In this document: positions 1 to 64,000 of the stretch, piece after piece
Position numbering within the stretch: the stretch's first letter is position 1
How the letters are laid out: every line of letters starts with the position of its first letter
From: a virus
Lineage: Duplodnaviria; Caudoviricetes
DNA length: 64,000 bases
Strand: one strand, 5' to 3'
IMG/VR virus record: IMGVR_UViG_3300022919_000005
Span: 755-64,754 of that record
Program-made: the position numbers and the translations under genes
Notes under the pieces: model-generated
Databases searched by the model: none
What the model saw: only the letters and a program-made list of their open reading frames with translations
Told to the model about the DNA's origin: nothing

Positions 1-1
1 T

Positions 2-1912
2 GGCGAACTTCGCCTCCACGAACGTGCGCTCGTCGATGTGGTCACGCTCCTCGGGGGTGAGCGTCTGCGACAGCTGGTCGATCTGCATGCCGCGCACTTC
101 CTTCGCGATCAGGCTGGTCGCGCCGCGGGGGATTACGTCGTAATCGCCCTCGGGCGCTAGGTCGGGGTTGAACTTCTTGTTGAAGTTGACGATCGACCAG
201 ATGACCGACTGGGTGAAGCTGTCGTAATTCCGCACGATGTCCTTGAACGGCAAAGCCGCGTCCCCACGGACGGCGCTGGCGCCGGCCGCGGTGCGCATCG
301 GCTCGCTGGGCATCTTGCTGAAGTCGCCGCCGGTCGACGGCCCGATGAAGGTCTCGATCTCGGCAAATTCCATGAACATCTTGGCGAGGCTCTGCAGCTC
401 ACCCAGGTGGCCCTCGATGTTGATCTCGCGCACCGCGGGGAACTGGGCGCTGGGCCCGTCGTCGTCGCGATACCACAATTTGTAAGGAACGACGCTGGTC
501 AGGTCCTGATCGGCGCGCAGCAGCGAGGTGTTGACCTCCATGTTCGGGCCGCAGGTGATCGACGCGTTGTCGAGCGTCATGCGCACCGCCGCGCAAATCG
601 AGAGCTGGCTGTCGCGCACGATCGCCGGCAGCCCGTTGCCGATCGGGCTGGTGTCATCCTCGTCGAAGCTGAAGGTGTGGACCGTCTGCATCTTGAGGCC
701 CATCTTGCGCCACGCGTTGACCTCGGCCTTGATGATGTAGTTATCGACCATCCACAGCTCGGCATCGACGTCGTCGGTGCGCATGTTTTCGGGCACGTCG
801 GCGCCGCACTCGACCAGGGTCTGCGCGCTCACCGGACCCTTCCAGATCACGACCTCGTACTTCTCGCGGCCGGACGCCGCCATGCTGGTGGACTCGGCGT
901 GGATCGCCAGCCCCATCGTGCGCAGCTCGGTCTCCCACGACTTGGCCTTGTAATTCCCGTTCGGCAGCTGCGAGAGCACGAACTTGACCTGCGAGCCGTA
1001 GAAATCCTTGCGATCGGCGAGCTTGCGCAGCGCCGAGCGGCCCATGACCTTGCGGATGAAATAGCCCTCGCCGGGCAGGTCGCGCGCGCTCATGTCGGGG
1101 AAGAAATCCCAGACCGGCAGGAACTCGTACTGCGGCTTGTACGTCGTGCGCTCGACCGGCTTGAACCCGCCGGGCACCTGATTGCCGGCGGCGTCGGTGG
1201 CTGCCGCGGCCTGCAACATCCAGCCACTGGTCTGGATTTCACGCACGAACGGCCCCTCGAGCACGCCGAGCCCGTATTTGATCCCGCTGTCGACGATCTT
1301 GCGGTTGAGCGCGATCCAGTCGATCGTCTGGCTCCCACCAAGCTCGGTCAGCTGGTCCTTGACGAGCGCGGTGACCGCCTTGGCGGACTTTGCCGCGAGC
1401 CGCCGCACGGCCTCGTCGACCAGCTCCTGGGTGAGCTGCACCTGCTGCCCACCGGCCTGCAGCTCGGTCATCAGCTCCGTCACGGCCTGGGCGACCGCGT
1501 CGGGGCTCATGCTCGGGGAAGGCGATGCGTTCAGCTCCCAGTTGTCCTCGTTGCCGGGGAACATCAGGTTCATGAGCCGCGACAGCATCGAGACGCACTT
1601 CACGCGGGTGAGCCGCGGATACGCCTTCGAGCGGTTGGGGGACAGCTGGCGCTCAATCTCCGGGTCGTAGATGCCGAGATACTGGCGCAGGCTTTTCAGC
1701 CACTTCTGCTCGGCCGGCTGCCGCTCGCTCGAGAAGCGATCGAACAGCGACTTATACTTCGCGCCGAGCGTGCGCAGGGTCGCGCCGTTGATCACCTGCA
1801 CCGGCGACGCCGGATCGGCGACGGTCAGCGCCTGACCGGGCTGGTCGTTTTCTACGACCATCTGCGCCGCCGGGATGCTCCGGTTGCCAGTATTCCCCAG
1901 TTGACCGGCCAT
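2..1912 (-). CDS. portal protein (3' end beyond window edge)
   Basis: Starts MAGQLGNTGN...AEQKWLKSLRQYLGIYDPE...SKAYPRLTRVKC and is still in frame at the window edge (I translated both ends; the ORF track omits it). G-rich RBS; directly downstream of the terminase large subunit. Confidence 0.8.
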   Translation of the reverse strand, partial: MAGQLGNTGNRSIPAAQMVVENDQPGQALTVADPASPVQVINGATLRTLGAKYKSLFDRFSSERQPAEQKWLKSLRQYLGIYDPEIERQLSPNRSKAYPRLTRVKCVSMLSRLMNLMFPGNEDNWELNASPSPSMSPDAVAQAVTELMTELQAGGQQVQLTQELVDEAVRRLAAKSAKAVTALVKDQLTELGGSQTIDWIALNRKIVDSGIKYGLGVLEGPFVREIQTSGWMLQAAAATDAAGNQVPGGFKPVERTTYKPQYEFLPVWDFFPDMSARDLPGEGYFIRKVMGRSALRKLADRKDFYGSQVKFVLSQLPNGNYKAKSWETELRTMGLAIHAESTSMAASGREKYEVVIWKGPVSAQTLVECGADVPENMRTDDVDAELWMVDNYIIKAEVNAWRKMGLKMQTVHTFSFDEDDTSPIGNGLPAIVRDSQLSICAAVRMTLDNASITCGPNMEVNTSLLRADQDLTSVVPYKLWYRDDDGPSAQFPAVREINIEGHLGELQSLAKMFMEFAEIETFIGPSTGGDFSKMPSEPMRTAAGASAVRGDAALPFKDIVRNYDSFTQSVIWSIVNFNKKFNPDLAPEGDYDVIPRGATSLIAKEVRGMQIDQLSQTLTPEERDHIDERTFVEAKFA

Positions 1913-1923
1913 GCCGCGACCCC

Positions 1924-3426
1924 CTACTTGAAGTGATATTGCCCGCCGAAATTGCGGGGCGGAACGAAGGCACGCCCCGTTCCGCCACTGCCGGCGTATC
2001 GCTCATTCTTCAGCACCTGTCGATGGAAGTAGCGCGCGAGGTAGCCGAACGCGTCGCCAGGGTGGCTGTAAGCGTTCTTCTCGGGGGTCGCGCCGCGCCC
2101 GGTTTCGCGGATGTTTTCCTTCTTGTCGAGGCTGTAGCGCCAGCCGCCCTTGAGCGCGCGCGTGAGCATCGGGCAGGCGCGCTCGTCGATGATCAGCCGC
2201 GGCATACCGAACGCCATCCCGGTCGCGAAATAATCGATCGCCTCGAGCCGCAGCGGCAGCCGGTTGTTGGTCTCGATCACGCACGGATAGTGCCGCTTCA
2301 TCGTCGCCAGGATCGTGTTCTCGTCGTTCGCCGATCGGTTGTTCGCCGCCGGATCGGGCGCGATCGTGAAGCCGTCGGTGCGCAGGTCCGGCATGCCGCG
2401 GTTGAGGAAGGGCCGCAGGCGCTCCGAAATGAAGCGCCCGGCGCCAAGCCCGCTGGCGATCACCTCGCCGAGCACATGCAGGCGCCCCTCGAGGTCCTCC
2501 TGCCCGAAGATCATCGCCGAGCCGCCGAGCCCCGGATCATATCCACCAACGAGGTGCAGGTTGGGATCGAAGCGCAGCGGCGACTTGGACAGGTGTACGC
2601 GGCTGTTGAACGACCCCACCACCGGCTTGCCGGCGACGCTGTATCCCCACTCGGCCTCGAGGAACTGCTTGATCCAGGCCTCGGTCTTGTTCTTGGCCTG
2701 ATTGGTGTAATATTCGCGCCCGCCCGGCAGATGCTCGACGTTTTCGGCATGCGGGGAGAAGCCGCTGGGCTGCAGGAAATAGCGCGCGTTGCGCTCGTCG
2801 AACACCATGCGGTGGTGCAGCGAGACGCCCTCGCCCGGCTGGATCACGCCAGGGCCGTTGTGCAGGTAGTCGAACCACCAGTTGTCCTCGGTGGACGGGT
2901 TGCTCGAGCCCCACATCCCCCAGTTCGTGGCGCCGCCCATGACCGCCGACGGATAGCGCCCACAGCGCGCCGAGAGCGCGTCGACAATGGCCTGGGGGAT
3001 TTCCACGAACTCGTCGAGGATCGCGAACGTCACCTCGAGCGAGAGCACGCGCGCGACGTCCTGCGGGGTGTCGAGCGGGCGGAACATCACCTCGCACTCG
3101 ATGTCGTTGTAGCGCAGCACGAAGTTCTTGTCGGTGGCGTGCCATTTGCCCGCCTGCCCGTCCTTGAACCACGTAAACCAGCTGTTCAGCGTCGTATCGC
3201 GCAGCTGGGTCGAGGTGTTGCGCACGATCACCGCACGCGTCCGCCGGATGCCGTCAGGGCCCGGCTGCTGCAGCCCGGCCATATAGGCGAGCTTCATGAA
3301 GATGCCGGTCGTCTTGCCGGAGCCGACCGGGCCGACGATCCAGTCGTAGAACAGCTCTCCCGGCAGGTGGTCCTTGATGAACCGGGAGAGCGTCGGCGGC
3401 GGGGTGTAGGTAATCTGGGCTGCCAT
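1924..3426 (-). CDS. terL: terminase large subunit
   Basis: Walker A GPVGSGKT, Walker B AILDE, coupling motif SSNP, RNase H-like C-terminal domain (GYDPG, DPA, HPGDA). Confidence 0.93.
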   Translation of the reverse strand: MAAQITYTPPPTLSRFIKDHLPGELFYDWIVGPVGSGKTTGIFMKLAYMAGLQQPGPDGIRRTRAVIVRNTSTQLRDTTLNSWFTWFKDGQAGKWHATDKNFVLRYNDIECEVMFRPLDTPQDVARVLSLEVTFAILDEFVEIPQAIVDALSARCGRYPSAVMGGATNWGMWGSSNPSTEDNWWFDYLHNGPGVIQPGEGVSLHHRMVFDERNARYFLQPSGFSPHAENVEHLPGGREYYTNQAKNKTEAWIKQFLEAEWGYSVAGKPVVGSFNSRVHLSKSPLRFDPNLHLVGGYDPGLGGSAMIFGQEDLEGRLHVLGEVIASGLGAGRFISERLRPFLNRGMPDLRTDGFTIAPDPAANNRSANDENTILATMKRHYPCVIETNNRLPLRLEAIDYFATGMAFGMPRLIIDERACPMLTRALKGGWRYSLDKKENIRETGRGATPEKNAYSHPGDAFGYLARYFHRQVLKNERYAGSGGTGRAFVPPRNFGGQYHFK

Positions 3427-3686
3427 CAGTGTCGCTTGCGCAGTCCTGTCTCATAGGCCTCGCGCTGGTCGAACGCGAAATGCCGGATCATCATCGGAGC
3501 CTCGTCGTCACGCTCCGCCCCGCAGGGGCAGCCGCACAGACCGAGATCATGCACACCTGTGTCCCATGTCGGGATGCAGTGCATCTCCGGTCTATCCGGC
3601 ACGCGCAGCCCGGTCCACCCCCACTGCTCGGGGGTGAACCCTGGCGGCGTCCGATCGGCCGGGGGATCAGGCCTCGCGGTCGTCAC
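3426..3686 (-). CDS. small His/Cys-rich hypothetical protein
   Basis: HCIP..D..H..CGCPC..H.AFD.RE motif; stop overlaps the terL start. Confidence 0.7.
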   Translation of the reverse strand: MTTARPDPPADRTPPGFTPEQWGWTGLRVPDRPEMHCIPTWDTGVHDLGLCGCPCGAERDDEAPMMIRHFAFDQREAYETGLRKRH

Positions 3687-4176
3687 TGTCCACCACGATC
3701 GCGTCGCTGGGGTGGAACGCGGGCTCGACCATCGCCGCGGTCAGCTCGAGGGGCTCGTCGCGCCCGACGACCTGCGGATCGCCGGCGTCGGTCGTCACCG
3801 TCTGGGCGGCTGCCGCGGCGACGCTCGTGTCGGTGGTCGGCCGCAGGCGCTGCGCCTGGGCAATCAGCTGATACCAGTCATCCTTCTCGATCGTCATCTG
3901 CGCGGTCGCGCCGGGCGCGGGGGTGCGCGCCGCCGGATCAGGGTCGCCGCGCACGGTGATCACGAAGTCGCCGTCGGCATCCAGCTGGACGTTGATATAG
4001 CCGGGATACTGGCCGGTCGGCTTGGTGAACGCTGCTTCGGTCATGCTGGTGTCTCCTGTCAGGTTGCGGAAGGCATCTAGGAACTCGGGCGGATTAAGCC
4101 AGAACGTGTCGGGGTTCATGAAGTCGGCGATCGAGCGCTCGAGCCGGAGCGGCAGCATGGCCCCGACGCGGCTCAT
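3667..4176 (-). CDS. hypothetical protein (alternative internal start at 4044)
   Basis: ATGA overlap with the upstream gene at 4173-4176; AGGAG RBS before the in-frame ATG at 4044. Confidence 0.6.
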   Translation of the reverse strand: MSRVGAMLPLRLERSIADFMNPDTFWLNPPEFLDAFRNLTGDTSMTEAAFTKPTGQYPGYINVQLDADGDFVITVRGDPDPAARTPAPGATAQMTIEKDDWYQLIAQAQRLRPTTDTSVAAAAAQTVTTDAGDPQVVGRDEPLELTAAMVEPAFHPSDAIVVDSDDREA

Positions 4177-4310
4177 AGCCACATCGACAGCACGAGACCG
4201 GCGCTGGCACCGAGCAGCACGACAACACCGATCAGGCAGCCGATGTCGGCGCGGCCGGCGGCAGCCGCATAGGGGAACTCGAGTTCCTCGTCGTGGTGGT
4301 GCTCGTGCAT
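4173..4310 (-). CDS. small membrane protein (45 aa)
   Basis: MHEHHHDEELEF...IGCLIGVVVLLGASAGLVLSMWL; start/stop overlaps on both sides. Confidence 0.55.
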   Translation of the reverse strand: MHEHHHDEELEFPYAAAAGRADIGCLIGVVVLLGASAGLVLSMWL

Positions 4311-4753
4311 CAGTAATCGCTCCCGAGATTGATCTGGATGTTGAGCGTGTTCGCGTTGACCGGCCCGCCGGGTCCGCCCCCCTCGCCGCTGCCTTTCGGG
4401 TCGAAGCCAGCCCACCGAGCCGTCAGCTCGATCAGCTTGCTCTTCACCGCAGCCGGCACCAGCGCATGGTCGGCATGCACCATCTTCCAGACCTGCTTGA
4501 GATTTTCCTCGGCGATCAGCTTCGCCTTGAGCTTGAACGACATGCCCTCCTGGCGCACCAGCTCGCACGCCCCGGCCAGCTCGCGCAGGAACACCGCGTT
4601 GGCCCGCAGCGCTGCCCATTCGCTGTCCGTATAGCCGTACTCGATCTGCAGGTCCCGCGGGCTCGCCGTCTTGAGCGCCAGCTCGATCGGCAGGGTCGGA
4701 GCCCATACCAGACTGCTGGGGTCCTTCTGGTCGAAAAGGGTGAGCGCGTTCAT
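4310..4753 (-). CDS. putative terminase small subunit
   Basis: 147-aa helical protein, first gene of the packaging operon, ending in NTLNIQINLG; call rests on position and size. Confidence 0.6.
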   Translation of the reverse strand: MNALTLFDQKDPSSLVWAPTLPIELALKTASPRDLQIEYGYTDSEWAALRANAVFLRELAGACELVRQEGMSFKLKAKLIAEENLKQVWKMVHADHALVPAAVKSKLIELTARWAGFDPKGSGEGGGPGGPVNANTLNIQINLGSDY

Positions 4754-5290
4754 GCGGGTTGGTTATCTTATGTCGGATAACCATGCAAGCGGCGCCGCTC
4801 CTCCCACCGCACGGAGTGCCTCCTACGGAGTTTAGAGGTGGCGGAGAGAGTTGACGCCCTCTCCGCCGTGGGCCGCGATCGACGGAACCGATCGTGTGAT
4901 GCCTCCCGCAGGGAGCCCTACAGACATCATCCGCTGGCTCGACCTAGCGCGCACGGTGGGGGCGGATCAAGCGGAAAAGGCGGGGCGGTCGTCGGCAGCG
5001 TCCAATCTGTGGGCGACCGCCCCTAGTTGCAGGACTGCCAGCACGTCAGCCTGCGGGACAACCTGTAATGCGTGGCGCTGTGGGGGCAAGCTAATTTTTA
5101 CCGCCCCAAAATTTTTCAAAGAAGTTTTCGAGACGTTGAAGATTAAACAGGGCGGAAATTATGACTAGGGCGAAAAATTCTGGAAAACCTTTGAGAGCGA
5201 CCGTGTAAGAGGGGGACCCATGCTTGATCTGAAACCCCCTTGGGGGGTGCTGCCGCCGGAAAGGATTCTTTGCCGTGCCGCCCCTATCGT

Positions 5291-5319
5291 ATGACGTGTT
5301 GCGGTGTATGGCCTATAAT
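5291..5319 (+). promoter_or_regulatory. sigma70-like promoter of the first early gene
   Basis: ATGACG-17 nt-TATAAT. Confidence 0.65.
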
Positions 5320-5352
5320 GATGACAGGACAAGGCGCTGTGCTTTGTCTAGT

Positions 5353-5369
5353 CGTCAGATCGTCTGACG
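5353..5369. repeat. 17-bp palindrome copy 1 (variant CGTCAGATCGTCTGACG)
   Basis: one mismatch to consensus; 18 nt before ATG 5388. Confidence 0.85.
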
Positions 5370-5387
5370 TTTTCAAGGAATAGACAC

Positions 5388-6131
5388 ATGACTGTTATCG
5401 CAAACGCTCGCAAGGTTGCCACTGTCAAGGCTGCGCCGCTGTTCAAGGGCAAAGGCGCTACGCTGCAGAGCACGGCGCTCGCTGGTATCGCATCGGCCGC
5501 ATATGCTGAAGGCAAGTCGCGAGCCGATGTCATCGTGACGCTTGTTGCCACGCTCGGTAAGAAGCCCACGGACGCACAGCTTGACGCGGCCAAGGTGGAG
5601 TACATTGTCGGCCGCACCGCCGTTCGCCTGCCCGATGGGCTCGGCACTGTGGCGGATCGCATCGCTTATGCGCGGGACTTGATCGCGAACTACGCCTATC
5701 CCGCGCAGGATGGCGTCAAGCCCCGCGCGCTGAAGAAGGGCCAAAAGGGCCGTCGCACCCCGGAGCAGCATAAGCTGATCCGCGCAGGTGAAAGCGCATG
5801 GTCGCTTGTGAAGGCGGACGCGGGATACAGCGACGCGGCGCCGATGAAGGCAAAGACTGCCGCCGCCGCCAAGAAGCGCGGGACCAACGCGCCGGGCACG
5901 AAGGCGCAGGCCGCGCCGGGCATCACCCATAGCGAGCTGGTCAAGCCCGATGGCGCGGCGATGACGAAGGCGGACGCGGTGGAATACATCGGCGGCATGG
6001 CTAAGACGCTGGCGATGTATTGCAAGAAGCACGCAAAGGTGACGCCTGCCGCGCTCGGCACGCTGGTCAACGCGTTCCAGCGCGACGTGCTCAAAGAGCT
6101 GGCATTGATCGAAAGCACGAAGGACGCCTAA
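5388..6131 (+). CDS. Lys/Ala-rich basic early protein
   Basis: 247-aa ORF with AAGGA RBS and its own promoter and terminator. Confidence 0.85.
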   Translation: MTVIANARKVATVKAAPLFKGKGATLQSTALAGIASAAYAEGKSRADVIVTLVATLGKKPTDAQLDAAKVEYIVGRTAVRLPDGLGTVADRIAYARDLIANYAYPAQDGVKPRALKKGQKGRRTPEQHKLIRAGESAWSLVKADAGYSDAAPMKAKTAAAAKKRGTNAPGTKAQAAPGITHSELVKPDGAAMTKADAVEYIGGMAKTLAMYCKKHAKVTPAALGTLVNAFQRDVLKELALIESTKDA

Positions 6132-6147
6132 CACACAACGCGCTACC

Positions 6148-6181
6148 AAGCCCCGCTATCTTAGGATGGCGGGGCTTTTTT
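6148..6181 (+). terminator. intrinsic terminator
   Basis: AAGCCCCGCTATC-ttag-GATGGCGGGGCTT stem followed by a T-run. Confidence 0.85.
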
Positions 6182-6228
6182 GTGCCTGCCGCAGATCGAG
6201 GGGATCAACCTGCAACGCGCTGGCTGGT

Positions 6229-6245
6229 CGTCAGATCATCTGACG
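6229..6245. repeat. 17-bp palindrome copy 2
   Basis: CGTCAGATCATCTGACG, intergenic. Confidence 0.95.
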
Positions 6246-6275
6246 GTTAAGCTGTGAACATGGCGGGGATTATGT

Positions 6276-6350
6276 CGACACAGTAGTCGCACATTAACGC
6301 GTGGCTGCATGATTTAAGCTGGCAACGACACAGTAGTTTTGATTTAACGC
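6276..6350 (+). repeat. direct repeat CGACACAGTAGT-N6-TTAACGC, two copies 50 bp apart
   Basis: copies at 6276-6300 and 6326-6350; inverted core ACTACTGTGTC at 8080-8090. Confidence 0.7.
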
Positions 6351-6843
6351 ATGCGTCGTGTTGTCAGATGATCGCGTGAGAGAACGTGTGCGCAAACGCG
6401 GATGCGTGGGGGTTAGCGTATATAAGCACTTGCTAGGCTTCAGGTCTGGCTACCAAAAATGGCTAGTAGCATCCCACAACGTGTTATTTGCTTGTTGAAA
6501 TATAACGCGTTTACAAGGGCTTGCGCGCTTTGGCCCACCTTGATGGAGAGCGATTTTCATATAGTCTAGTCAACTATCTAGAAAAGTTAAGGAATAAAGA
6601 AGATACGCACACGAGATTTTTGTCGGCAGGGCTGTAGCTCTTAAACGCCGACCCCGCTCCACACCGATACGAAATCGAGGTGCCCCATGAGAGGCTTTCT
6701 TATATTTCCACCGGATAGTTGGCTTTATCTACAACCGGGACGCTCTAGCCCGCAGAAAACCGGGCTTCCGCACTAGACTTATTTGCTAGCCGGGATTATA
6801 CCACTGCTAGCACTTAGTTGACCCTCCCACACAGCGAGACACC

Positions 6844-7668
6844 ATGTTGAGCCCCATCATCACGCTTAATCTCTGCAAGAACTACCGCGAAAACGCGTGC
6901 GGCATCACCTACAAGCAGCTGGCGGCGATCACCCGCATCCCGCTCGATCGTGTCGCCGCGCTCGAGAGTAAGAGCAAGGACAAGGCGTGCGAACCGTGGC
7001 TCGACGAGGCTGTTCTGATTGCGCAAGCGCTCGGCATGGCGACGATCGTGCCCCTGATCAGCACCCTGTCCCTGCGCGAGATCGATACCGGCTTCGACGT
7101 GCAGGACGACCTCGACGTCTGGCGCACTGGCTGCCGCCTGCCCTTGCGTTTCGGCCTGCGACTGGCGCTCCGGTTCGGCTTCGCGGACCCTATCCATCTG
7201 GTCCCACCCCAGCCTGTCTATCGCGAGATATGGCGCATCGCCGGCGAGGAGCGGAACAACGCGTGCCCTTGGTGTAAGGCGCCCATTGTGGGGGAGCAGG
7301 GCCATCTTCCCACCTGCCTTCCGGCGCTGCTCTACGGCGCGCGGGATGCACCAATCTCCACCATCGGCGTCATGCCCAAGCCGCGGCGTCCGCACACCCG
7401 GCGGGAAGGATCGCGGCTGGCGCCTGGGCTCGCACCGCTGCGCGCGCGGCTCGGGCTCACGCAGGAGGAGTTCGCCAACGAGATCGGCAAGCACCCGCAA
7501 TATTACGCGCGGCTCGAGCAGCTGCGTGACCCGCTGACGCAGGACCTTGCCGAGAAGATCGGGGCGCTGTTCAAGGTGCCGCTGACCGAGGTCTATATCC
7601 CCGAAACGCTGCCGCCGGTGCCGCACAGAAACGTCAGATCATCTGACGATGTGGGAGGAGCGGCATGA
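6844..7668 (+). CDS. XRE-like transcriptional regulator with two HTH domains and a central Cys/His motif
   Basis: N-terminal GITYKQLAAITRIPLDRVAALE, C-terminal RARLGLTQEEFANEIGKHPQYYARLE, central CPWC...HLPTC. Confidence 0.75.
   Translation: MLSPIITLNLCKNYRENACGITYKQLAAITRIPLDRVAALESKSKDKACEPWLDEAVLIAQALGMATIVPLISTLSLREIDTGFDVQDDLDVWRTGCRLPLRFGLRLALRFGFADPIHLVPPQPVYREIWRIAGEERNNACPWCKAPIVGEQGHLPTCLPALLYGARDAPISTIGVMPKPRRPHTRREGSRLAPGLAPLRARLGLTQEEFANEIGKHPQYYARLEQLRDPLTQDLAEKIGALFKVPLTEVYIPETLPPVPHRNVRSSDDVGGAA
7632..7648. repeat. 17-bp palindrome copy 3
   Basis: exact; inside the 3' end of the regulator gene, 16 nt before ATG 7665. Confidence 0.95.
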
Positions 7669-7880
7669 GATCGCTGGTCGTGCCATGCGCTCTCGCCCCG
7701 AGCGACACGCTCAACATGGAAGCCGATGGCCCGGTGACCAAGGCCGGCTGCTCGCTGCTGATTACGGTAAAGGAAGAAGGATCGGAGGCGCACGTCAAGC
7801 TCACCCCCGACAGCGCGCACAAGATGTTCCGCTACCTCGCGCTCTGGCTGCACAATGGGGACCTGTCCGATGATGCGTGA
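7665..7880 (+). CDS. hypothetical protein (paralog of the next gene)
   Basis: GGAGGAG RBS, ATGA overlap. Confidence 0.75.
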   Translation: MRSLVVPCALAPSDTLNMEADGPVTKAGCSLLITVKEEGSEAHVKLTPDSAHKMFRYLALWLHNGDLSDDA

Positions 7881-8076
7881 CCTGACCATATTCTGCGCGC
7901 AGGAGCCCGACGATGTGCTGCGCGCCAAGGTGAAGCCGGGGATAAGCGGGCCCGAGGTCGTCATCAACTTCGACAGCGTGAGCGATGGCGCACCCACCCC
8001 GGCGATGATCGCACTCGACAAGCAGCGCGCTCGCGAGCTGTTCAACTGGCTCGGCATCTGGCTGCACAAATACTAG
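7870..8076 (+). CDS. hypothetical protein (paralog of the previous gene)
   Basis: MMRDLTIFCAQEPDDVL...LFNWLGIWLHKY. Confidence 0.75.
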   Translation: MMRDLTIFCAQEPDDVLRAKVKPGISGPEVVINFDSVSDGAPTPAMIALDKQRARELFNWLGIWLHKY

Positions 8077-8131
8077 CGCACTACTGTGTCTTTTGTCGTG
8101 CCATGTCAGGGGCTTAGGAGGCGCCCAGCCC

Positions 8132-8159
8132 TTGACTTTGGCCAAAATAAGCCTATTCT
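8132..8159 (+). promoter_or_regulatory. sigma70-like promoter with TTGGCCAA box
   Basis: TTGACT TTGGCCAA ... TATTCT, 16-nt spacer. Confidence 0.7.
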
Positions 8160-8205
8160 AAGAATTGCCGAAGGGGCTATTGCGCCTTCCGAATATCAGC
8201 CAAAA

Positions 8206-8222
8206 CGTCAGATCATCTGACG
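8206..8222. repeat. 17-bp palindrome copy 4
   Basis: exact; 19 nt before ATG 8242. Confidence 0.95.
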
Positions 8223-8241
8223 GTCATCAAAGGATCAGATC

Positions 8242-8484
8242 ATGGCCCTTCACCCTGTGCTCACCGCCGCCGACCAAGCCCGCATGTCCCCCAGCGAGCT
8301 GCTCCACTTCACCGACACGCCGGTCGCCCACATCGCCGCCTTCCGCGACTTCGAGCTGGACGCCATGCGGGAGCGCCGCCGCCGCCGCGATGCGCAGGAG
8401 ATGGCCGAGCGCCGCCGCAACCGCGAGATCGCCAACTTCTTCCGCGCCGCCGCCGACGCGGTGCTCACGATGGAGGCTTGCTGA
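8242..8484 (+). CDS. hypothetical protein
   Basis: AAGGA RBS, phage-like codon usage. Confidence 0.7.
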   Translation: MALHPVLTAADQARMSPSELLHFTDTPVAHIAAFRDFELDAMRERRRRRDAQEMAERRRNREIANFFRAAADAVLTMEAC

Positions 8485-8485
8485 C

Positions 8486-8743
8486 ATGCGCATTGCAAGC
8501 CCAATGGAGTCGGCGCAGCTGAAGCTGACCGAGCGCGCTATTGTCCTCGCACTGCGCGGCGCCACCAAAGAGTTCGACATCCACGAGCACGCGATCCGCC
8601 ATCTGGTAGAGCTGATCGACGCCCCCGACGCCGCCGCCATCGAGGCGATCGTGATCGGCTTCGCCACCGATCTGGTGGAGGCGCGGGCGGATGCGTCCCG
8701 GCTGATGCGTGCGCAGCTGCCGGACAAGATCACGGCGGATTAA
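8486..8743 (+). CDS. hypothetical protein
   Basis: GGAGG RBS; MRIASPMESAQLKL... Confidence 0.65.
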   Translation: MRIASPMESAQLKLTERAIVLALRGATKEFDIHEHAIRHLVELIDAPDAAAIEAIVIGFATDLVEARADASRLMRAQLPDKITAD

Positions 8744-8783
8744 CCGTTCGGTAACCATCAACGCATTAGCAGGAGTTATGGGC

Positions 8784-8963
8784 ATGCCCGTATCCGACCT
8801 GATCCGGCTCGGCTCTGCCAAGCTGACGCCCCAGCAGATTGCCGACATGGCGCTGCAGGAGGACCAAGCGGCGCGTGCCCTCGCGCGCTACCGCACCGAC
8901 CACCCCGCCATCGCCGCCCACTGGGCCGAGCGCGACGCGCTGTGCAAGCTGCTCAATCCCTAA
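8784..8963 (+). CDS. hypothetical protein
   Basis: AGGAG RBS; MPVSDLIRLG... Confidence 0.6.
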   Translation: MPVSDLIRLGSAKLTPQQIADMALQEDQAARALARYRTDHPAIAAHWAERDALCKLLNP

Positions 8964-8964
8964 A

Positions 8965-8981
8965 CGTCAGATCATCTGACG
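8965..8981. repeat. 17-bp palindrome copy 5
   Basis: exact; between a stop codon and the RBS of 9004. Confidence 0.95.
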
Positions 8982-9003
8982 GTCATCAACGAAGGAAACT
9001 ACG

Positions 9004-9471
9004 ATGCCGATCGACCTCACCAAACACACCGCCGACTGCCGAGCCATCACCGACGACGACGTCATGAGCGCGACGCGCGGCCTGCAGATGACGCGCCTGC
9101 GCACCTATCAGCTCGAGGAGCTGGTTCACGTCCACGCCAAGATCGACCTGTTCGCCAGCGCGGTCATCGTCGCCGCCGCGGCGAGCCGCCTGATGCTCAC
9201 CGGCGCGTTCGACGACGAGCAGTTCAGCACCGAGGAGCTGTGGGCCATGAAGCGCGCGCCCAGCGAGCTGTTCAACCGGCTGCTCGACAGCCTCCTGATG
9301 GAGCGCATGAGCGCCAGCTGGTACGAGGCGCTCGCGGGCGCCGCGCTGCTCCCCAGGCTCGACATCGACACGATCACCTATCCGTCGCTGGACGCATGGC
9401 GCGCTGTTGGCGACGTCATGCGCGGCGTGGTCGACGGCGTCACGATCGAGCACGTCGAACCCAAGGGCTAA
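9004..9471 (+). CDS. hypothetical protein
   Basis: GAAGGA RBS, 155 aa. Confidence 0.75.
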   Translation: MPIDLTKHTADCRAITDDDVMSATRGLQMTRLRTYQLEELVHVHAKIDLFASAVIVAAAASRLMLTGAFDDEQFSTEELWAMKRAPSELFNRLLDSLLMERMSASWYEALAGAALLPRLDIDTITYPSLDAWRAVGDVMRGVVDGVTIEHVEPKG

Positions 9472-9472
9472 C

Positions 9473-9489
9473 CGTCAGATCATCTGACG
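9473..9489. repeat. 17-bp palindrome copy 6
   Basis: exact; between a stop codon and the RBS of 9509. Confidence 0.95.
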
Positions 9490-9508
9490 ACTTGTTAGGA
9501 GATAGATC

Positions 9509-9778
9509 ATGGGCCAGCTCATGTCCCCAAACCACATGCCGATCGTCGGCCTGCTCGAAACGATCCCGGCCACCGCCCTCGTGTCCGACTGGACCCAGCA
9601 CGCAAACGGCAAGCTCGAGCCCGAATATGCCGGCGGCTCGACCGTCCACTGGGATGACCAGACGCCCGGCGTCTACACCAAGCAGATCGCGGTCGACGAG
9701 GACGGGGGCCAGTGGCTCCTGTCCGCCTGCACCTTCATCGACACGTCCGTCGATGCGCTCGAGGATGACGACTCGTGA
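9509..9778 (+). CDS. acidic hypothetical protein
   Basis: AGGAG RBS, 89 aa. Confidence 0.75.
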   Translation: MGQLMSPNHMPIVGLLETIPATALVSDWTQHANGKLEPEYAGGSTVHWDDQTPGVYTKQIAVDEDGGQWLLSACTFIDTSVDALEDDDS

Positions 9779-9888
9779 CCCGCGTGCTCGAGACCATCGC
9801 CGAGGCGGGCTACGCGCTCGCCTCCCACCCCATCCCCAGCCTGATCGTCGCGATCGTGCTGTTCGTCATCGGAGGGTCGCTGCCGTGA
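9775..9888 (+). CDS. small membrane protein (37 aa)
   Basis: GTGA overlaps at both ends; hydrophobic SLIVAIVLFVIGG. Confidence 0.5.
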   Translation: MTRVLETIAEAGYALASHPIPSLIVAIVLFVIGGSLP

Positions 9889-10058
9889 GCAAGACCAACT
9901 CGATCCGCAAACTACCGTGCCGAACGACCCCACCGCAATACGAGGTGCGCTGCCAGACCCGCGTGCTCGGCATCGCCTATCAGCGCGGCGCGCTGTTCGA
10001 GTTCAAGGGCCACGAGCTGACCAAGCGCCAGCTCCTCGCAAAGGCGCATAAGCTATGA
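9885..10058 (+). CDS. hypothetical protein (57 aa)
   Basis: GGAGG RBS, GTGA and ATGA coupling. Confidence 0.55.
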   Translation: MSKTNSIRKLPCRTTPPQYEVRCQTRVLGIAYQRGALFEFKGHELTKRQLLAKAHKL

Positions 10059-10345
10059 CCCCCATCGACTACATGACCGACGCCGACAGCTGGCTCGACA
10101 TGGACGTGGGCGATCATGCGATCGTGCTTGCCCATATCGAGAGCGCAGGTGGCGGACCCGGCGGCTCGATCATGGTCAGCTTCGCCGACTGGTCGAACCT
10201 CGTCATCCACAGCGACAACGCCGCGCTGATCTTCCCGCTGCTCAAGCAGGGGCTGGTCAGGATCAAGGTCGAGCGCACCGAGGACGGGCTTGAGGCGATC
10301 GCCGCATGGCGGGAGGGCGGGGCCCCGATCCCGCTGCGCAGCTGA
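10055..10345 (+). CDS. hypothetical protein
   Basis: translationally coupled ORF, 96 aa. Confidence 0.65.
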   Translation: MTPIDYMTDADSWLDMDVGDHAIVLAHIESAGGGPGGSIMVSFADWSNLVIHSDNAALIFPLLKQGLVRIKVERTEDGLEAIAAWREGGAPIPLRS

Positions 10346-10701
10346 TGGCGCGCGCGTCCTCGACCGAGGCGATCGTCTACCGCGAGAGTGAGCGCAAGCT
10401 CAAGGCCGCGCTGAAAGCCGCGCTGCTCGCGGTGCCGGTCGGCGAGATGTTCCTGCTCGTGTTCGACGCAGCCGGCAATTCATCGGTCTGCCTGTACGAG
10501 AGGATCGACGCCGCGCGCGTGGTGTGCCTCGTGACCAACAACGGCGTGGTGCATCCGAAGGGCGTCAAGGACGGCTACGAGATCAAGAAAGCGCCGTTCG
10601 TCTCCGATGCTCGGATCATCCAGCTCGGTCAGCGCGAGACCGCCCGCCGCCACATGCTTGTCGTGCATGGGCTGGGCGTGCGCGCGATCGCGCTGCCCTA
10701 A
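10345..10701 (+). CDS. hypothetical protein
   Basis: TGATG coupling; MARASSTEAIVY... Confidence 0.65.
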   Translation: MARASSTEAIVYRESERKLKAALKAALLAVPVGEMFLLVFDAAGNSSVCLYERIDAARVVCLVTNNGVVHPKGVKDGYEIKKAPFVSDARIIQLGQRETARRHMLVVHGLGVRAIALP

Positions 10702-10702
10702 C

Positions 10703-10719
10703 CGTCAGATCATCTGACG
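10703..10719. repeat. 17-bp palindrome copy 7
   Basis: exact; intergenic. Confidence 0.95.
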
Positions 10720-10740
10720 ACTAGCTATGGGATAACTACG

Positions 10741-11277
10741 ATGCCGATGTTTGGACCTATCCGCACCCAGGCGGACCTCACCCGCCTGATCCCCCGGCAC
10801 ATGCGCGCAAGCGTCGATGCCGGCGGGGCGCCAGCCTACCGCGTCACGGCGCCGGATTACGACCGCCTGCTGGTCGACACGTTCCTCGTCGAGACGGTCA
10901 TGGGCACCGGCGGGCGCGTGCCGCAGCTGCTGGGCCGGATCGTCTCGCCGAACGACCCCTCCGCCTATCCGCGCGCCAAGCTCACCAAGGAAGGCCGGCT
11001 GGTCTACGTGTGCTGGGCTGGTGGCGATACCACCGGCTACGCGGTCAGGATGCTCGCCGAGCCCACCGCGACCGTCTACCGGCATGTGATCCTGCCCAGC
11101 GATCCCCGGCACGCGATGGTCGCCGCGTTCAAGCTCGCCTGCGACATGCGCCGCGCATGGCAGGGTGGGAAGTGCAAGATGTCTGACGCGGTGCTGGTCA
11201 AGGCGCTCGGCGTCGAGCCCTTCGGCAACGCCCCGGAGGTGCTCGACATGGGGGACATGGCCGACCTCGAACCTTGA
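10741..11277 (+). CDS. hypothetical protein
   Basis: 178-aa ORF, phage-like codon usage. Confidence 0.7.
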   Translation: MPMFGPIRTQADLTRLIPRHMRASVDAGGAPAYRVTAPDYDRLLVDTFLVETVMGTGGRVPQLLGRIVSPNDPSAYPRAKLTKEGRLVYVCWAGGDTTGYAVRMLAEPTATVYRHVILPSDPRHAMVAAFKLACDMRRAWQGGKCKMSDAVLVKALGVEPFGNAPEVLDMGDMADLEP

Positions 11278-11302
11278 CTTTGGCCAAATAACAAGCTATA
11301 AC
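11274..11302 (+). promoter_or_regulatory. sigma70-like promoter with TTGGCCAA box
   Basis: TTGACT TTGGCCAA ... TATAAC, 17-nt spacer. Confidence 0.75.
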
Positions 11303-11341
11303 TTGTTACAGGATAAGAGATCAACCCGATAGGAGCCCGAC

Positions 11342-12244
11342 ATGGCCGATCGAACCATCAAGCCCACCAGCCTCGATTACAACTGCACGCACGGCGACTA
11401 CCGTGCCGTCTGGGGCGACGTCCGCATCCGCGCCGTGCAGGACGGTGACGTCGGCAACCCCTTCGAGGAGGAGGACGGCCACTGGCCGATAAGCGTCAGA
11501 TCATCTGACGGTTTCACGGATTACGACGCCGACGGGCAGACCAGCGAGACGCGCAACCCGCTCAACCGCTTCGGCGACGCGCTGCTAGTGCATCTGCAGG
11601 TCAACATCGCCAAGATACTGGGCACCACCGTCAAGGCAATGATGACGGATTACGAGCACACCATCGACGCCGAGCCGGTCGCATATCACCGCGACGGCAA
11701 CGACCTGCGGGTGGTGATCGAGAACGAGCTAAGTGAGGTCCGCGACAGCGAGCTGTTCGACAAGTTGGTCGAGCTTTACGAGCTGCTCGGCATCCCCGCC
11801 TATGCCAAGACGGTGCGCGGCAACTGCCAGGGCGACTGGGCCGAGGTGCTGGTCGTCGCGCCGCCCGAGATCGTCGAGAAGTTCGGCATCGACCTGATCA
11901 AGCTGCAGATGGACGCCAAGGCCGCGCTCACCATGCCCGAGCTGGGCAGCGACGATCTGCCGGCCGCGATCGCCAAGCGTGTCAACGCGCAGTGGGATGA
12001 ATGGCTCGGCGACACCGCCGACCTGTACGGACATTGGGCGTGGGGCGAGTGCTACGGCTATGTGATCGACCGGATCGAGGTCGACGAGGACGGCGACGAG
12101 ATCGATGCCCACGAGTGCGAGACGCTCGGCTCGTGCTGGGGCTATTACGGCTCGGACCATGACAAGTCCGGCCTGCTCGAGAGCGCGCTCGCCGAGGCCG
12201 AGAGGTTCGTGACCGAGCCCGCCCCTGTGATGGAGGACGCATAA
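11342..12244 (+). CDS. acidic hypothetical protein with WGECYGY...SCWGYYG motif
   Basis: AGGAG RBS; 300 aa, very Asp/Glu-rich. Confidence 0.8.
   Translation: MADRTIKPTSLDYNCTHGDYRAVWGDVRIRAVQDGDVGNPFEEEDGHWPISVRSSDGFTDYDADGQTSETRNPLNRFGDALLVHLQVNIAKILGTTVKAMMTDYEHTIDAEPVAYHRDGNDLRVVIENELSEVRDSELFDKLVELYELLGIPAYAKTVRGNCQGDWAEVLVVAPPEIVEKFGIDLIKLQMDAKAALTMPELGSDDLPAAIAKRVNAQWDEWLGDTADLYGHWAWGECYGYVIDRIEVDEDGDEIDAHECETLGSCWGYYGSDHDKSGLLESALAEAERFVTEPAPVMEDA
11494..11510. repeat. 17-bp palindrome copy 8 (inside a CDS)
   Basis: exact; reads as VRSSDG in frame. Confidence 0.95.
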
Positions 12245-12627
12245 TGGCTGATCCTGTCTCGGTCGCCGCGTTCGACCTCGCCTTCGCCGCCATGTGCATT
12301 ATCGAGGAGATCGTCGCGCCGGCGAACGACGGCGCCGGCGAGCCGTGGGATGCGTACCGCCAGCGCGTCGGCATCAACGAGGTGCGCGGGACCGTCATCA
12401 ACTGCCTCGCCGCCGATTGCGACAAGGCATGGACGCGCACCAACAGGCTGTACGAGGAGGCATACGAGCGATACCAGATCGCCAAGGCCGAGAGCGGTGA
12501 CGGCACCACCACGGTGCCTGCGCCCAATGACCCCGGATCGTTCGATTACGAGTTCGTGCCCTTCTGGCTGCGCAACGCGGTCGACTGGTCCGATACCGAG
12601 ACCGGGCCGCGGGTGCGGGGGTCATGA
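12244..12627 (+). CDS. hypothetical protein
   Basis: GGAGG RBS, TAATG coupling. Confidence 0.7.
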   Translation: MADPVSVAAFDLAFAAMCIIEEIVAPANDGAGEPWDAYRQRVGINEVRGTVINCLAADCDKAWTRTNRLYEEAYERYQIAKAESGDGTTTVPAPNDPGSFDYEFVPFWLRNAVDWSDTETGPRVRGS

Positions 12628-12959
12628 GCGCGCCGACTACCGTGCCGATCGAAAAGGTCCGGCAGCTCGCCGACAGCTATTACGAGCTGATGGTGCTCAA
12701 CGACCAGAAGGCAGGCACGATGGCCCAGATGATCCGCGGGTGCATCCAAGCGCTCACCCAGGACACCAACGAGGCGGCGCGCGCACTCGAGCGGGAGCGC
12801 CGGCATCTGAAGGGCTACAAGGCGATCGTGCGCATGCACGAGCCGGCCAAGAAGGTGCGCGAGGATCGCGAGCGCGCCTTCCTCTACCTGCAGTGGCTCG
12901 CCACGCAGCTCGAAAACCAAAGCGTCAGATCATCTGACGGTATCAGCACGAAGGAATAG
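12624..12959 (+). CDS. coiled-coil hypothetical protein
   Basis: ATGA coupling, 111 aa. Confidence 0.7.
   Translation: MSAPTTVPIEKVRQLADSYYELMVLNDQKAGTMAQMIRGCIQALTQDTNEAARALERERRHLKGYKAIVRMHEPAKKVREDRERAFLYLQWLATQLENQSVRSSDGISTKE
12923..12939. repeat. 17-bp palindrome copy 9
   Basis: exact; 23 nt before ATG 12963. Confidence 0.95.
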
Positions 12960-12962
12960 GCC

Positions 12963-13889
12963 ATGTATCTTGGCGTCACCTCCCACCAGTCGGCCCCGCG
13001 CGTTGCCAGCTTCGCCGACGCCCAGCGCGCCCTCGAGCGCGCATCCACCACCCCCACCGGCCGCGCTCGCGCTGCCAAGCCCGACGGCTTCCCGCTGGGT
13101 GGACACAGCAAGTCCGTCACCTGGGTGCGCGAGATCGACGGGGGCTCGATTGCCTTCATGCTCTACCAGACCGACGTCGTCGTGTGGGCTCCCGACAACA
13201 GCGTCCACATCGACAACTTCGGCACCGTCACCACCAGCGGCTTTGCCGCGCGCTTCCTGCCGGCCGGTATCTCGCTCAACCACACGGTCGAGAAGCGCGG
13301 CGCGTCGGGCGGCAACAAGGCGATCCAGTATCGCAGCAGCACCGAGGGCTGCGCATGGGGCTCGCGCCGCATGTGCCAGGGCGACGTCGTGCGGTTCGTG
13401 GAGGACGGCGACGTCTGGGTGCCCGACGAGGACACGCTCGATCCCATGACCTTCCCGGTCTACGATACCAGGGCGATGCGCGATCTGGGCAAGCGCTACC
13501 ACCTCAAGGATTTCGAGCTGTGGCTGTCGATGGCGCCGATGCACCTCGACCTCGAGCACGAGGGCTTCGACGTTGACGACTGCATGGCGGCGCTCGAGAA
13601 GCGCGACTTCCGCACCGCCGCTGTCCACCTGCCCACCATCACGATCCCGAACGGCTGGGGCGCGGCCGAGCGTATCAAGCCGCTGCCGATCGCCGTCGCC
13701 GACAGCAACAAGCCGATCACGCTCGGCTCGATTGGCAAGCTGCGGCTCGCCATCCTTGACGATCAGGGGCTGATGGCCGAGCAGCGGGTCACTACGATGC
13801 CGGTGCGCGAATACCGCAAGCGCATGGCGCTGGTCCGCCAGCTCGAGGGCATGGGGCTGTGCGGCGGCGATTACGGAGCAAGCTCATGA
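12963..13889 (+). CDS. hypothetical protein
   Basis: GAAGGA RBS, 308 aa. Confidence 0.8.
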   Translation: MYLGVTSHQSAPRVASFADAQRALERASTTPTGRARAAKPDGFPLGGHSKSVTWVREIDGGSIAFMLYQTDVVVWAPDNSVHIDNFGTVTTSGFAARFLPAGISLNHTVEKRGASGGNKAIQYRSSTEGCAWGSRRMCQGDVVRFVEDGDVWVPDEDTLDPMTFPVYDTRAMRDLGKRYHLKDFELWLSMAPMHLDLEHEGFDVDDCMAALEKRDFRTAAVHLPTITIPNGWGAAERIKPLPIAVADSNKPITLGSIGKLRLAILDDQGLMAEQRVTTMPVREYRKRMALVRQLEGMGLCGGDYGASS

Positions 13890-14215
13890 CCGAGGGACCG
13901 CGCACCGTCACCACCGGGCTCAAGGCCGGCGACGTCGTCGCGGTCGCCCAGCTGCTCACCCCGCGCGACGGTGGGAACGATTATTGGTGGCGCACCTTCC
14001 GGGTCGTCACCAAGGTTCATTCCAGCCGGTTCGCGGCGCTGCTGATCCTCAAGCTGCACCCCGACATGGACAAGGACCTGCGGCTGGTCGACTTTGGTGA
14101 GAACCCGTCCAAGATGGTCATCACCCAGCTCCCCGAGCCCTTCCCGCAGGGCGTCGCGGCGCTCTACATGAAGGCGCTCCACAAGGGCTGGTTCAAACCC
14201 GGCGAGGACGCCTGA
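13886..14215 (+). CDS. hypothetical protein
   Basis: GGAG RBS, ATGA coupling. Confidence 0.7.
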   Translation: MTEGPRTVTTGLKAGDVVAVAQLLTPRDGGNDYWWRTFRVVTKVHSSRFAALLILKLHPDMDKDLRLVDFGENPSKMVITQLPEPFPQGVAALYMKALHKGWFKPGEDA

Positions 14216-14218
14216 CCC

Positions 14219-14247
14219 TTGACTTTGGCCAACTTCTGGCCTAGATT
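14219..14247 (+). promoter_or_regulatory. sigma70-like promoter with TTGGCCAA box, upstream of the AAA+/vWA operon
   Basis: TTGACT TTGGCCAA ... TAGATT, 17-nt spacer. Confidence 0.75.
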
Positions 14248-14292
14248 GTAACAATCAACAGCACGTTATGCTTTGATCTCTCCCACCCCAAG

Positions 14293-14309
14293 CGTCAGAT
14301 CATCTGACG
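14293..14309. repeat. 17-bp palindrome copy 10
   Basis: exact; 22 nt before ATG 14332. Confidence 0.95.
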
Positions 14310-14331
14310 GTTATCAATGAAGGAATATCCC

Positions 14332-15372
14332 ATGCAGATCGTCAACATGGACACCATGAAGGGTCTCATTCAGCAGGTCGCGATCAAGAAGCACCGCCCG
14401 CTGTTCCTGTGGGGCGCGTCGGGCATCGGCAAGTCCGAGGGCGTCGCCCAGGCAGCCGCGGAAGCCGACGGCATGCTGGTCGACATCCGGGTCAGCCAGT
14501 ACGAGAGCATCGACTTCCGCGGCATCCCCGATGTGCAGGCAGGCTCGACCGTCTGGAATATGCCGGCCACCCTGCCCTTCAAGGGCAACACCCGCTTCGA
14601 GATGTTCGATCCGAACAAGCCGATCGTGCTGTTCCTCGACGAGATCAATCAGGGCGATCCGAGCGTCATGTCGGTCTGCTACCAGCTGACCAATGACGGG
14701 CGTATCGGCGAGCACGAGCTGCTCGACAACGTCGCCATCGTCGCCGCCGGCAACCGGGATCAGGATCGCGGCGCCACCAACCGCTGGCCCGCCCCGCTCG
14801 GCAACCGCGGCACGCACGCCGAGCTGGTCGCCGACATCAAGCGCTGGTCGAAGTGGGCAGGCAAGCCCGAGAGCAAGACGCCCGCCGAGCTGATCGGCTT
14901 CCTGAACTTCCGCAGCGAGCTGCTGCACACGTTCGATCCGGCCAAGCCGGTCAAGGCGTTCGCAACGCCGCGCTCGTGGTCGTTCGTCGCCGAGGATATG
15001 TTCGACACTACGATGTCGGAGGATGTGCGGATCGCTTCGATGTCGGGCTCGGTCGGCGAGGGCCCGGCGGTCGAGCTGACCGGCTTCCTCGACATCATGA
15101 AGTCGATCGTGCCGATCGAGGAGATCATCCGCAACCCCGAGGGCGTCAAGGTCGAGGAACGCATGGACCTGCAGTGGGCGATGGCCACCCACGTCGCCGG
15201 ACACATGGACAAGACCAACGCCGACCAGCTCCACAAATTCCTGCGCCGGCAGGAGCCGGAGATGGTCGTGATGGCGTGGACCTTGGCGATCAACCGCGAC
15301 GAGGACATCACCGACACCAACGCGTTCCTCACCGGCTACGCCACCGAGTACCGCTCGCTGTTCCAGAACTGA
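14332..15372 (+). CDS. MoxR/CobS-like AAA+ ATPase
   Basis: Walker A GASGIGKS, Walker B LFLDE, sensor I AAGN, PLGNR arginine finger, TPRSW sensor II. Confidence 0.9.
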   Translation: MQIVNMDTMKGLIQQVAIKKHRPLFLWGASGIGKSEGVAQAAAEADGMLVDIRVSQYESIDFRGIPDVQAGSTVWNMPATLPFKGNTRFEMFDPNKPIVLFLDEINQGDPSVMSVCYQLTNDGRIGEHELLDNVAIVAAGNRDQDRGATNRWPAPLGNRGTHAELVADIKRWSKWAGKPESKTPAELIGFLNFRSELLHTFDPAKPVKAFATPRSWSFVAEDMFDTTMSEDVRIASMSGSVGEGPAVELTGFLDIMKSIVPIEEIIRNPEGVKVEERMDLQWAMATHVAGHMDKTNADQLHKFLRRQEPEMVVMAWTLAINRDEDITDTNAFLTGYATEYRSLFQN

Positions 15373-15404
15373 TCGGCGCCGGGGCGGCTCCGGTCGTCCC
15401 AAAC

Positions 15405-15421
15405 CGTCAGATCATCTGACG
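15405..15421. repeat. 17-bp palindrome copy 11
   Basis: exact; 20 nt before ATG 15442. Confidence 0.95.
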
Positions 15422-15441
15422 ACTAGCTATAGGACATCGCC

Positions 15442-16608
15442 ATGAACGCGATCACCACCAAGCACCCGAAATTGAGCAAGGCCAAAGCACGCCTGCTCAT
15501 GGATCATCCGTTCTTCGCCACGCTGCTGATCCGCAGCGAGATACAGGTCACCCGCGAGCACAACGGCAGCCCGATCGACACCGCCGCCACCGACGGCGAC
15601 AACATCTTCTTCAACCCCGACTTCCTCGACCAGCTGACGGTCGACGACACGATGTTCGTGCTGTGCCACGAGGTCGGGCATGACAGCCTGCTGCACTCGA
15701 TCCGGCTCGGCGCGCGCAACCCCGAGGACTGGAACGGTGCGGCCGATCACGCGATCAACCTGATGCTGCTCGATCAGGGCATGAAGATGCCGAGCAAGGT
15801 GCCAGGGCTCGCCGATCCGAAGTACAAGGGCCTGTCGGCCGACCGCATCTACGACCAGCTCCGGCGCGAGAAGAAGCCCGGCGGTGGGAGCGGCAAGCCG
15901 GGCAAGCCGGGCAAGGGCGGCTCGCAGCCGGGCAACATGCTCGGCGGCGACGTGCTGCCGAACAAGGCCTCCACCCCCGAGGAAGCGGCCAAGGTCGAGC
16001 AGCGCGCCAAGCAGCGCGTCGCATCGGCTGCCAACATGGCACGCATGGCCGGCAAGCTCACCGGCGAGCTGGCCCGCATGGTCGACGACTGCCTCGAGAC
16101 CAAGGTGCTCTGGACGGACGTGCTGCGCGATTACATGACCAAGGTCGTGAAGGCGCGCGACAACTGGACGCGTCGCAACCGCCGGTTCGACAAGTTCTAC
16201 CTGCCCACCCGCTTGAGCAAGCAGATGGGGCCGATCGTGTTCATCCCCGATACGTCGGGCTCGATGTTCCACGGCGACGACCTCGAGAAAATCTGTTCGG
16301 AGATGGCGCATTGCGCCGATCAGACCCAGCCCGAGCACATCCTCGTCGTGTGGGCTGACGCCGCGGTCAAGGGCGAGCAGCGCTTCGCCCCGCAGGACTT
16401 CAGCTACGCGGCGCTCGAGCCCAAGGGTGGCGGCGGCACCGACATGCGCGTGCCGCTCAAGCACGTCGAGCAGTACGACCCCCAGGTCGTGGTGCTCTGC
16501 ACCGATGGCTACACGCCGTGGCCGGATGTCGCGCCGCCCTATCCGGTGATCATCGTCAACACGACGCGCACGAAGTGCCCCGACTGGGCCGAGGTGATCG
16601 AGATATGA
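15442..16608 (+). CDS. DUF2201-type HExxH metallopeptidase fused to a vWA domain
   Basis: TAATDG, HEVGH, WN.AAD..IN; MIDAS residues DTSGS...GGGTD...TDG. Confidence 0.88.
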   Translation: MNAITTKHPKLSKAKARLLMDHPFFATLLIRSEIQVTREHNGSPIDTAATDGDNIFFNPDFLDQLTVDDTMFVLCHEVGHDSLLHSIRLGARNPEDWNGAADHAINLMLLDQGMKMPSKVPGLADPKYKGLSADRIYDQLRREKKPGGGSGKPGKPGKGGSQPGNMLGGDVLPNKASTPEEAAKVEQRAKQRVASAANMARMAGKLTGELARMVDDCLETKVLWTDVLRDYMTKVVKARDNWTRRNRRFDKFYLPTRLSKQMGPIVFIPDTSGSMFHGDDLEKICSEMAHCADQTQPEHILVVWADAAVKGEQRFAPQDFSYAALEPKGGGGTDMRVPLKHVEQYDPQVVVLCTDGYTPWPDVAPPYPVIIVNTTRTKCPDWAEVIEI

Positions 16609-16916
16609 GGGCCGATTACGCGCTGTTCCTTGGCGATGGACAGCGCGTGCCCACCACCATGCTCGAGCAGCCGTGGTACGGCTGGGATTACGTTGAGCCC
16701 GGCACTGGCGTGGTCGATCAGGGCTGGCGTCCCCTGTTCATGGCCTGCCGCATGCGACGCGGGTGGCGTGTGTTCACGATCGACGTCGGTGTGCATTACG
16801 GCCGGGTCGGGCAGCTTCGGGTGCATGACTGGTGGAAGCCGGCCGGCACCGACGAGGTGAAGCGCTTTCCCACCATCGCCGCCGCCGAGATGTATTTGAG
16901 GATGACAGCGAAATGA
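16605..16916 (+). CDS. array member 1 (shared C-terminal motif)
   Basis: ATGA coupling to the vWA gene; ends KRFPTIAAAEMYLRMTAK. Confidence 0.75.
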   Translation: MRADYALFLGDGQRVPTTMLEQPWYGWDYVEPGTGVVDQGWRPLFMACRMRRGWRVFTIDVGVHYGRVGQLRVHDWWKPAGTDEVKRFPTIAAAEMYLRMTAK

Positions 16917-17272
16917 CCCAGCAGCTGCGTAACATCGAGGTCGGCATGCACTACCAGTGCTGCGGCTACATCGTTGAGGGAGGCGGGGTCACCCCTGCCC
17001 CCTTCGAGGGTTGGGCGACGTTCACCCAGATCGTGCAGCAGAAGCCCGACAAGGCCATGCTGGCGATCGGCCGGCGCGTGCCGCTGGTGCAGACCGGCGC
17101 GACTACCGTGTCGAGCGCGCCGGCACCCAAGGGGCTGTTCCTCGTCTGGGACCTGCGGCGGCTGCCCAAGACGACCGCCGACGACCTGCTCAACGCGCCG
17201 GCGCCGGTGCTGACCAACCCCACCGAGGACGGCGCGGTGATGCTCGCGCTGATCAAATATGGACAGCGCTGA
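16913..17272 (+). CDS. array member 2
   Basis: ATGA coupling; ends NPTEDGAVMLALIKYGQR. Confidence 0.75.
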   Translation: MTQQLRNIEVGMHYQCCGYIVEGGGVTPAPFEGWATFTQIVQQKPDKAMLAIGRRVPLVQTGATTVSSAPAPKGLFLVWDLRRLPKTTADDLLNAPAPVLTNPTEDGAVMLALIKYGQR

Positions 17273-17561
17273 TCGCCCGCCCGAGTGGGACCTGCAGGAG
17301 CAGTGGGCCGCGGAACTGGGCTCGACGTTCGTGCAGGTGTGGTTCTACGAGCGCCGCCGGCGGCGCTTCCTGCTCGAGCCCCAGGTCGACGACGACGACA
17401 CGTTCCTCGAGTGCTGCAGCGAGGCGATGCGCCGGATTGGCGCGAACCTCGCGCTGTGGGACGACGGGGAAATGTGGAATGTACTCGATCGCCGCACCGG
17501 CGACACCAAACGCTACCCCAGCAAGGAAGCTGCAGAAATGATCGCGATCCACCGTGGCTGA
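17259..17561 (+). CDS. array member 3
   Basis: ends KRYPSKEAAEMIAIHRG. Confidence 0.75.
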   Translation: MDSADRPPEWDLQEQWAAELGSTFVQVWFYERRRRRFLLEPQVDDDDTFLECCSEAMRRIGANLALWDDGEMWNVLDRRTGDTKRYPSKEAAEMIAIHRG

Positions 17562-17850
17562 CCCCGTCAGCTGCTCATTCTTCGACACGCTGTTCGGCGC
17601 GCAGATCAGTCAGGCCGACATCCTGCCCGCGACCGGGCTGGGTGGTATGGCTAACCAGCTGCGCACCGCAGCGCTCAACTTCGCAGCCGAGGGTGGCGCA
17701 ACGCTGTTCGCCATCCCCGATCTGGTAATCAATAACGGCTCGTGGCTTGTGTTCGAGGTCGGGACTGGGCGGTTCGCCTATTTCCGCGCCAAGGCACCCA
17801 GCCGCGACGCCGCCGAGATGTGGATGATGCACCGTGGTGAAAAGCTCTGA
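17554..17850 (+). CDS. array member 4
   Basis: ends KAPSRDAAEMWMMHRGEKL. Confidence 0.75.
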   Translation: MADPVSCSFFDTLFGAQISQADILPATGLGGMANQLRTAALNFAAEGGATLFAIPDLVINNGSWLVFEVGTGRFAYFRAKAPSRDAAEMWMMHRGEKL

Positions 17851-18157
17851 CGCCGACGACAAGATGGTCATCTTCCTGGCCCCCAACCAGCAGCTCGACA
17901 TCCGCATGATGGACCGCTCGGGCGACGCGATCTGCAACGCCGCGCGCACGCTCAAGGCCACCCATTTCGTCTGCATCGACGGCTGGTCGATCGCCGAGGA
18001 CGCACCGATCTGGGGCGTGTTCGAGATGCGCCGTGCCGACCCGAACGGCGGTGGGCCCGGCCGCTGGTCGATCCCTGACCCGATCAAGACCTATGTCGGC
18101 GCCGCGGCCGACGGCGCGATCATGTACGCGATCCACAAGTCGAGGAGTGCCGCGTGA
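17834..18157 (+). CDS. array member 5
   Basis: ends KTYVGAAADGAIMYAIHKSRSAA; start codon uncertain. Confidence 0.7.
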   Translation: MVKSSDADDKMVIFLAPNQQLDIRMMDRSGDAICNAARTLKATHFVCIDGWSIAEDAPIWGVFEMRRADPNGGGPGRWSIPDPIKTYVGAAADGAIMYAIHKSRSAA

Positions 18158-18426
18158 TGGCCAGCAAATATATCATCGTCGTCAAGGATGGCGTGATCAA
18201 ACAGCACTCGATCACCCCGCCCCAGGCACCGCGCAAGCAGCTGGTCGCGTGGCTCGGCCGATGCGTCGAGGCGGCGCGGCGTGCGGGCGTCGATCGCTAT
18301 GCGTTCCGGCATGCCGAGCGCTGGTACGTCTACGCCAAGCTCTCCTCCGGCGTGTGGGCCGCTGCGCGGTCGTTTCCCACCGAGGACGGTGCGGCGATGT
18401 GGCTCCTGCACCGGAGCGCGACATGA
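18154..18426 (+). CDS. array member 6
   Basis: GAGGAG RBS; ends RSFPTEDGAAMWLLHRSAT. Confidence 0.75.
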   Translation: MMASKYIIVVKDGVIKQHSITPPQAPRKQLVAWLGRCVEAARRAGVDRYAFRHAERWYVYAKLSSGVWAAARSFPTEDGAAMWLLHRSAT

Positions 18427-18749
18427 TGGCGACCTATACGATCACCGCGATCGGTCCCAACCGGACGTTCGCATGCAAGGTGGCGGGAGCCCCGAACGAC
18501 AGCCGGATCGCCAACTTCGCAGAGGCGAAGCACTGCCCGCTGGCGACGCGCTATTTCCCGAGCAAGAAGGGCTGGGTGCTGTTCGACCTGCGCACTGCGG
18601 TCAAGGTGAACATGGGCGTGCGCGGCCGGAACGTCGCCGTCTGGAAGGGCATCAAGCGCCACCCCAAACTGTTCACTACCGAGGACGCCGCGGTCATGTG
18701 GGCGATGCACAAGCTGCAGGCGAACAGTCAGCTGCCGCTTGATGGTTGA
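18423..18749 (+). CDS. array member 7
   Basis: GGAG RBS; ends KLFTTEDAAVMWAMHKLQANSQLPLDG. Confidence 0.75.
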   Translation: MMATYTITAIGPNRTFACKVAGAPNDSRIANFAEAKHCPLATRYFPSKKGWVLFDLRTAVKVNMGVRGRNVAVWKGIKRHPKLFTTEDAAVMWAMHKLQANSQLPLDG

Positions 18750-18774
18750 CCTTCGATCCATTACGTCGTAGTAT
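18746..18774 (+). promoter_or_regulatory. sigma70-like promoter
   Basis: TTGACC-17 nt-TAGTAT. Confidence 0.65.
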
Positions 18775-18803
18775 GTTATACGTTGAATAGGGAGATCACT
18801 GAC

Positions 18804-19226
18804 ATGAAGCTGTACCCCATCCCCGGAGGTCTCTGGGCCGGCACCGAGGCCGACTGGAAGAAGCAGATGAAGGCCCGCGGGCTCAACCCCAAGGACTTCG
18901 AGGCCAGTAAGACGCGCGAGGTGCCGGTCGCCAAGGCGGACCTGCTCGAGTGGCTGAACTTCTTCGCGGTCGATGTGTACCGCAACGGCGGCGCGGCCAC
19001 TACGGTGCCGGAAGCTGCCGAGCCCCCGGTCGACGTCGGCGCGCTGCGCGCCCTGCATAACCCCACGGCAGCGCAGCAGGTCGCCCAGCAGCTGCAGGAC
19101 CCCGGCGCCGACCGTGGGCCCCTCATGCTGCAGACCCTGTTCGACAACGCGCCGATCGGCGCGCAGCTGCAGCTCGCTACCGCGGCGATCGACAACGCGC
19201 TCACGCAGCTCGCGCCGCGCACCTAG
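18804..19226 (+). CDS. hypothetical protein
   Basis: GGGAG RBS; MKLYPIPGGLWAGT... Confidence 0.75.
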   Translation: MKLYPIPGGLWAGTEADWKKQMKARGLNPKDFEASKTREVPVAKADLLEWLNFFAVDVYRNGGAATTVPEAAEPPVDVGALRALHNPTAAQQVAQQLQDPGADRGPLMLQTLFDNAPIGAQLQLATAAIDNALTQLAPRT

Positions 19227-19231
19227 TCCCA

Positions 19232-19265
19232 TGTCACACTGCGCTATTGGTAGCGCAGTGTGGCA
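19232..19265 (+). other. strong intergenic hairpin without a U-tract
   Basis: TGTCACACTGCGCTA-ttgg-TAGCGCAGTGTGGCA. Confidence 0.7.
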
Positions 19266-19273
19266 CCCCAAAG

Positions 19274-19290
19274 CGTCAGATCATCTGACG
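19274..19290. repeat. 17-bp palindrome copy 12
   Basis: exact; 24 nt before ATG 19315. Confidence 0.95.
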
Positions 19291-19314
19291 GTTATCAGCA
19301 CGAAGGAAACGACA

Positions 19315-20187
19315 ATGTCCCACGCACTTATCGAACGCGCTATGGTCATGAACCTGTCGATCGGCATCTGGCAGGGCTACCGCCTCGACCGTGACGCATC
19401 GGCCAAGGTGACCACCGACGCCGGCGCCGCATCGGACGCCGCGCGCGTCAACAAGCACCTGATCCCGAAGGCGGCGCTCGCCCCGATCGTCACCGCGCAG
19501 AACGCGATCCGCGCGCACTTCTACACCAACACGCTGCCCTGGCGCGACAACGGCGATCGCCTGATGCCGCGCAAGATGTTCGAGACCTTCATCCCCAAGC
19601 ACGAGCAGCTGGTGCAGGCGTTCAAGGACGAAGTCGAGCTGTTCCTCGCCGAGAAGTACCTCGCGGCGATCGAGCAGGCCGGGTTCCGCATGGGCGCGAT
19701 GTTCAAGCGCGAGGACTATCCGCCGGCATCCGAGCTGCGCCGCAAGTTCTACGCTGACCTCGAGATCGACGCGATCACCACCGCCAACGATTTCCGGGTG
19801 CAGATCGATCAGGCCCACGTCGACAAGGTCAAGGCGGCGATGACCGCCAACGCCGAGGCGCGGCTGCAGACCGCCATGATCGATGTGTGGAAGCGCATGG
19901 CTGACGCGGTGGGCCACTTCCAGGCGAAGATGTCCGACCCCAAGGCGGTGTTCCGCGACTCGACGGTCAAGAATATCGGCGAGATGCTCGACCTGATCCC
20001 CGGCCTCAACGTGCTCGACGATCCGCAGATCGAGCAGGTGCGCGGCATGATCATGACGGCGATCGGCGGCAAGGAAGCCAAGGAAATCCGCGAGGACGCC
20101 GCGCTGCGCGGCCAGCTCGCCGGCGACGCCGCCAAGATCATGGACGTGATGGGCGGCTTCATGAAGGCATACGGGAGCAACACCTGA
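19315..20187 (+). CDS. DUF3150-like protein
   Basis: L.I..W.G...D, K.LIPK, TLPW.DNG.RL, YP...ELR.KF, LNV.DDP pattern typical of the family found with phage AAA+/vWA pairs. Confidence 0.7.
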   Translation: MSHALIERAMVMNLSIGIWQGYRLDRDASAKVTTDAGAASDAARVNKHLIPKAALAPIVTAQNAIRAHFYTNTLPWRDNGDRLMPRKMFETFIPKHEQLVQAFKDEVELFLAEKYLAAIEQAGFRMGAMFKREDYPPASELRRKFYADLEIDAITTANDFRVQIDQAHVDKVKAAMTANAEARLQTAMIDVWKRMADAVGHFQAKMSDPKAVFRDSTVKNIGEMLDLIPGLNVLDDPQIEQVRGMIMTAIGGKEAKEIREDAALRGQLAGDAAKIMDVMGGFMKAYGSNT

Positions 20188-20474
20188 TGCGGTACGTCAA
20201 CGAGCGCCTCATGGAGGAGGCGCGTCGCCGCTACGAGAGCTTCGCGCTGCGTGACAACAAGCCGCTCGACAAAGCGTGGCTCGGGCTCGGTGCCCCGTCG
20301 GTCTACAAGCCGGCGGTGGAGGCCGGGCTCATGGCTCCGCTGCACGGCAAGGCCACGCCGCGGGTGCTCAACTGGTATCTGCTCACCGAGGCCGGGGTGA
20401 AGGCGTACCGGGAGATGTTCCCTGGCTCCGAGGAGGGCACCAGCCTCAAATACCGTGACGGGAGTTTGATCTGA
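20187..20474 (+). CDS. hypothetical protein (possible winged helix)
   Basis: WYLLTEAG motif, TGATG coupling. Confidence 0.65.
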   Translation: MRYVNERLMEEARRRYESFALRDNKPLDKAWLGLGAPSVYKPAVEAGLMAPLHGKATPRVLNWYLLTEAGVKAYREMFPGSEEGTSLKYRDGSLI

Positions 20475-20722
20475 TGGCGCTCCTCATTACACGCATCAAA
20501 GCACACCCGCCGGTGGCGCACGGCTACAAGCGGGTGTACGAGCAGTGCAAGCAGTGCGAGCGGGTCTATTACCGCGATTTCGTGCCCTTCTCGCTGTCCA
20601 ACCCCATCCTGATCGCGCCGTGCGGTCACAACGTCGGGCAGCGCTGGCACGATGCGATGCACAGGGTCGAGGATCAGCTGGGCATGCGGCTCATGCTCGA
20701 TCAAATGCGGGAGGATGGCTGA
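20474..20722 (+). CDS. small Zn-binding-like protein
   Basis: CKQC...PCGH. Confidence 0.65.
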   Translation: MALLITRIKAHPPVAHGYKRVYEQCKQCERVYYRDFVPFSLSNPILIAPCGHNVGQRWHDAMHRVEDQLGMRLMLDQMREDG

Positions 20723-20916
20723 TGCCCTACGAGTGTCAGGCGGTGCTCAAAGTGCAGCGGCGCTACAAGGTGCCGATGGTGCAGAAGTGTCAGCAGATGG
20801 CGGCGCACGTCCACGGCGGCGTCTACCTCTGCGGCACACACTGGAACGTGCTGCACGATACGTCCACCAACGACGTGCTGAAGGCCGTCGTCGTCGTCCC
20901 CAAGCCGGAGATATGA
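20722..20916 (+). CDS. small Cys/His protein
   Basis: GGAGG RBS; C...C...LCGTH. Confidence 0.6.
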   Translation: MPYECQAVLKVQRRYKVPMVQKCQQMAAHVHGGVYLCGTHWNVLHDTSTNDVLKAVVVVPKPEI

Positions 20917-21224
20917 CCATGAAGAAGCTGACGATCAAGGACGGGTACTCGGTCCCGATCATCGCGACCGGGTCGGTCTACCTGACCGTCCAGACCCACG
21001 ACGGTGAGTACGTGTTCACCGTCAACGTGCAGGTGGTCGGCGACACCCGCCAGGAGCAGGAGGAGTTCATCTGCGATGCGCGGATCAAGCTCGCCGGCTA
21101 CCTCGACATGATCAATCACTCGCTCGATCTGATCAACGAGCACGACACGATCCTCGCCGGCCAGACGCAGCTCATGACCGAGCTGTTCGGCAAGATGAAG
21201 GCGCTGCGGGAGGTGCTGCCATGA
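20913..21224 (+). CDS. hypothetical protein
   Basis: GGAG RBS, ATGA coupling. Confidence 0.65.
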   Translation: MTMKKLTIKDGYSVPIIATGSVYLTVQTHDGEYVFTVNVQVVGDTRQEQEEFICDARIKLAGYLDMINHSLDLINEHDTILAGQTQLMTELFGKMKALREVLP

Positions 21225-21625
21225 TCCGGCGTGACAACGTCGAGTACCACGAGGGGGTCGCCGCCGCTAAGGCGGGCAAGACGCTCGACCACAACAAATA
21301 TACCGCCGGCGGTGAGCGCGCCGAGCGTTGGGCGCTGGGCTGGAAAGACACGCATGATCGCAATCGGCAGATGCTCACTCTCGATACCGTGATGGGGCCG
21401 CGGGAGATCGTCGCGCCCGGCGGTTCCTTCGACAAGACTGCCACCATTGCGTGGGCACGGCTGCTCACCGAAACCCGTAACAAGGACTTTAAGCGGCAGC
21501 GCGACAAGTTCATGTGTGAGGCAAAGATCGAGGTGCTTTCGATCGTGCTCGCTAACGCGGTCGGCATGGCCAGCTTTTACTGGGTGATGACCGCGCGCGA
21601 GATTGTAGCCGAGGAGCAAGCCTGA
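21221..21625 (+). CDS. hypothetical protein
   Basis: GGAGG RBS, 134 aa. Confidence 0.65.
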   Translation: MIRRDNVEYHEGVAAAKAGKTLDHNKYTAGGERAERWALGWKDTHDRNRQMLTLDTVMGPREIVAPGGSFDKTATIAWARLLTETRNKDFKRQRDKFMCEAKIEVLSIVLANAVGMASFYWVMTAREIVAEEQA

Positions 21626-21852
21626 TGGAAACCGGCCCCTGGTCGAGCGCCACCGAGCGCAAGACCACCTACGCGATCGCCGACGATCTGTCGGGGGTGA
21701 TCCCCACCTCCGATGGCTTCGGCATCTTCACCACCGAGGGGGAGGCGCTGGCGTCGCTGATCCTGCGCCTCGAGAGCGACCTCACCGAGACGCGCGCCAG
21801 CATCGCCCGCGCCAAGCGCCGCCAGCGCGCACTGAAAAGGATCACCGCATAA
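21625..21852 (+). CDS. hypothetical protein
   Basis: GAGGAG RBS, translationally coupled. Confidence 0.65.
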   Translation: METGPWSSATERKTTYAIADDLSGVIPTSDGFGIFTTEGEALASLILRLESDLTETRASIARAKRRQRALKRITA

Positions 21853-22196
21853 TGACCGACCGTCCCCGCAACGACCGGGTCCACCAGCCCCACCGCCCGC
21901 GCCCCAACGAGACGCCCCAGCAGGAGACCGATCGCGAGATGAAGGCCCGCCTGCGCCGGATCGAGACGCGGGTCACGACCATGATGGTGCGGCTGGGCAT
22001 CGACACCGAGGCCCAGAAGCCGACGTTCGATCCCGGCTCCACCCGCATCGCCGGTGGGCGGGTCACGATCCCCAGCCCGCACAGCACGACCAAGGAAATC
22101 CTCGACGCCATCCCGGCCGGCTACGAGGGCGGGCCAGTCAACGTGTTCTTCGGCACCAAACGCGTTGCGATTATAACGAAAACGGGCGCGCTCTAA
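21852..22196 (+). CDS. hypothetical protein
   Basis: TAATG coupling, 114 aa. Confidence 0.7.
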   Translation: MTDRPRNDRVHQPHRPRPNETPQQETDREMKARLRRIETRVTTMMVRLGIDTEAQKPTFDPGSTRIAGGRVTIPSPHSTTKEILDAIPAGYEGGPVNVFFGTKRVAIITKTGAL

Positions 22197-22273
22197 GGAA
22201 CTTGTGCGCCGAGCTGACGTTGACCAAATCCTCCACGCATGCGACTAGCTGACAACGCGTGGAGGGTTAATTG

Positions 22274-22906
22274 GTGGCAGATAGTAGCATCGCGGTCGCG
22301 AGCATTGCGGCTACCGCTGCCGTCGTCGGCGGCGGGCTCTGGACATTTTTGAGCAACTGGCTAAACATCGGCCAGTCGTCGCGTAAGGACGCTCTCACCC
22401 GCCTAGACGGTGAGGTTTCCAAATTGAGCGAGGAGCTGTCGACTTGTGAAGCCCGTCATGGAGTTCTTGAAACCCGACTGCGCGCCGTCGAGCAACGCAA
22501 CGGGTCGTATTTTGCCCTGTGGATCAAGGACCGACATCGCCGTCTTGTGTGGCTTAATGACAAGGCGTTCCTCACACTTTTCGCCCCTCTCGGCTATGCC
22601 CGCGACGAACTCGACGGAAAGACCTTCGCCGACCTACTCGATCCCGTCGCCGCGGCCGAGATCGAAAACCTAGACCGGGTCGCGCTCGCCCACCCAGGTG
22701 CGACGCAGTCGGTGCTGGTGCAGCTCCACCCTGATCTTCAGTTCATGGTCGTGATCAAGGTCGCGGCCATTGCCGAAAACGGTGACGTGCAGTACGAGGG
22801 CTGCGCGTATAGTCCTGGCGACCCCGACATTCGGGCAGCCAACGGCGTTCGGCGGCAGGTCGAGCAGCTGCGCCTGTCGGCGGACAACCTGATGCCAGGA
22901 GATTGA
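22274..22906 (+). CDS. membrane-anchored coiled-coil plus PAS-like domain protein (holin/antiholin candidate)
   Basis: GGAGGG RBS; N-terminal hydrophobic helix; WIKD..R...LN..AF....GY..DEL.GKT..DL....A......D..AL matches the PAS_4 pattern. Confidence 0.7.
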   Translation: MADSSIAVASIAATAAVVGGGLWTFLSNWLNIGQSSRKDALTRLDGEVSKLSEELSTCEARHGVLETRLRAVEQRNGSYFALWIKDRHRRLVWLNDKAFLTLFAPLGYARDELDGKTFADLLDPVAAAEIENLDRVALAHPGATQSVLVQLHPDLQFMVVIKVAAIAENGDVQYEGCAYSPGDPDIRAANGVRRQVEQLRLSADNLMPGD

Positions 22907-22907
22907 C

Positions 22908-23651
22908 ATGCCGGAACGCCAGCAGATCGCGGACGCCCTAGCAGCCAAGGCTCGGGAGGTCGCGTTCGGCGGCAAGCTCCTCGAGCCCGACGTGGTGCTG
23001 ATCGACAAGCTGGCCGACTCGCTGTTCTCCCGCTTCCCTGCCGCCGCCGCTGCGCCGCTGCCTGATGTGGGCACCGCAACGCCCAACCCGCTGCTCACCG
23101 TGCGCGCCGCCCACGAGCTGGTGCATCACGAGGCGATCGTGCGCGAGATGTATTACGACAGCGCCAAGCCGCCGGTGGCCACCTGGGCGATCGGCATCAC
23201 CGCCGCGTCGGGCCACAAGGTGCTGCAGTACAAGGACAACCCGCAGTCGATCGAGATGTGCCTGCGCATCTACATCTGGCTGCTCCGCCGGGTCTACATC
23301 CCCGAGGTGATGCGCGCGACCGCCGGCATGCACCTCACCGAGCAGCAGTTCGCCGCGCTCGTGTCGTTCCACTACAACACCGGCGCGATCCTCAAGACTG
23401 ACCTGATCAAGCTGCTGCGCGCTGGCAATCCACAGGCCGCGCGCAAGTTCTGGACTAGCCACTATCTCAACGGCGGCGACCTGCAGAGCCGGCGCGACAA
23501 GGAAGCCCGGCTGTTCTTCGACGGCGTGTGGGACGGCGACGGGCGCACCGCCACCGTGCTCGGCGTCAAGAAGCCCAGCTACACGCCTGACTGGGGATCG
23601 GCGAAGAAGGTTGACATTGCGGCCGATCTGGTGCGGGCGCTCGCGGCATGA
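22908..23651 (+). CDS. endolysin, GH24 phage lysozyme-like
   Basis: HEAIVREMYYDS...TWAIG catalytic E-D-T pattern, QFAALVSFHYNTG, L..RR.KE. Confidence 0.88.
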   Translation: MPERQQIADALAAKAREVAFGGKLLEPDVVLIDKLADSLFSRFPAAAAAPLPDVGTATPNPLLTVRAAHELVHHEAIVREMYYDSAKPPVATWAIGITAASGHKVLQYKDNPQSIEMCLRIYIWLLRRVYIPEVMRATAGMHLTEQQFAALVSFHYNTGAILKTDLIKLLRAGNPQAARKFWTSHYLNGGDLQSRRDKEARLFFDGVWDGDGRTATVLGVKKPSYTPDWGSAKKVDIAADLVRALAA

Positions 23652-24082
23652 ACGTGCTCGAGTACCTCGACCGGATCGGCGAGCGCCGCCTCGAGCGCAT
23701 GCGGATCGCGCCGCCCCGGCCGCGCGACACCCGCATGCTGCTCGGCGCGCTGTTCTTCATCGGCTATTACAGCTTGGTGATCATGATCATGAAGGGTCGG
23801 GAGCTGGCGCCCGACAACGCCACGCTGGTCAAGGACGCCATGCTGGTGCTCGGCCCCGTCGTGGGCATGATCGCCCAGGCGCTGTTCCGCACCGATGTGC
23901 GCGACGAGATCGCCACCAACAATACCGGCGCGGCGTTCCGCGCGCTGGGGGATCAGGCCAAGGCCACTGTCGCCGCGGCTGCCACCACCCCACCCGACGC
24001 GTCCGTTGCGGCTGCCGCCGCGGAAGTCGCCGATGCCGCAACCATGCGCGCCGATCAGATCAGGGACGAGGTCCAGCCATGA
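23648..24082 (+). CDS. putative holin (two TM helices)
   Basis: two hydrophobic segments; lies between endolysin and spanins. Confidence 0.6.
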   Translation: MNVLEYLDRIGERRLERMRIAPPRPRDTRMLLGALFFIGYYSLVIMIMKGRELAPDNATLVKDAMLVLGPVVGMIAQALFRTDVRDEIATNNTGAAFRALGDQAKATVAAAATTPPDASVAAAAAEVADAATMRADQIRDEVQP

Positions 24083-24462
24083 AGCTTCCCACCACCATCG
24101 CTCGCGAGACCGTGCTCAAGGTGATCTTCTGGATCGCGGTCGGCGGGCTCGTGTTCGCCCTCGTGCTCATTGCCCAGTGCTCGATGAACGCCGACGTCAA
24201 GACCCAGGCGGACGTCAACAAGGGGCAGGCCGGCGCGGCGCAGCAGACCGGCAAGGATGCGGTCGAGCAGCTCGGCACTACGATGTCGAACGAAATGGTC
24301 GCCGACACCACCACGAAGGAAAACGATGATGAAATCCGCAAGGCTGCTGGCTCTGACACTGCTGTCGCTCCCGATGCTCGCGCTGCCGGCCTGCGGGCTC
24401 TTTGTCGGCGCGCGTCCTTCGCTGCAAACAATCCCGCCTGCGTGCAGCAAGTACGTCCCTGA
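24079..24462 (+). CDS. i-spanin (Rz-like)
   Basis: N-terminal TM helix, helical periplasmic part, C-terminal Cys residues. Confidence 0.7.
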   Translation: MKLPTTIARETVLKVIFWIAVGGLVFALVLIAQCSMNADVKTQADVNKGQAGAAQQTGKDAVEQLGTTMSNEMVADTTTKENDDEIRKAAGSDTAVAPDARAAGLRALCRRASFAANNPACVQQVRP

Positions 24463-24673
24463 CAGCTGGCGGAAGGGCATCGCGTCGGCGAAGCTCGCCA
24501 ACGGTGGGCTCGAGATGGGCGACTGGATCGCGTTCAGCGACGCGCAGACCGGGCAGCTCGACAAGTCCAACGGCCGGCTCTCCGACGCTCTGTCGATCAT
24601 CGAGAAATGCGAGACGCGCGATGCGGCGGCGGTGGCCAAGGCGACACGGAAGAAAGTGTTGGGTATCTTCTGA
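24326..24673 (+). CDS. o-spanin (Rz1-like lipoprotein), overlapping the i-spanin
   Basis: signal peptide with lipobox LALPAC; +1 frame within the i-spanin gene; AAGGA RBS. Confidence 0.75.
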   Translation: MMKSARLLALTLLSLPMLALPACGLFVGARPSLQTIPPACSKYVPDSWRKGIASAKLANGGLEMGDWIAFSDAQTGQLDKSNGRLSDALSIIEKCETRDAAAVAKATRKKVLGIF

Positions 24674-24676
24674 TCG

Positions 24677-24704
24677 TTGACTTTGGCCAACTATCCTCTA
24701 GGTT
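24677..24704 (+). promoter_or_regulatory. sigma70-like promoter with TTGGCCAA box
   Basis: TTGACT TTGGCCAA ... TAGGTT, 16-nt spacer. Confidence 0.65.
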
Positions 24705-24732
24705 GGGGGCTCAACGCTAGGAGCCCCCACCG

Positions 24733-25008
24733 ATGACCATCTCCCCCTTCACCCCACGCGAGCAGCTGGTCGCGCGGATCGAGGCGCTCGAGGCGCAGCT
24801 GCGCAAGGATCGCGACCAGTTCCTGTTCTACGGCCGGAACCATCGCGCCAAGGCGGCTGCTGGGCCCGAGGGTTCGAGCGCCTTTGTCGATGTCGCCGAC
24901 ACCCTTGCCAAGGCCGAGACCAACGAGCGCATGGCGATCGACATCGCGAACCTGCTCAACGACGCGAAACCGTCAGATGATCTGACGCCCAGCGCGGACG
25001 TCAGTTGA
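24733..25008 (+). CDS. hypothetical protein
   Basis: AGGAG RBS, 91 aa. Confidence 0.7.
   Translation: MTISPFTPREQLVARIEALEAQLRKDRDQFLFYGRNHRAKAAAGPEGSSAFVDVADTLAKAETNERMAIDIANLLNDAKPSDDLTPSADVS
24971..24987. repeat. 17-bp palindrome copy 13 (opposite orientation, central G)
   Basis: CGTCAGATGATCTGACG. Confidence 0.9.
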
Positions 25009-25061
25009 CGAAACACAGCTATCTAACCTATGCGACGTTAGGCGTTGGTTAGGAGATAGTG

Positions 25062-25361
25062 ATGACGGCGATGTTCGAGGTGCAAACGGGGGTCCCCCTG
25101 CCGGAGATCGACCGCTCGCCGAAAGGCTCGCGGCGCAAGTATCCGGTCGAGGGCATGGAGGTCGGCGCGATGTTTTTCGTGCCGAACCGCTCGTGCAAAT
25201 CGGTGAGCGCGTATATCTCGCGGATCACCAAGGGCATCGCCGGCAAGTTCAGCGCACGCCACTGCTGGATGAAGCAGGCAAACGCATCGGCGCCGTGGGA
25301 GCTGTCCACCGAGGGCACTGACGGCGCAGTGGAAGGGACCGGAGTATGGCGACTGGAATAG
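25062..25361 (+). CDS. small putative DNA-binding protein
   Basis: AGGAG RBS; KYP...MEVG..FFVP...GVWR motif common in phages. Confidence 0.7.
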   Translation: MTAMFEVQTGVPLPEIDRSPKGSRRKYPVEGMEVGAMFFVPNRSCKSVSAYISRITKGIAGKFSARHCWMKQANASAPWELSTEGTDGAVEGTGVWRLE

Positions 25362-25681
25362 CCAGCACAGCAGGCATCGACGGCGAGGTGTGGCGCCGGC
25401 TCAAAGCCAAGTTTCTGCACCAGCAGGCGGTCGCTGCACCGTCACTGCCCCGCGGCCCCGGCGATGTGCCGCTGACGCACATCCCCTGCGGCCTCGACGT
25501 CGACAAGCACCTGTCGGATGCGGCGATCTACGGCCTGTCCGCCGCACGCATCTACCGCGCGCCAGTCGAACCGCCGCTCAAAACATTCAGCAACGCCCAG
25601 TTGATCCACGAGATGCTCGAGCGCGGCTTCGCCGTGATGAAGCTCCCGTCGGACGGCGGGCCACCAGAGAGCATCCGCTAA
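25346..25681 (+). CDS. hypothetical protein
   Basis: GGAG RBS; C-terminal QLIHEMLERGFAV. Confidence 0.6.
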   Translation: MATGIASTAGIDGEVWRRLKAKFLHQQAVAAPSLPRGPGDVPLTHIPCGLDVDKHLSDAAIYGLSAARIYRAPVEPPLKTFSNAQLIHEMLERGFAVMKLPSDGGPPESIR

Positions 25682-25890
25682 TGGGCCAGCCCACCGCTTC
25701 CGATCCTCTCGGGCAGCAGTCCGATCCCACCAGCATCGCCGACATGCTCGAGAGCGTGATCGACGCGCGGATCGCCCTGGCGACGCGCGGCCGGTCGAGC
25801 GCCCAGTTCAACGGCGTGCCGGACTTCCATCTGGTGCAGGAGCTGCTCGCTCGCGGCTGGGCCGTGTTCCGCCCGAGTGCAAACCAGTGA
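25681..25890 (+). CDS. hypothetical protein
   Basis: TAATG coupling; C-terminal HLVQELLARGWAV. Confidence 0.6.
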   Translation: MGQPTASDPLGQQSDPTSIADMLESVIDARIALATRGRSSAQFNGVPDFHLVQELLARGWAVFRPSANQ

Positions 25891-27842
25891 AGGGCCTGAT
25901 CTGGGATGACGCCACGATCGCGCCGTTCGATCTCGAGGCGTCCGGCCGCAAGCCCGAGTTCGCCCTGCAGCCCTGGCGCGTTGGCCGCGGCGACGCATGG
26001 ATCACCAGTGGCTCGATGCTGCGCGTCGACCCCGACAAGGGGTTCGTCAAGGTCCTAAGCCAGCTGTTCCCCACCAAGGACCAGCTCATGGTGGCGCTGC
26101 AGTGGGCGATCGACAACGACATCACCGTCTACGGCTGGAATATCGCCTACGACATCTCGATGCTGATGGCGCTGGGCCCCGACATCGCCGACCTGTGCAT
26201 GCGCATCCGCTGGCTCGACGGCATGCTGATGGAGCGCCATTACGACATCGAGCCCGAATACGAGTTCCAGACCGCCAAGCACAAGAAGAAGTCCTATTCG
26301 CTGAAGGGCTACACCGATAGCTCCGGCGTCCTGAAGCCCGGCGCGATGCAGCGCTGGCTGCCGCATGTGCCGCTCCACAACACCGACGTCGATTTCCACA
26401 GCACCGACCCCAAGGACCTCGCGCGGCTGCAGAAATACAACGACGGCGACAACGTCTATGCGTTCGTCATCGGCAAGATGATCTGGGCCAAGCTCACCCA
26501 GCGCCAGCGGCAGGCGGTGCTGATCCAGGCGGCGTGTCTGCCGGTGGTGGCGCAGGGCAACCTGCTGGGTCTCGTGGTCGACCAGCTGACGGTCAAGCAC
26601 CTGGGCGCCAAGCTCGATCTCGACGCGCAGGCCTATCTCGCGCAGCTCGCGCCGGACGGCATGACCGAGGAAGTCGTGCGGTCGCCGGCGAAGCTCGCCG
26701 AGCTGATGTTCGACAAATGGAACCTGCCGGTCCTGAAGGAAAACAAGTCGAAGGTCGAGGGCAAGGCGAACAGCAGATCAACTGACAAGGAAGTGCTGCA
26801 TGAGCTGGCGTTCCTCGATCCGCGCGCCAAGCTGATCAAGAGCTATCGCGAGACCCTCAATGCGCGCGGCAAATTCGCCGACGGCATGCTCAACAGCGTC
26901 GCCTACAACGAGGACGGGCGCACGCACCCGGTCTCGCGGCTGTTCGGCACCTACACCGATCGCATGACCGTCGCCTCGAAGCAGGGGCGTGGGGTCAACG
27001 CGGTGCCGATCGGCTTCGCCCTGCACCAGATGAAGCGCGAGAAGGAATTTCGCGAGGGCATCACCGTCGAGGAGGGCTTCGACATCGTGGAGTTCGACGC
27101 GGCCGGGCAGGAGTTCCGGTGGATGGCGATCGCCAGCGGCGACGCCACGATGCTGTCGCTCTGCATGCCCGGCGAGGACCCCCACAGCTTCATGGGCGCG
27201 CAGATCGTGGCGATCGATTACCGGCAGCTGGTGCGCGATTTCCATGCCGGCAACAAGACGGCGAGCGACAACCGCTACCTGGGCAAGTTCGCCAACCTGT
27301 CGCTGCAGTACCGCACGTCGGCCAGGAAGCTGCGCAGCAAGGCGCGGGTGGACTATAACATCCCGCTCGAGATGCCGGCCGCGCACCGCATCCACGCCAC
27401 CTATCAGGCGGCGTATCCCGGCGTGCCGAAATACTGGGCCCACCAGATCGCGCTGGTGAAGGGGCTCGGCTATGTCGAGACGTTCGGCGGCAACCGGATC
27501 AACGTCGTCGGCGACTGGAACGGCAGCTTCGGCTGGTCGATGGGGTCGACGGCGATCAACGCCCGCATCCAGGGCACCGGCGCGGATCAGAAGCACCTCG
27601 CCATCGCGGTGATCAAGGATTACCTCCGGCAGATCGGCGGGCGCTTCATGTTCGATCTGCACGACGGCCTCTATTTGGCGATCCCAAGTGGTATCCGACC
27701 AAAGGCAGTTGACGTAATGAAGCAAATGTTGGATAACCTACCTTATCAGGAGGCTTGGGGGTTCACACCCCCGGTCCCGATGCCGTGGGACTGCAAGGTC
27801 GGCAAGGCGTGGGGCCATCTCGTTGAACAGAAATTCGCATAG
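25887..27842 (+). CDS. family A DNA polymerase
   Basis: exonuclease motifs (WNIAYD, YNDGD); motif A FDAAGQEFR, motif B RYLGKFANLSLQY, IQGTGAD, motif C LHDG. Confidence 0.92.
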   Translation: MKGLIWDDATIAPFDLEASGRKPEFALQPWRVGRGDAWITSGSMLRVDPDKGFVKVLSQLFPTKDQLMVALQWAIDNDITVYGWNIAYDISMLMALGPDIADLCMRIRWLDGMLMERHYDIEPEYEFQTAKHKKKSYSLKGYTDSSGVLKPGAMQRWLPHVPLHNTDVDFHSTDPKDLARLQKYNDGDNVYAFVIGKMIWAKLTQRQRQAVLIQAACLPVVAQGNLLGLVVDQLTVKHLGAKLDLDAQAYLAQLAPDGMTEEVVRSPAKLAELMFDKWNLPVLKENKSKVEGKANSRSTDKEVLHELAFLDPRAKLIKSYRETLNARGKFADGMLNSVAYNEDGRTHPVSRLFGTYTDRMTVASKQGRGVNAVPIGFALHQMKREKEFREGITVEEGFDIVEFDAAGQEFRWMAIASGDATMLSLCMPGEDPHSFMGAQIVAIDYRQLVRDFHAGNKTASDNRYLGKFANLSLQYRTSARKLRSKARVDYNIPLEMPAAHRIHATYQAAYPGVPKYWAHQIALVKGLGYVETFGGNRINVVGDWNGSFGWSMGSTAINARIQGTGADQKHLAIAVIKDYLRQIGGRFMFDLHDGLYLAIPSGIRPKAVDVMKQMLDNLPYQEAWGFTPPVPMPWDCKVGKAWGHLVEQKFA

Positions 27843-27853
27843 AGGAGCAGCAA

Positions 27854-28357
27854 ATGCCGGCTTATTTTGAACACAAGCAGACGGGCAAGCGGTACACGAT
27901 CGTGTCCACCGACGCCGACAAGGGCACGATGCGCCTCAAGGGCGAGCACGCCGAGTTCGACGAACCCAACAGCGACGAGCACTTCACCAACATGGGCTAT
28001 GTGAAGCGCGAGGGCGATCCCGCCACCGACGCGCCGCTGGCTGGTGGTGCCGCTCCCAAGGCTCCCCCGCCCCCGCCCGCACCCGGAGCACCTGCTGATG
28101 CTGCACCTCCTCCCCCTCCTGCGCCGGCTGCTGGCACGCCGCCGCCGCCGCCTCCTCCTGCGGGAAGCACGCCGGGCGCTCCGCCACCGCCACCGGCACC
28201 CCCAGCTCCTCCGGCAGCTCCTGTGGCAGCACCGCCTCCGCCGCCGCCCGCACCAGCCGCTCCCGCTGCTGTTCCTCCCCCTCCACCGGCAGGCGCAGTA
28301 CCGCCACCGCCCCCAGCTCCGACCACGCCGCCGCCTCCCCCTCCGCCGGCGGCGTGA
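27854..28357 (+). CDS. small globular domain plus long Pro/Ala-rich tail
   Basis: GAGGAG RBS; about 100 C-terminal residues are almost only P/A/G/T. Confidence 0.8.
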   Translation: MPAYFEHKQTGKRYTIVSTDADKGTMRLKGEHAEFDEPNSDEHFTNMGYVKREGDPATDAPLAGGAAPKAPPPPPAPGAPADAAPPPPPAPAAGTPPPPPPPAGSTPGAPPPPPAPPAPPAAPVAAPPPPPPAPAAPAAVPPPPPAGAVPPPPPAPTTPPPPPPPAA

Positions 28358-28411
28358 CACGGACCCGGCGACGCGGTATTGCCTCTCGGGTCGAGTACAG
28401 GGAGATCAGCA

Positions 28412-28708
28412 ATGCCGTCGTCGCCGGGATACAAGCGGGATTACACCCAGGAATATAAGACCGCCAAAGCCCGCGGTGAGGTCGGCACCGGCTCGAACAG
28501 CGACAACGCCAAGCGCAAGAAACTGCGCCGCGCGCTCGAGAAGGACGGTCGGGTTCACAAGGGCGATGGCAAGGACGTCGATCACGTCAAGGCACTGTCG
28601 AAGGGCGGTGCCAACACCAAGGCAAATGCCCGCGTGCGATCGGCTTCCACCAACCGCAGCTTCCCGCGCAACAGCGACGGGTCAATGAAACGGAACAGCC
28701 CCAAATGA
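28412..28708 (+). CDS. HNH endonuclease-like protein
   Basis: GDGKDVDHVKALSKGG...N.R...NR. Confidence 0.8.
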   Translation: MPSSPGYKRDYTQEYKTAKARGEVGTGSNSDNAKRKKLRRALEKDGRVHKGDGKDVDHVKALSKGGANTKANARVRSASTNRSFPRNSDGSMKRNSPK

Positions 28709-29244
28709 TCCACGTCATGCACGACATCGAGACCCTGGCTAAGGTCTCGAACAAGCCGCTCCCCCTGTCGCTCGGCGCCGTGAAGTTCGACGGCGGGAAG
28801 ATCATCGATCGCTTCCACATCCGGTTCGACACGACCGACGCCCAGCGCTTCGGGCTCGACATCGAAGCCGACACCGTCGAGTGGTGGATGCACATCGACC
28901 GCGCCGCGGCGCGCGCCCAGCTGCATGAGATGGGCACGATCGACCTGTTCGCCGGCCTCGACGGCTATTCCATGTGGATCAACCAGACGCCGGTCGACGA
29001 GCGCGGCAGCGCGTGGGGCAACGGCTCGAACTTCGACAACGCCAAGCTGAAGGGCATCTTCGACGCGGCGGGGGTGGAGTGGCCGTTCGGCTACAAGCAG
29101 GAGGAGTGCTATCGCACGATCCGCAACCGCTTCCCCGATGTGCCGTTCCTGCGCCAGGGCGTCCACCACGGCGCGCTCGACGATGCCGAGAGCCAAGCGG
29201 CGCATCTGATCATGATCAACATGCAGCACGGTCTCGGGCTGTAA
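28705..29244 (+). CDS. DEDDh 3'-5' exonuclease
   Basis: MHDIETL, WGNGSNFD, HGALDDA. Confidence 0.88.
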   Translation: MIHVMHDIETLAKVSNKPLPLSLGAVKFDGGKIIDRFHIRFDTTDAQRFGLDIEADTVEWWMHIDRAAARAQLHEMGTIDLFAGLDGYSMWINQTPVDERGSAWGNGSNFDNAKLKGIFDAAGVEWPFGYKQEECYRTIRNRFPDVPFLRQGVHHGALDDAESQAAHLIMINMQHGLGL

Positions 29245-29489
29245 TGTCGCGCTGGGAAGCCCTGGTGGCGCACCGCAGCTGGTGTGGGAAGATGGGGCTG
29301 TTCACCTTCGCGCTCGCGATCGTGCTCTGCCTCGCCCAGCCGTGGCTGCCCACCAAGGTGCCGGTCGCGGTCGTGTTCGGGCTGCTCGGCTCGCAGATGC
29401 TCATGGCCCACCAGCTGCTCACCCAGCTCGCCGCCGCTCAAGCGCGGATCGACATGATCCGCATCGCACGCAGGGAAACGCCCGAATGA
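29244..29489 (+). CDS. small two-TM membrane protein
   Basis: two hydrophobic stretches; coupled at both ends. Confidence 0.6.
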   Translation: MSRWEALVAHRSWCGKMGLFTFALAIVLCLAQPWLPTKVPVAVVFGLLGSQMLMAHQLLTQLAAAQARIDMIRIARRETPE

Positions 29490-30166
29490 AGCCGCAACCC
29501 TGGTCGCACAGCGCGCTCGAGACGTTCGAGAATTGCCCGAAGCAGTATTATGAGACCAAGGTCGCCAAGCGCTGGCCCTATGTCGCCACCGAGGAGATGG
29601 CGTGGGGCAAGTCGGTCCATAAGAAGTTCGAGGAATATCTGCTCTATCAGGCGCCGCTCGGGGCGGACTTGGTCACCCACCAGGACTTCCTCGATCGGTT
29701 CCTGGCGCTACCGGGCGAGCTGGCGGGCGAGGAGCGCATCGCGCTCGATCGGCACCTCAACGCCTGCAACTATTTCGGCAACCCCGAAATCTGGTATCGC
29801 GGGCAGATCGATGCGCGCAAGCGCGACCTCGCCGGCGGGCGGACCCACATGCTCGATCACAAGACGGGCAAGGTGAAGTCGGACTTCACCCAGCTGAAGG
29901 GGTTCGCGATGTTCGAGTTCCTGACGCAGCCGCTGATCCACACGGTGACGGTCGAGTTCTACTGGACCCAGATCAAGGGTGCCAGCGGCGAGACCTACAC
30001 CCGCGACATGCTGCCGAGCATGCTGCGCTTCTTCGCCGCCAAGCTAGGTCGCTACGCCGAGGCGTTCCTGACCGACACCTTCATCCCCAAGCAGTCGGGA
30101 CTGTGCAACGGCTGGTGCCCGGTCACGACCTGCGAATTTTGGAAGCCGAAACGTGTCCGCACCTGA
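29486..30166 (+). CDS. Cas4/RecB-like PD-(D/E)XK exonuclease
   Basis: WSHS...CP, G..VH, GQID, DHKTG, QL, C-terminal C..CP...C. Confidence 0.88.
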   Translation: MKPQPWSHSALETFENCPKQYYETKVAKRWPYVATEEMAWGKSVHKKFEEYLLYQAPLGADLVTHQDFLDRFLALPGELAGEERIALDRHLNACNYFGNPEIWYRGQIDARKRDLAGGRTHMLDHKTGKVKSDFTQLKGFAMFEFLTQPLIHTVTVEFYWTQIKGASGETYTRDMLPSMLRFFAAKLGRYAEAFLTDTFIPKQSGLCNGWCPVTTCEFWKPKRVRT

Positions 30167-30560
30167 CCACCGCAACGTCCGCACGATGACGTCCGCCAAG
30201 ATCAGGGCCGAAAGCATGTTCAACAGCACACCCCTCGACGATCTGCTGCGGCCGGAAATCTGGCGCCGCAAGGTGCTCGCCTCCACCACGTTCGGCATCG
30301 AGCTCCGTGGGCTCTCGGTGATCCTCGAGGAGGACTGGGACAAGTCGGCCCAGCGGGTGCAGCGCGGCATGGGAACGTGCCATCCGCTGCTCGATGAATT
30401 TTTCGCCACGCGCTTCACTCCCATGTCGACCAGCTGGATACATCACCACCCCGAGCTGGATAAGGTCGCCGCTATGTTCGACCGCTACGTCCTGATCATG
30501 CGCGGCCATTTCGATTTTACCAAGCACCCATACGCGGATCGGCTCAAGCAGCGGACCTGA
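30153..30560 (+). CDS. hypothetical protein
   Basis: 135-aa ORF filling the gap between neighbours. Confidence 0.6.
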   Translation: MSAPDHRNVRTMTSAKIRAESMFNSTPLDDLLRPEIWRRKVLASTTFGIELRGLSVILEEDWDKSAQRVQRGMGTCHPLLDEFFATRFTPMSTSWIHHHPELDKVAAMFDRYVLIMRGHFDFTKHPYADRLKQRT

Positions 30561-30573
30561 AGGGATCAACACG

Positions 30574-31374
30574 ATGAAGATGCTCTCCGGGGTGCGCAAG
30601 GCATCCAAGGCGCTCGGCGACGACGTCACATTCTCCCGCTGGGTCGTGGTCCCCGGCAAGGTCGGCAAGCCTTCCTCACCCCGGCTGCCCGGCCTCGAGC
30701 TGGACGCGGTGCGCGAGGCCCGCACGAAGTTCCGCAAGTCGGTGGTGCCGGTGCTCGCAACTGACAACGTGCTGGTGAGCGGCCACAACAACATCAAGAT
30801 CGGCCGCGACGTCCGCCAGGGCGCGTTCCGGGGATACTGGATTTACACGCTGTCGCTCGAGGAGCGCGCGACCTGCCCGAGCAGCTGCCACCACTGGCAG
30901 AACTGCTACGGCAACAACATGCCGTTCGCGACGCGGCGCTCCCACAAGGACCCCGCCACCCTGCAGCGCGCGATCGCCGACAACATCACGCGCCTGCTGG
31001 CCGTCCGTGGGCGTGTCGGCATCCTGATCCGGCTGCACGCGCTGGGCGACTTCTTCGACCCCGGCTACGTCGCGTTCTGGGACCAGATGCTGCTCGAGCA
31101 CCCGCGCCTCGCGATCTTCGGCTACACCGCGTGGCTGCGCGGGACGGCGATCGGCGATGCGGTCGATCGGCTGGTTGACTCTCACCCCGATCGTGCCATG
31201 ATCCGCTTCTCCAACGGCGGCTATTCGAGCCGCTCGACGGTGCCGATCATGGCCCAGGCGGACTGCCCGCCGGGCGCGTTCGTGTGCCCCGAGCAGACCG
31301 AGCAGTTCGAGGGTTGCGGCAAGTGCGGCGCATGCTGGTCGACGCTGAAGAACGTCGCCTTCCTGGCGCACTGA
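30574..31374 (+). CDS. Gp88-like Cys-rich (Fe-S/radical-SAM-related) protein
   Basis: TCPSSC....NCY, IRLHALGDF, YT, CP.Q...CGKCGAC. Confidence 0.7.
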   Translation: MKMLSGVRKASKALGDDVTFSRWVVVPGKVGKPSSPRLPGLELDAVREARTKFRKSVVPVLATDNVLVSGHNNIKIGRDVRQGAFRGYWIYTLSLEERATCPSSCHHWQNCYGNNMPFATRRSHKDPATLQRAIADNITRLLAVRGRVGILIRLHALGDFFDPGYVAFWDQMLLEHPRLAIFGYTAWLRGTAIGDAVDRLVDSHPDRAMIRFSNGGYSSRSTVPIMAQADCPPGAFVCPEQTEQFEGCGKCGACWSTLKNVAFLAH

Positions 31375-31375
31375 C

Positions 31376-31585
31376 GTGGCGGTGGACTATGACAAGCGGG
31401 GGCGGGAGCTGATCAGTGCCTGCTTCATGTGGGCGAAGGCGAAGGGGTTGACGATCTGCGGGCCGGGGACGGGCATGGAGCGCACCTTCCTCGAGGTAGC
31501 GGTGCAGGATTATGCGGAGCTGAACCTCGGGTTCGCCAAGCTCAATCCCACACAGCGGCTCAAGATCGCCGGCTTGGCGCTCTGA
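31376..31585 (+). CDS. hypothetical protein
   Basis: 69-aa ORF, coupled to the next gene. Confidence 0.5.
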   Translation: MAVDYDKRGRELISACFMWAKAKGLTICGPGTGMERTFLEVAVQDYAELNLGFAKLNPTQRLKIAGLAL

Positions 31586-32109
31586 TGCTGCGGGACAATG
31601 GACGGTTCGCCGCGGTGACGCACCCTGCCGACCTCGAGCAGGCGCTGATCCGCTTCCGATCGATGTGCCGGTTCGAGCCGGAGACGGGGTGCGTTATATG
31701 GGTTGGGGGAACAACGTCAGGTCGCGGTCACCACGTCCGCTACGGGTCGTTCTGGTACAACGGCCGACGTTGGTTCGCCCATCGGTGGGCGGCGAAGTTT
31801 ATTCGGGGCCTCACGATCGACGGCCTGCAGGTCGATCATGACTGCCCTCACATTCCAACGCCCAACACGCTGTGTGTTGAGCACGGCACGCCCCTCACGC
31901 TCGGACAGAACCGCGAGCTGCAGACCCTTCGAGCGTTCCAGGCCCGCAAGCGCGCGATCCATGTGCAGGTGGGCCTGCTCCCTTACCCCGATGGCTATGG
32001 GCCCACCGAGCCCACGCCGCCGGACCTGATCCCTTTCTTCAACCCGCCGGCGTGGCTCGGCATCCAAGGACCAGACAATGACCATGAACGTGCCGCCTGC
32101 CCTTTCTAA
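31585..32109 (+). CDS. HNH (homing-type) endonuclease
   Basis: CVIW.G...YG.F...AHR...VDHDC...LCV.H...N. Confidence 0.8.
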   Translation: MLRDNGRFAAVTHPADLEQALIRFRSMCRFEPETGCVIWVGGTTSGRGHHVRYGSFWYNGRRWFAHRWAAKFIRGLTIDGLQVDHDCPHIPTPNTLCVEHGTPLTLGQNRELQTLRAFQARKRAIHVQVGLLPYPDGYGPTEPTPPDLIPFFNPPAWLGIQGPDNDHERAACPF

Positions 32110-32539
32110 GAAGGGCCCGCTCGAGACCCCGATCGACGTCTCGCGGATCAAGAAGGAAGCCGGGGTCAAGGACCTGATCAAGCGCATCCTCAACCACTTC
32201 GGCTGGTTCACATGGATGCCGGCAGCCAATGGCTTCGGCCAGCAGGGTGTGTCGGATCACCTCGCGATCAAGTCGGGCGTGTTCCTGGCGGTCGAGGCGA
32301 AGTTCGGCACGCGCAAGCCGACGCCGGTGCAGAAGGGCTTTGCGGCGATGATCCTCGCCAACGACGCGTTCGCGTTCTGCGTCACCGAGCGCAACATCGA
32401 CCACCTCGTCTGGTTCCTCGAGAGCTTCGAGGTCGCCACCCAGTGCCAGCTGAAGAACGAGCCGGTCCCCGAGGAGCACGGCGCGCGCATGCTCAACGCG
32501 ATCGCCGCACTGACCGACGCTTACGCGATCGAGAAATGA
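32078..32539 (+). CDS. VRR-NUC domain nuclease (resolvase-like)
   Basis: E..VK..I, GVSD, F.AVEAK...PT..Q. Confidence 0.85.
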   Translation: MTMNVPPALSKKGPLETPIDVSRIKKEAGVKDLIKRILNHFGWFTWMPAANGFGQQGVSDHLAIKSGVFLAVEAKFGTRKPTPVQKGFAAMILANDAFAFCVTERNIDHLVWFLESFEVATQCQLKNEPVPEEHGARMLNAIAALTDAYAIEK

Positions 32540-32688
32540 GCGCCGTGCCGGTCGTGCATTTCAAGACGGTGGAGGGCACGGCCTGCCAGCAGCAGCGCGA
32601 CCGGCGGTGGTCGAGCAAGCAGCTGACATCCACGAAAAACTGGGCAGGGGTGACCTGCGCCCACTGCCGCCGGAAGCAACCAAAATGA
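32536..32688 (+). CDS. small Zn-finger protein (50 aa)
   Basis: H...C...VTCAHC; ATGA coupling at both ends. Confidence 0.6.
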   Translation: MSAVPVVHFKTVEGTACQQQRDRRWSSKQLTSTKNWAGVTCAHCRRKQPK

Positions 32689-34265
32689 ACATGCCCGTCC
32701 TAATCGATCCGCGCACCGAGAGCGTCGTGCTCAATGCTGCCGATCCGTGGGCATTGCGCGAGATGCTCTCGGCGCGCAGCAAGACGTTGATCCATGAGGC
32801 GTACAACTTCGCGGTGCAGCACACGCTCGAGAGCACCAAGATTCTGCGCAATCTCGGCTATGAAGTTCCGGCGCCGATCCGCTCGCAATACGCGTGGACC
32901 GGCAAGTACAAGCCATACGAACACCAGATCGAGATGGCCGAGTTCCTGACGATGCACCGCCGGTGCTTCAACCTGTCCGAGATGGGCACGATGAAAACCA
33001 ACGCCTCGCTGTGGGCGGCGGACTGGCTGATGAAAACCGGCCGGGTGCGCAAGGCGCTGATCCTGGCGCCGCTGTCGACGCTCGAGAGCGTGTGGGCCAA
33101 CGACATCTTCGACACGCTGCCCCACCGCACGACGGCGATCCTGCACGGCGAGAAGGCGAAGCGGCTGAAGTACCTGTCGATCGACGCGGACTTCTATGTG
33201 CTCAACCACGACGGGCTCAAGATCGCCGATGTGCTGCAGGCGGTGATGAAGCGCCCCGACATCGATCTGGTGATTGTCGACGAGGCGGGGATGTATCGCA
33301 ACCCGCAGGCCGGCAAGTACAAATGCCTCGACAAGCTGGTCTCCTCGCGGCCGGACATGCGGCTCTGGCTGATGACGGGGACGCCGTGCCCGAACGCTCC
33401 CACCGATGCGTGGGGGCTCGCCAAGCTGGTCTCCCCGGAGCGGGTGCCGAAGTTCGCCGGCGCGTTCAAGAACGAAACGATGATGAAGGTCTCGAGCTTC
33501 CGCTGGGTGCCGCGCGTCGATGCGTTCGAGAAGGCCTATGCTGCCATGCAGCCGGCGATCCGGTTCAAGAAGAAGGACTGCATCGACCTGCCGCCGGTCA
33601 CCACCCGCGACATGAGCGCCGCGCTGACGCCCGCGCAGGCGGCGACGGTGAAGCAGCTCAAGGACCACATGACAACGACTGGCTCGAACGGGGCCAAGAT
33701 CACCGCGGCGAACGCGGCCGACCAGATCGGCAAGATGCGGCAGGTGCTGTGCGGCGCGCTGAAGGACCCGACGTCCGGCGTCTACTTCCCGATCCCGCAC
33801 GCGCCGCGCCTGCAGGCGCTGATGGAAACGATCGATCAGGCGAGCGCCAAGGTGATCGTGATCGTGCCGTTCAAGGGCATCATCCGGGTGCTCGAGGCCG
33901 AGCTGAACAAGCACAACTACACGACGGCGGTGGTCAACGGCGACGTGCCGATGAACAAGCGCACGGCGATCTTCGAGGCGTTCAAGAAGCAGTCCGATCC
34001 GCGCGTCCTGCTCTGCCACCCGGCGGTCATGGCCCACGGCCTCAACCTGACCGAGGCGGACATGCTGATCTTCTACGCACCGATCTACTCGAACGACGAG
34101 GTCGAGCAGGTCAACGAGCGCTTCAACCGCGCCGGGCAGACGCGCAAGATGACGATCGTGCGGCTCGGTGCGCACCCGCTCGAGTGGGCGATCTACAAGA
34201 TGACCGACACCAAGGCCCAGGGGCAGAACAGCATTCTCGAGCTGTACGAGATCGCCCGCAGCTGA
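32685..34265 (+). CDS. SNF2-family DNA helicase
   Basis: PYEHQ, EMGTMKT, VDEA, MTGTP, HGLNL, Q...R..RAGQ. Confidence 0.92.
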   Translation: MNMPVLIDPRTESVVLNAADPWALREMLSARSKTLIHEAYNFAVQHTLESTKILRNLGYEVPAPIRSQYAWTGKYKPYEHQIEMAEFLTMHRRCFNLSEMGTMKTNASLWAADWLMKTGRVRKALILAPLSTLESVWANDIFDTLPHRTTAILHGEKAKRLKYLSIDADFYVLNHDGLKIADVLQAVMKRPDIDLVIVDEAGMYRNPQAGKYKCLDKLVSSRPDMRLWLMTGTPCPNAPTDAWGLAKLVSPERVPKFAGAFKNETMMKVSSFRWVPRVDAFEKAYAAMQPAIRFKKKDCIDLPPVTTRDMSAALTPAQAATVKQLKDHMTTTGSNGAKITAANAADQIGKMRQVLCGALKDPTSGVYFPIPHAPRLQALMETIDQASAKVIVIVPFKGIIRVLEAELNKHNYTTAVVNGDVPMNKRTAIFEAFKKQSDPRVLLCHPAVMAHGLNLTEADMLIFYAPIYSNDEVEQVNERFNRAGQTRKMTIVRLGAHPLEWAIYKMTDTKAQGQNSILELYEIARS

Positions 34266-34288
34266 CCTTAATGCGAACGTCTCGCAGT

Positions 34289-34329
34289 TTGGCCAAAAGC
34301 GTTGACTTACTTGGCCAAACCGCTACAAC
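34289..34329 (+). promoter_or_regulatory. sigma70-like promoter with two TTGGCCAA boxes
   Basis: TTGGCCAA (34289), TTGACT (34302), TTGGCCAA (34311), TACAAC (34324). Confidence 0.65.
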
Positions 34330-34356
34330 GAAACATATCAATGGAAGGACAGCCTA

Positions 34357-34785
34357 GTGGCACCAGCTAACCTTGGTCGGGTCGTGCAGGCGTTTGACGC
34401 CATCCGCAACGCACGCCTGGAAAAACAGCGGAAGTGGGAAGCGGAGGAGGAAGCTCTAAAGGCCGACGAGGGCAAGCTCAAGCAGGTCATGCTCCACCTC
34501 CTCAACGTCAACGGCGCGCAGTCGATCAGGACCGATCACGGCACTGTCTACCGCACCGAGAAGATCAAGGCAGGCGCGGCCGACTGGGCTGCGATCTGGA
34601 CTTGGATGCAGGCGAACGACGCGATGGACCTGCTCGAGCGCCGGCTCAAGACGACGTTCATCAAGGAATACATGGAGGCACATGACGGCGCGATCCCACC
34701 GGGCATCAATGTCCACCGTGAATACGAGGTCACCGTCCGGCGACCGAACACAGCAACGAAGGGAGTAGCAGATGGCGAAGGATAA
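34357..34785 (+). CDS. conserved phage replication-region protein
   Basis: coiled coil followed by SIRT..GT.Y...DW...LLE.R...PPG. Confidence 0.75.
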   Translation: MAPANLGRVVQAFDAIRNARLEKQRKWEAEEEALKADEGKLKQVMLHLLNVNGAQSIRTDHGTVYRTEKIKAGAADWAAIWTWMQANDAMDLLERRLKTTFIKEYMEAHDGAIPPGINVHREYEVTVRRPNTATKGVADGEG

Positions 34786-34984
34786 ACCCGCCCCCACGAC
34801 CCTGCGCGAGTGGCGCCTCGAGCGCTCCGGCGGCGGCATGACCGCTTACGGAACGAACATCGACACCAACGAGCAGGACCGGATCACCAACATCTCTGTG
34901 GTGGTCCCGCCCGACAACCCGGTGCTCCACGAGGTCCATGCTCACGACAAGCACGGCACCGTCCACCGCCTGATCTTCGCATAA
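34772..34984 (+). CDS. hypothetical protein
   Basis: GGGAG RBS, 70 aa. Confidence 0.65.
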   Translation: MAKDKPAPTTLREWRLERSGGGMTAYGTNIDTNEQDRITNISVVVPPDNPVLHEVHAHDKHGTVHRLIFA

Positions 34985-34997
34985 GAGGGAAATACCA

Positions 34998-36611
34998 ATG
35001 TCCGATCTCGTACTCGCCGACCAGTGGGACCCGAACAGCAACGCACCGCTGCCGGCTCATATCGCCAATGCCCTGGGTGACCTGGGGACCAACATCACCG
35101 AGCGCGATCGCGTTCCGTCGCTCTCCTACGAGGGCAAGAACTGGACGATCGTCAAGGACGGCAACAAGACCAAGCTGCAGGCCGCGAACAGCGATGGCGA
35201 CATCGTGCCGATCCCGGTGATGCGCACGGTCGTGCTCGAATACAACGCCAACCGCGGCCGGGCCTATTACGAGGGCACCTATGACCCGTCGAAGGCCGGC
35301 GCTCCGAAGTGCTGGTCGGCCGACGGCGTCGCCCCCGACACGACCGTGACCGAGAAGCAGTCGGCGCTGTGCAACGGCTGCCCGATGTCCATCAAGGGCT
35401 CGAAGGTCGCCGAAGGCCGCGAGATGGTCGCCTGCTCCTCGCACCGCATGATCGCGCTCGCCCCGGCGTTCGCGCTCAAAGAGGACCCGCTGCGCCTCAA
35501 GATCGCCGTCACCAGCGACTATGACAAGGAAGTCGTCGAGCACGGCTGGTTCGCGTTCAACCAGTACACCAACTACCTGAAGTCGCGCGGCATCTCGCAC
35601 ACGGCGCTGGTGGTGACCAAGATCAAGTTCGATCCGAACGTCGCCTATCCGAAGCTGCTGTTCGCGCTCGACCGGCTGCTCACCCCGGTGGAAATCGAGG
35701 ACGTCAAGGGGCTGCTCGCCAACCCCAAGGTCAAGGACCTGCTGGCCGAGAAGTGGACCGCCGCTGGCAGCAACGGCACGCTGTCGAACGACAGCGACAT
35801 CAAGCCGCACGGTCTCGAGGGCGCGTACCTCGACGGCTGGCAGGCCCACCCCGATGCCGCCGGCTACAGCTGGAAGGGCGCCGAAGTGCTGCTCAACGCC
35901 GACGTCGCCGCCAAGTATCCGGCACCCGTCGCGCCGCCCGCGCCGGTCGCGCCGCCGGCTGCTCCTGTCGAAGCTGCCGCTCCGCCGGTCCCGGCCGCGG
36001 CGATGGTGATCGACAACGACACCGGCACCCAGGTGGGCAAGCCGACCGATCCGGCGCACATCGCGCACGCCGGCACCGCGGCCGAAGTGTGGTGGAACGG
36101 CACGGACTGGGTGAAGCCCTGGATCGTTGAGAAGGCTGCCGAGCCGGCTGCTCCCCCGCCGCCGCCCGCGCCGCCGCCGGCACCCGAGCCCGAGGCTCCG
36201 CATGTCGTGGCAGCACGGCCTGCGCCGACCGACCCGACGCACATCGCCCACGCCGGCACCGCGGCTGAAGTGTGGTGGGACGGCACGGACTGGGTGAAGC
36301 CCTGGGTGACCGGCGCCGAAGTGGTTGCGGCTCCTCCTCCGCCGCCGCCCGCCGCACCGCCTGCTCCGGTCGCCCCGGAACCGGCACCGCACGACGCTCT
36401 GGCGGTCGCTGCCAGCGACGGCTGGGCGGTCCACCCCGACAGCCCGGCGCACTGGTTCAAGGGCACCGAGGTGCTGACGATCGCGGCGGTCGAGGCGCTC
36501 TATCCGGCAGGCGTCGGCCCGGCCGCGAGCCCGCCGGCGGCACCGGCGACGACCGGCACCGCAGCGGACATCCCCCCGGATGTCGCGGCCTTGCTGGCGC
36601 AGTGGGCGTAA
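34998..36611 (+). CDS. putative ssDNA-binding/annealing protein with a Pro-rich repeat tail
   Basis: N-terminal R.YY...YD....P.CWS.DG..P...C..CP pattern typical of phage SSB-like proteins next to primase; C-terminal Trp-rich repeats. Confidence 0.7.
   Translation: MSDLVLADQWDPNSNAPLPAHIANALGDLGTNITERDRVPSLSYEGKNWTIVKDGNKTKLQAANSDGDIVPIPVMRTVVLEYNANRGRAYYEGTYDPSKAGAPKCWSADGVAPDTTVTEKQSALCNGCPMSIKGSKVAEGREMVACSSHRMIALAPAFALKEDPLRLKIAVTSDYDKEVVEHGWFAFNQYTNYLKSRGISHTALVVTKIKFDPNVAYPKLLFALDRLLTPVEIEDVKGLLANPKVKDLLAEKWTAAGSNGTLSNDSDIKPHGLEGAYLDGWQAHPDAAGYSWKGAEVLLNADVAAKYPAPVAPPAPVAPPAAPVEAAAPPVPAAAMVIDNDTGTQVGKPTDPAHIAHAGTAAEVWWNGTDWVKPWIVEKAAEPAAPPPPPAPPPAPEPEAPHVVAARPAPTDPTHIAHAGTAAEVWWDGTDWVKPWVTGAEVVAAPPPPPPAAPPAPVAPEPAPHDALAVAASDGWAVHPDSPAHWFKGTEVLTIAAVEALYPAGVGPAASPPAAPATTGTAADIPPDVAALLAQWA
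36042..36305 (+). repeat. intragenic 81-bp direct repeat, two copies
   Basis: 36042-36122 and 36225-36305 encode PTDP(A/T)HIAHAGTAAEVWW(N/D)GTDWVKPW. Confidence 0.9.
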
Positions 36612-36620
36612 CAACCCGCA

Positions 36621-36655
36621 GGGAGGGCGGCGAGCGACTGGCTTGCCGCCCTTCC
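36621..36655 (+). terminator. hairpin / possible terminator
   Basis: GGGAGGGCGGCGAGC-gactg-GCTTGCCGCCCTTCC; weak U-tract. Confidence 0.55.
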
Positions 36656-36750
36656 AATTCTGGATCATATTGACGCCCCCACCCGCTTGGCCGGGACGGG
36701 CGCAGCGGGGATCATCGGGTGATTAAATTACAGCGCGCTGGGGTTCGTTC

Positions 36751-39700
36751 ATGACCCCCGGCAAATTCCTCCGCCTGATCTGGCCAACCACCGGCTTCTA
36801 TTGCATCGCGCATCCGTTCACCCCGCCGGGTTCGAGCGTTACGGTCTACGCACACAAAGTGTTCGCGACGATCGGCGAAGCAGTCACTCACGTCGCAGAG
36901 CAACAGAACACCGCGGACACCTATTTCGCGATCCTGACCCTGCGCGATGAAAAGATTTGGGACCCCGACAAGGTAGATTACAAGACGCAGCAGAAGGGCG
37001 CGTGGGCCGTTCGGACCCAGCCGAACATGCTGGCGTCGAAGTGCATCTTCTTCGATCTCGACGTCGGCAGCGAGGCGATCAAGTACGCGACGCAGGCCGA
37101 AGCTCTGGCTGGACTGGTGAAGTTCATCGCCGACACTGGGCTGCCCATGCCCACTACAGTGTCGTCGGGCGGCGGCGTCCACGTCTATTGGCACTTCGAC
37201 AACGAAGTCGCCGCGCTCGAGTGGCGCGACATCGCGTTCAACATGCGCCAGCTCGCCGAGACGCTGGGCCTGAAGATCGACCCCACCCGCACGATCGACA
37301 CCAGCTCGGTGCTCCGCGTGCCGAGCACCTACAACTGGAAGGACCGGGCCAACCCCCGGCTCGTACAGGTCCTGCAGGAGGGCGTGGTCACCGCGGTCGC
37401 GACGTTCAAGCAGCTGGTCTCCGACGCGCTGATCAAGCACGGCGTCATCGCCCAGCACGCCCCGCTCAAGGCGGCGATGCAGCCGGCGATCGCCAACCCG
37501 TTCGGCGAGCAGCGGATCAACGACTTCGGCCCGCCGCCGACGTTTCAGGAGGTGGTGGCAGCGTGCCGCCAGATGGCCGAGATCGTGCGGTCGCAGGGCG
37601 AGCCCGGCCATCCGCACTACGGCCAGCTCGACAACACCGCGTGGTATCGTGGGATGCTCGGCGTCGTGACGCACGTCGAGGACGGCGACAACTGGGCGCG
37701 CAAGCTGACCGACCTCCACCCGCGCGACAACGCGGACATCGAAGCCAAGCTCCTGCAGCTGAAGCAGTTCGCCCCGGCGCGCTGCGAGACGCTGCGGCAG
37801 TTCATGCCCTGGAAGGAAACGCCGTGCCTGAAGTGCAAGTTCTACTCGGGCGGGGTGCAGGACCCGAGCGTGCCGAACCCGCTGGCGGCGACGCGCAAGA
37901 GCACCGTGGCACCGGCTCCTGGCAACGTGTCGCTGCCTCCACCTCCGCCGCCGGCTGGCGCTGGTTCACCGGCTGGGCCTTCGCTCCCCATGTCGCTCAT
38001 GGCGCCGAACGCCAAGATCATGGCGGCGATGATCCCCAACCCCCCGAAGCCCTATGAGCGGCTGAAGGCGGGCGGGATCGCCGTCACCAAGGTGGACAAG
38101 GACGGCAACAGCTCGACCAACATCATCTACGCCCACGACCTCTATCCGCTGAAGCGGCTGGTCAACGGCGACACGCTGATGGAGCAGCAGGTGTGGCGCG
38201 CGACGCTCCCACGCTCGGGCGCCAAGGACTTCACGATCGACGCGGACGTGCTCTACGACGCGCGGAAGTTCAGCACCGCGATCGCCAATAATGGCATCTA
38301 CCCCAACAAGGCGGACATCCCCGCACTGCAGGATTATATGGTCGCATACATCTCACAGCTTCAGCGCGATCTCGACGCCGACGCCCAGCTGGCGCACCTT
38401 GGCTGGACCGACGGCTATCGCCAGTTCGTGCTCCCCGACAAGGTCCTGTTCGAGGACGGCTCGGTCAAGAACAGCGCGCTGACCGACGGCGCGAAGCGCG
38501 CCACCCAGTTCATCAACAAGCGCGGCGACATGGCCACCCAGGTGGGCCTGCTCGGCTTCTACAACCACGCCGACTACATCCCGAACCAGTTCGTCATCCT
38601 CAACGCCCTGGCGTCGATCATCTTCTACGCCACCGGCAACCACGGCATCGTCGTCAACATGAGCGGCGACAGCGGCGCGTCCAAGTCGACCACCCTCTAC
38701 ACCGCGGCCGGGCTGTGGGGTGACCCCACCCTGTGGCCGATCAACGGCACCAACCGCGGCGCCACCGCCAACGCGCGCTCGCAGCGCATCGTCACGAACG
38801 CCAACCTGCCCACCCCGGTCGACGAGATCACCCATCTCCCGGCCAAGGAAGCGATCGACCTCGTGATGAACATCACCCAGCCGGGCCACCGCCTGCGCCT
38901 CGCGACGGACGGCAACGAGAAGGCGACCACCGACAATTACAAGTCGGCGATCATGATCGCGACCGCCAACAGCTCGCTGCATGCCCTGCTGTCGACCGAC
39001 AACGCCGCCGGCACCGCGGGCTCGATGCGCGTGTTCGAGATGAAGTTCATGCCGCAGCGGGTCCACACCAAGGCGGAAGCCGACGAGTTCCTGCGCCAGA
39101 TCAGGCTGCACTACGGCCATCTCGGCGAGGTGTTCGCCCAGGTGGTGGTGCGCAACCGCGTCGCGATCGAGCGCCGGGTGCAGACGGTCATGAAGGAAAT
39201 CGACATCGCCGGCAGCATCCAGTCGAGCGAGCGCTTCTGGTCGGCCGACATCGCCGCCGCGCTGGTCGCCGGCGAGCTGGGCAACGCGCTGGGGATCATC
39301 CCATACGACGTTGCTGCAATCCGGCAGTGGGCGCTGGGCCAGCAAATTCCGTTCATGCGCGGCGTGGTCAAAGAGGAATACCGCGATCCGCTGGCGGTGC
39401 TGACCGACTACATCGCCGAGAAGCACGGCTCGATCGTCGTGATCGACCGGGCCACCTCGATCGGCACCAACACCACCGGGCAGCCCGCCGTCGCCAACGA
39501 CAGCTACGCGGTCAACAGCCCCCACGGCAGCCTGCTCGGCCATTACGACATGCGCGCCGGCGTCATGTATCTGCTCAAGCAGGGGTTCAAGGATCACTGC
39601 AACCGGGTGGGCGGTTCCTCGAGCCGCATCCTCGACGAGCTGAACCAGCCCCGCAACGGGCCAGGAGCGGCGCAGGGGCCCATCATCGTCGACCGGGCGG

Positions 39701-39864
39701 TGCGTCGCACCCTGGGCGCCGGCACGACGCTGGCGAAGGGTCAGGCGTGGTGCTTCGCGGTGAACATGAACCACCCCGAGATGTCGGGCACCAAGCCAGT
39801 CGTCGCCGCGGCCGGCGGCACCCCCACCAGCGCGCCAGCTGGGCAACTGAAGGCAGTGCCATGA
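36751..39864 (+). CDS. primase-helicase (AEP/RepB-like primase + DUF927 + P-loop ATPase)
   Basis: DLD and SGGGVHVYW primase motifs, Cys cluster, LGW motif, Walker A GDSGASKST, PVDEIT. Confidence 0.87.
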   Translation: MTPGKFLRLIWPTTGFYCIAHPFTPPGSSVTVYAHKVFATIGEAVTHVAEQQNTADTYFAILTLRDEKIWDPDKVDYKTQQKGAWAVRTQPNMLASKCIFFDLDVGSEAIKYATQAEALAGLVKFIADTGLPMPTTVSSGGGVHVYWHFDNEVAALEWRDIAFNMRQLAETLGLKIDPTRTIDTSSVLRVPSTYNWKDRANPRLVQVLQEGVVTAVATFKQLVSDALIKHGVIAQHAPLKAAMQPAIANPFGEQRINDFGPPPTFQEVVAACRQMAEIVRSQGEPGHPHYGQLDNTAWYRGMLGVVTHVEDGDNWARKLTDLHPRDNADIEAKLLQLKQFAPARCETLRQFMPWKETPCLKCKFYSGGVQDPSVPNPLAATRKSTVAPAPGNVSLPPPPPPAGAGSPAGPSLPMSLMAPNAKIMAAMIPNPPKPYERLKAGGIAVTKVDKDGNSSTNIIYAHDLYPLKRLVNGDTLMEQQVWRATLPRSGAKDFTIDADVLYDARKFSTAIANNGIYPNKADIPALQDYMVAYISQLQRDLDADAQLAHLGWTDGYRQFVLPDKVLFEDGSVKNSALTDGAKRATQFINKRGDMATQVGLLGFYNHADYIPNQFVILNALASIIFYATGNHGIVVNMSGDSGASKSTTLYTAAGLWGDPTLWPINGTNRGATANARSQRIVTNANLPTPVDEITHLPAKEAIDLVMNITQPGHRLRLATDGNEKATTDNYKSAIMIATANSSLHALLSTDNAAGTAGSMRVFEMKFMPQRVHTKAEADEFLRQIRLHYGHLGEVFAQVVVRNRVAIERRVQTVMKEIDIAGSIQSSERFWSADIAAALVAGELGNALGIIPYDVAAIRQWALGQQIPFMRGVVKEEYRDPLAVLTDYIAEKHGSIVVIDRATSIGTNTTGQPAVANDSYAVNSPHGSLLGHYDMRAGVMYLLKQGFKDHCNRVGGSSSRILDELNQPRNGPGAAQGPIIVDRAVRRTLGAGTTLAKGQAWCFAVNMNHPEMSGTKPVVAAAGGTPTSAPAGQLKAVP

Positions 39865-40208
39865 GCGAGCCCCAGCCGCACCCCTTCGAGCAGATGCCCA
39901 CCGACCATGTGGGCTGGAACCGCAAGCATTTCGAGTATGCCGGGCACAACTATTCGCTGCTGGTGATCGACACGCTCAAGGCCGACCTGACGGGCAAGAT
40001 GTCCTCCATGATCTCGATGCTCGACAGCGGCGTGATGAAGGGCCCCTGGAAGTCGCACCACCACCTGACGGTGCCCTGCCGCCTCACGGTCGACGCTGCG
40101 GTCAGGATCATCGATCAGATGTCCCATGTGTACCGTGACGGGACCTGGGAGGGCGCCGAAGAAGCGCGCGCGGCAGTGCGCAAGGCGATCGGCGCGGCGG
40201 CGTCATGA
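39861..40208 (+). CDS. hypothetical protein
   Basis: ATGA coupling; MSEPQPHPF... Confidence 0.65.
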   Translation: MSEPQPHPFEQMPTDHVGWNRKHFEYAGHNYSLLVIDTLKADLTGKMSSMISMLDSGVMKGPWKSHHHLTVPCRLTVDAAVRIIDQMSHVYRDGTWEGAEEARAAVRKAIGAAAS

Positions 40209-40495
40209 GCCATCCCTGCGCGATCCCTGGCTGCACGCGGCCGGCAAAGGACCACCAGCTCATGTGCTGGCCGCACTGGTGCCGGGTGCCCAAGGTGCTC
40301 AACCGGGCGATTTTCGCCGCCGCGCGCGACCTGCGCTCCGATCCGGCCGCGTACCGCAAGGTGCGCGACGAGGGGGTCGCCGCCGTGGTCGCCAAGGAAG
40401 CCGCCGGCGGGGCCACCGACACGGCGACCTGCATCGTGCCGAACTGCCGCAAGCGCGCGCCGGCAAGTGAGCTGTTCTGTGCCGCGCATCGGTAG
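40205..40495 (+). CDS. double Zn-finger-like protein
   Basis: CAIPGC...MC..H and CIVPNC...FC..H. Confidence 0.7.
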   Translation: MSHPCAIPGCTRPAKDHQLMCWPHWCRVPKVLNRAIFAAARDLRSDPAAYRKVRDEGVAAVVAKEAAGGATDTATCIVPNCRKRAPASELFCAAHR

Positions 40496-40859
40496 CTGGA
40501 TCGGCCGCGGCATGGAGGACGTGCCCGGCAAGCCGTTCGGGTGGGCGTACCACATGGAGCGGGACGAGATCAGGAAGCACGTCCATCGCAAGAACGACGG
40601 CACCCTGCGCGGCGCGCACCGCTTCATGCGCTCCCACCGGGGTATGGGCGTCGAGTTCCGGGTGACGGCGATCCAAGATCGCATCCACAAGTACCGGCCG
40701 ACCCTGCGCGAGCGGCAGCTGAAGCTCGGCGTCAAGCAGCCACGTCCTACACCGCGTTTCACACAGGAGGAGCTTGCGCTGATCGCCGAAAGGTTCGAGG
40801 GTGCCAACGACCCGATCGGTCAATCGATCCACGCGAAAGCATCGAGCTATGAGCCTTGA
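40467..40859 (+). CDS. basic hypothetical protein
   Basis: ORF fills the gap; start codon uncertain. Confidence 0.5.
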   Translation: MSCSVPRIGSWIGRGMEDVPGKPFGWAYHMERDEIRKHVHRKNDGTLRGAHRFMRSHRGMGVEFRVTAIQDRIHKYRPTLRERQLKLGVKQPRPTPRFTQEELALIAERFEGANDPIGQSIHAKASSYEP

Positions 40860-41145
40860 CGACCGCCTGCGCCCGCACCTAGCCACGCTGGCGTGCCGCG
40901 CCGCCACCCCGACCTCGATCCTCGCCCACTGCGTCGTCTATACCGGCTGGTGGGCTTCCGGCCGCGGCGCGCTGCCGCTGGCGATCGCCATGTCGCTCGA
41001 GGCGATCGTGCTGTCGCTGGTGATCATCGATAAGCAGAACGTGGACGCGGCCCAGGATCACGCGTGGCAGAAGCGCGTGTTCACCGAGCTGCTCGACAAG
41101 CTCCCCGACGCCCGCCCCACCGTCGCCGATTCGGACGCGGTTTAG
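40849..41145 (+). CDS. DUF1003-like membrane protein
   Basis: two TM helices followed by SLEAI.LS..I...QN. Confidence 0.6.
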   Translation: MSLDDRLRPHLATLACRAATPTSILAHCVVYTGWWASGRGALPLAIAMSLEAIVLSLVIIDKQNVDAAQDHAWQKRVFTELLDKLPDARPTVADSDAV

Positions 41146-41630
41146 CGGTAGCGCCGGGTGAACGTGTCGTCGGTCTCCACGACCGCCGGGCCCGCCGCCG
41201 GCAGCTGGAAGCCCTGGTAGCCGCCGGCGCCGAGCGTGCTGCCCAGCGCCGAGCCGATCAGCGAGCGATACGGGGTCAGCGCGGTGCGGGTGAGCACCTT
41301 GTTCTGCGTGGTGGTGAGCCCGGTCTCGGCGCCGATCTGCCCGATCTGCGCGCGCGCCAGCGGCTGCACGATGCTGGCCTGTTCGCCGAGCAGCCGGGTT
41401 TGCGCCCCCTGCTGGGCGATCTGCGCGGCGCTCTCGCCCGGCAGGAGCCCGGCGCGGGTGCGATCGAGGTTCGCGGCAGCCGCCCCCACCAGGGCGCCCG
41501 TATCGGCCTGACGCGACTGGGTCTGCGCCTGACTGGTGCCGGCGTCCGCCTGCTGCTGCAGCAGGGCGTATTTGCGGGCCAGGAAATAGTTCATGTCTAC
41601 CGGCTGTGCCCGGTCGAGGATGCCTGCCAT
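41142..41630 (-). CDS. Gln/Ala-rich putative internal virion protein
   Basis: AAGGA RBS; last gene of the structural arm. Confidence 0.7.
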   Translation of the reverse strand: MAGILDRAQPVDMNYFLARKYALLQQQADAGTSQAQTQSRQADTGALVGAAAANLDRTRAGLLPGESAAQIAQQGAQTRLLGEQASIVQPLARAQIGQIGAETGLTTTQNKVLTRTALTPYRSLIGSALGSTLGAGGYQGFQLPAAGPAVVETDDTFTRRYR

Positions 41631-41640
41631 CGTCGTGTCC

Positions 41641-43539
41641 TTAGACGCTCGAGTTGTAGTTGTAGCTCGTGCTGTTGGAGGTGCTGTCGCTGGTGGAGTT
41701 GCTGCCGCTGTTCGATGCCGAGTTGCTGATACCATAGCTCTCGCTGCTGGAAACGCTACCCGAGAAGTTGACGGCGTTGAGCGCCGCGGCGCCGATCTGC
41801 GCGCTGACCTGGGCCCCCACCTTGGCGGCATCGAGCGCGAGCGAACGCGTGGTAATGTACAGCTCTGCGTTGGCCTTGGCCGCGGACACGCCGATCTCGG
41901 CGATGCGCTGGTTCTGGTCGAGCGTGGCCTGCCACTGCTTGGTCAGCACCTCGTTGTACGTGCCCGCCGCCTGCACCTGGGCGCGATACGCGTCCGCCAC
42001 CACGCCGGCCGTCTTGGTGATCCCCTCCACGCGCGCGGACTCGCCGGCGACGGCTGCGCGGTAGCCGTCGTACTCGGCCGTCTTGGCGGCGATCAGGCCC
42101 TGGAACGCGGCGATCCGGCTCTCGATCTGCCGGGCGTTGGCGTTGACGCGCGCGGTGAACGCCTCGACCTGCGACTGGTAGACCTGCTGCTTGGTCTGCT
42201 CCGCCTGCACGGTGGCGCGGAACCCCTCCACGCCGGCGGTGTACGCGTTGACCTGGGCGGTATAGCCGCGGACCTGCTCGCCGAACACCATGACCTTGGT
42301 GCGCTCGATCTCCGCCTTCGCCTGGATGCCGGCGATCTGCGCCTTGTAGATTTCGACGCCCGACAGCGCCGCGTCAATCTGGGCGCGGTACTGGTCGACC
42401 AGCGCGCGGTTGATCGATGCCTTGGCCTCCTCGGCGGCGATCTCGGCGCGGTACGCATCGACCTTGGCGATCTCGGCGCGGATGCGTGCCTCGTAGACCT
42501 GCACCTTCCCCCGATAGGCGTCGGTCATCGCCTGGAACGCCTGCACCTTGGCGTTGTAGATTTGCACGCCGGCCTCGGTGGCATAGCGGGTGGCCTCGAA
42601 CACGCGCTGCTCGACGGCGTTGGTATAATCCATGAGCCGGCTCTCGAGCTGCACGGCAGTGGTCAGCGCGTGCTTCACATTGTCCAGCTGCAGCTCGGCC
42701 GACTTGATCATCACCTCGCGGCTGTGCCCACGGTTGTTGGCGTCGCTCTCGGTGATGATCCGCGCGCGCGCGTCGAGGTAGATGCCCGGCGGTAGCGAGA
42801 AGCCGAGCCCCTCCATCTTGTCGAGGGCGAGGATGCTGTCCGCCGCGCTGCGCGCCTCGCGCTCCCGGCCGCGATCCCAGATGGCGTTCTCCACCTCCTG
42901 GGTCAGCCCGGTGCCGCCGGTGCGGATGCGGTCCTCGAGCGTCGACTTCAGGCCGGTCAGCAGGCCGGAGGTGTACTGCGCGCCGGGGGTGTATTCGCGG
43001 ATCGATGGCTCGACGGCGGTCAGCACCGGGTCGGCCGCGTCGAACGTGGGCATGGTCATGCCGCCGAACTTGGTGACGTTCAGGGACAGCAGGTCCGGCA
43101 CGCTCGGCAGGGTGATCGAGAGCGTGGGGTCCTCGAAGTCGAGGTTGACGCCCGGCGCGTCGGGGATCGTGCCCACGAACGGGGCAGGCGCGGTGCCGTA
43201 GCTGATCGTGGGCGGGTTGTCGTCGAACGGCGCGATCTGCAGGTCGCCTACCTCGAGCACGCCGGTGAACGCGGCGGGAAAGCCGGGCGCGACCCAGACC
43301 GGCTTGTCGAGCGTGGGGAGCGCGGGGATCGAGATGGCCGGGGCGCTGCCGCCGACCGGGAACACCGGCGTGATCACCGGCGCGACCAGCGAGAGCACCG
43401 AGCCCGTCAGGTTGGTCACGAAGCTGTCGACCGCCGCCATGCGGCTCTGCGCGTAGGCCACCATGCCGCCGGCCGTGCCGAGCAGCGACTGGGTCAGGCG
43501 CCCGGTCGTGTCGTTCGGAATGTAGCCAACGGTGCTCAT
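41641..43539 (-). CDS. virion protein, Pro-rich N-terminus plus long coiled coil
   Basis: 632 aa; repeated Y/F-x-A-x-V/I pattern. Confidence 0.8.
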   Translation of the reverse strand: MSTVGYIPNDTTGRLTQSLLGTAGGMVAYAQSRMAAVDSFVTNLTGSVLSLVAPVITPVFPVGGSAPAISIPALPTLDKPVWVAPGFPAAFTGVLEVGDLQIAPFDDNPPTISYGTAPAPFVGTIPDAPGVNLDFEDPTLSITLPSVPDLLSLNVTKFGGMTMPTFDAADPVLTAVEPSIREYTPGAQYTSGLLTGLKSTLEDRIRTGGTGLTQEVENAIWDRGREREARSAADSILALDKMEGLGFSLPPGIYLDARARIITESDANNRGHSREVMIKSAELQLDNVKHALTTAVQLESRLMDYTNAVEQRVFEATRYATEAGVQIYNAKVQAFQAMTDAYRGKVQVYEARIRAEIAKVDAYRAEIAAEEAKASINRALVDQYRAQIDAALSGVEIYKAQIAGIQAKAEIERTKVMVFGEQVRGYTAQVNAYTAGVEGFRATVQAEQTKQQVYQSQVEAFTARVNANARQIESRIAAFQGLIAAKTAEYDGYRAAVAGESARVEGITKTAGVVADAYRAQVQAAGTYNEVLTKQWQATLDQNQRIAEIGVSAAKANAELYITTRSLALDAAKVGAQVSAQIGAAALNAVNFSGSVSSSESYGISNSASNSGSNSTSDSTSNSTSYNYNSSV

Positions 43540-43586
43540 GTGCGGAAACCCCTTCGCTCGCGGGATACGCTATCGCGCGTTATTGC

Positions 43587-45230
43587 TCAAGCCGGCACGA
43601 TCTCGGCGGTCCCCGGCTCCACGCCGTCCTTCGACGGGGTCCACCGGATGGTCGCGATCTGCGTCAGCTCCTGGGCGCCGCCGGCATGCGCGGGTGCGCG
43701 CGGCACCGTGCGCGGCGGGGTCGCGGCCGGCGCGACGTCATCGACCGCCACCTCCTCCTCGAGCAGCTCGTCGAGCAGCTTGCCCATGCCGGGGACGCCG
43801 CGGCCGGTCAGCGCGAGCGGGCTGGCAGGCTCCTGGCCGCTGTCCGTCCAGCCGGGCGCGGCGGCGAAGCGCCAGTCGAGCGAGCGCGCATCGAGCGGCA
43901 GCTCCACCCCGATCGAGACGTCAGGGCTGCCGGTGCCGTCGCCCGGTGCCTTGAAGCGCTCGATCCGCCCCTGCCCCTGCGTCGTCACCCGTACCACCTG
44001 ATAGGCGCCGTCGGCAAATTCCCGCGCGCGGATCATGAGCGTGACCCCGGTCTCGGTCTCGTATTCCATCGTCGGATCGTCGACCTCGAACGCCGAGCCC
44101 ACGGCACCCGGTGGCGGGTTGTGCTGCTTGACGTTGGCGGACCCGACCCAGACCTCGATGTCGATCGCGGTGGGCGGGACGTTCTTGACCGCCGGGTCCT
44201 TCGGCCGCGCGACGAACCCCGCGCCATAGAAGCGCTTGCCGCCGGCCGCGTCCTCGAGCGCGATCTGGCGCTGTATCCCGACCTTCTCGCCGCCCAGCAG
44301 CGGGGTGAGCCGGCTGTCCTCGCCCGGCTCGACGGAGAGCGCCTCGTATGGCTTGTCGCCGGCGACACGCAGGGCAACGACTGGCAGCATGTCGAGATAG
44401 TCCCGCTTTTCACGGAAGTGCAGCTCGATGTCCTCGTAATAGGCGGGGGTGCCGGGCGAGAAGTCATGCCCCACGCCGGCCGTGCGCGCGACGCGGAACG
44501 TGTCGTACCACGCCACATATTCGCTGCCGCCGAAGATGTCGGTGCGGGTGTAGCCGCCGATCAGCACGCTGTAGGTGCCGCCATAGCCGGGATACTGCGC
44601 AGCCGTCGCGACATTCTCGGGGTTGTCGAACGCCAGCTGCATCGCCGCCTCGGCAGCCGCCTGACTGGGGAAGAAGCGCTCGCCGATCAGGCCCTGCGAT
44701 CCTGGCACATATTGCGTCACGACATATTCGGAATAGTCGGCCGCGCCGGTCCCCTCGCGGAACGGCTCGACGTTGATCGTGTCGTCAGAGCCGTAGGGAT
44801 AGGTGATGTCCTCGGGCGGCACCGCGGGGTGATATTTGGTGCTCTCCTCGATCCGGTAGATGTCGGCGACGTCGAACTTCTTGGGCGTGAACAGCACGTC
44901 GATCGCCAGCGCCGGCGACTGCGGCGGCTTGGTCTCGCTGGTCGTCTCGGTGGTGGTCGTCGTCGAGCGCGGGGCGACGCGGACGTAGACCGTCTCCTGG
45001 CCCTGGTTGTAGACGTAGCGCATCATCCCACCGTCCGGCAGCGACTGGTGCATGTGGGAGCCCGACTGCTCGCTGATCTGGCGAGCCTGCCGGGCCTTCG
45101 ACTGGAACTGGGTGATCGCGGCGCGGTGCTGGTTGAACAGCGCCAGCGCCGCGGGGCTGCCGGGCTCTACGCCCTCGAGCACGACCTTGGTCGGGGTCTC
45201 GCCGGGCGGCGTGGTGAGGCGGCTATACAC
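43587..45230 (-). CDS. putative virion/tail protein
   Basis: 547 aa within the structural operon. Confidence 0.7.
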   Translation of the reverse strand: MYSRLTTPPGETPTKVVLEGVEPGSPAALALFNQHRAAITQFQSKARQARQISEQSGSHMHQSLPDGGMMRYVYNQGQETVYVRVAPRSTTTTTETTSETKPPQSPALAIDVLFTPKKFDVADIYRIEESTKYHPAVPPEDITYPYGSDDTINVEPFREGTGAADYSEYVVTQYVPGSQGLIGERFFPSQAAAEAAMQLAFDNPENVATAAQYPGYGGTYSVLIGGYTRTDIFGGSEYVAWYDTFRVARTAGVGHDFSPGTPAYYEDIELHFREKRDYLDMLPVVALRVAGDKPYEALSVEPGEDSRLTPLLGGEKVGIQRQIALEDAAGGKRFYGAGFVARPKDPAVKNVPPTAIDIEVWVGSANVKQHNPPPGAVGSAFEVDDPTMEYETETGVTLMIRAREFADGAYQVVRVTTQGQGRIERFKAPGDGTGSPDVSIGVELPLDARSLDWRFAAAPGWTDSGQEPASPLALTGRGVPGMGKLLDELLEEEVAVDDVAPAATPPRTVPRAPAHAGGAQELTQIATIRWTPSKDGVEPGTAEIVPA

Positions 45231-46314
45231 GCCGCTGCATGACGATCGGCACGAACTCGAGCGTGTCCAGATCGAAGTCCTGCCCGGCCGAGATCAGCTC
45301 GAAGGCGAAATAGCGCTCGCGCAGCCCCTTGCCCATGTGGACCTTGGTCGAGCGCATGTTGCGCGGGCTCGCGGCATAATCGTAGCGGTCGCCCTCCGCG
45401 GTGATGACCCGCAGGATGAAGTCGCCGTCCTTGCGCGTGGCGATGTAGGCGCCCTTCAGCCGCGACAGCAGCGTGCCGCCGAACTGCATGTAGCCGCTCT
45501 TGATCCGCGCGATGATGTCAGCGCCGTCGTCGTCGTCGCCCTGCAGCTCGAACAGCCCGGCGTCCGACGCGCCAAGATAGCGGTTGCCCATCCGCGCGAA
45601 GCTGTTGAACACGTAATCGTCGTATTCGGTGACCGCGCCGGTGCGCGTGTTCATCGCCCAGGTCGTGAAGCTGCCGTCCGGTGCGAGGTAGCCGGCCTCG
45701 ATCGAGACCCCCTCCACCATCGTGGGCTGGAACAGCATGCGCAGCTCGAACTCGGGATCGAGGTGGACGCCGTCCTCGAGCGCGACGTGGAGCAGCAGCT
45801 GCGGGGTCAGCTCGGCGCCCACCTCGAGCGTCTCGTCGATGCCGGCGATCGCCAGCATGCGTGCCAGCAGCGCCTCGTCGAGCCCCAGCGCCTCGGTGAC
45901 ATCGGCGCCGAAGAAGTTGCCCAGCGCCGTCGCCAGCCGGAAGCCCTGCGCGATCGCCAGCCGGTACGTGCCGTTGCCCGCCAGCGCCGATGTCATGCCC
46001 AGCCGCTCGGTCAGCTGCATCGCCAGCTGCAGCGCCTGGGTCTGCCCGATCGAGACGCCGTCCACCACGGCGACCTGCCGCGCCTGATACAGCGCCGAGA
46101 GCACGGCGAACGCGTCCGAGAGGAGCACCTGCCCGATCTCGTTGGCGACCAGCAGCGGCCGGATGCGCAAACGCTCGCGGAGGATCACCCCGTAGAGGGC
46201 GTCCAGTCGCGGCGAGATGCGGATGGCGTCGATGCTGCGCGCGCTCTGCGCCCTGACCGACGTATCGATCAGGGCGAGCTTGAGCTGTTCAACCAGTACG
46301 TCGTCGTGGATCAC
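45223..46314 (-). CDS. putative tail protein
   Basis: beta-rich C-terminus WAMNTRTGAVTEY...FNSF...GKG.R.RYF. Confidence 0.7.
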   Translation of the reverse strand: MIHDDVLVEQLKLALIDTSVRAQSARSIDAIRISPRLDALYGVILRERLRIRPLLVANEIGQVLLSDAFAVLSALYQARQVAVVDGVSIGQTQALQLAMQLTERLGMTSALAGNGTYRLAIAQGFRLATALGNFFGADVTEALGLDEALLARMLAIAGIDETLEVGAELTPQLLLHVALEDGVHLDPEFELRMLFQPTMVEGVSIEAGYLAPDGSFTTWAMNTRTGAVTEYDDYVFNSFARMGNRYLGASDAGLFELQGDDDDGADIIARIKSGYMQFGGTLLSRLKGAYIATRKDGDFILRVITAEGDRYDYAASPRNMRSTKVHMGKGLRERYFAFELISAGQDFDLDTLEFVPIVMQRRV

Positions 46315-46332
46315 TGCCGGCCCTTCCGGCGG

Positions 46333-46836
46333 TTAGACCGACGAAGCGTTGAAGGTGTAGGTGAGCAGCAGCTGATCGTCGTCGACCACCTGCTTGGGGC
46401 TGCCGAAGCGCGCGGCCGAGAGCAGGATGCCCGCAGTCGAGCTTTTGGCGCTGTTCGACACGAGGAACGCGCCGTAGATCGTCTTGGTCGCGTTCATCGT
46501 GAACGTCGCCTTGTTGGCGCTGTTCGTGATGCTCTGCGCCGACGCGGCTGCCTCGACATATTCCTGGCGCGTCGCCTCGTCGTAAGCCGTGCTCTCGGTG
46601 GAGGCGGCGGTGATCGTGGCGGCGGTGACGGTGGCGATCGGCGTGTAGTTCGCCTCGAACAGGCCCAGGAACCACGTTCCCACCTGCGAGCCCGAGTGGA
46701 ACACCGTGTTGAGGATGTGGTCGAGACCCTCGTTGGTGACGATATTCGTCACGTCCTCGCGGTCGATCACCTCGCCCCCGCGGATGTGTTCGATGTGGAA
46801 GCGACCGCCCACCTGTAGCCCGTTATCCATGCTCAA
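46333..46836 (-). CDS. putative tail/virion protein
   Basis: N.VTNEG...IYGAFL...L.SAARF pattern of phage tail-associated proteins. Confidence 0.7.
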   Translation of the reverse strand: MSMDNGLQVGGRFHIEHIRGGEVIDREDVTNIVTNEGLDHILNTVFHSGSQVGTWFLGLFEANYTPIATVTAATITAASTESTAYDEATRQEYVEAAASAQSITNSANKATFTMNATKTIYGAFLVSNSAKSSTAGILLSAARFGSPKQVVDDDQLLLTYTFNASSV

Positions 46837-47879
46837 CCCCTTTGCGAAGCGCGGATGATTTCGGCATCCACATAATCACCAATCCGCGTGTTCGCGCTGG
46901 GCCCGCCAGCACTATTCACGGCAGCGAGGTAGCTGTTAGCACCTTGGTCCTCGCGATACAACGCCGCTGCGCTGGTGCCGGCCGGGAACAGCGTGCGATC
47001 CTGCGTCAGGTTATAGACCTCGCCGCTATCGAGCCCCAGACAGATGCCGCCCGTCGTCATGAACAGCGGGGCCTCGCCCTCGGGGATCGGCGCGCTGCGG
47101 GCGCGCGGGTGGGCTTTCGATACCGGCACCACCACCGAGCTGCCCTTGATCACGCCGGTGTTGGCGACGACGTTCTGGCGCAGGCCGTCTGACAGCGTGC
47201 CGGACAGGAACAGCAGCTGCGCGGTGGTGCCCACGTAGAGCCCGTCGCCCACGGCCCGCACCATCGTGATGTCGTGCTCGGTCTGGATGAAGTTCTTGGT
47301 CCGGTCGATCAGGTCGTAAAGATACAGCTCGGTCGCCCAGAGCACGCGGCCGGCGCCGAGATAGATGCGCCCCTTGTAGGTTTCCAGCTCGGTCGCGTGC
47401 GGCGGCGCGGTCAGGTTGCGGCCGGCGATCGGCCCGAGCGTGTCGGTCGGCGTCACGACCGGCGAGACCCAGATACCATTGGCGTCCTCGGACCCCCAGC
47501 GCTCGAGCACGTTGTTGACGATCTTGCCGCTGAAGCTGCGGCTCGAGCAGTAGATCGTGGACGCGACGGCGGTGTAGCTGATCGGATCGTCGCCGACCTC
47601 CGCCAGCCCGACGAAGCTGTAGTCGGGGAACAGGAAGCCCAGCGTGCCCTCGCGCACCACGAGCGTCCGGTCCTCGAGCGTGAACAGGCTGTGATGCCGC
47701 GTGGATTTGCGCCGCACGAACCCGCGCCGGCGGCGCAGCTGGCCCACATCGTCGAGGTCGACGTTCACCGCGGCCTCGAGATCGGTGATGGCAAGGCGCT
47801 CGGCCGAGACGGTGTTCTTGATGCCGTTGAACGTGCCGAGCACGATCGACTGGGGAAGCTCGGGGGGTGCGCTCGCCAT
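46833..47879 (-). CDS. putative tail (nozzle/stabilisation-like) protein
   Basis: F.GI.N...A.NVD....G.L.RR.G N-terminal motif, beta-propeller-like; AAGGA RBS. Confidence 0.7.
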   Translation of the reverse strand: MASAPPELPQSIVLGTFNGIKNTVSAERLAITDLEAAVNVDLDDVGQLRRRRGFVRRKSTRHHSLFTLEDRTLVVREGTLGFLFPDYSFVGLAEVGDDPISYTAVASTIYCSSRSFSGKIVNNVLERWGSEDANGIWVSPVVTPTDTLGPIAGRNLTAPPHATELETYKGRIYLGAGRVLWATELYLYDLIDRTKNFIQTEHDITMVRAVGDGLYVGTTAQLLFLSGTLSDGLRQNVVANTGVIKGSSVVVPVSKAHPRARSAPIPEGEAPLFMTTGGICLGLDSGEVYNLTQDRTLFPAGTSAAALYREDQGANSYLAAVNSAGGPSANTRIGDYVDAEIIRASQRG

Positions 47880-48151
47880 TAGCGTTCCTTCAGGCGCAGC
47901 GGCCGGGTCCAATCGTCGATGCGGCCCTCGCTGCTGGTGATCCGGTTGGTGATCTGCACCACCTCGCCGGCCGCGCCGCCCCGCGCCCAGAACGTCGTGA
48001 AGCCGCCGTCGATCGACTCGTCGAACAGCTCGAGGGTCGCGCTCTCGAACAGGTAGATCGACGCGGTGATCGTCTCGCCGGACGACAGCCATGCAGACCA
48101 GTCGAACTGGAAATCCAGAACAGCGTTGGGGTCCTTCGATGTCCAGCTCAT
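47879..48151 (-). CDS. fiber-tail adaptor-like small protein
   Basis: KDP..VLD..FDW..WL..GETI motif. Confidence 0.7.
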   Translation of the reverse strand: MSWTSKDPNAVLDFQFDWSAWLSSGETITASIYLFESATLELFDESIDGGFTTFWARGGAAGEVVQITNRITSSEGRIDDWTRPLRLKER

Positions 48152-48161
48152 GTCAATCCCC

Positions 48162-49352
48162 CTAGCGCGTCCGTGCCGGAACTACCACGACCTTGGTGCG
48201 CGACGCAACGACCGCCACCCGGCCCGACGGCGGGTTCGGCAGCACGATCTCGACCTTGTCGCGCGCCGGCACTACCGTGACGCGATCGCCGGGCGCTTGG
48301 TGCCCCTGGTCGGCCATGACGCCCAGCGCGTTGCTCGTTGCCGCGCTGTAGCCGGCGAAGCGCCCCAGCGCCGTCATCACGCCGGCAGCCGTGCTCGATG
48401 CGACAGCGACGCCCCGCGCGCCGCCCAGCCCGGTCGATGCCCCCACCGCCGCGCTCGAGGCGCTGGCAATCCCGCGCGCCGCGCCGATCGCGGACATCCG
48501 GCCGATCGCCAGCGACAGAGCCGCGGCGGTGCCGATCGTATCCTTCCCGCCCGTCGCGCGGCCGATCGCCAGTGACGCGCCGATCGCGCGGCCCGCCGCC
48601 GGAGCCAGCGCGGCGCCGCGGCCGGTCACCGTGGAGGTCGCAGCAGCGCTGCCCGTCATGCCCTGGAACGCCACCCCCACGGCGATCGCGGTGGAGGTAG
48701 CGGCGGCGATCCCGCGGCCGGGGATCGCGATCAGGCTGTACGCCTGCGCGGTGCCGCGCGCCTGCCCGGTGCCGACGGCATTGCGGACGCGCGCGGCATA
48801 GCCGAACGCCACGCTGACAGCTTGCGCGACGCCCTGGCTGGCGAACACCGACTGCCCGCGCCCATACGCGATAGCTTCGCCGGACGCGCGGCCGACCGAC
48901 GCAGTCGGGACATAGCTGCCTGCGCCGATCGCTGTCGCGGCAGCCGCGGCGGTGCCGATCGATCCCAGCGTGCCAGTGCCCCGGCCGGTCGCCGCACCGA
49001 GCGCGCCGGCGAAGCCGTTGATCCCGATGATGCCGGTCGCTGCGCCGCTCGATCCTGCGGCGCTGGTGCCTGCGGCGGTGCCCACCATCGCGAGCGTCCC
49101 GATCGCGCCGCCCGCGCCGGTCGCCGTCGAGGTCGCGCTGGCCGTGCCGGCTGCGGGGCGGAACGTATCAGGGACGGCAATCGCGGTGCCGAGTGCCGAC
49201 GCGGTACCGATCACGCTGTTTATGCCGAGCGCGATCACGCGCCCGGTCGCTGTGGAGGTGGCTGCCGCCGCGCCCTGGCCCGACGTGGTCAGCCCCCGCT
49301 TGCGCGGGCCGTCACCGATCGGAGTGTCACTAAGCGGTCCAAAGCCGAGCAT
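48162..49352 (-). CDS. Gly/Ala/Thr-rich repetitive virion (fiber-like) protein
   Basis: MLGF.PLS..PI N-terminus; recurring G.AAA.S.A.G units. Confidence 0.75.
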   Translation of the reverse strand: MLGFGPLSDTPIGDGPRKRGLTTSGQGAAAATSTATGRVIALGINSVIGTASALGTAIAVPDTFRPAAGTASATSTATGAGGAIGTLAMVGTAAGTSAAGSSGAATGIIGINGFAGALGAATGRGTGTLGSIGTAAAAATAIGAGSYVPTASVGRASGEAIAYGRGQSVFASQGVAQAVSVAFGYAARVRNAVGTGQARGTAQAYSLIAIPGRGIAAATSTAIAVGVAFQGMTGSAAATSTVTGRGAALAPAAGRAIGASLAIGRATGGKDTIGTAAALSLAIGRMSAIGAARGIASASSAAVGASTGLGGARGVAVASSTAAGVMTALGRFAGYSAATSNALGVMADQGHQAPGDRVTVVPARDKVEIVLPNPPSGRVAVVASRTKVVVVPARTR

Positions 49353-49394
49353 CGTCGTTCCTTTACCGACTGCGCGGCATCAGCCAGCCGACCG

Positions 49395-50903
49395 TTAGCC
49401 GAATTTCATAAACATGAGGTTGCTGTACAGCTCCTCCGACCCGTCCGATACCTGCACGCCCAGCCCGTCGCCACCGGAATAGGCCACCACGTAGTATATC
49501 TGCAATTCGATGATCGCCGGCTCGAGCAGCGTGAAGAAACCTTCGACATGGCAATTCATCTGAATTGTGTCCGATGGCCACGACATGATGTTCGCGCCGT
49601 CCACGATGGTGATGCCGTGCGTGATGTCCCGAAGTCTGGCCCTTGTCTGCTGCGTCCGGTAGCAGGACGTCAGGGCCGAGACCGAATAGTCGCCAGGGGG
49701 CAGCGTGATCTGGTTGCCTGCAAGCGACGCGCCGGGGATCGTGTTCGTCTTGATCGTGTTGATGTCGCGTGTGCGCCAGCCGCCCGGCGAGTTCGCCGAA
49801 CCACCGCCTGTGCCGCTTGCCTTGCGATCTTGGAAATTGGCGTAGGTGATCCCCGTCCCACCGCCGCCGTTCGACCCTGCGATCCTGACGAGGACGCCGC
49901 CGCTGTCGTGGGCGGCATCCAGATCGGCCGATACAGCCGTGGGACTCGCCGATCCATTCTCGGTGAACAGCGTGAGCCGCCGCGGCGAGTTGGAGTTCGT
50001 CGTGCCGGCAGCCGTGGCCCGCTTTGTCGCGCCGGTGACGGGGAAGTCGAAATTGCTCTGTGCCAGCCCGAACATGCCGACGAGCAGGCTGTTGTCGCCG
50101 CCCGTACCGCTTAGGGTCAGCGGGTCGGCAGCGCTCTCCTGAAAGCTGGCCAGCACGGCAGGCAAGCCGTTGGCGTTCGCGATCTCGATGATGCCGACCT
50201 GCCCGCCGTTGGGGCCATACGAGAACGGCGTCTGCGCCGCGGTCTCGCCCGATCCGGCCACCTTGTACGCGACGAACAGGCCATCGCGCGCGACGCCATT
50301 GGTCGACAGGACCATCGCATAGCCATTGGACACGCCAGGGTTCGCGTTCCAGTGGAGCCCCATAGCGATCAGGAGGTTGCCTGCCGTGGGGGCGAACGGC
50401 AAGGTCACCGTGCCGCTGGCGTTCGCTACGATCGCTGCGCTCTGAACATGCGTCGGCGTGACCGCCACCGCCGCGCCGCCCGCGTCGATCCAGTCGACAT
50501 CCCCGTCATCCGCCGAGACCTTGCCGAGCACCTGTCCGGCGTCGCCGCCGGGCGGGAGCGCCGCGCCGCCGCTCGTCAGCGCCTCGATGGTGGACGCGCC
50601 GAGCGTGTTATAGACCTGCGTGAGCCCGACAGGGAAATTGACCGCGGCGTTGCCGTTCGACGACGCGATCACCGTGGTGCGCGTCAGCGTGTTGGCCGAG
50701 CTGTAGACACCGACGCCGGTCTCCCAGTTGGCGGTGGGGCGCCCGTCACCATCGACGCCCTGGATCGTGTAATCGACCTGATCGCCGACCGTGAACGCGC
50801 TGGAAAAGCGCCGATACCCCTGCACCGCGCCGGTGAGCGCAAAGGGGCCAGTTCCACTGCTCGTGCTGGCCTCGAGCACGCGATCCGCAAAAACCTTAGC
50901 CAC
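49395..50903 (-). CDS. tail fiber / receptor-binding protein
   Basis: ADRV.E...GTG...WE.G.G N-terminal domain, LP.GG..GQVL.K linker, beta-sandwich-like C-terminal modules. Confidence 0.75.
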   Translation of the reverse strand: MAKVFADRVLEASTSSGTGPFALTGAVQGYRRFSSAFTVGDQVDYTIQGVDGDGRPTANWETGVGVYSSANTLTRTTVIASSNGNAAVNFPVGLTQVYNTLGASTIEALTSGGAALPPGGDAGQVLGKVSADDGDVDWIDAGGAAVAVTPTHVQSAAIVANASGTVTLPFAPTAGNLLIAMGLHWNANPGVSNGYAMVLSTNGVARDGLFVAYKVAGSGETAAQTPFSYGPNGGQVGIIEIANANGLPAVLASFQESAADPLTLSGTGGDNSLLVGMFGLAQSNFDFPVTGATKRATAAGTTNSNSPRRLTLFTENGSASPTAVSADLDAAHDSGGVLVRIAGSNGGGGTGITYANFQDRKASGTGGGSANSPGGWRTRDINTIKTNTIPGASLAGNQITLPPGDYSVSALTSCYRTQQTRARLRDITHGITIVDGANIMSWPSDTIQMNCHVEGFFTLLEPAIIELQIYYVVAYSGGDGLGVQVSDGSEELYSNLMFMKFG

Positions 50904-51342
50904 GCGCGCTTCTCCCAAACAACGCCTTCAGCGTGCGATCCCGCGCCTCGCCCATCCGCGCGCGCACGAACGGCACTGCCGTCTCGCTATTGGCGTAGCA
51001 GTCCTCGACCGCGTCCGACATGGATTTCTGCAGCTCGGCGGCAGCCGGCGCCAGGATGCTCGACTTGAACGACACTGCGATGCCCACCGCCTCGACGATC
51101 TTGGGGAGCATGTCACCCGGCAGCTGCGACGGCAGCCCGCGCTCGGTGAGCCAGCGGTGGGAGTAGAGCTGGGCCGAGACCGGGATGCTGCGCGTCGCGG
51201 TGCGCGCCATGTGCATCGTGATCTCGGCGTCCTCGAGCGACTTGGGCTGCGGCAGGTGAGGAGCAACCCGCCCCCACGCCCGCCACAGCCCGCCTGCATC
51301 GCCGTCCTCGAGCAGCTGCCGGAACTCGGCGGTGCCCTGCAT
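50896..51342 (-). CDS. hypothetical protein
   Basis: 148 aa, TGATG coupling. Confidence 0.65.
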   Translation of the reverse strand: MQGTAEFRQLLEDGDAGGLWRAWGRVAPHLPQPKSLEDAEITMHMARTATRSIPVSAQLYSHRWLTERGLPSQLPGDMLPKIVEAVGIAVSFKSSILAPAAAELQKSMSDAVEDCYANSETAVPFVRARMGEARDRTLKALFGRSARG

Positions 51343-51770
51343 CAGTCGAGCGTGAGCGTCGTTGCCGTGGTGAGGCGCGGCGTCACGCCGTTACCTGCCA
51401 CGACGTTGGGCGTTACCACGCCGCTCATGTGGATCGCCGCGGCGCCGCCGCCCGTCTTGCCGGTCGAGAAGTGCGTGATCGTGCCCGCGCCGCCGGTGCC
51501 TGCCGGGAAGTCGACGTTCGCCGCCGGCGAGACCGAGTTGTTGGTGACCGTCCAGCCGACGTTCGTGCGCGCGACGCTGACGCGGGCGTAGCTGGTGTAC
51601 GCGACCTCGCTGGTCGACATCGTGCCGGACTCGCCGGGATCGGCCGTGTGCAGCGCGACGGCGATATTTGCCTGGGGCGCAGCCGCGGCATTGTCCGCCA
51701 TGTTGGCCCATGCAGTGGCGTTGAAGATCAACGCGAGAATGGCGTTTTCTGCCGTGTCCGAAAAAGACAT
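51342..51770 (-). CDS. tail-associated protein
   Basis: VALHTADPG...EV.Y..YAR...FP...ITHF motif. Confidence 0.75.
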   Translation of the reverse strand: MSFSDTAENAILALIFNATAWANMADNAAAAPQANIAVALHTADPGESGTMSTSEVAYTSYARVSVARTNVGWTVTNNSVSPAANVDFPAGTGGAGTITHFSTGKTGGGAAAIHMSGVVTPNVVAGNGVTPRLTTATTLTLD

Positions 51771-51785
51771 GCCCCAAGCTCCCTA

Positions 51786-54700
51786 TCAGTATCCGAAGTT
51801 GGCATAGCCCGTAAGGGCGCGGCCGGCAATGTCCTTCGCCTTGACCCCCAGCGGCGTGCTCGTTGCGCGCGCCGTCGCGGTCGTCGTCGCCTGCCGCTTC
51901 AGCGCGCCCGGCACGCTCGGCAGCACGGCGAAGGCCGGGTTGTCCTGATCGAACTTCTGCGCGTCCGCCACCAGCTCGCGGGCGCGCTCGGTGTCGCCGG
52001 TGCGCAGCGCCTTGACGATCCCCGACCGCAGGACGTTCGCCTCGCGCGTGATGACCACCCGGCGGCTCGCCTGATCGCCGCGCGCCTCGCTGTATTCCGC
52101 CTTCTCGGACGGGTTGAAGCCAAGCAGCTGCCACAGGATCGAGCTGGCCTTGGGCGTGATCGGCAGCTTGGTGCCCTTGGTGTCGACATAGCCCTGGGTC
52201 GTCATGCGGTACGCCTCGGTGGGACCCTTGAACGCGACCGGCAGGAACGCCTTCATGCCCCCCACGACATCGCCGCGGCCGAACGCTTCCCCGCCATCGG
52301 CGAGGTTGAGCAGCATGTCCGGCGATGCGCCGGCGCTGCGCCCGAGCGTGGCCTGCACCGCTTCGCGCCACGAGCGCTTGTCGCCCAGCAGCTGCGAAAA
52401 GGGCAGCAGATCGGCCTCGCCCACGCGGCTCGAGATGTCGAAGCCGGCGGCGCGCGGCAGCCCGCGAGCGACCACCTCGGCGACATCCTTGCCCAGGACG
52501 TCCGCCAGGAAGCCGCGCCAGCTGGCCGTCGCGTCATAGGGATCGTCGTCGTTGTCGGCCGTGTCGACCAGCTTACCGATCGCCGTCGCGAACACCGACG
52601 CGAAGGGCAGCCCCAGCGTGCCGGCGAGCCCGGTGATCGCGGTCAGGTGCCCGAGCAGATAGGTGCGGCTCTCCTGCCGGCGCTGCGTCGCGCTCTCGGT
52701 GCTCTCCCCGGCGCGCGGCGCGGCGATCGCGTTGCCGACCTCGGAAAACAGCTTCTCGGTCATCTGCGCCGAATAGGTCATGAACTGGGTCAGCAGCGGC
52801 GTCACCGGGCCGGCGAAGCCCTGCTTGCCCATCTGGCGCGCGGTATTCCAGCTCTGATAGTCGAACATCGAGTTGGACACGACATTCTGGGCGTATTTGG
52901 CGCTCTCCTGCACGTTTTCCCCACCGTGCAGATCGGCAGCCGCCAGCGACGTGATCAGGCGGCTGGCGGTCTCCGTGTACATGCCGATCGCCGACGCGTA
53001 CTTCAGCGCGACGTCGGTGCCCTTGCGCAGCTTGCCGCCGCCGCCGTTGTTGCGCGCGACCGCCTCGAGCGCGAACGCCGACGCGCCGATGTCGAGCGAG
53101 CCGGTGGCGATCATGTGGCGCAGGAACCCGGTCTCGCGCGGCGACAGCCCTGCCTTGGTCAGCACGTTTTCGGTCAGCGTGATGTCGGCGGCGTGCTTCC
53201 ACCCCTGCGCGCGGGCCTCCGATGCGGCTGCCTTCAGGATCGCAAACGCCTTGGGCGTCGCCCGGCGGACGGCATGGAACGACTTGGCATAGCCGTTCTT
53301 CTTCGCCAGCTCGGGGATGCCGTTGGTGCCGACCTGCATCAGCTGGATCATGCCGTAGGCGGGCGAGAAGCCCAGGAAATAGGCGTGGCCGAACGCGCGC
53401 AGCCGGTCGAACCCGGTGGCGTTTTCGTTGAGCGGGTTGCGCGCCTCGCGCTTCTTGATCTCGGTCAGCAGGTCAGCCGCCAGATAGGCGTCCTGATCGT
53501 TGCCGGCGACGCGCGCCTCGGCGACCTGGGCCCGCATCTCCATGTGTGAGTTGGTCAGCTTGGCAGCCTGCGACATGCCGGCGATCGCGTTCGAGCCCAC
53601 GTTCCAGCGGTGGGCGAAGTTGCGCGTCATGTCGGGGTCGAAGCCGGGGATCGTGTAACGCGCTGTCAGGACCTTGCTCACCGAGCTGTCCGGCATGCTG
53701 GCGATCCACGTATCGCGCGCGATCTGCACCGCGGTGTCGCGCTGTGCGGCGAGCGCCGACTTCTCGGCCTGGGTCATCTCGGGCTCGGGCACATAGCGCG
53801 GATCGTTTTCGATCGCCTGGATGTAGCTGCGCACATAGCTCGGCATGCTGTCGCCGGTGCCGAAGTTGTCCGCGCGCTCACGCGGCCCGGCCTCGATCTT
53901 GCTGTCGGCGTCGAGCCAGCCCTGCTGCTTGAGCCCGAGCATGAGCTGCTCGAAGGCGCGGGTCTGCTGCACCGTCTCGAAGCGGATCGAGAGCTTCGGC
54001 CGGCGGTTGTCCGCCGAAATCTCGGCGTTGCGGAAGCCGGCAGCCTCGAGCGCCTCGGCGACGTGCCGCTGCGCGACCGGGTCTACTGTGCCATCGTCGA
54101 GCTTGCGGATCGTCGCCGCCCCGTAATTGTCGCCGAAGCGGCCGAGATGGAAATACGGCGCGCGCGCCATGCCCTTCAGCGACTCATAGGTCGCCGCGAT
54201 CTTCGCCTCGATCGGCGCGATGTGCTGCAGGAGCCCGCGCTGCTCGCTCGGCGTGCCCACCTCGGCCTCGCCCTTCTTCTGGTTGACGAACGCGGTGATC
54301 GCCTTGAGCTGGTCCTGCACTGCGCCCTGCCAGTAAGCGTGCGTCTCCTCGGCGGTCGACAGGTTCGGCAGCGTCATGAACACGTCGGCCGGGTTGACGC
54401 TGGCGCCCTCGACGCCGAGCGCGAACTCGCGATCGACCGCAACAATGTGGTGCAGCTCGGTCGCCATGCGGGCGTAATTGAGCGTCTCGTTGCGCCGGCG
54501 GAACTCGTTGAACATCTTGATCCCCGCGCCGTCGCCGCGCGAGAGATCGTTCTTCATCTTGACCAGCTCGCCGTGCAGCCGCTTCAGCGCCGGCAGGTTC
54601 GGATCATCCTTCAGGTGCTCGTGATCGTCGAACGCCTTGTCGGGGTCGAGCTGGAACTGGGTGGTCGACAGCATGAGCTGGTTGACCATGTTCGCCGCCT

Positions 54701-57700
54701 TCGGGTTCGCGCGCTCGAGCTGCTCGAAGTTCTGCACCGCCTGGGCGCCCATCGTGGCCATGCGCCCGCGCACAGCGTCCTGCTGGCGCTGGGCGTTCGA
54801 GTTGTCGACCATCGCCGGCAGGATGTTGCCGAACGCGCGATCGAGGTCGTTGCGGCTGCGCCAGCCGAGCAGCACGCGGCGCACGCCCACGGCCTTGTCG
54901 GCGAGGTTGATCCCCGTCGCCGCGCGCTCCGCCAGATCGGCAGCCGCGATCGTGGCGGTGTTGGCGTCCATGACCGAGCGCGCGCCGGAGCCCGACGCCG
55001 CGGGGGCCTCGAGCGTGGCGGTCGCGTCGGCGTCGGGATCGTTGCGGGCATAGGCCGGGGCCAGCTCGCGCGCATCGAGCGCCAGGACCTGCTCGGACAC
55101 GCGCAGCAGCTCGGTGAGCGCGGTGTCCTGCTTCGGGTCGAGCCCCAGCAGATTGCGCATCACCTCGACGAAACGGCTGAACACCGACTGCTTCGGCTTG
55201 TACGCGATCGTCTGCAGGTAGCGCTGCATCTCGGGGTTCGTCAGCCCCCACGCCAGCACCTCGTCGACATTGGCGAGCGAGTTGGTCTGGCGCTCGTAAT
55301 ACTGCTGCTCGAACGCCGACAGGTTGCCGGCCGCGGCGCGCGCGTTGAAGTGCTGCACGATCGCGTTGCGCAGATCGGTCATGTCCTTGCGTGCCTGACC
55401 GAGCTTGGTGTCCGCGCTCCGCACGAACTGCCCCTCATTCATGACGCGCATGGTCACCGCGTGGAGCATCTCGTGCGCCACCAGCTGGTAGTTGACGCCC
55501 TGGCTCTCACCCATCGCCGTGCCCTTGACGTAGACCGTCGTCGTGTTCGGGTCATAGCGGAACACCGTCAGCGCCTTCACGCCGGGGTTGTTGAGCCGGA
55601 TCGGCACGGAGTCGCCCGGCCGCACGACCTTGAACTCGAAGCGGTGCCCGTTCGCCTCGATCTGCTTCGCCAGCGCCATGACGCGGGTCATGACCTCGCG
55701 GGTCGCCGGGCTGGGTGCGTTGGCCGCGACGAAATCGCCGGCCTCGGCGAAGCTCTTGCCGTCGAGCCCGGCCTCGAGCGCGGGATCGGCATGGCCGAAC
55801 ACGCCGAGCGCCTGGGCCTCGGTGACCTCCTGCGACTGCTTGCCCCGCCAGAAATCCTTGCGGTACTGCGCAGCGCGGCGGTCATCCATGCCGCGCCCGG
55901 CCGCGAAGCCGTCGCGCGTCGTCGGCAGGTCCATCTTGAGCAGGCGCTCGAGCACGCTGGTGTCGTAAGCGGCGTGGGCGATCCCGCCGAACTTCGACAT
56001 GAGCAGCGCCACGCGGCTGACCTCGCCGGCGTCGAGCATCTCGTGGAACTTGGCTGCGCGCGCCGCCGTGATCCCACCGTCCTCGAGCGTCTGATCGATC
56101 AGGTTGCGCAGCTCGTATGCGCGCACGGCCTCGGCGTTCCGGCGGCGGCTCTCCGTCTTGGTCGGCCCGCGCTCGGGGGTGTTCATCTCGCGGAAGATCG
56201 GCTGCCCGCGCACCGGCAGGGGCGAGAGCACGCGCTCGGGGCTCGGGGTCTGGCGGAACAGCGTCTTGCCGCCCTGCGCGTCCGCGAGCGCCTGCCCGAC
56301 CTCCGCCGCCGGCGCACCGTCGCGGATCATGCGGCGGAGCATCGAGACGTCGGTGTCCTTGACGTTCGACAGGTCGACCGTGTCGAGCAGGGAGTTGAGC
56401 CCCTGCTGCTGAATTTGCCCTGGCGACAGCTCGGTGCGCGCGACCGATGCGCGGTCCACAGCCACGCCGGTGCGGCGCGCGTCGATCCGTGCCTGCGCTG
56501 CCTGCGCGCCGGCGCCGTTAGCGGTCGTCTCATTCTCGACGACGTTGCGCGCCCACGCCTTGCCGGCGGCATGCGCGGCGAGGTCCTCGAAGCTGGTGTA
56601 TGTCGCGGCGGGTCCGCCGATCTGCTCGTTGACGCCCGCCTGGAACGCAGCGGTCCCGGCAGCGGCATAGCCCTGCTCGACAGCGGCCTGCTGCACATCG
56701 GCCGCGCCCTCGGGGGTGCGCAGGAACGTCGCGCGGCCGAGCGGCGTGATGTCCATCGCGTCGTTGTCGGTGACCAGCCCCATCGTGCGCGCGAGCTTTT
56801 CGTTCTGCGACACAGCCGCGTTCGAGGTGTCGGTCGCGATCGCGCGGAACACCGTCGCCTGGGCCTGTTGCAGGTTGGCGGGCGTGAACGCCAGCGCGGC
56901 GCCGGAGCGGTTGCGCGTGATCCCCGCGGCCTTCTTCAGCTCCTCCCACTGCTGGGCGAACGCCGGATCGTTGGCTGCCGGCGCGGTCTCCACGACGTCG
57001 GGTGCGACCGCTTCTGTCGTGCTCGTGGCGACCGGGACCGGCGCGGGCGCGACCGGCGCGGAGGGCGCCGCGGCCTCCGCCTGAAGCGCGGTGAGGCGCT
57101 CCTGCTCGATCGTGTTGGACTTCGCCGTCGGCTCGAGCGCGTCGTCGAGCAGGCCCAGCCGCTGTGCCAGCTTGGTGACATTCGAGGCGGTGTTCTGGTT
57201 CACGAACACCTCGTCGTAGACCTTGGTCACCAGCTCCTGCGGGCTCGTCGCGGTGAGCTTCTGGGTGAAGCTGCCGCGGATGCCGTCCTTCAGCTCGGTC
57301 AGGCGCTGCTGGAAATCGCCGGTCGGCGCGATGTCGCCGGCGGCTTCCTGATAGCGCGTGGCGATCTCCTCGTCGGCAGCCGCCTTGACCTCGGGCGACG
57401 CGTCCTTGGCCTTCGAGGCTGCCTGCAGCTCGGCGAGGGGATCGTCGTTGAACAGGCGCAGCGCGGGCGCCGCGACCGGGGTCGCCAGATCGCCGCCGGG
57501 GACCATGCCCTGCTGCGCCGCGGCGATCGCCGTCGGGCTCGCGCCAGTGAGGTCCAGACGCGGCTGTGCGCCGGCGAAGGGCACGCCGGCGGGCACGGCG
57601 CCCCGGAGCGCGGCCTCGGCCTCGGGGCTGACCTGGGTGCCGATCGCGGGCAGGTCCACCGGCGACAGGTTGTCGGTGAAGCGCTGACCCAGCTCGAGCT

Positions 57701-58784
57701 GCGTCTCCGGCGGGACCGTGGACAGCGCGGGGTCGAGCCCCAGCTGCGGGAGCGCCGACGCCGGGGTCTCCACGACGGGCTGGTCTTGGAACGGCAGCGC
57801 GGGCTGCTGCTCGGTGGCGGTGCCGCCGGTGAGATCGAGGCTCGGCTGGAAGCCCTCCTGATCCTGCGGGGTAAGCTGCAGCTCGTTGCCACGCGCTGCG
57901 GACCCGGCGAGCGCGGCGTCGACATGCGCCATGATGTCGTCGGTCGTGACGTCGGCCGCGGGCTTGACGTTGACCGCCGTGCGCCGGAAGCCGCCGCCTG
58001 CGCCGAGCACGCCGCCGACCGCGAAGGCGGTGACCGCTGCGTTGACATATTCGCCGGCGGCATCGGCGCTCGAGACGTCGAGCCCGGCGGCATAGCGCTC
58101 GCCGACCTGCTGCCCTGCTTCCGTCACGGCCTCGACCCCGCCGGCCTTCAGGACCGACTTGGCGGTGCGCGCGAGGAAGCCGCCGGTCTGCTTGGCGGCG
58201 AGCCCGCCGATCAGGCCCCCGATGCCGGGCAGGTAGCGATCCACGAGGATGTCCGACGCTGCCTGGGGGACGGCGACGGCCAGCGCGCGCTCGGCGGCGT
58301 CCTGCGACAGCGAGCCCGTTTCCTGCACCGCGCGATCGACGTTGGCAGCCGAGAATTGGGGCACGCCGCCCGCGATCGCACCCGCGACAGCACCGGGAGC
58401 ACCGCCGACGAGGGCACCGCCCACGCCGCCGACAACCCCGCCGACCATGTACGGCAGCGAGGCAGCGAGGTTTTCACCGACGAAACGGCTGATACCGACC
58501 CGACCGGAGGTCAGATCGTCGACATTGGCGGGCGCGGCCTGGGCGGCTGCCGCGGCGCTGCTGCGCAAGCCCTGCTGGTAGAACGCCTCGTCTGGCGCGG
58601 TGAGCGTGCCGGTGAGCTTCTGTGCCTGATACGGCAGGCCGTAGCGCACCTGCCCGATCGCGCCCTGCGCGGCGGCGCCGAGCACGGCACCGAGACCGGG
58701 GCGTTCCGGCGCGGCCGGGGCAGCACTGCGCGCGAGCGCGGCGACGACATCGTCACCGACTTCGACGTTACCGATCTTGGGCAT
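51786..58784 (-). CDS. giant internal virion/ejection protein with zincin-like HExxH and PLxRFG-like domain (polyvalent type)
   Basis: 2332 aa; Gly/Ala hydrophobic N-terminus, VAHEMLH...EVLAW, PYFHLGRFG. Confidence 0.8.
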   Translation of the reverse strand: MPKIGNVEVGDDVVAALARSAAPAAPERPGLGAVLGAAAQGAIGQVRYGLPYQAQKLTGTLTAPDEAFYQQGLRSSAAAAAQAAPANVDDLTSGRVGISRFVGENLAASLPYMVGGVVGGVGGALVGGAPGAVAGAIAGGVPQFSAANVDRAVQETGSLSQDAAERALAVAVPQAASDILVDRYLPGIGGLIGGLAAKQTGGFLARTAKSVLKAGGVEAVTEAGQQVGERYAAGLDVSSADAAGEYVNAAVTAFAVGGVLGAGGGFRRTAVNVKPAADVTTDDIMAHVDAALAGSAARGNELQLTPQDQEGFQPSLDLTGGTATEQQPALPFQDQPVVETPASALPQLGLDPALSTVPPETQLELGQRFTDNLSPVDLPAIGTQVSPEAEAALRGAVPAGVPFAGAQPRLDLTGASPTAIAAAQQGMVPGGDLATPVAAPALRLFNDDPLAELQAASKAKDASPEVKAAADEEIATRYQEAAGDIAPTGDFQQRLTELKDGIRGSFTQKLTATSPQELVTKVYDEVFVNQNTASNVTKLAQRLGLLDDALEPTAKSNTIEQERLTALQAEAAAPSAPVAPAPVPVATSTTEAVAPDVVETAPAANDPAFAQQWEELKKAAGITRNRSGAALAFTPANLQQAQATVFRAIATDTSNAAVSQNEKLARTMGLVTDNDAMDITPLGRATFLRTPEGAADVQQAAVEQGYAAAGTAAFQAGVNEQIGGPAATYTSFEDLAAHAAGKAWARNVVENETTANGAGAQAAQARIDARRTGVAVDRASVARTELSPGQIQQQGLNSLLDTVDLSNVKDTDVSMLRRMIRDGAPAAEVGQALADAQGGKTLFRQTPSPERVLSPLPVRGQPIFREMNTPERGPTKTESRRRNAEAVRAYELRNLIDQTLEDGGITAARAAKFHEMLDAGEVSRVALLMSKFGGIAHAAYDTSVLERLLKMDLPTTRDGFAAGRGMDDRRAAQYRKDFWRGKQSQEVTEAQALGVFGHADPALEAGLDGKSFAEAGDFVAANAPSPATREVMTRVMALAKQIEANGHRFEFKVVRPGDSVPIRLNNPGVKALTVFRYDPNTTTVYVKGTAMGESQGVNYQLVAHEMLHAVTMRVMNEGQFVRSADTKLGQARKDMTDLRNAIVQHFNARAAAGNLSAFEQQYYERQTNSLANVDEVLAWGLTNPEMQRYLQTIAYKPKQSVFSRFVEVMRNLLGLDPKQDTALTELLRVSEQVLALDARELAPAYARNDPDADATATLEAPAASGSGARSVMDANTATIAAADLAERAATGINLADKAVGVRRVLLGWRSRNDLDRAFGNILPAMVDNSNAQRQQDAVRGRMATMGAQAVQNFEQLERANPKAANMVNQLMLSTTQFQLDPDKAFDDHEHLKDDPNLPALKRLHGELVKMKNDLSRGDGAGIKMFNEFRRRNETLNYARMATELHHIVAVDREFALGVEGASVNPADVFMTLPNLSTAEETHAYWQGAVQDQLKAITAFVNQKKGEAEVGTPSEQRGLLQHIAPIEAKIAATYESLKGMARAPYFHLGRFGDNYGAATIRKLDDGTVDPVAQRHVAEALEAAGFRNAEISADNRRPKLSIRFETVQQTRAFEQLMLGLKQQGWLDADSKIEAGPRERADNFGTGDSMPSYVRSYIQAIENDPRYVPEPEMTQAEKSALAAQRDTAVQIARDTWIASMPDSSVSKVLTARYTIPGFDPDMTRNFAHRWNVGSNAIAGMSQAAKLTNSHMEMRAQVAEARVAGNDQDAYLAADLLTEIKKREARNPLNENATGFDRLRAFGHAYFLGFSPAYGMIQLMQVGTNGIPELAKKNGYAKSFHAVRRATPKAFAILKAAASEARAQGWKHAADITLTENVLTKAGLSPRETGFLRHMIATGSLDIGASAFALEAVARNNGGGGKLRKGTDVALKYASAIGMYTETASRLITSLAAADLHGGENVQESAKYAQNVVSNSMFDYQSWNTARQMGKQGFAGPVTPLLTQFMTYSAQMTEKLFSEVGNAIAAPRAGESTESATQRRQESRTYLLGHLTAITGLAGTLGLPFASVFATAIGKLVDTADNDDDPYDATASWRGFLADVLGKDVAEVVARGLPRAAGFDISSRVGEADLLPFSQLLGDKRSWREAVQATLGRSAGASPDMLLNLADGGEAFGRGDVVGGMKAFLPVAFKGPTEAYRMTTQGYVDTKGTKLPITPKASSILWQLLGFNPSEKAEYSEARGDQASRRVVITREANVLRSGIVKALRTGDTERARELVADAQKFDQDNPAFAVLPSVPGALKRQATTTATARATSTPLGVKAKDIAGRALTGYANFGY

Positions 58785-59887
58785 TATTCAGGCTCCTGCA
58801 GGCCCTGCAGCGCAAGCCCCGACATATTCGCACCGGCCAGCGTCGCCAGATAGTTGGCGTATTTCGAGGTCGCGTTGGCGATCGCGGTGTCCTGCGCGGG
58901 ACCGGGCGCGATCTTGGTGGCTGCCGCGAGGTCCGCCTTGTACGTGGCGTCGACCGCCGATGCGGCTGCACCGACGACCTTGTCCTTGCTGGTCTGGCCC
59001 TGCTTCACCGTCGCCGGGATCAGCTCGCCGAGCCCCTTGATCTCGTTGAAGGTGGCCCCGCCCTGCAGCGCCTGCGCGATGGTCTGGCTAAGGGCGTCCT
59101 GCGCGGTGATCGGCGTGGCCTCGGCCATGCGCCCCTGCATCATCGCCTGGGTCACCGCCGTGCCGCTGCGGGGGTCTGCGCCGGCGGCGATCGCCGCGTC
59201 GACCTGCTGCTTGCGCGTGGTGGGGCTGACCGCCGCGGCTGCCTTGACGCCGGCCGCGGTGCTGCCCTTGGACCCGAACAGCCCACCGATGAAGCTCTGG
59301 ACGCCGCCGGGGCCCATGACCGCGTTGCCGAGCGCGTCATCCGCGGCGAGCGGCCGGGCCACCAGATCGCCGGCCGCGCCGACGGCGTAGCGCCCGATGC
59401 CGCCCACGACGTTGCCGGCCGCACGCAGGGGATCGCCGGCGGCGACGCTGTCGCTCACGCCCTGCGCCGTCGCGACGCGCGCGGCGTTGATCCCCGGAAA
59501 GCTGGTCTGCAGGAACGCGCTGGCCCGATCGAGCAGGCCGGCGCCAGGAGCCGCCGCGCTGGGGGTCATGGCGCGCATGAGCCGCGCCGCGCTGGGCGCC
59601 GGGACATCCTGGGTGACCGGACCCTGCACGAGCGAGACCGGCGGGACATAGGACATGCCGCGACCGGCCGGCGGGGTGAACGCGTTGGCGCGCGCGAGCG
59701 CGATCGCCGCCGAGCTGGCGGCGATGTCATCGGGGCTCGAGCGCGTCATCTTCGACGGCACCACCACGACCGGATCGGCGATGCGGGACATCCCACGGCC
59801 TGCGGGAGGGAGGAAGGCGCCGGCGCGCGCGCGATCGATGATGATGGCGTTCTGGCGCCGCAGCGCGGTTTCGTCTTTGGTCGCCAT
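58784..59887 (-). CDS. putative internal virion protein
   Basis: Ala/Gly-rich; short repeat ARA.AF.PPAGRGMS occurs twice. Confidence 0.7.
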   Translation of the reverse strand: MATKDETALRRQNAIIIDRARAGAFLPPAGRGMSRIADPVVVVPSKMTRSSPDDIAASSAAIALARANAFTPPAGRGMSYVPPVSLVQGPVTQDVPAPSAARLMRAMTPSAAAPGAGLLDRASAFLQTSFPGINAARVATAQGVSDSVAAGDPLRAAGNVVGGIGRYAVGAAGDLVARPLAADDALGNAVMGPGGVQSFIGGLFGSKGSTAAGVKAAAAVSPTTRKQQVDAAIAAGADPRSGTAVTQAMMQGRMAEATPITAQDALSQTIAQALQGGATFNEIKGLGELIPATVKQGQTSKDKVVGAAASAVDATYKADLAAATKIAPGPAQDTAIANATSKYANYLATLAGANMSGLALQGLQEPE

Positions 59888-59888
59888 G

Positions 59889-60656
59889 TCAGCTTTCCCA
59901 GCTAAATCCGCCGCGCCCGAAACCCCAGCCGGTCGGTGCGAACATCTTCATCATAGCCGTTTTGCGCGCTTGCGCCACATGCACCTCGAACATCTGCCGG
60001 AACTCCTCGGCGCGCTTCGGGTTGCCGGCGTCGTCATCGACGATGCGCAGCGCCAGATATGCCGCCCAGTCGAGCATCTCGATGTGGTGATCCTCGGGGA
60101 TTTCCGGGGTCGCGTTGAGGTTGGCGAGCACCAGGGGCTCGATCGGCTTGCGTACGACGCGCAGGCGCAGCGTCTCGCCCTCCTGCCGGGCGGTCGGGGT
60201 CGGATAGACCCGCAGGCTGATCTGGCTGAAGCTGTCGCCGTCGATGCTGTTGAGCGCCTCGTCGGTCGAGAAGGCGAGCGTCGGGCCCGGCTGGTGCCCC
60301 TCCCACTGCGCGGGGTCGTGCCAGCGCTCGGTGGGCGCGCGATACATCGAGAAGATCGAGTGGCCCACGCGGGTGAGGTCAGCGCGCTGCGCCGCGTTCT
60401 TGGCGGACATGACCGAGATCACCGACGGGTGGACGGAGTAGACGTCCTTGCCGGCGACCAGCGTGATCAGGGTCGCCTCGTCGGTCGTGGAGTCGCGAAG
60501 GATCAGGCCCTTCACGGCGAAGCGCCGCTGCGCCTCGTTGATGTAGGTGACCAGCGTCTGGTCCTCCCACAAATAATCGCTCGAACCGCCCACACGGTCC
60601 GAGCGATCATTCAGGATCGATCCCCGCAGCAGCGCCAAAAGCTCCCGCAGTATCAT
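59889..60656 (-). CDS. head-tail adaptor/connector protein
   Basis: W.D..L..YINEA, ..YPTP, PEIPE..H....DWA.Y.A. Confidence 0.75.
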   Translation of the reverse strand: MILRELLALLRGSILNDRSDRVGGSSDYLWEDQTLVTYINEAQRRFAVKGLILRDSTTDEATLITLVAGKDVYSVHPSVISVMSAKNAAQRADLTRVGHSIFSMYRAPTERWHDPAQWEGHQPGPTLAFSTDEALNSIDGDSFSQISLRVYPTPTARQEGETLRLRVVRKPIEPLVLANLNATPEIPEDHHIEMLDWAAYLALRIVDDDAGNPKRAEEFRQMFEVHVAQARKTAMMKMFAPTGWGFGRGGFSWES

Positions 60657-60674
60657 GACCCAGCCCCCAAACGG

Positions 60675-61493
60675 TTAAACCCGGCGGTAGGGGTACTTGC
60701 TCCGCTGTCGATAGGAAAGGACTTTCTGGCTCTCGCGATCCACGACCGGGGCCGACATGACCGCGTCGTCGAGCACGCCGAGCAGGAAGTCAGGCACGTC
60801 GACCTTCTCGCCCGGCACGATCTGGTAAGACCGGCCGTTGTGCCCGATGAACAGGCCCGTCGGCGGGATGCTCTCGTTTTCCTCGAGCACGATCGTGACG
60901 ACGTCGAAGCCGGCCTTCTTGAACAGGCCCTTGTGCTCTTTCGACATCTCGCCGGCATACTTCTGCGGCGCGTCGAGCGGGACCCGCCCGGCCGTATCTT
61001 CCGGGGCTGCGTTGGCCATCACCTGGGTGATGTTCTGCGCGCCGCCGAGAATCTGCTTCAGCAGGTCGGACATTTCCTTGACCTGACCCTGCAGCACGGA
61101 GTTGGCCTCCTCCTGCGCGTCGAGGCGCTCCTGCAGCTTGGTTTCCTTGGCGGCTGCTGCGGGGTCCGCAACAGGCGGCTCGGCGGGCGGCGCGGGCGGC
61201 GGCGGCGGGGCGATGCCGGCGGCACCCTCCTGCGCGCGCTCGGCCGGCGTGCGGTTGTCGCCGTTGTCGCCCGGCGCCGCGCCCAGCTGGCTGGTCACCA
61301 TGCCCAGGGGCGGCTGCTGCTCCATGTGGCCCTCGGCCTCCTCGAACGACTTGGCGAGCGCCTCGGCGCGCTGATCAGCCGCTTCCTTGCCGCGCTCGCG
61401 CACTGCTTCGGAGAGCTTCGGATGGGTGAGGTCGTAATAGCCGCCGCCCGTCGGGGTGATCTTTACGCCCTTGATCTCGTATGCGTCGCTCAT
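60675..61493 (-). CDS. hypothetical virion-associated protein
   Basis: C-terminal G.NG..Y.I..G..V.VP...L..A motif often found downstream of N4-type capsid genes. Confidence 0.7.
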   Translation of the reverse strand: MSDAYEIKGVKITPTGGGYYDLTHPKLSEAVRERGKEAADQRAEALAKSFEEAEGHMEQQPPLGMVTSQLGAAPGDNGDNRTPAERAQEGAAGIAPPPPPAPPAEPPVADPAAAAKETKLQERLDAQEEANSVLQGQVKEMSDLLKQILGGAQNITQVMANAAPEDTAGRVPLDAPQKYAGEMSKEHKGLFKKAGFDVVTIVLEENESIPPTGLFIGHNGRSYQIVPGEKVDVPDFLLGVLDDAVMSAPVVDRESQKVLSYRQRSKYPYRRV

Positions 61494-61759
61494 GTTGCGG
61501 GGCCCTTTGCGTCTTTGGCGAATTTGTCGAAAGCGGACGAATACTCGTCTGCCGGAAGCGCGATGTCCATAGCCTTCTCGATGAAGGTCAGGGTCTGATC
61601 CTTGGTGTCGAAGATGTATTCGACCGAGGGGTCCTTCCAGGGGCCGCTGGGGCCGTCCTTGGAGTCGCGCGCCCGGTTCGCTTCTTCGATCTTGGGGTCG
61701 GTGGCGGTGACCTTGTAGCCCTCACGCTCACGCTCGATGCGGATGCTGTTATAGCCCAT
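61490..61759 (-). CDS. hypothetical protein
   Basis: MGYNSIRIERE...; ATGA coupling. Confidence 0.65.
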   Translation of the reverse strand: MGYNSIRIEREREGYKVTATDPKIEEANRARDSKDGPSGPWKDPSVEYIFDTKDQTLTFIEKAMDIALPADEYSSAFDKFAKDAKGPAT

Positions 61760-61819
61760 ACAAGATAGCCCCCGCCCCATTATTCGTTGGCGGGTGGGGC
61801 GCGAACCCCACCCAGCCTG

Positions 61820-62131
61820 TTACCGTGCGAACCAGACGAGCGCGTCGGCTGCGCCGTTCATCGCCGCAGAGACGATGAAGCCGCGATCGGTGAGCACGAT
61901 GGCCGACGTCGTGTCGAGCGTCATGGTGCCCGCCGTGACCGTCTTGATCGTCTCGGTGGCGAGCATGCCATCGATCTTCTCGTGCTTGATGACGTCGGTC
62001 TTGTTGAACACCGTCACGAACTTCGGACGCCAGCCGCAGGTGACCGAGAGCGCCGTGCCGTCGCCGGTGGCAATGCCGCATGCGCTCTGTGCGATGCCTG
62101 CGCTGTCGCGCGAAACCTTACCCGTTGCCAT
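61820..62131 (-). CDS. putative capsid decoration/minor structural protein
   Basis: follows the major capsid gene; GW.PK.V.V.N motif. Confidence 0.65.
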   Translation of the reverse strand: MATGKVSRDSAGIAQSACGIATGDGTALSVTCGWRPKFVTVFNKTDVIKHEKIDGMLATETIKTVTAGTMTLDTTSAIVLTDRGFIVSAAMNGAADALVWFAR

Positions 62132-62162
62132 GATCTTCTACCCCTTCAGGAATGTGCCAAAT

Positions 62163-62184
62163 CGGGAGGGTGTGACCCCTCCCG
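62163..62184 (-). other. hairpin downstream of the capsid gene
   Basis: CGGGAGGG-tgtgac-CCCTCCCG; a second hairpin lies at 61792-61813. Confidence 0.5.
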
Positions 62185-62196
62185 ACCGTGACGAAC

Positions 62197-63234
62197 TTAG
62201 TTGGTGCTGGCGACCTCGAGGCGGACCATGAAGGCCTCCTGAAGGATGACCGTGGCCGTCCACAGCTTCCAGCCCACGGTGCCGCGCTGACCGAGCGGAT
62301 CGCCGGCAGCAGGCTTCGGATTGACGACCATCGGGGTCATCGCCGAGTGGCCCTTCAGCGGCACGATCCCGAAGGCGTCGCGCGCGAAGTAGAGCACCGG
62401 ATAGACGTCGATGTTGACGCCGTTGTTGGCGCGCATCGTCGGGGCGGTCGCGACCACCACGCCGGCACCCTCGAAGGGCTTGGCGACGGTCGTTGCGATG
62501 TAGCGGACCTGCTCGACCGAGCCGATCTCGCCCTCCCACGGCGTCTGGTGGGGGCCGTAATCGGCCGTGACCTTGAAGCCCTGCATCTCGCGGATGTCGG
62601 TCTCGAGGTCGGGGTGAACCACCGCAACATAGCCGGCCTCGACCGACTTGGTGTTGAAGTCCGGCGTCGAGGCAACCACCGAAGTGATCTTCTTCGCGTT
62701 CTGGCGGTTCAGCGCCGTGGTCACGCGCCGCTGATCGGCGAGCGTGATCTTGGCGGCGACCAGCGACCGGCTCGCGACCTGATTGGCGTAGAACACGTTC
62801 GTGCCCGCCTTCAGGACGTTGAAGCGCAGCGTCTCGACCGTCTCCGCGGCGTTTTCACCGAGCAGGTCGGTGGCTTCCGCCAGGATGTTGTCGGGGTGCG
62901 TGTCGTTGACGACGTCCGTGATGGTCACGAAATCGCCGTACTGCGCCAGCTGGACGGTGTAGTCCTGATTGGCGAGCATGCGACCGTCGGGCGTGACGCC
63001 CTCGACCAGCGGCGTGGTTGCCAGCGGCGTGTAGAAGGTGCCCGAGCCGTTACCCGCCGAGCCGGTCGCGCCGGCCAGGAAGTAGCGGCGGAACTTCGCC
63101 GTCTGGGTGCTGTTCGTCGGCATCGGGTACGTCTGGCCGAACTTCTCGAAAACGAGCAGCGGCAGAGCACGCTTCAGCATGCGAACCACGGCCCAAGCCG
63201 CGAGCGAAGGAGAGATGTCGCCGTAATTTACCAT
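62197..63234 (-). CDS. major capsid protein, N4-gp56 family
   Basis: KFRRY, L.EGVTP, QYG, GEIG, DPLGQRG.VGWK. Confidence 0.92.
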   Translation of the reverse strand: MVNYGDISPSLAAWAVVRMLKRALPLLVFEKFGQTYPMPTNSTQTAKFRRYFLAGATGSAGNGSGTFYTPLATTPLVEGVTPDGRMLANQDYTVQLAQYGDFVTITDVVNDTHPDNILAEATDLLGENAAETVETLRFNVLKAGTNVFYANQVASRSLVAAKITLADQRRVTTALNRQNAKKITSVVASTPDFNTKSVEAGYVAVVHPDLETDIREMQGFKVTADYGPHQTPWEGEIGSVEQVRYIATTVAKPFEGAGVVVATAPTMRANNGVNIDVYPVLYFARDAFGIVPLKGHSAMTPMVVNPKPAAGDPLGQRGTVGWKLWTATVILQEAFMVRLEVASTN

Positions 63235-63257
63235 GAGCCGAGCCCCCTAGAGTGAAC

Positions 63258-63998
63258 CTAAATTGCCATCGTCGCAGCGTGCCGTTTGAACGCAGATTCA
63301 AAATCCTGGGTATCTTCACCCGCGGGAACCTGTGATCTCTCGCTACTGACTGGGGCCAAGGAACCTACCGCTTGTTTGGCAGCCTGGGACAGCTCTGTAG
63401 TTGTCGTCGCCGCCGGCTGGGCTGTTGGCGCCGGTGCGGTCCCTGCCGGCGCAGGGGCCGGGGAGGGTGCTGGCGCCGGGGCCGTCCCCGACTGCGCTCT
63501 GTAACGCCCGATCAGGTCCGCGACCTGCTCCGATGTTCCCGTCTGCATAACCTGCTTCATGCCGGTCTGCAAGTAGTCTGGTTGCGTCTCCACCCACGCG
63601 GACACATCGGCCTCGAGCGTCTCCGAATAATCGGGCACGAGACCGGCGACTTCCTGCGTGTGGAGCGTGTTGCCCATGCGCCGGACCTGCTCGATCGTCG
63701 GCGCGACGAAGTTGTTCACCTGCTCGAACACGAATTTGAGCAGGTCGTTATACTCGGCGCGGCGCAGCAGCTGCTCCGCCTTGGCGACATCCGGCCAGTT
63801 GGTCTGATATTCGGAGAGGGCGGTCTGCTCCTCCTCGGTGTAGATCGGCTCGGGCGCAGGATCGGCCGCAGCCGGCGCAGCCGGTGCAGGCGCCTGCTGA
63901 CCCATCTTCTCCACCAGGGCGGCGACGATGCTCTCGGGCGTCGGCTGTGCCGTCGGCGCCGGGGTCGGCGTCGGCGTCGGCGTGGGCGTCGGCGTCGG
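63258..63998 (-). CDS. putative scaffolding protein (5' end beyond window edge)
   Basis: open to the window edge (PTPTPT...); acidic and helical; immediately upstream of the major capsid gene. Confidence 0.7.
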   Translation of the reverse strand, partial: PTPTPTPTPTPTPAPTAQPTPESIVAALVEKMGQQAPAPAAPAAADPAPEPIYTEEEQTALSEYQTNWPDVAKAEQLLRRAEYNDLLKFVFEQVNNFVAPTIEQVRRMGNTLHTQEVAGLVPDYSETLEADVSAWVETQPDYLQTGMKQVMQTGTSEQVADLIGRYRAQSGTAPAPAPSPAPAPAGTAPAPTAQPAATTTTELSQAAKQAVGSLAPVSSERSQVPAGEDTQDFESAFKRHAATMAI

Positions 63999-64000
63999 GG

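Follow-up and report, generated by a model that had tools for sequence, protein, structure and literature searches.

The palindromes and their gene neighbourhood

The DNA analysed here derives from an uncultivated podophage genome of 64,754 bp recovered from a metagenome, and the window, the whole stretch that was analysed, comprises 64,000 bases. Genes were hand-picked by third-codon-position G+C content (GC3) and are not gene-finder output. An arm of small genes lies to the left of the DNA polymerase gene and contains the following features.

5291..5319, + strand: predicted sigma-70-like promoter (ATGACG-17-TATAAT), preceding the first gene of the arm
5353..5369, + strand: palindrome copy 1, one mismatch (CGTCAGATCGTCTGACG); ends 18 nt before ATG 5388
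6148..6177, + strand: strong intrinsic-terminator-like hairpin (13 pairs and a T run) after the first gene
6229..6245, + strand: palindrome copy 2, in a ~700-nt non-coding stretch past that terminator; no gene within 75 nt
6844..7668, + strand: second gene of the arm, XRE-family protein of 274 aa, candidate binder
7632..7648, + strand: palindrome copy 3, in the non-conserved C-terminal tail of the preceding helix-turn-helix (HTH) ORF; ends 16 nt before ATG 7665
8132..8159, + strand: predicted sigma-70-like promoter of a repeated family (CCTTGACTTTGGCCAA), further predicted copies starting at 11274, 14219 and 24677
8206..8222, + strand: palindrome copy 4, 74 nt after the TTGACT of 8132-8159; ends 19 nt before ATG 8242
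8965..8981, + strand: palindrome copy 5, 2 nt past the stop of 8709-8963; ends 22 nt before ATG 9004
9473..9489, + strand: palindrome copy 6, 2 nt past the stop of 9004-9471; ends 19 nt before ATG 9509
10703..10719, + strand: palindrome copy 7, 2 nt past the stop of 10306-10701; ends 21 nt before ATG 10741
11494..11510, + strand: palindrome copy 8, intragenic, codons ~51-57 of 11342-12244
12923..12939, + strand: palindrome copy 9, last 37 nt of ORF 12624-12959; ends 23 nt before ATG 12963
14293..14309, + strand: palindrome copy 10, 74 nt after the TTGACT of 14219-14247; ends 22 nt before ATG 14332 of an AAA ATPase
15405..15421, + strand: palindrome copy 11; ends 20 nt before ATG 15442 (DUF2201/VWA protein)
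19274..19290, + strand: palindrome copy 12; ends 24-25 nt before ATG 19316; syntenic in G019
24971..24987, - strand: palindrome copy 13, final 38 nt of ORF 24733-25008, bordering the replication genes; the only copy whose + strand centre is G

The palindrome, CGTCAGAT-C-ATCTGACG, is 17 bp long and was found 13 times in the window with at most one mismatch, against a mean of 0.06 and a maximum of 1 in 100 dinucleotide-preserving shuffles. These are the same 13 copies that had been listed by the sequence-only reading. A scan of all 64,754 bp that tolerated three substitutions returned the identical sites and nothing further, which agrees with the earlier remark that the replication core and the structural arm carry none: every copy lies within the small-gene arm. 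Twelve copies are identical at all 17 positions, the sole mismatch being A10->G at 5353, and the half-site rarely stands alone (one extra 8-mer in 64,754 bp). The central base on the + strand is C in 12 of 13 copies, as had been noticed before, and G at 24971. The dyad reaches into the flanks, with AA at -3/-2 and TT at +2/+3 (A at -3 in 11/13 and at -2 in 10/13; T at +2 in 10/13 and at +3 in 9/13), and the full site is read as AA-n-CGTCAGAT-c-ATCTGACG-n-TT, about 23 bp. The concern that the motif might be an abundant host repeat was not borne out: the 17-mer was matched 42 times in 596 Gb of prokaryote genomes, 64 times in metagenome contigs and twice in viral contigs, with no record in these collections holding more than one copy, so the palindrome is not a host repeat.

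Distances run from the last base of the palindrome to the first subsequent start codon that is preceded by a Shine-Dalgarno (SD) sequence and opens an ORF of 40 codons or more. By this measure ten of the 13 palindromes end 16-24 nt before a start (18, 16, 19, 22, 19, 21, 23, 22, 20 and 24 nt), which is the figure given earlier, and the spacing is kept despite a long intergenic region at 8206, 14293, 5353 and 19274. Copies 6229 and 11494 have no qualifying start behind them, and the next start is 71 nt from the flipped copy at 24971. Four sites had been described as kept inside coding sequence; four do overlap ORFs, but only 11494 is truly internal, while 7632, 12923 and 24971 fall within the terminal ~40 nt. 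The site at 19274 also falls within the longest ORF, 18973-20187; it is read as intergenic since homology to relatives begins at residue ~111-117 and an SD precedes ATG 19316. On this sequence evidence, we place the true start of the gene, listed as 18973-20187, at ATG 19316.

The palindromes never overlap the -35 or -10 hexamer of a predicted promoter, which suggests that classical repression of initiation is not the mechanism; copy 1, for instance, spans about +27 to +43 relative to the promoter-like site 5291-5319. Palindrome and leader form a repeated cassette, seen as repeat families of 37-56 nt. The leader (e.g. ATCAACGAAGGAA) is only semi-conserved in this genome, with two or three classes, and is common to G000 and G019.

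Palindrome families in related phages

The comparison set consisted of 18 genomes, i.e., this phage and 17 related phage genomes. It was found that 14 of the 18 carry a perfect-palindrome family of their own, with 5-14 copies each at syntenic sites, whereas the top family in five Markov-random versions of each genome reached at most three copies; no such family was seen in G004 and G012. A motif scan of the genome and its relatives, as the sequence-only reading had proposed, extends the observation beyond the 13 sites. In 12 genomes, 93 of 106 perfect sites lie inside the arm, from the terminase-side border gene to the DNA polymerase, although the arm makes up 19-33% of each genome.

The arms of the palindrome are invariant within each genome and are re-specified between lineages; seven relatives, for example, carry TGTTACA-nnn-TGTAACA elements. 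The centres are free in relatives (C4/G3/A2 in G001, T5/A3/G3/C3 in G019, six different triplets in G003), and start-codon distances vary widely in other subclades (13-73 nt in the TGTTACA group). These two observations weaken the case for the strand-specific role that had been favoured on account of the fixed centre and distance. In G019 the palindrome centre tracks the leader class, which suggests that centre and orientation may be inherited with a duplicated cassette and not be selected.

Sites are kept upstream of orthologous genes (5388 in 4/4 genomes, 12963 in 3/3, the ATPase in 3/3, DUF2201 in 3/3 and 19316 in 2/2) although the palindrome sequence differs between genomes. At the place equivalent to copy 2 (6229), sites occur in both G001 and G019, and G001 has its own palindrome at the place homologous to the intragenic copy 8 (+168 there, +160 here). 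Relatives differ strongly in which genes the arm contains, yet the sites persist.

A candidate regulator and the competing explanations

In the protein encoded by 6844-7668, an XRE-like helical domain at the N terminus is accompanied by an invariant C-x2-C...H...C motif and, at the C terminus, by an HTH_3 domain (residues 199-249; Pfam 50.2 bits, cut-off 23) whose recognition helix is variable. Its PDB profile matches, with which Foldseek is concordant, are PezA, C.BclI, CylR2, HipB, ClgR and lambda cI, all dimeric operator binders. Among the 17 other assembled genomes, homologues were found only in G001, G006 and G019. Together with this phage, they make up precisely the set with GTC-nnn-T-n-A-nnn-GAC palindromes, whose triplets are AGA, GGA, AGG and ACG, and the recognition helix differs in all four. 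Judged from sequence and profile matches, the 6844-7668 protein is the most likely binder of the palindromes. The co-occurrence covers four genomes of one subclade, and shared ancestry alone could yield it; the acidic protein 11342-12244 has an identical phyletic pattern. Ten of the 14 genomes with palindromes yielded no recognisable cognate DNA-binding protein. G003 encodes an RHH_4 protein only, which is absent from the other TGTTACA-type genomes.

Invariant arms, a 23-bp dyad, syntenic palindromes with free centres and the co-occurring XRE-family protein make an operator the best supported of the three alternatives originally proposed, while the lean towards a strand-specific role has weakened. 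The main competitor would act at the RNA level. Each copy is predicted to form a hairpin with a 7-bp stem and a 3-nt loop (about -9 kcal/mol) that leaves the SD unpaired; once transcribed 5' of the SD, it could be part of a translation-initiation cassette, serving as a stabiliser of cistron 5' or 3' ends, a processing site or a site where a phage RNA-binding protein adjusts the translation of early genes, in line with the role proposed for Cluster K SAS/ESAS. The start-codon spacing of ten sites, the single orientation of 12, the copies that begin 2 nt past an upstream stop codon, the leader in common between G000 and G019 and the avoidance of promoters all fit such an element. However, a structural hairpin would not require an identical stem sequence throughout a genome, and here the stems are constant while the loops vary. 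The 28 imperfect sites hold 36 broken pairs with none compensated, and 15 G·U against 12 A·C (p = 0.70) give no sense-strand G·U excess. The G005 element, ATTAAC-nn-GTTAAT, has a mean predicted fold of -2.7 kcal/mol, compared with -7.6 to -11 elsewhere, and is by these energies too weak for hairpin formation. Nor would an RNA element explain the three sites without a nearby start codon (6229, 11494 and 24971), the loose distances of the TGTTACA group or the continuation of the dyad into the flanks, and we consider it rather unlikely. Invariant arms, free centres in relatives, uncompensated damage and the weak G005 element together point to dyad operators and not to a hairpin read through its loop.

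A dimeric phage protein could also bind the sites for a non-transcriptional purpose, such as recombination hot spots for early-gene cassettes, control of the pace at which DNA enters, or the protection or compaction of DNA that enters first. Promoter/stem-loop cassettes of T4-type phages have reportedly been proposed as recombination hot spots that shuffle early-gene cassettes, and the behaviour of palindrome and leader as one cassette, together with sites that stay while arm genes vary strongly, would suit this. Nevertheless, Pfam scans of 39 + 35 proteins revealed no recombinase or partition gene, the DNA-entry model has no support and lacks an anchor at a defined genome end, and sites kept before orthologous genes fit regulation better than shuffling. 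Such a purpose seems improbable. It is very improbable that the sites serve a phage RNA polymerase as hairpin promoters of the kind found in coliphage N4, whose virion RNA polymerase initiates at extruded hairpins of DNA, the 3-nt loop being centred at -11. The predicted hairpin, a purine (G) at the template-strand loop centre in 12 of 13 copies, and a start ~3 nt past the palindrome that would give leaders of 13-21 nt with an SD are compatible with it, as are an N4-like genome layout, a gp24/gp25-like pair in common with N4 and the giant ejected protein that both podophages have. Here this is a 2332-aa virion protein that matches the PHROG 'virion RNA polymerase', but the match is limited to residues 1091-1359 around an HExxH motif, and the one PDB sequence it matches is an 'internal virion protein'. 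BLASTP with N4 gp50 is weak (best E = 0.049) and pairs residues ~984-1183 here with 2194-2318 of N4, outside the polymerase domain, whose limits we take to be 998-2103. The N4 RNAPII subunits gp15/gp16 have no match in this phage, Pfam and PHROG scans returned no RNA polymerase family, and sigma-70-like promoters are present; with no RNA polymerase gene found, promoters of the N4 type are unlikely. PMC4496689 describes three early N4 hairpin promoters that resemble the present sites as short inverted repeats with 3-nt loops upstream of early genes, but their loop bases are conserved and their stem bases variable, the reverse of the invariant stems and free centres seen here.

Known systems and the proposed shut-off of the arm

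The closest published analogues are the Cluster O 17-bp repeats, the Cluster K ESAS and the Cluster A stoperators. Cluster O mycobacteriophages carry 17-bp perfect inverted repeats (5'-TGTTCGGNNNCCGAACA) with invariant arms and a variable centre, in more than 30 copies over the whole genome and with no link to start codons; a dimeric DNA-binding protein was predicted by the authors (PMC4351075). Cluster O and this phage have in common perfect 17-bp inverted repeats with genome-invariant arms, in many mostly intergenic and some intragenic copies that are absent from host genomes, and both are without an integrase. The 7+3+7 build of Cluster O matches the TGTTACA-nnn-TGTAACA elements of the seven relatives, whereas this phage has an 8+1+8 build with a fixed centre and 13 copies confined to one arm, ten of them near start codons. 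The phage types are unrelated, Cluster O being siphoviruses of Mycobacterium and the present phage a podophage.

In Cluster K, the start-associated sequence (SAS) is a single asymmetric 13-bp word across the RBS, and the extended SAS (ESAS) consists of imperfect 17-bp inverted-repeat arms with a spacer of 4-13 bp. SAS/ESAS resemble the present sites in their restriction to the non-structural half, their nearly uniform orientation and their place directly upstream of starts; in both systems a conserved leader follows immediately 3' of the inverted repeats, whose consensus varies between subclusters or lineages. Unlike in Cluster K, a single contiguous perfect palindrome is conserved here and the leader is semi-conserved (PMC3203893). 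The 13-bp stoperators of Cluster A are asymmetric, oriented with transcription and read by the monomeric two-domain immunity repressor of temperate phages, which terminates transcription elongation when bound there (PMC9283540, PMC4351075). In both cases there are many identical sites in short intergenic regions away from promoters, and site specificity differs between related phages. The stoperator likeness proposed earlier therefore holds for function only, as the present sites are dyad-symmetric.

Pfam scans revealed no lysogeny genes in this phage. The temperate phage phiC31 of Streptomyces, an actinomycete, has conserved inverted repeats (CIRs), which are 17 bp long, highly conserved and present at many intergenic sites of the early region that are bound by its repressor, and these resemble the sites described here. 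The elongation block of the stoperators is the working model adopted here. In it a roadblock is assumed, and a symmetric operator needs neither a shared orientation nor a fixed distance to the start codon. Both features may have arisen because the palindrome and its 5' leader spread jointly as a cassette.

In the operator model, the 13 palindromes would be dyad-symmetric DNA sites bound by a phage-encoded, sequence-specific regulator as a dimer, most likely the XRE-family protein 6844-7668. Host RNA polymerase would transcribe the arm from a handful of sigma-70-like promoters, and the operators would lie downstream of these promoters or in the gaps between cistrons, immediately 5' of every ribosome-binding site. 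Once accumulated, the regulator could fill all sites and create roadblocks that halt transcription before each downstream cistron, with a coordinated shut-off of the arm that is stoperator-like in function. We give about even chances to the view that such phage-specific palindromes are the binding sites of a phage-encoded regulator by which the early genes would be jointly switched off.

The thirteen palindromes and their genome

The 17-bp palindrome had been described from the sequence alone as present in thirteen copies between 5353 and 24971. All thirteen were recovered with at most one mismatch, while 100 shuffled sequences gave a mean of 0.06 copies and a maximum of 1. A motif scan of the whole genome, in which three substitutions were allowed, returned the same 13 copies and no more, and the lone 8-nt half-site occurs once in the genome. 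The element is built as one contiguous, perfect 8+1+8 inverted repeat. The dyad exceeds 17 bp, with A at −3/−2 in 11 and 10 of the 13 copies and T at +2/+3 in 10 and 9. The central base is C on the + strand at 12 sites and G at 24971, and ten copies end 16–24 nt before a Shine-Dalgarno sequence and start codon, both as the sequence-only reading had it; the copies at 6229 and 11494 have no start codon behind them. The same reading placed four copies inside coding sequence. These do overlap ORFs, but only the one at 11494 lies deep inside: the copy at 7632 falls within a C-terminal tail that homologues of the 6844–7668 protein lack, and those at 12923 and 24971 occupy the final ~40 nt of an ORF. 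Downstream of the copy at 19274, ATG 19316 is taken as the true start of a long ORF, since homology to relatives starts at residue ~111–117 of that ORF. The leaders, i.e., the stretches between palindrome and start codon, share no single word and fall into classes (GTCATCAACGAAGGAA-like at five copies, ACTAGCTAT-like at three), and repeat families of 37–56 nt span the palindrome together with its leader.

The window comprises bases 755–64754 of one 64,754-bp virus record. DNA of 5300–15200 is present in two leaf-litter metagenome DNA runs, of which one may be its source, and no RNA run is listed. ORFs were picked by the G+C content of the third codon position (GC3) and then scanned against PHROGs and Pfam, which gave the following layout.

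Main genes of the window
1924–3426, − strand, large terminase (packaging genes)
~5388 to 25700, + strand, arm of some 45 small genes, mostly unknown
6844–7668, + strand, XRE-family protein (arm)
14317–15372 as listed, + strand, AAA ATPase (arm)
15442–16608, + strand, DUF2201/VWA protein (arm)
22908–23651, + strand, lysozyme (arm)
25887–27842, DNA polymerase (replication genes)
32607–34265, SNF2 helicase (replication genes)
36751–39864, DUF927 primase (replication genes)
51786–58784, − strand, 2332-aa virion protein (structural genes)
SU10-type adaptor and GP4-type fibre, − strand (structural genes)
62197–63234, − strand, major head protein (structural genes)

This layout identifies a podophage. 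The label “early” for the arm is inferred from its position and content. A megablast of 5000–16000 against GenBank phages gave no match, and the window was also searched for Rfam families and tRNAs, of which there were none. Two arm proteins, encoded at 21221–21625 and 22271–22906 (+), give weak Pfam signals: a ribosome-modulation-factor-like N-terminus scores 21.9 bits, which is below the cut-off, and a PAS_4 fold scores 24.8 bits, where the cut-off is 23.1. Between a strong terminator and the XRE-family gene lies a stretch of ~700 nt (6132–6843) of lower G+C content without a convincing ORF. It contains the second palindrome copy, part of another at 6363 (GTCAGATGATC) and several promoter-like segments rich in A+T, and is likely a control region. 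At 19235–19262 (+), directly 5′ of the twelfth copy, stands a perfect stem of 12 bp, CACACTGCGCTA...TAGCGCAGTGTG, which lacks a T run.

An abundant host repeat was rejected. In searches from which records very close to the window may have been excluded, the exact 17-mer gave single matches only, with no record holding two copies: 42 in 596 Gb of prokaryote genomes, from very diverse taxa, 64 in metagenome contigs and two in viral contigs. By our own arithmetic, ~35–70 matches to a random 17-mer are expected in 596 Gb, which is of the same order as the 42 found. Three other identities were also discarded. A sigma-70 promoter inside the palindrome, with GATCAT as the −10 element, has no conserved −35 and no support in relatives. 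Antisense terminators were flagged on the − strand at three copies, but their T runs are short, and relatives have none. A Dam (GATC) site, which the central C or G creates, was dropped because the centres are free in relatives. A literature search for the 17-mer sequence found no paper, nor did one for “StenR 269”; a term search of the main text of the JC1 (Bcep22-like) paper found no mention of such repeats.

Palindromes of related phages

With the head protein as query, IMG/VR yielded 106 related stretches from 110 candidates, of which 80 loci with 67–90% identity were kept. Among GenBank phages, Pseudomonas phage Rollin is the closest (44%). A set of 18 genomes was formed from 16 assembled IMG/VR contigs, Rollin and this genome, and every perfect 6+6 inverted repeat with a 0–5-nt centre was counted. 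One palindrome family reaches 5–14 copies in 14 of the 18 genomes, while the top family in Markov-random controls (five per genome) never exceeded three. No such family exists in the contigs G004 and G012, and G007 has three copies. The Rollin count is an artefact inflated by an N run; this phage has at most two perfect copies, plus five imperfect 17-nt palindromes near the record ends. The arm sequences are of at least eight types in the 14 genomes, and the builds in relatives are 7+1+7, 7+3+7 or 6+2+6.

Palindromes by genome (G000, this genome; the others, related IMG/VR contigs)
G000: CGTCAGAT-n-ATCTGACG
G006: GTCGGAT-n-ATCCGAC
G001: GTCAGGT-n-ACCTGAC
G019: GTCACGT-n-ACGTGAC
G005: ATTAAC-nn-GTTAAT
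G003, G009, G010, G011, G013, G014, G016: TGTTACA-nnn-TGTAACA
G008: TGCGACA-nn(n)-TGTCGCA
G007: TGTGACG-nnn-CGTCACA
G002: GGGACA-nnn-TGTCCC, with other repeats

These different palindromes occupy the same places. Twelve genomes have clear borders and together hold 106 perfect copies, of which 93 lie inside the arm, from the terminase-side border gene to the polymerase; the arm makes up 19–33% of each genome. Palindromes stand upstream of the orthologues of 5388 (4/4 genomes), 12963 (3/3), the ATPase (3/3), DUF2201 (3/3) and 19316 (2/2), and genes without a palindrome in this genome are likewise without one in relatives. Even the intragenic copy of 11342–12244 has its counterpart, as G001 carries its own palindrome at the homologous position.

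Several other features of these arms were observed. The ATPase and DUF2201 (metallopeptidase-like/VWA) pair at 14317–16608 (+) is homologous to gp24/gp25 of coliphage N4 and is kept in 14 of 17 relatives examined; the ATPase alone, used as a query for related loci, found only two. The arms of relatives encode a protein with an Acb2/Tad1-hairpin domain, of the anti-defence sponge family (L096:12346–12747 in G003), and, in G002, an IS1595-family transposase (L094:16695–17717). The G002 arm begins with a different, more complex repeat system, a dense array repeated ~9 times (58176–60657 and 1415–1760 of that genome). Its three elements are GAACATCACC decamers in tandem, a hairpin of CGCCCAAGGGCG and the word GAACGTGACAAAAGA. 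An 11-nt word, GACACAGTAGT, at 6277 and 6327 (+) and 8080 (−) of the window, recurs in the non-coding DNA that follows the first gene and also occurs in G001, G006 and G019, and as GGCACAGTAGT in G004 and G012. Since the word is kept where the palindromes of relatives diverge, its reader may be a host factor or the XRE-family protein, through the conserved N-terminal domain.

A candidate binder and the manner of recognition

The XRE-family protein 6844–7668 has a C-terminal HTH_3 domain (PF01381) at residues 199–249, with 50.2 bits versus a Pfam gathering cut-off of 23. The N-terminal HTH signal is weak and is clearer in the G019 homologue, and a C-x2-C...H...C motif is invariant. An AlphaFold model (mean pLDDT 79.6) contains two confident helical domains, residues 1–120 and 190–255. 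Profile and fold searches returned XRE-type operator binders only (PezA, C.BclI, CylR2, HipB, ClgR, lambda cI), with Foldseek TM scores against XRE domains of 0.63–0.83 on the target side and E ≥ 0.024. The family is rare, with nine proteins, this one included, among 5.8 billion; one of the other eight is encoded on a 62,552-bp contig. A related-locus search with the HTH alignment found only the four contigs already known. The 17 other assembled genomes were searched for homologues, as were four more records, and these are confined to G001, G006 and G019. The genomes that bear the protein share the palindrome GTC-nnn-T-n-A-nnn-GAC, in which the triplet alone differs (AGA, GGA, AGG, ACG), and the recognition helix is different in all four. 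This co-occurrence within one subclade suggests, but does not prove, 6844–7668 as the palindrome binder. The protein 11342–12244 has the same phyletic distribution; it was rejected as a binder, being acidic and without a DNA-binding signature. The 5388–6131 protein was rejected because it is also present in G004 and G012, both without palindromes. In the other subclades no binder was recognised; the search for a DNA-binding family in the TGTTACA and ATTAAC subclades came back empty.

The palindrome could act as double-stranded DNA, through recognition of its half-sites, or as a hairpin read by its structure. A specific form of the latter is an N4-type promoter, at which a virion RNA polymerase with a T7-like polymerase domain begins transcripts at a set distance downstream of the hairpin. 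It was examined first because of the shape of the element (7-bp stem, 3-nt loop) and a PHROG “virion RNA polymerase” match of the 2332-aa protein. That match covers residues 1091–1359 only, around an HExxH motif, where Pfam LPD39 scores below its cut-off. BLASTP against N4 gp50 was weak only (best E = 0.049), aligning residues ~984–1183 with N4 2194–2318, beyond what we take to be the limits of the gp50 polymerase domain (998–2103). Of 28 N4 proteins compared with this genome, the ATPase/DUF2201 pair gp24 and gp25 alone gave matches, and no match was found for the RNAPII subunits gp15/gp16. The sole PDB sequence match of the 2332-aa protein is a solved “internal virion protein” (9sfn_G), matched by the HExxH/LPD39 region. 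An N4-like virion RNA polymerase was rejected on these grounds. The protein (51786–58784, −) has an Ala-rich N-terminal part of ~1000 aa and a C-terminal third similar to the DarB-like/PLxRFG proteins known from other podophages, and it has the look of a giant ejection protein that lacks an RNA polymerase module. The elements differ as well. In N4 promoters the loop bases are conserved (−11 A/G, −10 G) and non-conserved stem bases are free if paired, as described in PMC4496689. Here the reverse is seen: no genome varies in its arms, and the centres are any of the four bases in relatives.

Pfam and PHROG scans of the called proteins contained no RNA polymerase family. Since no phage RNA polymerase was found and sigma-70-like promoters are present, the host RNA polymerase is likely to transcribe the arm.

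Promoter-like features of the arm
5291–5319, 8132–8159, 14219–14247 and 18746–18774, + strand, sigma-70-like promoters
8132, 11274, 14219 and 24677, + strand, promoter-like word CCTTGACTTTGGCCAA, with a TAnnnT hexamer ~16 nt on

No palindrome overlaps the predicted promoters; the copies are placed ~+27 to +40 downstream or between cistrons. The CCTTGACTTTGGCCAA word was not found in G001, G006 or G019. Two of its copies stand exactly 74 nt before a 17-bp palindrome, and its spacer holds an 8-bp palindrome, TTGGCCAA, that could be a second operator.

Double-stranded half-site recognition is favoured over a structure-read hairpin in general, judging by how the elements vary. Any one genome keeps its arm sequence constant but leaves the centre free (C4/G3/A2 in G001, T5/A3/G3/C3 in G019 and six different triplets in G003). 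Broken pairs in imperfect copies are uncompensated and G·U is not preferred: 28 imperfect copies from 14 genomes have 36 broken pairs with none compensated, and G·U occurs 15 times versus 12 for A·C (p = 0.70). The G005 element folds only weakly, at a mean of −2.7 kcal/mol versus −7.6 to −11 for the others (−9.2 in this genome), and the flanks extend the dyad. What speaks against half-site recognition is that the copies of this genome keep to one orientation and to a narrow range of distances from the start codon. However, the distance in the TGTTACA group ranges from 13 to 73 nt, and the centre in G019 goes with the leader class, all five copies with a AGATCAACCGAAGGAA-type leader having A. 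Because of this G019 pattern and the 37–56-nt repeats that join palindrome and leader here, orientation and distance are read as inherited with a duplicated palindrome-plus-leader cassette.

Known repeat systems and a possible shut-off of the arm

Dispersed, phage-specific repeats before non-structural genes are described for several mycobacteriophage clusters, and the accounts of the Cluster K extended start-associated sequences (ESAS; PMC3203893) and the Cluster O 17-bp repeats (PMC4351075) leave their function open. Cluster O is the nearest published case. Its repeat, TGTTCGGNNNCCGAACA, is described in PMC4351075 as having invariant arms, a variable centre, more than 30 copies and a predicted dimeric binder. 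The palindrome here likewise totals 17 bp (8+1+8), with invariant arms and a variable centre. However, the Cluster O copies are spread genome-wide and are not start-linked, whereas the 13 copies here lie in one arm and ten of them within 16–24 nt of a start. In Cluster K, the start-associated sequence (SAS) is an asymmetric 13-bp word across the ribosome-binding site, a few nt before the start, and the ESAS are imperfect 17-bp inverted repeats with a 4–13-bp spacer just upstream of it, according to the repeat descriptions in PMC3203893. Start-codon association, one orientation, restriction to the non-structural half and lineage-specific inverted repeats are shared with the present system. The ESAS are imperfect and spaced, unlike the single contiguous perfect palindrome here. 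The SAS is one conserved 13-bp word; the leaders here form classes. The conserved inverted repeats (CIRs) of phiC31 are a further comparable system.

Cluster A stoperators are asymmetric 13-bp sites, oriented with transcription, at which the repressor of these temperate phages stops elongating RNA polymerase, as summarised in PMC4351075 and PMC9283540. They lend a functional model, although the palindrome here is dyad-symmetric over 17–23 bp. Stoperator phages are temperate, whereas no integrase or ParAB partition family appeared here in the Pfam and PHROG scans of called genes, an absence that in HMM scans is not proof. The kind of repeat is already known; what is distinctive is a contiguous, perfect, start-proximal, single-arm palindrome in an uncultivated podophage clade with a candidate regulator.

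In the proposed mechanism, the host polymerase would start at the few sigma-70-like promoters of the arm, and the regulator, produced from the second gene of the arm, would fill the 13 predicted operators. The occupied operators would then block elongation into each cistron, a stoperator-like shut-off from symmetric sites. An elongation block is proposed because the palindromes lie downstream of promoters and before each ribosome-binding site. Only the anatomy is observed, and the binding of the regulator, its dimerisation and the sign of control are inferred. The fuller proposal, which we consider rather unlikely, is that a virulent-looking podophage clade uses stoperator-like silencing throughout: a small regulator made early, here combining two XRE-like domains with a C-x2-C...H...C motif of zinc type, would clamp a palindrome before nearly every early cistron and roadblock the arm, and the operator–regulator pair would be re-specified in each lineage. 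This would create immunity-like specificity groups and therefore a possible use in phage–phage competition. If so, any incoming phage would have its early arm silenced by a phage of the same specificity that is already resident or co-infects the cell.

The clade offers a series, made by nature, in which the palindrome at syntenic places has been re-specified into at least eight forms. It also offers a named candidate regulator in one subclade, where a 3-bp core and the recognition helix distinguish four protein/site pairs, and a clear set of discriminating mutants. Whether the element is an operator, a roadblock or an RNA element is answerable with synthetic DNA, and the host is not needed. 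Should the roadblock hold true, it would provide a compact, orthogonal set of repressor/operator pairs, and stoperator-type silencing would extend from temperate actinophages to a lytic-looking podophage lineage.

Follow-up and report, generated by a model that had tools for sequence, protein, structure and literature searches.

Seven tandem paralogs of a small-protein family behind the AAA+ and HExxH/vWA gene pair of an environmental N4-like podovirus

Why would a phage carry seven short overlapping genes directly behind genes for an AAA+ ATPase and a metallopeptidase/vWA protein, and do the seven belong together? The locus lies in a window of 64,000 nucleotides, the whole stretch of DNA that was analysed. 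It comes from the complete 64.7-kb genome of an N4-like podovirus of leaf-litter source with 65% GC, which contains a giant gene resembling that of a virion RNA polymerase, along with N4-type head and replication genes. The array is on the + strand in the pre-replicative block, ahead of the genes for DNA polymerase, helicase and primase. The structural genes are far away on the - strand (41.6-63.2 kb). The initial annotation had described an AAA+ gene, an HExxH/vWA gene and seven overlapping genes of 90-119 aa, and all of these are confirmed, as are, letter for letter, the C-terminal strings and W-x-V-F strands that it listed. It had explained them as an adaptor system, with a constant C-terminal module docking unrelated N-terminal parts on the ATPase/vWA machine. 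That adaptor idea is a candidate explanation, and the annotation's overall reading is partly supported.

The first gene of the pair (14332-15372, + strand) encodes a 346-aa AAA+ ATPase of the N4 gp24 type (phrog_1297, E 1e-80). The frame is likewise open from an ATG at 14317; the start at 14332 is favoured by the length of the called relative P0234, also 346 aa. The protein scores 22.5 bits against Pfam AAA_5 (cut-off 22), its best PDB sequence matches are the AAA modules of midasin (E 1e-5), and its Walker A (GASGIGKS) and Walker B (DE) motifs are invariant across 23 relatives. It is an AAA_5-type ATPase, and a place within MoxR proper is a candidate assignment. The second gene (15442-16608, + strand) encodes a 388-aa protein of the N4 gp25 type (phrog_1314, E 9e-86) that combines an HExxH metallopeptidase-like domain with a vWA domain (PF13203, DUF2201_N, E 1e-46; PF09967, DUF2201, E 2e-17). 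Its H76, E77 and H80 and the MIDAS-type residues D270, T271, S272 and S274 are invariant in 24 relatives, and the protein is therefore probably active. The AAA+ gene precedes the vWA gene in all 22 loci examined.

The small genes follow on the + strand as s1 (16605-16916, 103 aa, pI 9.3), s2 (16913-17272, 119 aa, pI 8.7), s3 (17259-17561, 100 aa, pI 4.7), s4 (17554-17850, 98 aa, pI 5.1), s5 (17834-18157, 107 aa, pI 6.0), s6 (18154-18426, 90 aa, pI 10.3) and s7 (18423-18749, 108 aa, pI 10.2). The s1 start and the vWA stop share an ATGA, and the overlaps at successive junctions from vWA through s7 are 4, 4, 14, 8, 17, 4 and 4 nt. Long spurious ORFs are numerous in GC-rich genomes. With a GC3 of 0.79-0.91 in the called frame and overlaps of 4-17 nt, s1-s7 are real coding genes, and they probably share one common transcript with the vWA gene.

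A predicted sigma-70-like promoter (TTGACT-17 nt-TAGATT, 14219-14247, + strand; 9 of 12 matches in a consensus scan) stands before the AAA+ gene. Another, also predicted (TTGACC-17 nt-TAGTAT, 18746-18774, + strand), overlaps the s7 stop codon and precedes the ATG of the next gene at 18804, in agreement with the promoter that had been placed at the end of the array. The extended promoter pattern occurs at 14219 and 18746 only; sigma-70-like sites in the region number three against 1.8 expected, a count that is not significant on its own. A 17-nt hairpin, CGTCAGATCATCTGACG, with a 7-bp stem and a 3-nt loop, lies at 14293-14309 (+ strand), 22 nt before the AAA+ start codon, and a second copy lies at 15405-15421 (+ strand), 20 nt before the vWA start codon. 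The window holds 13 copies against 0.32 expected, and they precede many pre-replicative genes. No copy falls within 15422-19273, and the next is at 19274. The related contig L003 has a palindrome of different spelling at the same positions. The proposed AAA+/vWA/s1-s7 operon is subdivided by these hairpins, so that the site at 14219 exists as described but is not simply the single promoter of the locus. The geometry of the hairpin resembles that of the N4 vRNAP hairpin promoters described in PMC4496689 and serves as a lead only.

Pairwise similarity among the seven proteins is weak (best phmmer E ~5e-5 in a database of seven). In a leave-one-out test, a profile of six C-termini was searched against 828 six-frame ORFs and 1000 shuffles of the left-out protein (1,828 sequences). 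The left-out protein ranked first in seven of seven trials, with E values of 0.05 (s1), 0.025 (s3), 0.013 (s2), 4.5e-4 (s4), 1.3e-5 (s6) and 2e-6 (s7), and the C-terminal alignment of the initial annotation is thus significant against shuffled controls. The weak pairwise scores and the many spurious ORFs at high GC might suggest that the common motif is a product of chance or composition, or that some of the seven are not genes. This explanation deserves next to no credence, as it is refuted by the leave-one-out ranks, by orthologs of s1-s5 and s7 in other contigs and a further representative that groups with s6, by 109 database relatives, by the high GC3 in the called frame and by confident structural models.

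The homology extends well beyond the motif. The family profile spans most of s3 (E 6e-8), s5, s6 and s7; in s2 (E 4.5e-9) and s4 its match takes in some 60-80 residues. Between the s5-like and the s7-like group homology covers 101 columns (hhalign 98%, E 1.5e-13), and the s1 group matches the s7 group over the final ~53 columns (hhalign 90%), with s1 alone limited to its C-terminal half. The N-termini had been said to look unrelated, which does not hold for most members. A search of 1.84 billion protein representatives gave 109 family matches (E <= 1e-3), all of 56-144 aa and most spanning profile positions ~11 to 100, with no fusion to a larger protein among them. No relative of the family was found in Pfam, PHROG, NCBIfam, PADLOC or PDB, or with two patterns in one-per-species bacterial and archaeal genomes, and tblastn of s5, s6 and s7 against 50,697 phage records returned nothing significant. 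The commonest subgroup is that of s7, the nearest array member for 61 of 113 listed proteins; the s5 subgroup is also widespread (37 of 113), the window copy being counted in both figures, and the rare s6 subgroup has one further representative only, P0107. The median pI of the family is 9.9, with values above 8 in 81 of 113 members and a range of 4.7-10.3 within the array, and several R and K positions are invariant or near-invariant in the s7-like group. All seven are old paralogs within a single, previously unnamed family of small globular, mostly basic proteins of ~100 aa, and the family is limited to a single clade of N4-like podoviruses from the environment.

AlphaFold2 models of s5 (pLDDT 92.8, pTM 0.85) and s7 (pLDDT 90.5, pTM 0.76), made independently, have a common core topology. 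The predicted order is strand-strand-helix, three strands (five in s7) and a C-terminal helix. In the models, W-x-V-F would form the fourth strand and P-[TS]-x-[DE]-[AG]-A-x-M-[WY]-x-x-H the start of the last helix. We infer that the latter motif comprises a helix N-cap and core residues and belongs to the structural core, not to a separate docking tag. Across s1-s7 the only invariant residues are one A and one M. No acidic residue, the kind through which docking had tentatively been proposed, is invariant; s1 has A where the s7 motif has its acidic residue. In place of a constant module on unrelated heads most members consist of one homologous domain of ~100 aa.

In related phages, the AAA+/vWA pair is followed by four members in L003/L004, four in L006, three very diverged ones in L016 and two in L018/L021; sets range from 2-5 members there and from 2-7 with this phage included. 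Tandem sets of varying copy number behind AAA+/DUF2201 genes had been named as a test of the adaptor idea and do occur, within a single clade of conserved gene order. Members immediately follow the vWA gene in four of six related contigs (L003, L004, L006 and L016), and the start/stop overlap with vWA and direct adjacency seen in the window recur in these, down to 43% vWA identity. In L018/L021 it is another family of small proteins that directly follows vWA, and the members lie ~2 kb further on. The pair is upstream in every member-bearing contig with enough flank, and no members were seen away from it. These contigs all come from one phage clade that has kept its gene order, which is why the co-occurrence does not count as independent evidence for a functional link.

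Individual members can be followed between phages. Orthologs of s1 occur in L003 (10299-10667), P0048, P0081 and P0110, and one of s2 in L003 (10900-11253, SH-aLRT 94). Genes similar to s3 are found in L003 (11243-11584) and L006 (ending at 8373), the s4 ortholog P0008 has 53% identity, and L006 8354-8671 is similar to s4. An s7-like gene is always the final member of the set and directly precedes the next-gene homolog in L003, L006, L007 and L008. L003 also retains what is left of an N-terminus like that of s5 (score 41, reached by 0 of 500 shuffles). Member sets evolve via gene loss and gain. In a quick tree with many weakly supported forks, s1, s2, s4, s6 and s7 each pair with orthologs of other contigs and the seven array members require 7 label changes, which dates the duplications to before these phages.

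What the seven proteins do can be proposed only tentatively. The favoured reading, to which we give slightly less than an even chance, is that s1-s7 are a diversified set of small pre-replicative binding proteins. They would be produced before replication as a battery of small binders, in which each paralog keeps the common scaffold and presents its own surface and charge to its own partner, a host protein or nucleic acid. The battery would likely serve host takeover or counter-defence; s1-s7 match no anti-defence, takeover or regulator family in Pfam, PHROGs, NCBIfam or PADLOC. The tight, conserved adjacency to vWA would be accounted for equally well if the small proteins worked together with the AAA+/vWA pair. 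They would then be exchangeable adaptors of the AAA+/vWA-peptidase machine, or its clients, with the common part docking on the vWA or AAA+ protein and the variable surface recruiting targets to be remodelled or cleaved. The overlaps with vWA, the constant upstream position of the pair, the invariant HExxH and MIDAS residues of a probably active partner and the use of vWA cofactors by MoxR-type ATPases all speak for it, as does a proposal that a phage pair of this kind acts as chaperone and co-chaperone (PMC7824862). We nevertheless consider it unlikely, because the linked cases are a single clade with conserved synteny, L018/L021 have another family after vWA, N4, Acinetobacter phage At2 and seven of the 12 IMG/VR loci whose sequence continues downstream have the pair and zero members, the seven proteins share no invariant acidic residue, and most members have a whole domain in common, not a tag. 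That the small proteins are virion assembly factors or substrates, processed or chaperoned by the pair, has the same adjacency and the morphogenesis role proposed for the jumbo-phage pair in PMC7824862 behind it. It is very improbable for a pre-replicative array on the + strand that is remote from the structural genes, which occupy the - strand, that differs in copy number among close relatives as structural components seldom do, and that has zero matches to PHROG structural families.

The mostly basic charge of the family would be compatible with nucleic-acid binding too. Basic proteins of this kind could regulate phage transcription or translation, for example on the 17-nt hairpins or on single-stranded DNA, on which the N4 RNAPII cofactors act. 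The high pI of the family, and of s6 and s7 in particular, the conserved R and K positions of the s7-like group, and the 13 hairpins with their differently spelled counterpart in L003 are consistent with this. Both models also weakly resemble AP2/integrase arm-type DNA-binding domains (6sy0, Z 4.0 and 3.8; 7wq5, 3.5; 7et4, 3.2; 3jtz, 3.0, all in the top 50 structural rows), at scores far below convincing. That fold consists of three strands and a helix and has a motif like x-F-x-T-x-E-E-A, and by eye the C-terminal strand-turn-strand-helix and F-P-T-E-D-A-A motif of the family are similar to it. The scores are, however, within the range of chance arrangements and lower than expected of proteins that truly share a fold, an additional N-terminal strand-strand-helix-strand unit is present in the family, and Pfam AP2 is unmatched by s1-s7 (E <= 1) and by 24 s7-like proteins. 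No DNA- or RNA-binding family was matched by sequence, the array includes two acidic proteins, s3 and s4, and the nearly neutral s5, and seven paralogs seem too many for a single regulatory task. Nucleic-acid regulation as the role of the proteins is quite unlikely.

The array can be compared with several known systems. The first two genes share phrog_1297 and phrog_1314 with gp24 and gp25 of Escherichia phage N4 and their Schitoviridae homologs, at tblastn identities to N4 of 27% (AAA+ and gp24) and 28% (vWA and gp25). N4 gp25 is annotated as 'HNH endonuclease' and is in fact a DUF2201-type peptidase/vWA protein. What comes after gp25 in N4 is a dCTP deaminase gene and unrelated small genes, whereas s1-s7 follow vWA here, and a family profile search of N4 and At2 found nothing.

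MoxR-type ATPases act via vWA cofactors, as in CbbQ/CbbO, NorQ/NorD and RavA/ViaA, and the MoxR/vWA proteins of Acidianus two-tailed virus have a demonstrated role in virion morphogenesis. Here, too, an AAA_5-type ATPase adjoins a MIDAS-intact vWA protein, which is fused to an HExxH domain. None of the cellular systems is known to include a tandem family of small paralogs. A MoxR/vWA-metallopeptidase pair of jumbo phages is described in similar terms to the pair here in PMC7824862, where chaperone and co-chaperone functions and a role in morphogenesis are proposed.

Tandem families of small, rapidly evolving early proteins in lytic phages, with takeover and counter-defence genes such as anti-CRISPR loci and T4 Dmd, are like s1-s7 in size, tandem layout, copy-number change, pre-replicative position and absence of cellular relatives. 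They have no sequence relation to s1-s7, and in structure the likeness to Dmd (Z 4.1), AcrIF4 (Z 3.4) and AcrIF9 (Z 3.3) does not rise above noise. The s1-s7 paralogs are not recent ORFans; they are old, and conservation between phages is seen for each of them.

The array beside the AAA+ and vWA genes is a tandem set of small pre-replicative phage proteins next to a known chaperone-like pair. Seven genes of 90-119 aa, s1 to s7 (16605-18749), follow the vWA gene (15442-16608), and all junctions from the vWA stop codon through to s7 are overlaps of 4-17 nt. Their third-position GC is 0.79-0.91. The gene positions of the initial annotation are borne out, and all of the motif strings that it quoted are found in the sequence. 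Pairwise similarity among the seven is weak. The shared C-terminal motif proposed in that annotation withstood comparison with shuffled controls: a profile built from any six C-termini ranked the seventh first in 7 of 7 trials, in a pool of 1,828 sequences composed of 828 six-frame window ORFs and 1000 shuffles. Because of this leave-one-out rank, the motif is considered real. Each protein is recognized by a profile built without it, and s1-s7 are classed by this sequence comparison as one homologous family.

Searched with a profile, 1.84 billion representative proteins yielded 109 matches at E <= 1e-3. All are 56-144 aa in length, none is fused to another domain, and most align over profile positions about 11 to 100. 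When the 113 listed proteins, which include the window's own copies, were divided by best BLASTP match, 61 were s7-like and 37 s5-like; the rarer groups were s4-like (6), s1-like (4), s3-like (2), s6-like (2), and s2-like (1). In a profile-to-profile comparison, s7-like proteins aligned with s5-like ones over 101 columns (98%, E 1.5e-13), and the family profile spans most of s3, s5, s6, and s7. The s1 group aligned with the s7-like group over the last 53 C-terminal columns only (90%) and with the s5-like group over 21 columns (33%). The first 50 residues of the s1 group, which lie outside the s7-like alignment, may therefore be a different module. The N-termini had been said to look unrelated, which is consistent with the s1 group but does not hold for the s5-like and s7-like proteins. 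Within the array, pI ranges from 4.7 to 10.3, and the family median is 9.9. Charge is diversified on a conserved scaffold within one family.

For s1-s7, searches of Pfam, PHROGs, NCBIfam, and PADLOC gave nothing better than E 0.08. Among PDB sequences, a profile of 24 s7-like proteins had a single match, at E 1.5, and no Pfam family matched more than one of these 24 members. The Pfam AP2 model had no match at E <= 1 to either the seven small proteins or the 24 s7-like ones. Confident AlphaFold2 models of s7 (pLDDT 90.5, pTM 0.76) and s5 (pLDDT 92.8, pTM 0.85) have a common core of strand, strand, helix, strand, strand, strand, helix, and the s7 model has an extra hairpin in place of an s5 loop. 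In these models, the "aromatic strand" of the initial annotation is the fourth strand, and its "C-terminal motif" takes in the final strand and the first part of the final helix. The segment P-[TS]-x-[DE] appears to have the form of a helix N-cap. Foldseek found no match at E <= 0.001 for the s7 model in the PDB and BFVD or for the s5 model in the PDB. The best VIA-align scores against 48,161 chains were Z 4.7 (s7) and 4.2 (s5), in the range of common arrangements. Class II tRNA-synthetase anticodon-binding domains occupied the top rows for both models, with a GH38 mannosidase as the single best s5 row. The next rows, all in the common-arrangement range, were YkuJ, MmoD, YaiA, and AP2, with Dmd and AcrIF4/IF9 for s7 only. 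For the AP2-type DNA-binding domain, Z was 3.0-4.0 with both models. The best ESM Atlas feature score was 0.80, with no family, and was given no weight. Searches with the full-length s5 and s7 models point to a small, unnamed family without a detectable fold relative.

At the nucleotide level, blastn of the region had no match among phages, and tblastn of s5, s6, and s7 against 50,697 deposited phage records gave nothing below E = 1. A word-index search found 3 outside relatives only. A related-locus search with the single vWA protein or the s5-like alignment found no relative, nor did a scan of cellular genome contigs with two patterns only.

Related loci were collected through AAA+ and vWA relatives and scanned in all six frames with the family profile. 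Two IMG/VR contigs (L003/L017 and L004/L005/L015; vWA identity 58%) carry four members, orthologs of s1, s2, s3, and s7, directly after the vWA gene. The 62-kb metagenome contig L006 (vWA identity 48%) also carries four, which are s3-, s4-, s5-, and s7-like and are separated from the vWA gene by a single unrelated small gene overlapping the vWA stop codon. In L016 (vWA identity 43%), three very diverged genes with the motif lie directly after the vWA gene. Motif forms there include R-K-F-P-T-L-D-A-A and R-R-F-P-T-E-E-A-A; the family profile reached E of only 0.97 and 4.2, and two of the genes match each other at E < 1e-3. Two members are present in L018 and L021 (vWA identity 46-48%), about 2 kb downstream, with tandem genes of a second, unrelated small-protein family in between. 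The short contigs L007-L009, to which vWA identity is not applicable, have two adjacent members each. The s7-like gene is always last in its set, 5' of a homolog of window gene 18804-19226. Profile matches form sets near AAA+/DUF2201 genes, and copy number varies, with seven here and 4, 4, 3, and 2 elsewhere, an arrangement that had been anticipated from the window. The AAA+/vWA pair lies upstream in all 7 contigs that have members and enough flank. In N4 and Acinetobacter phage At2, the pair is present and the family profile finds no member. Of 12 IMG/VR loci in which sequence continues downstream, 7 also carry the pair without the family; their vWA identity is 26-32%. The linked contigs are one clade, without independent lineages.

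In a quick tree, s1, s2, s4, s6, and s7 pair with proteins of other contigs and not with each other, with SH-aLRT values of 80-99 (s1 clade 99, s2 94, s4 82, s6 87, s7 clade 99); s3 and s5 are unplaced, and many forks are weak. With five of the seven paralogs paired in this way, the duplications are old, and most of the difference between sets comes from loss and retention.

Between the s3 and s7 orthologs of L003, a 44-codon open stretch (11586-11717) resembles the s5 N-terminus with a local score of 41, reached by 0 of 500 shuffles. It looks like the remnant of a deleted s5-like member. An s4 remnant at this site was rejected, as 432 of 500 shuffles scored as high. The second family of L018, also present in L021, comprises eight tandem small proteins of 74-108 aa directly after the vWA gene (7125-8836, 9513-9809, and 10632-10946 in L018), with the C-terminal motif P-D-E...A-K-W-R-L-L-G. 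Its profile found nothing in the window at E <= 0.01, and window gene 13859-14215 was rejected as a member.

The virus record of 64,754 bases is rated complete, and the window is nearly all of it. PHROG scans of 41 window ORFs describe a distant N4-like podovirus with a major head protein of N4 type and with genes for a large terminase, a DNA polymerase, a helicase, and a primase. The region from the AAA+ gene to s7 lies within a plus-strand block of pre-replicative genes. The AAA+ gene (14332-15372) matches phrog_1297 (E 1e-80). Its product, a candidate MoxR-type ATPase, is a borderline match to PF07728 (AAA_5; 22.5 bits against a cut-off of 22) and matches no NCBIfam model at its cut-off. 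Walker A residues G28, G31, G33, and K34 and Walker B residues D103 and E104 are invariant in 23 AAA+ relatives. In the PDB, the sequences most like it are midasin AAA modules (E 1.4e-5), with VCP-like and Clp ATPases next. The vWA gene product matches DUF2201_N (PF13203; E 1e-46, 160.2 bits against a gathering threshold of 23.2) and DUF2201 (PF09967; E 2e-17, 63.7 bits against 26.4). Its HExxH residues H76, E77, and H80 and its MIDAS-type DxSxS residues D270, T271, S272, and S274 are invariant in 24 vWA relatives of 61-72% identity. With both Pfam domains and the motifs kept, it is a predicted peptidase/vWA protein of the N4 gp25 type. Contigs of 62-67 kb are the source of at least 13 of the 119 non-self vWA relatives listed.

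The AAA+ gene is upstream of the vWA gene in 22 of 22 loci checked. The two are not always contiguous, because in L016 about 2 kb of other genes separate the AAA+ gene (2904-3923) from the vWA gene (about 5980-7056). This pair (N4 gp24/gp25) is kept across N4-like phages and is also found in jumbo phages. The published proposal is a role in virion assembly/processing (PMC7824862); a literature search on the pair yielded no role beyond this one, and a search on DUF2201 yielded no paper on its function. Directly 5' of the AAA+ gene are genes for 308-aa (12963-13889) and 118-aa (13859-14215) proteins of unknown function, neither of which has a family match. Synteny holds for both in L003 and L006 and, for the 118-aa gene, extends to L013 and L014 (35-44% identity). 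On the 3' side of the array, a 289-aa protein (19315-20187), also without a family match, has homologs in L019, L023, and L025-L028. In distant N4-like contigs, these are encoded 1-2 kb upstream of the AAA+ gene, not downstream of the vWA gene. As it lies near the pair in distant contigs too, the 289-aa protein may belong with the pair.

A 17-nt perfect palindrome, CGTCAGATCATCTGACG, with a 7-bp stem and a 3-nt loop, has 13 copies at 5353-24987 (e.g., 8965, 12923, 14293, 15405, and 19274), against 0.32 expected. Eleven of the 13 are followed at 14-24 nt by an ATG, and a Shine-Dalgarno-like GGA stands in the interval. Single copies stand ahead of the AAA+ and vWA genes and of one at about 19315; the array contains none. 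The copy at 11494 is inside a gene, and that at 24971 has an inverted loop. L003 has a different palindrome, GTCACGTNACGTGAC, at 12 sites from 465 to 16840 (e.g., 7972, 9109, and 12531), and it precedes the same genes: AAA+, vWA, and the homolog of window gene 19315-20187. Between the window and L003, the hairpin keeps its structure and place but not its spelling. The 7-bp stem, 3-nt loop, and template-strand purine at the loop center are reminiscent of the hairpin promoters used by the N4 virion RNA polymerase (PMC4496689). The hairpins may be N4-type promoters, or an RNA or operator element. If they are promoters, the vWA gene and s1-s7 would form one transcription unit and the AAA+ gene its own, which we regard as a lead. 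They would also be an unusually large set of N4-type hairpins and would change the picture of early-gene timing in such phages. The initial annotation had placed promoters around these genes; both sigma-70-like sites were found by a scan, in no greater number than expected by chance.

What the small proteins do is weighed here among several readings. We favor, at just short of an even chance, the reading that s1-s7 would be small binding proteins produced as a group ahead of replication, with a separate partner for each paralog. The features behind this reading are the one-family scaffold, diverse charge, variable copy number, pre-replicative place, and tight coupling to the vWA gene. In the adaptor model of the initial annotation, s1-s7 would serve the AAA+/vWA machine through a shared C-terminal module. 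Genomic linkage to the pair is conserved, and adjacency to the vWA gene is kept down to 43% vWA identity. However, no independent lineages are found, the L018 and L021 members lie about 2 kb off behind another gene family, and for most members homology extends over the whole domain. The model also suggested possible docking through an acidic residue at the MIDAS site, and no acidic residue is invariant: a single A and a single M are the only fixed positions among the seven, and where s7 has the D of D-A-A-V-M, s1 has an A. We consider this model rather unlikely. Complex prediction of the AAA+ and vWA proteins with s7 gave an unspecific score, since a control with a substitute for the vWA chain scored as well, and so speaks neither for nor against binding.

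A more specific form would make the array a set of swappable specificity subunits of the gp24/gp25-type AAA+ unfoldase and vWA-metallopeptidase. The paralogs would dock via a conserved core face and deliver different host proteins, such as defense proteins, for ATP-driven remodeling and cleavage, and gain or loss of members would retune host range. This is a doubtful proposal. The basic charge of the family and the hairpins would fit nucleic-acid binding by the small proteins, which is also improbable. A role in virion assembly, drawn from the proposal for the pair (PMC7824862), seems very unlikely for s1-s7. A clade with a variable paralog set of one small, well-folding, otherwise unknown domain always behind the pair gives a concrete handle on the pair. 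Binding of the small proteins to the pair would indicate what its substrates are; otherwise, the small proteins would be a new pre-replicative phage family without a detectable fold relative that merits structure determination and a host-target screen. If the swappable-specificity proposal were true, this would be the first "multi-adaptor" MoxR/vWA system, and it would give a function to a gene pair kept across Schitoviridae.

The window has a virion-RNA-polymerase-like gene (51786-58784, minus strand). The encoded protein has 2,332 aa, against about 3,500 residues for the N4 protein (PMC13434306). The vRNAP PHROG matches residues 1091-1359 only (E 2.5e-15), and the C-terminal third matches families of unknown function. 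The AAA+/vWA gene pair is already known; the family of small proteins has no name, and its tandem sets vary and are linked to that pair within one clade.
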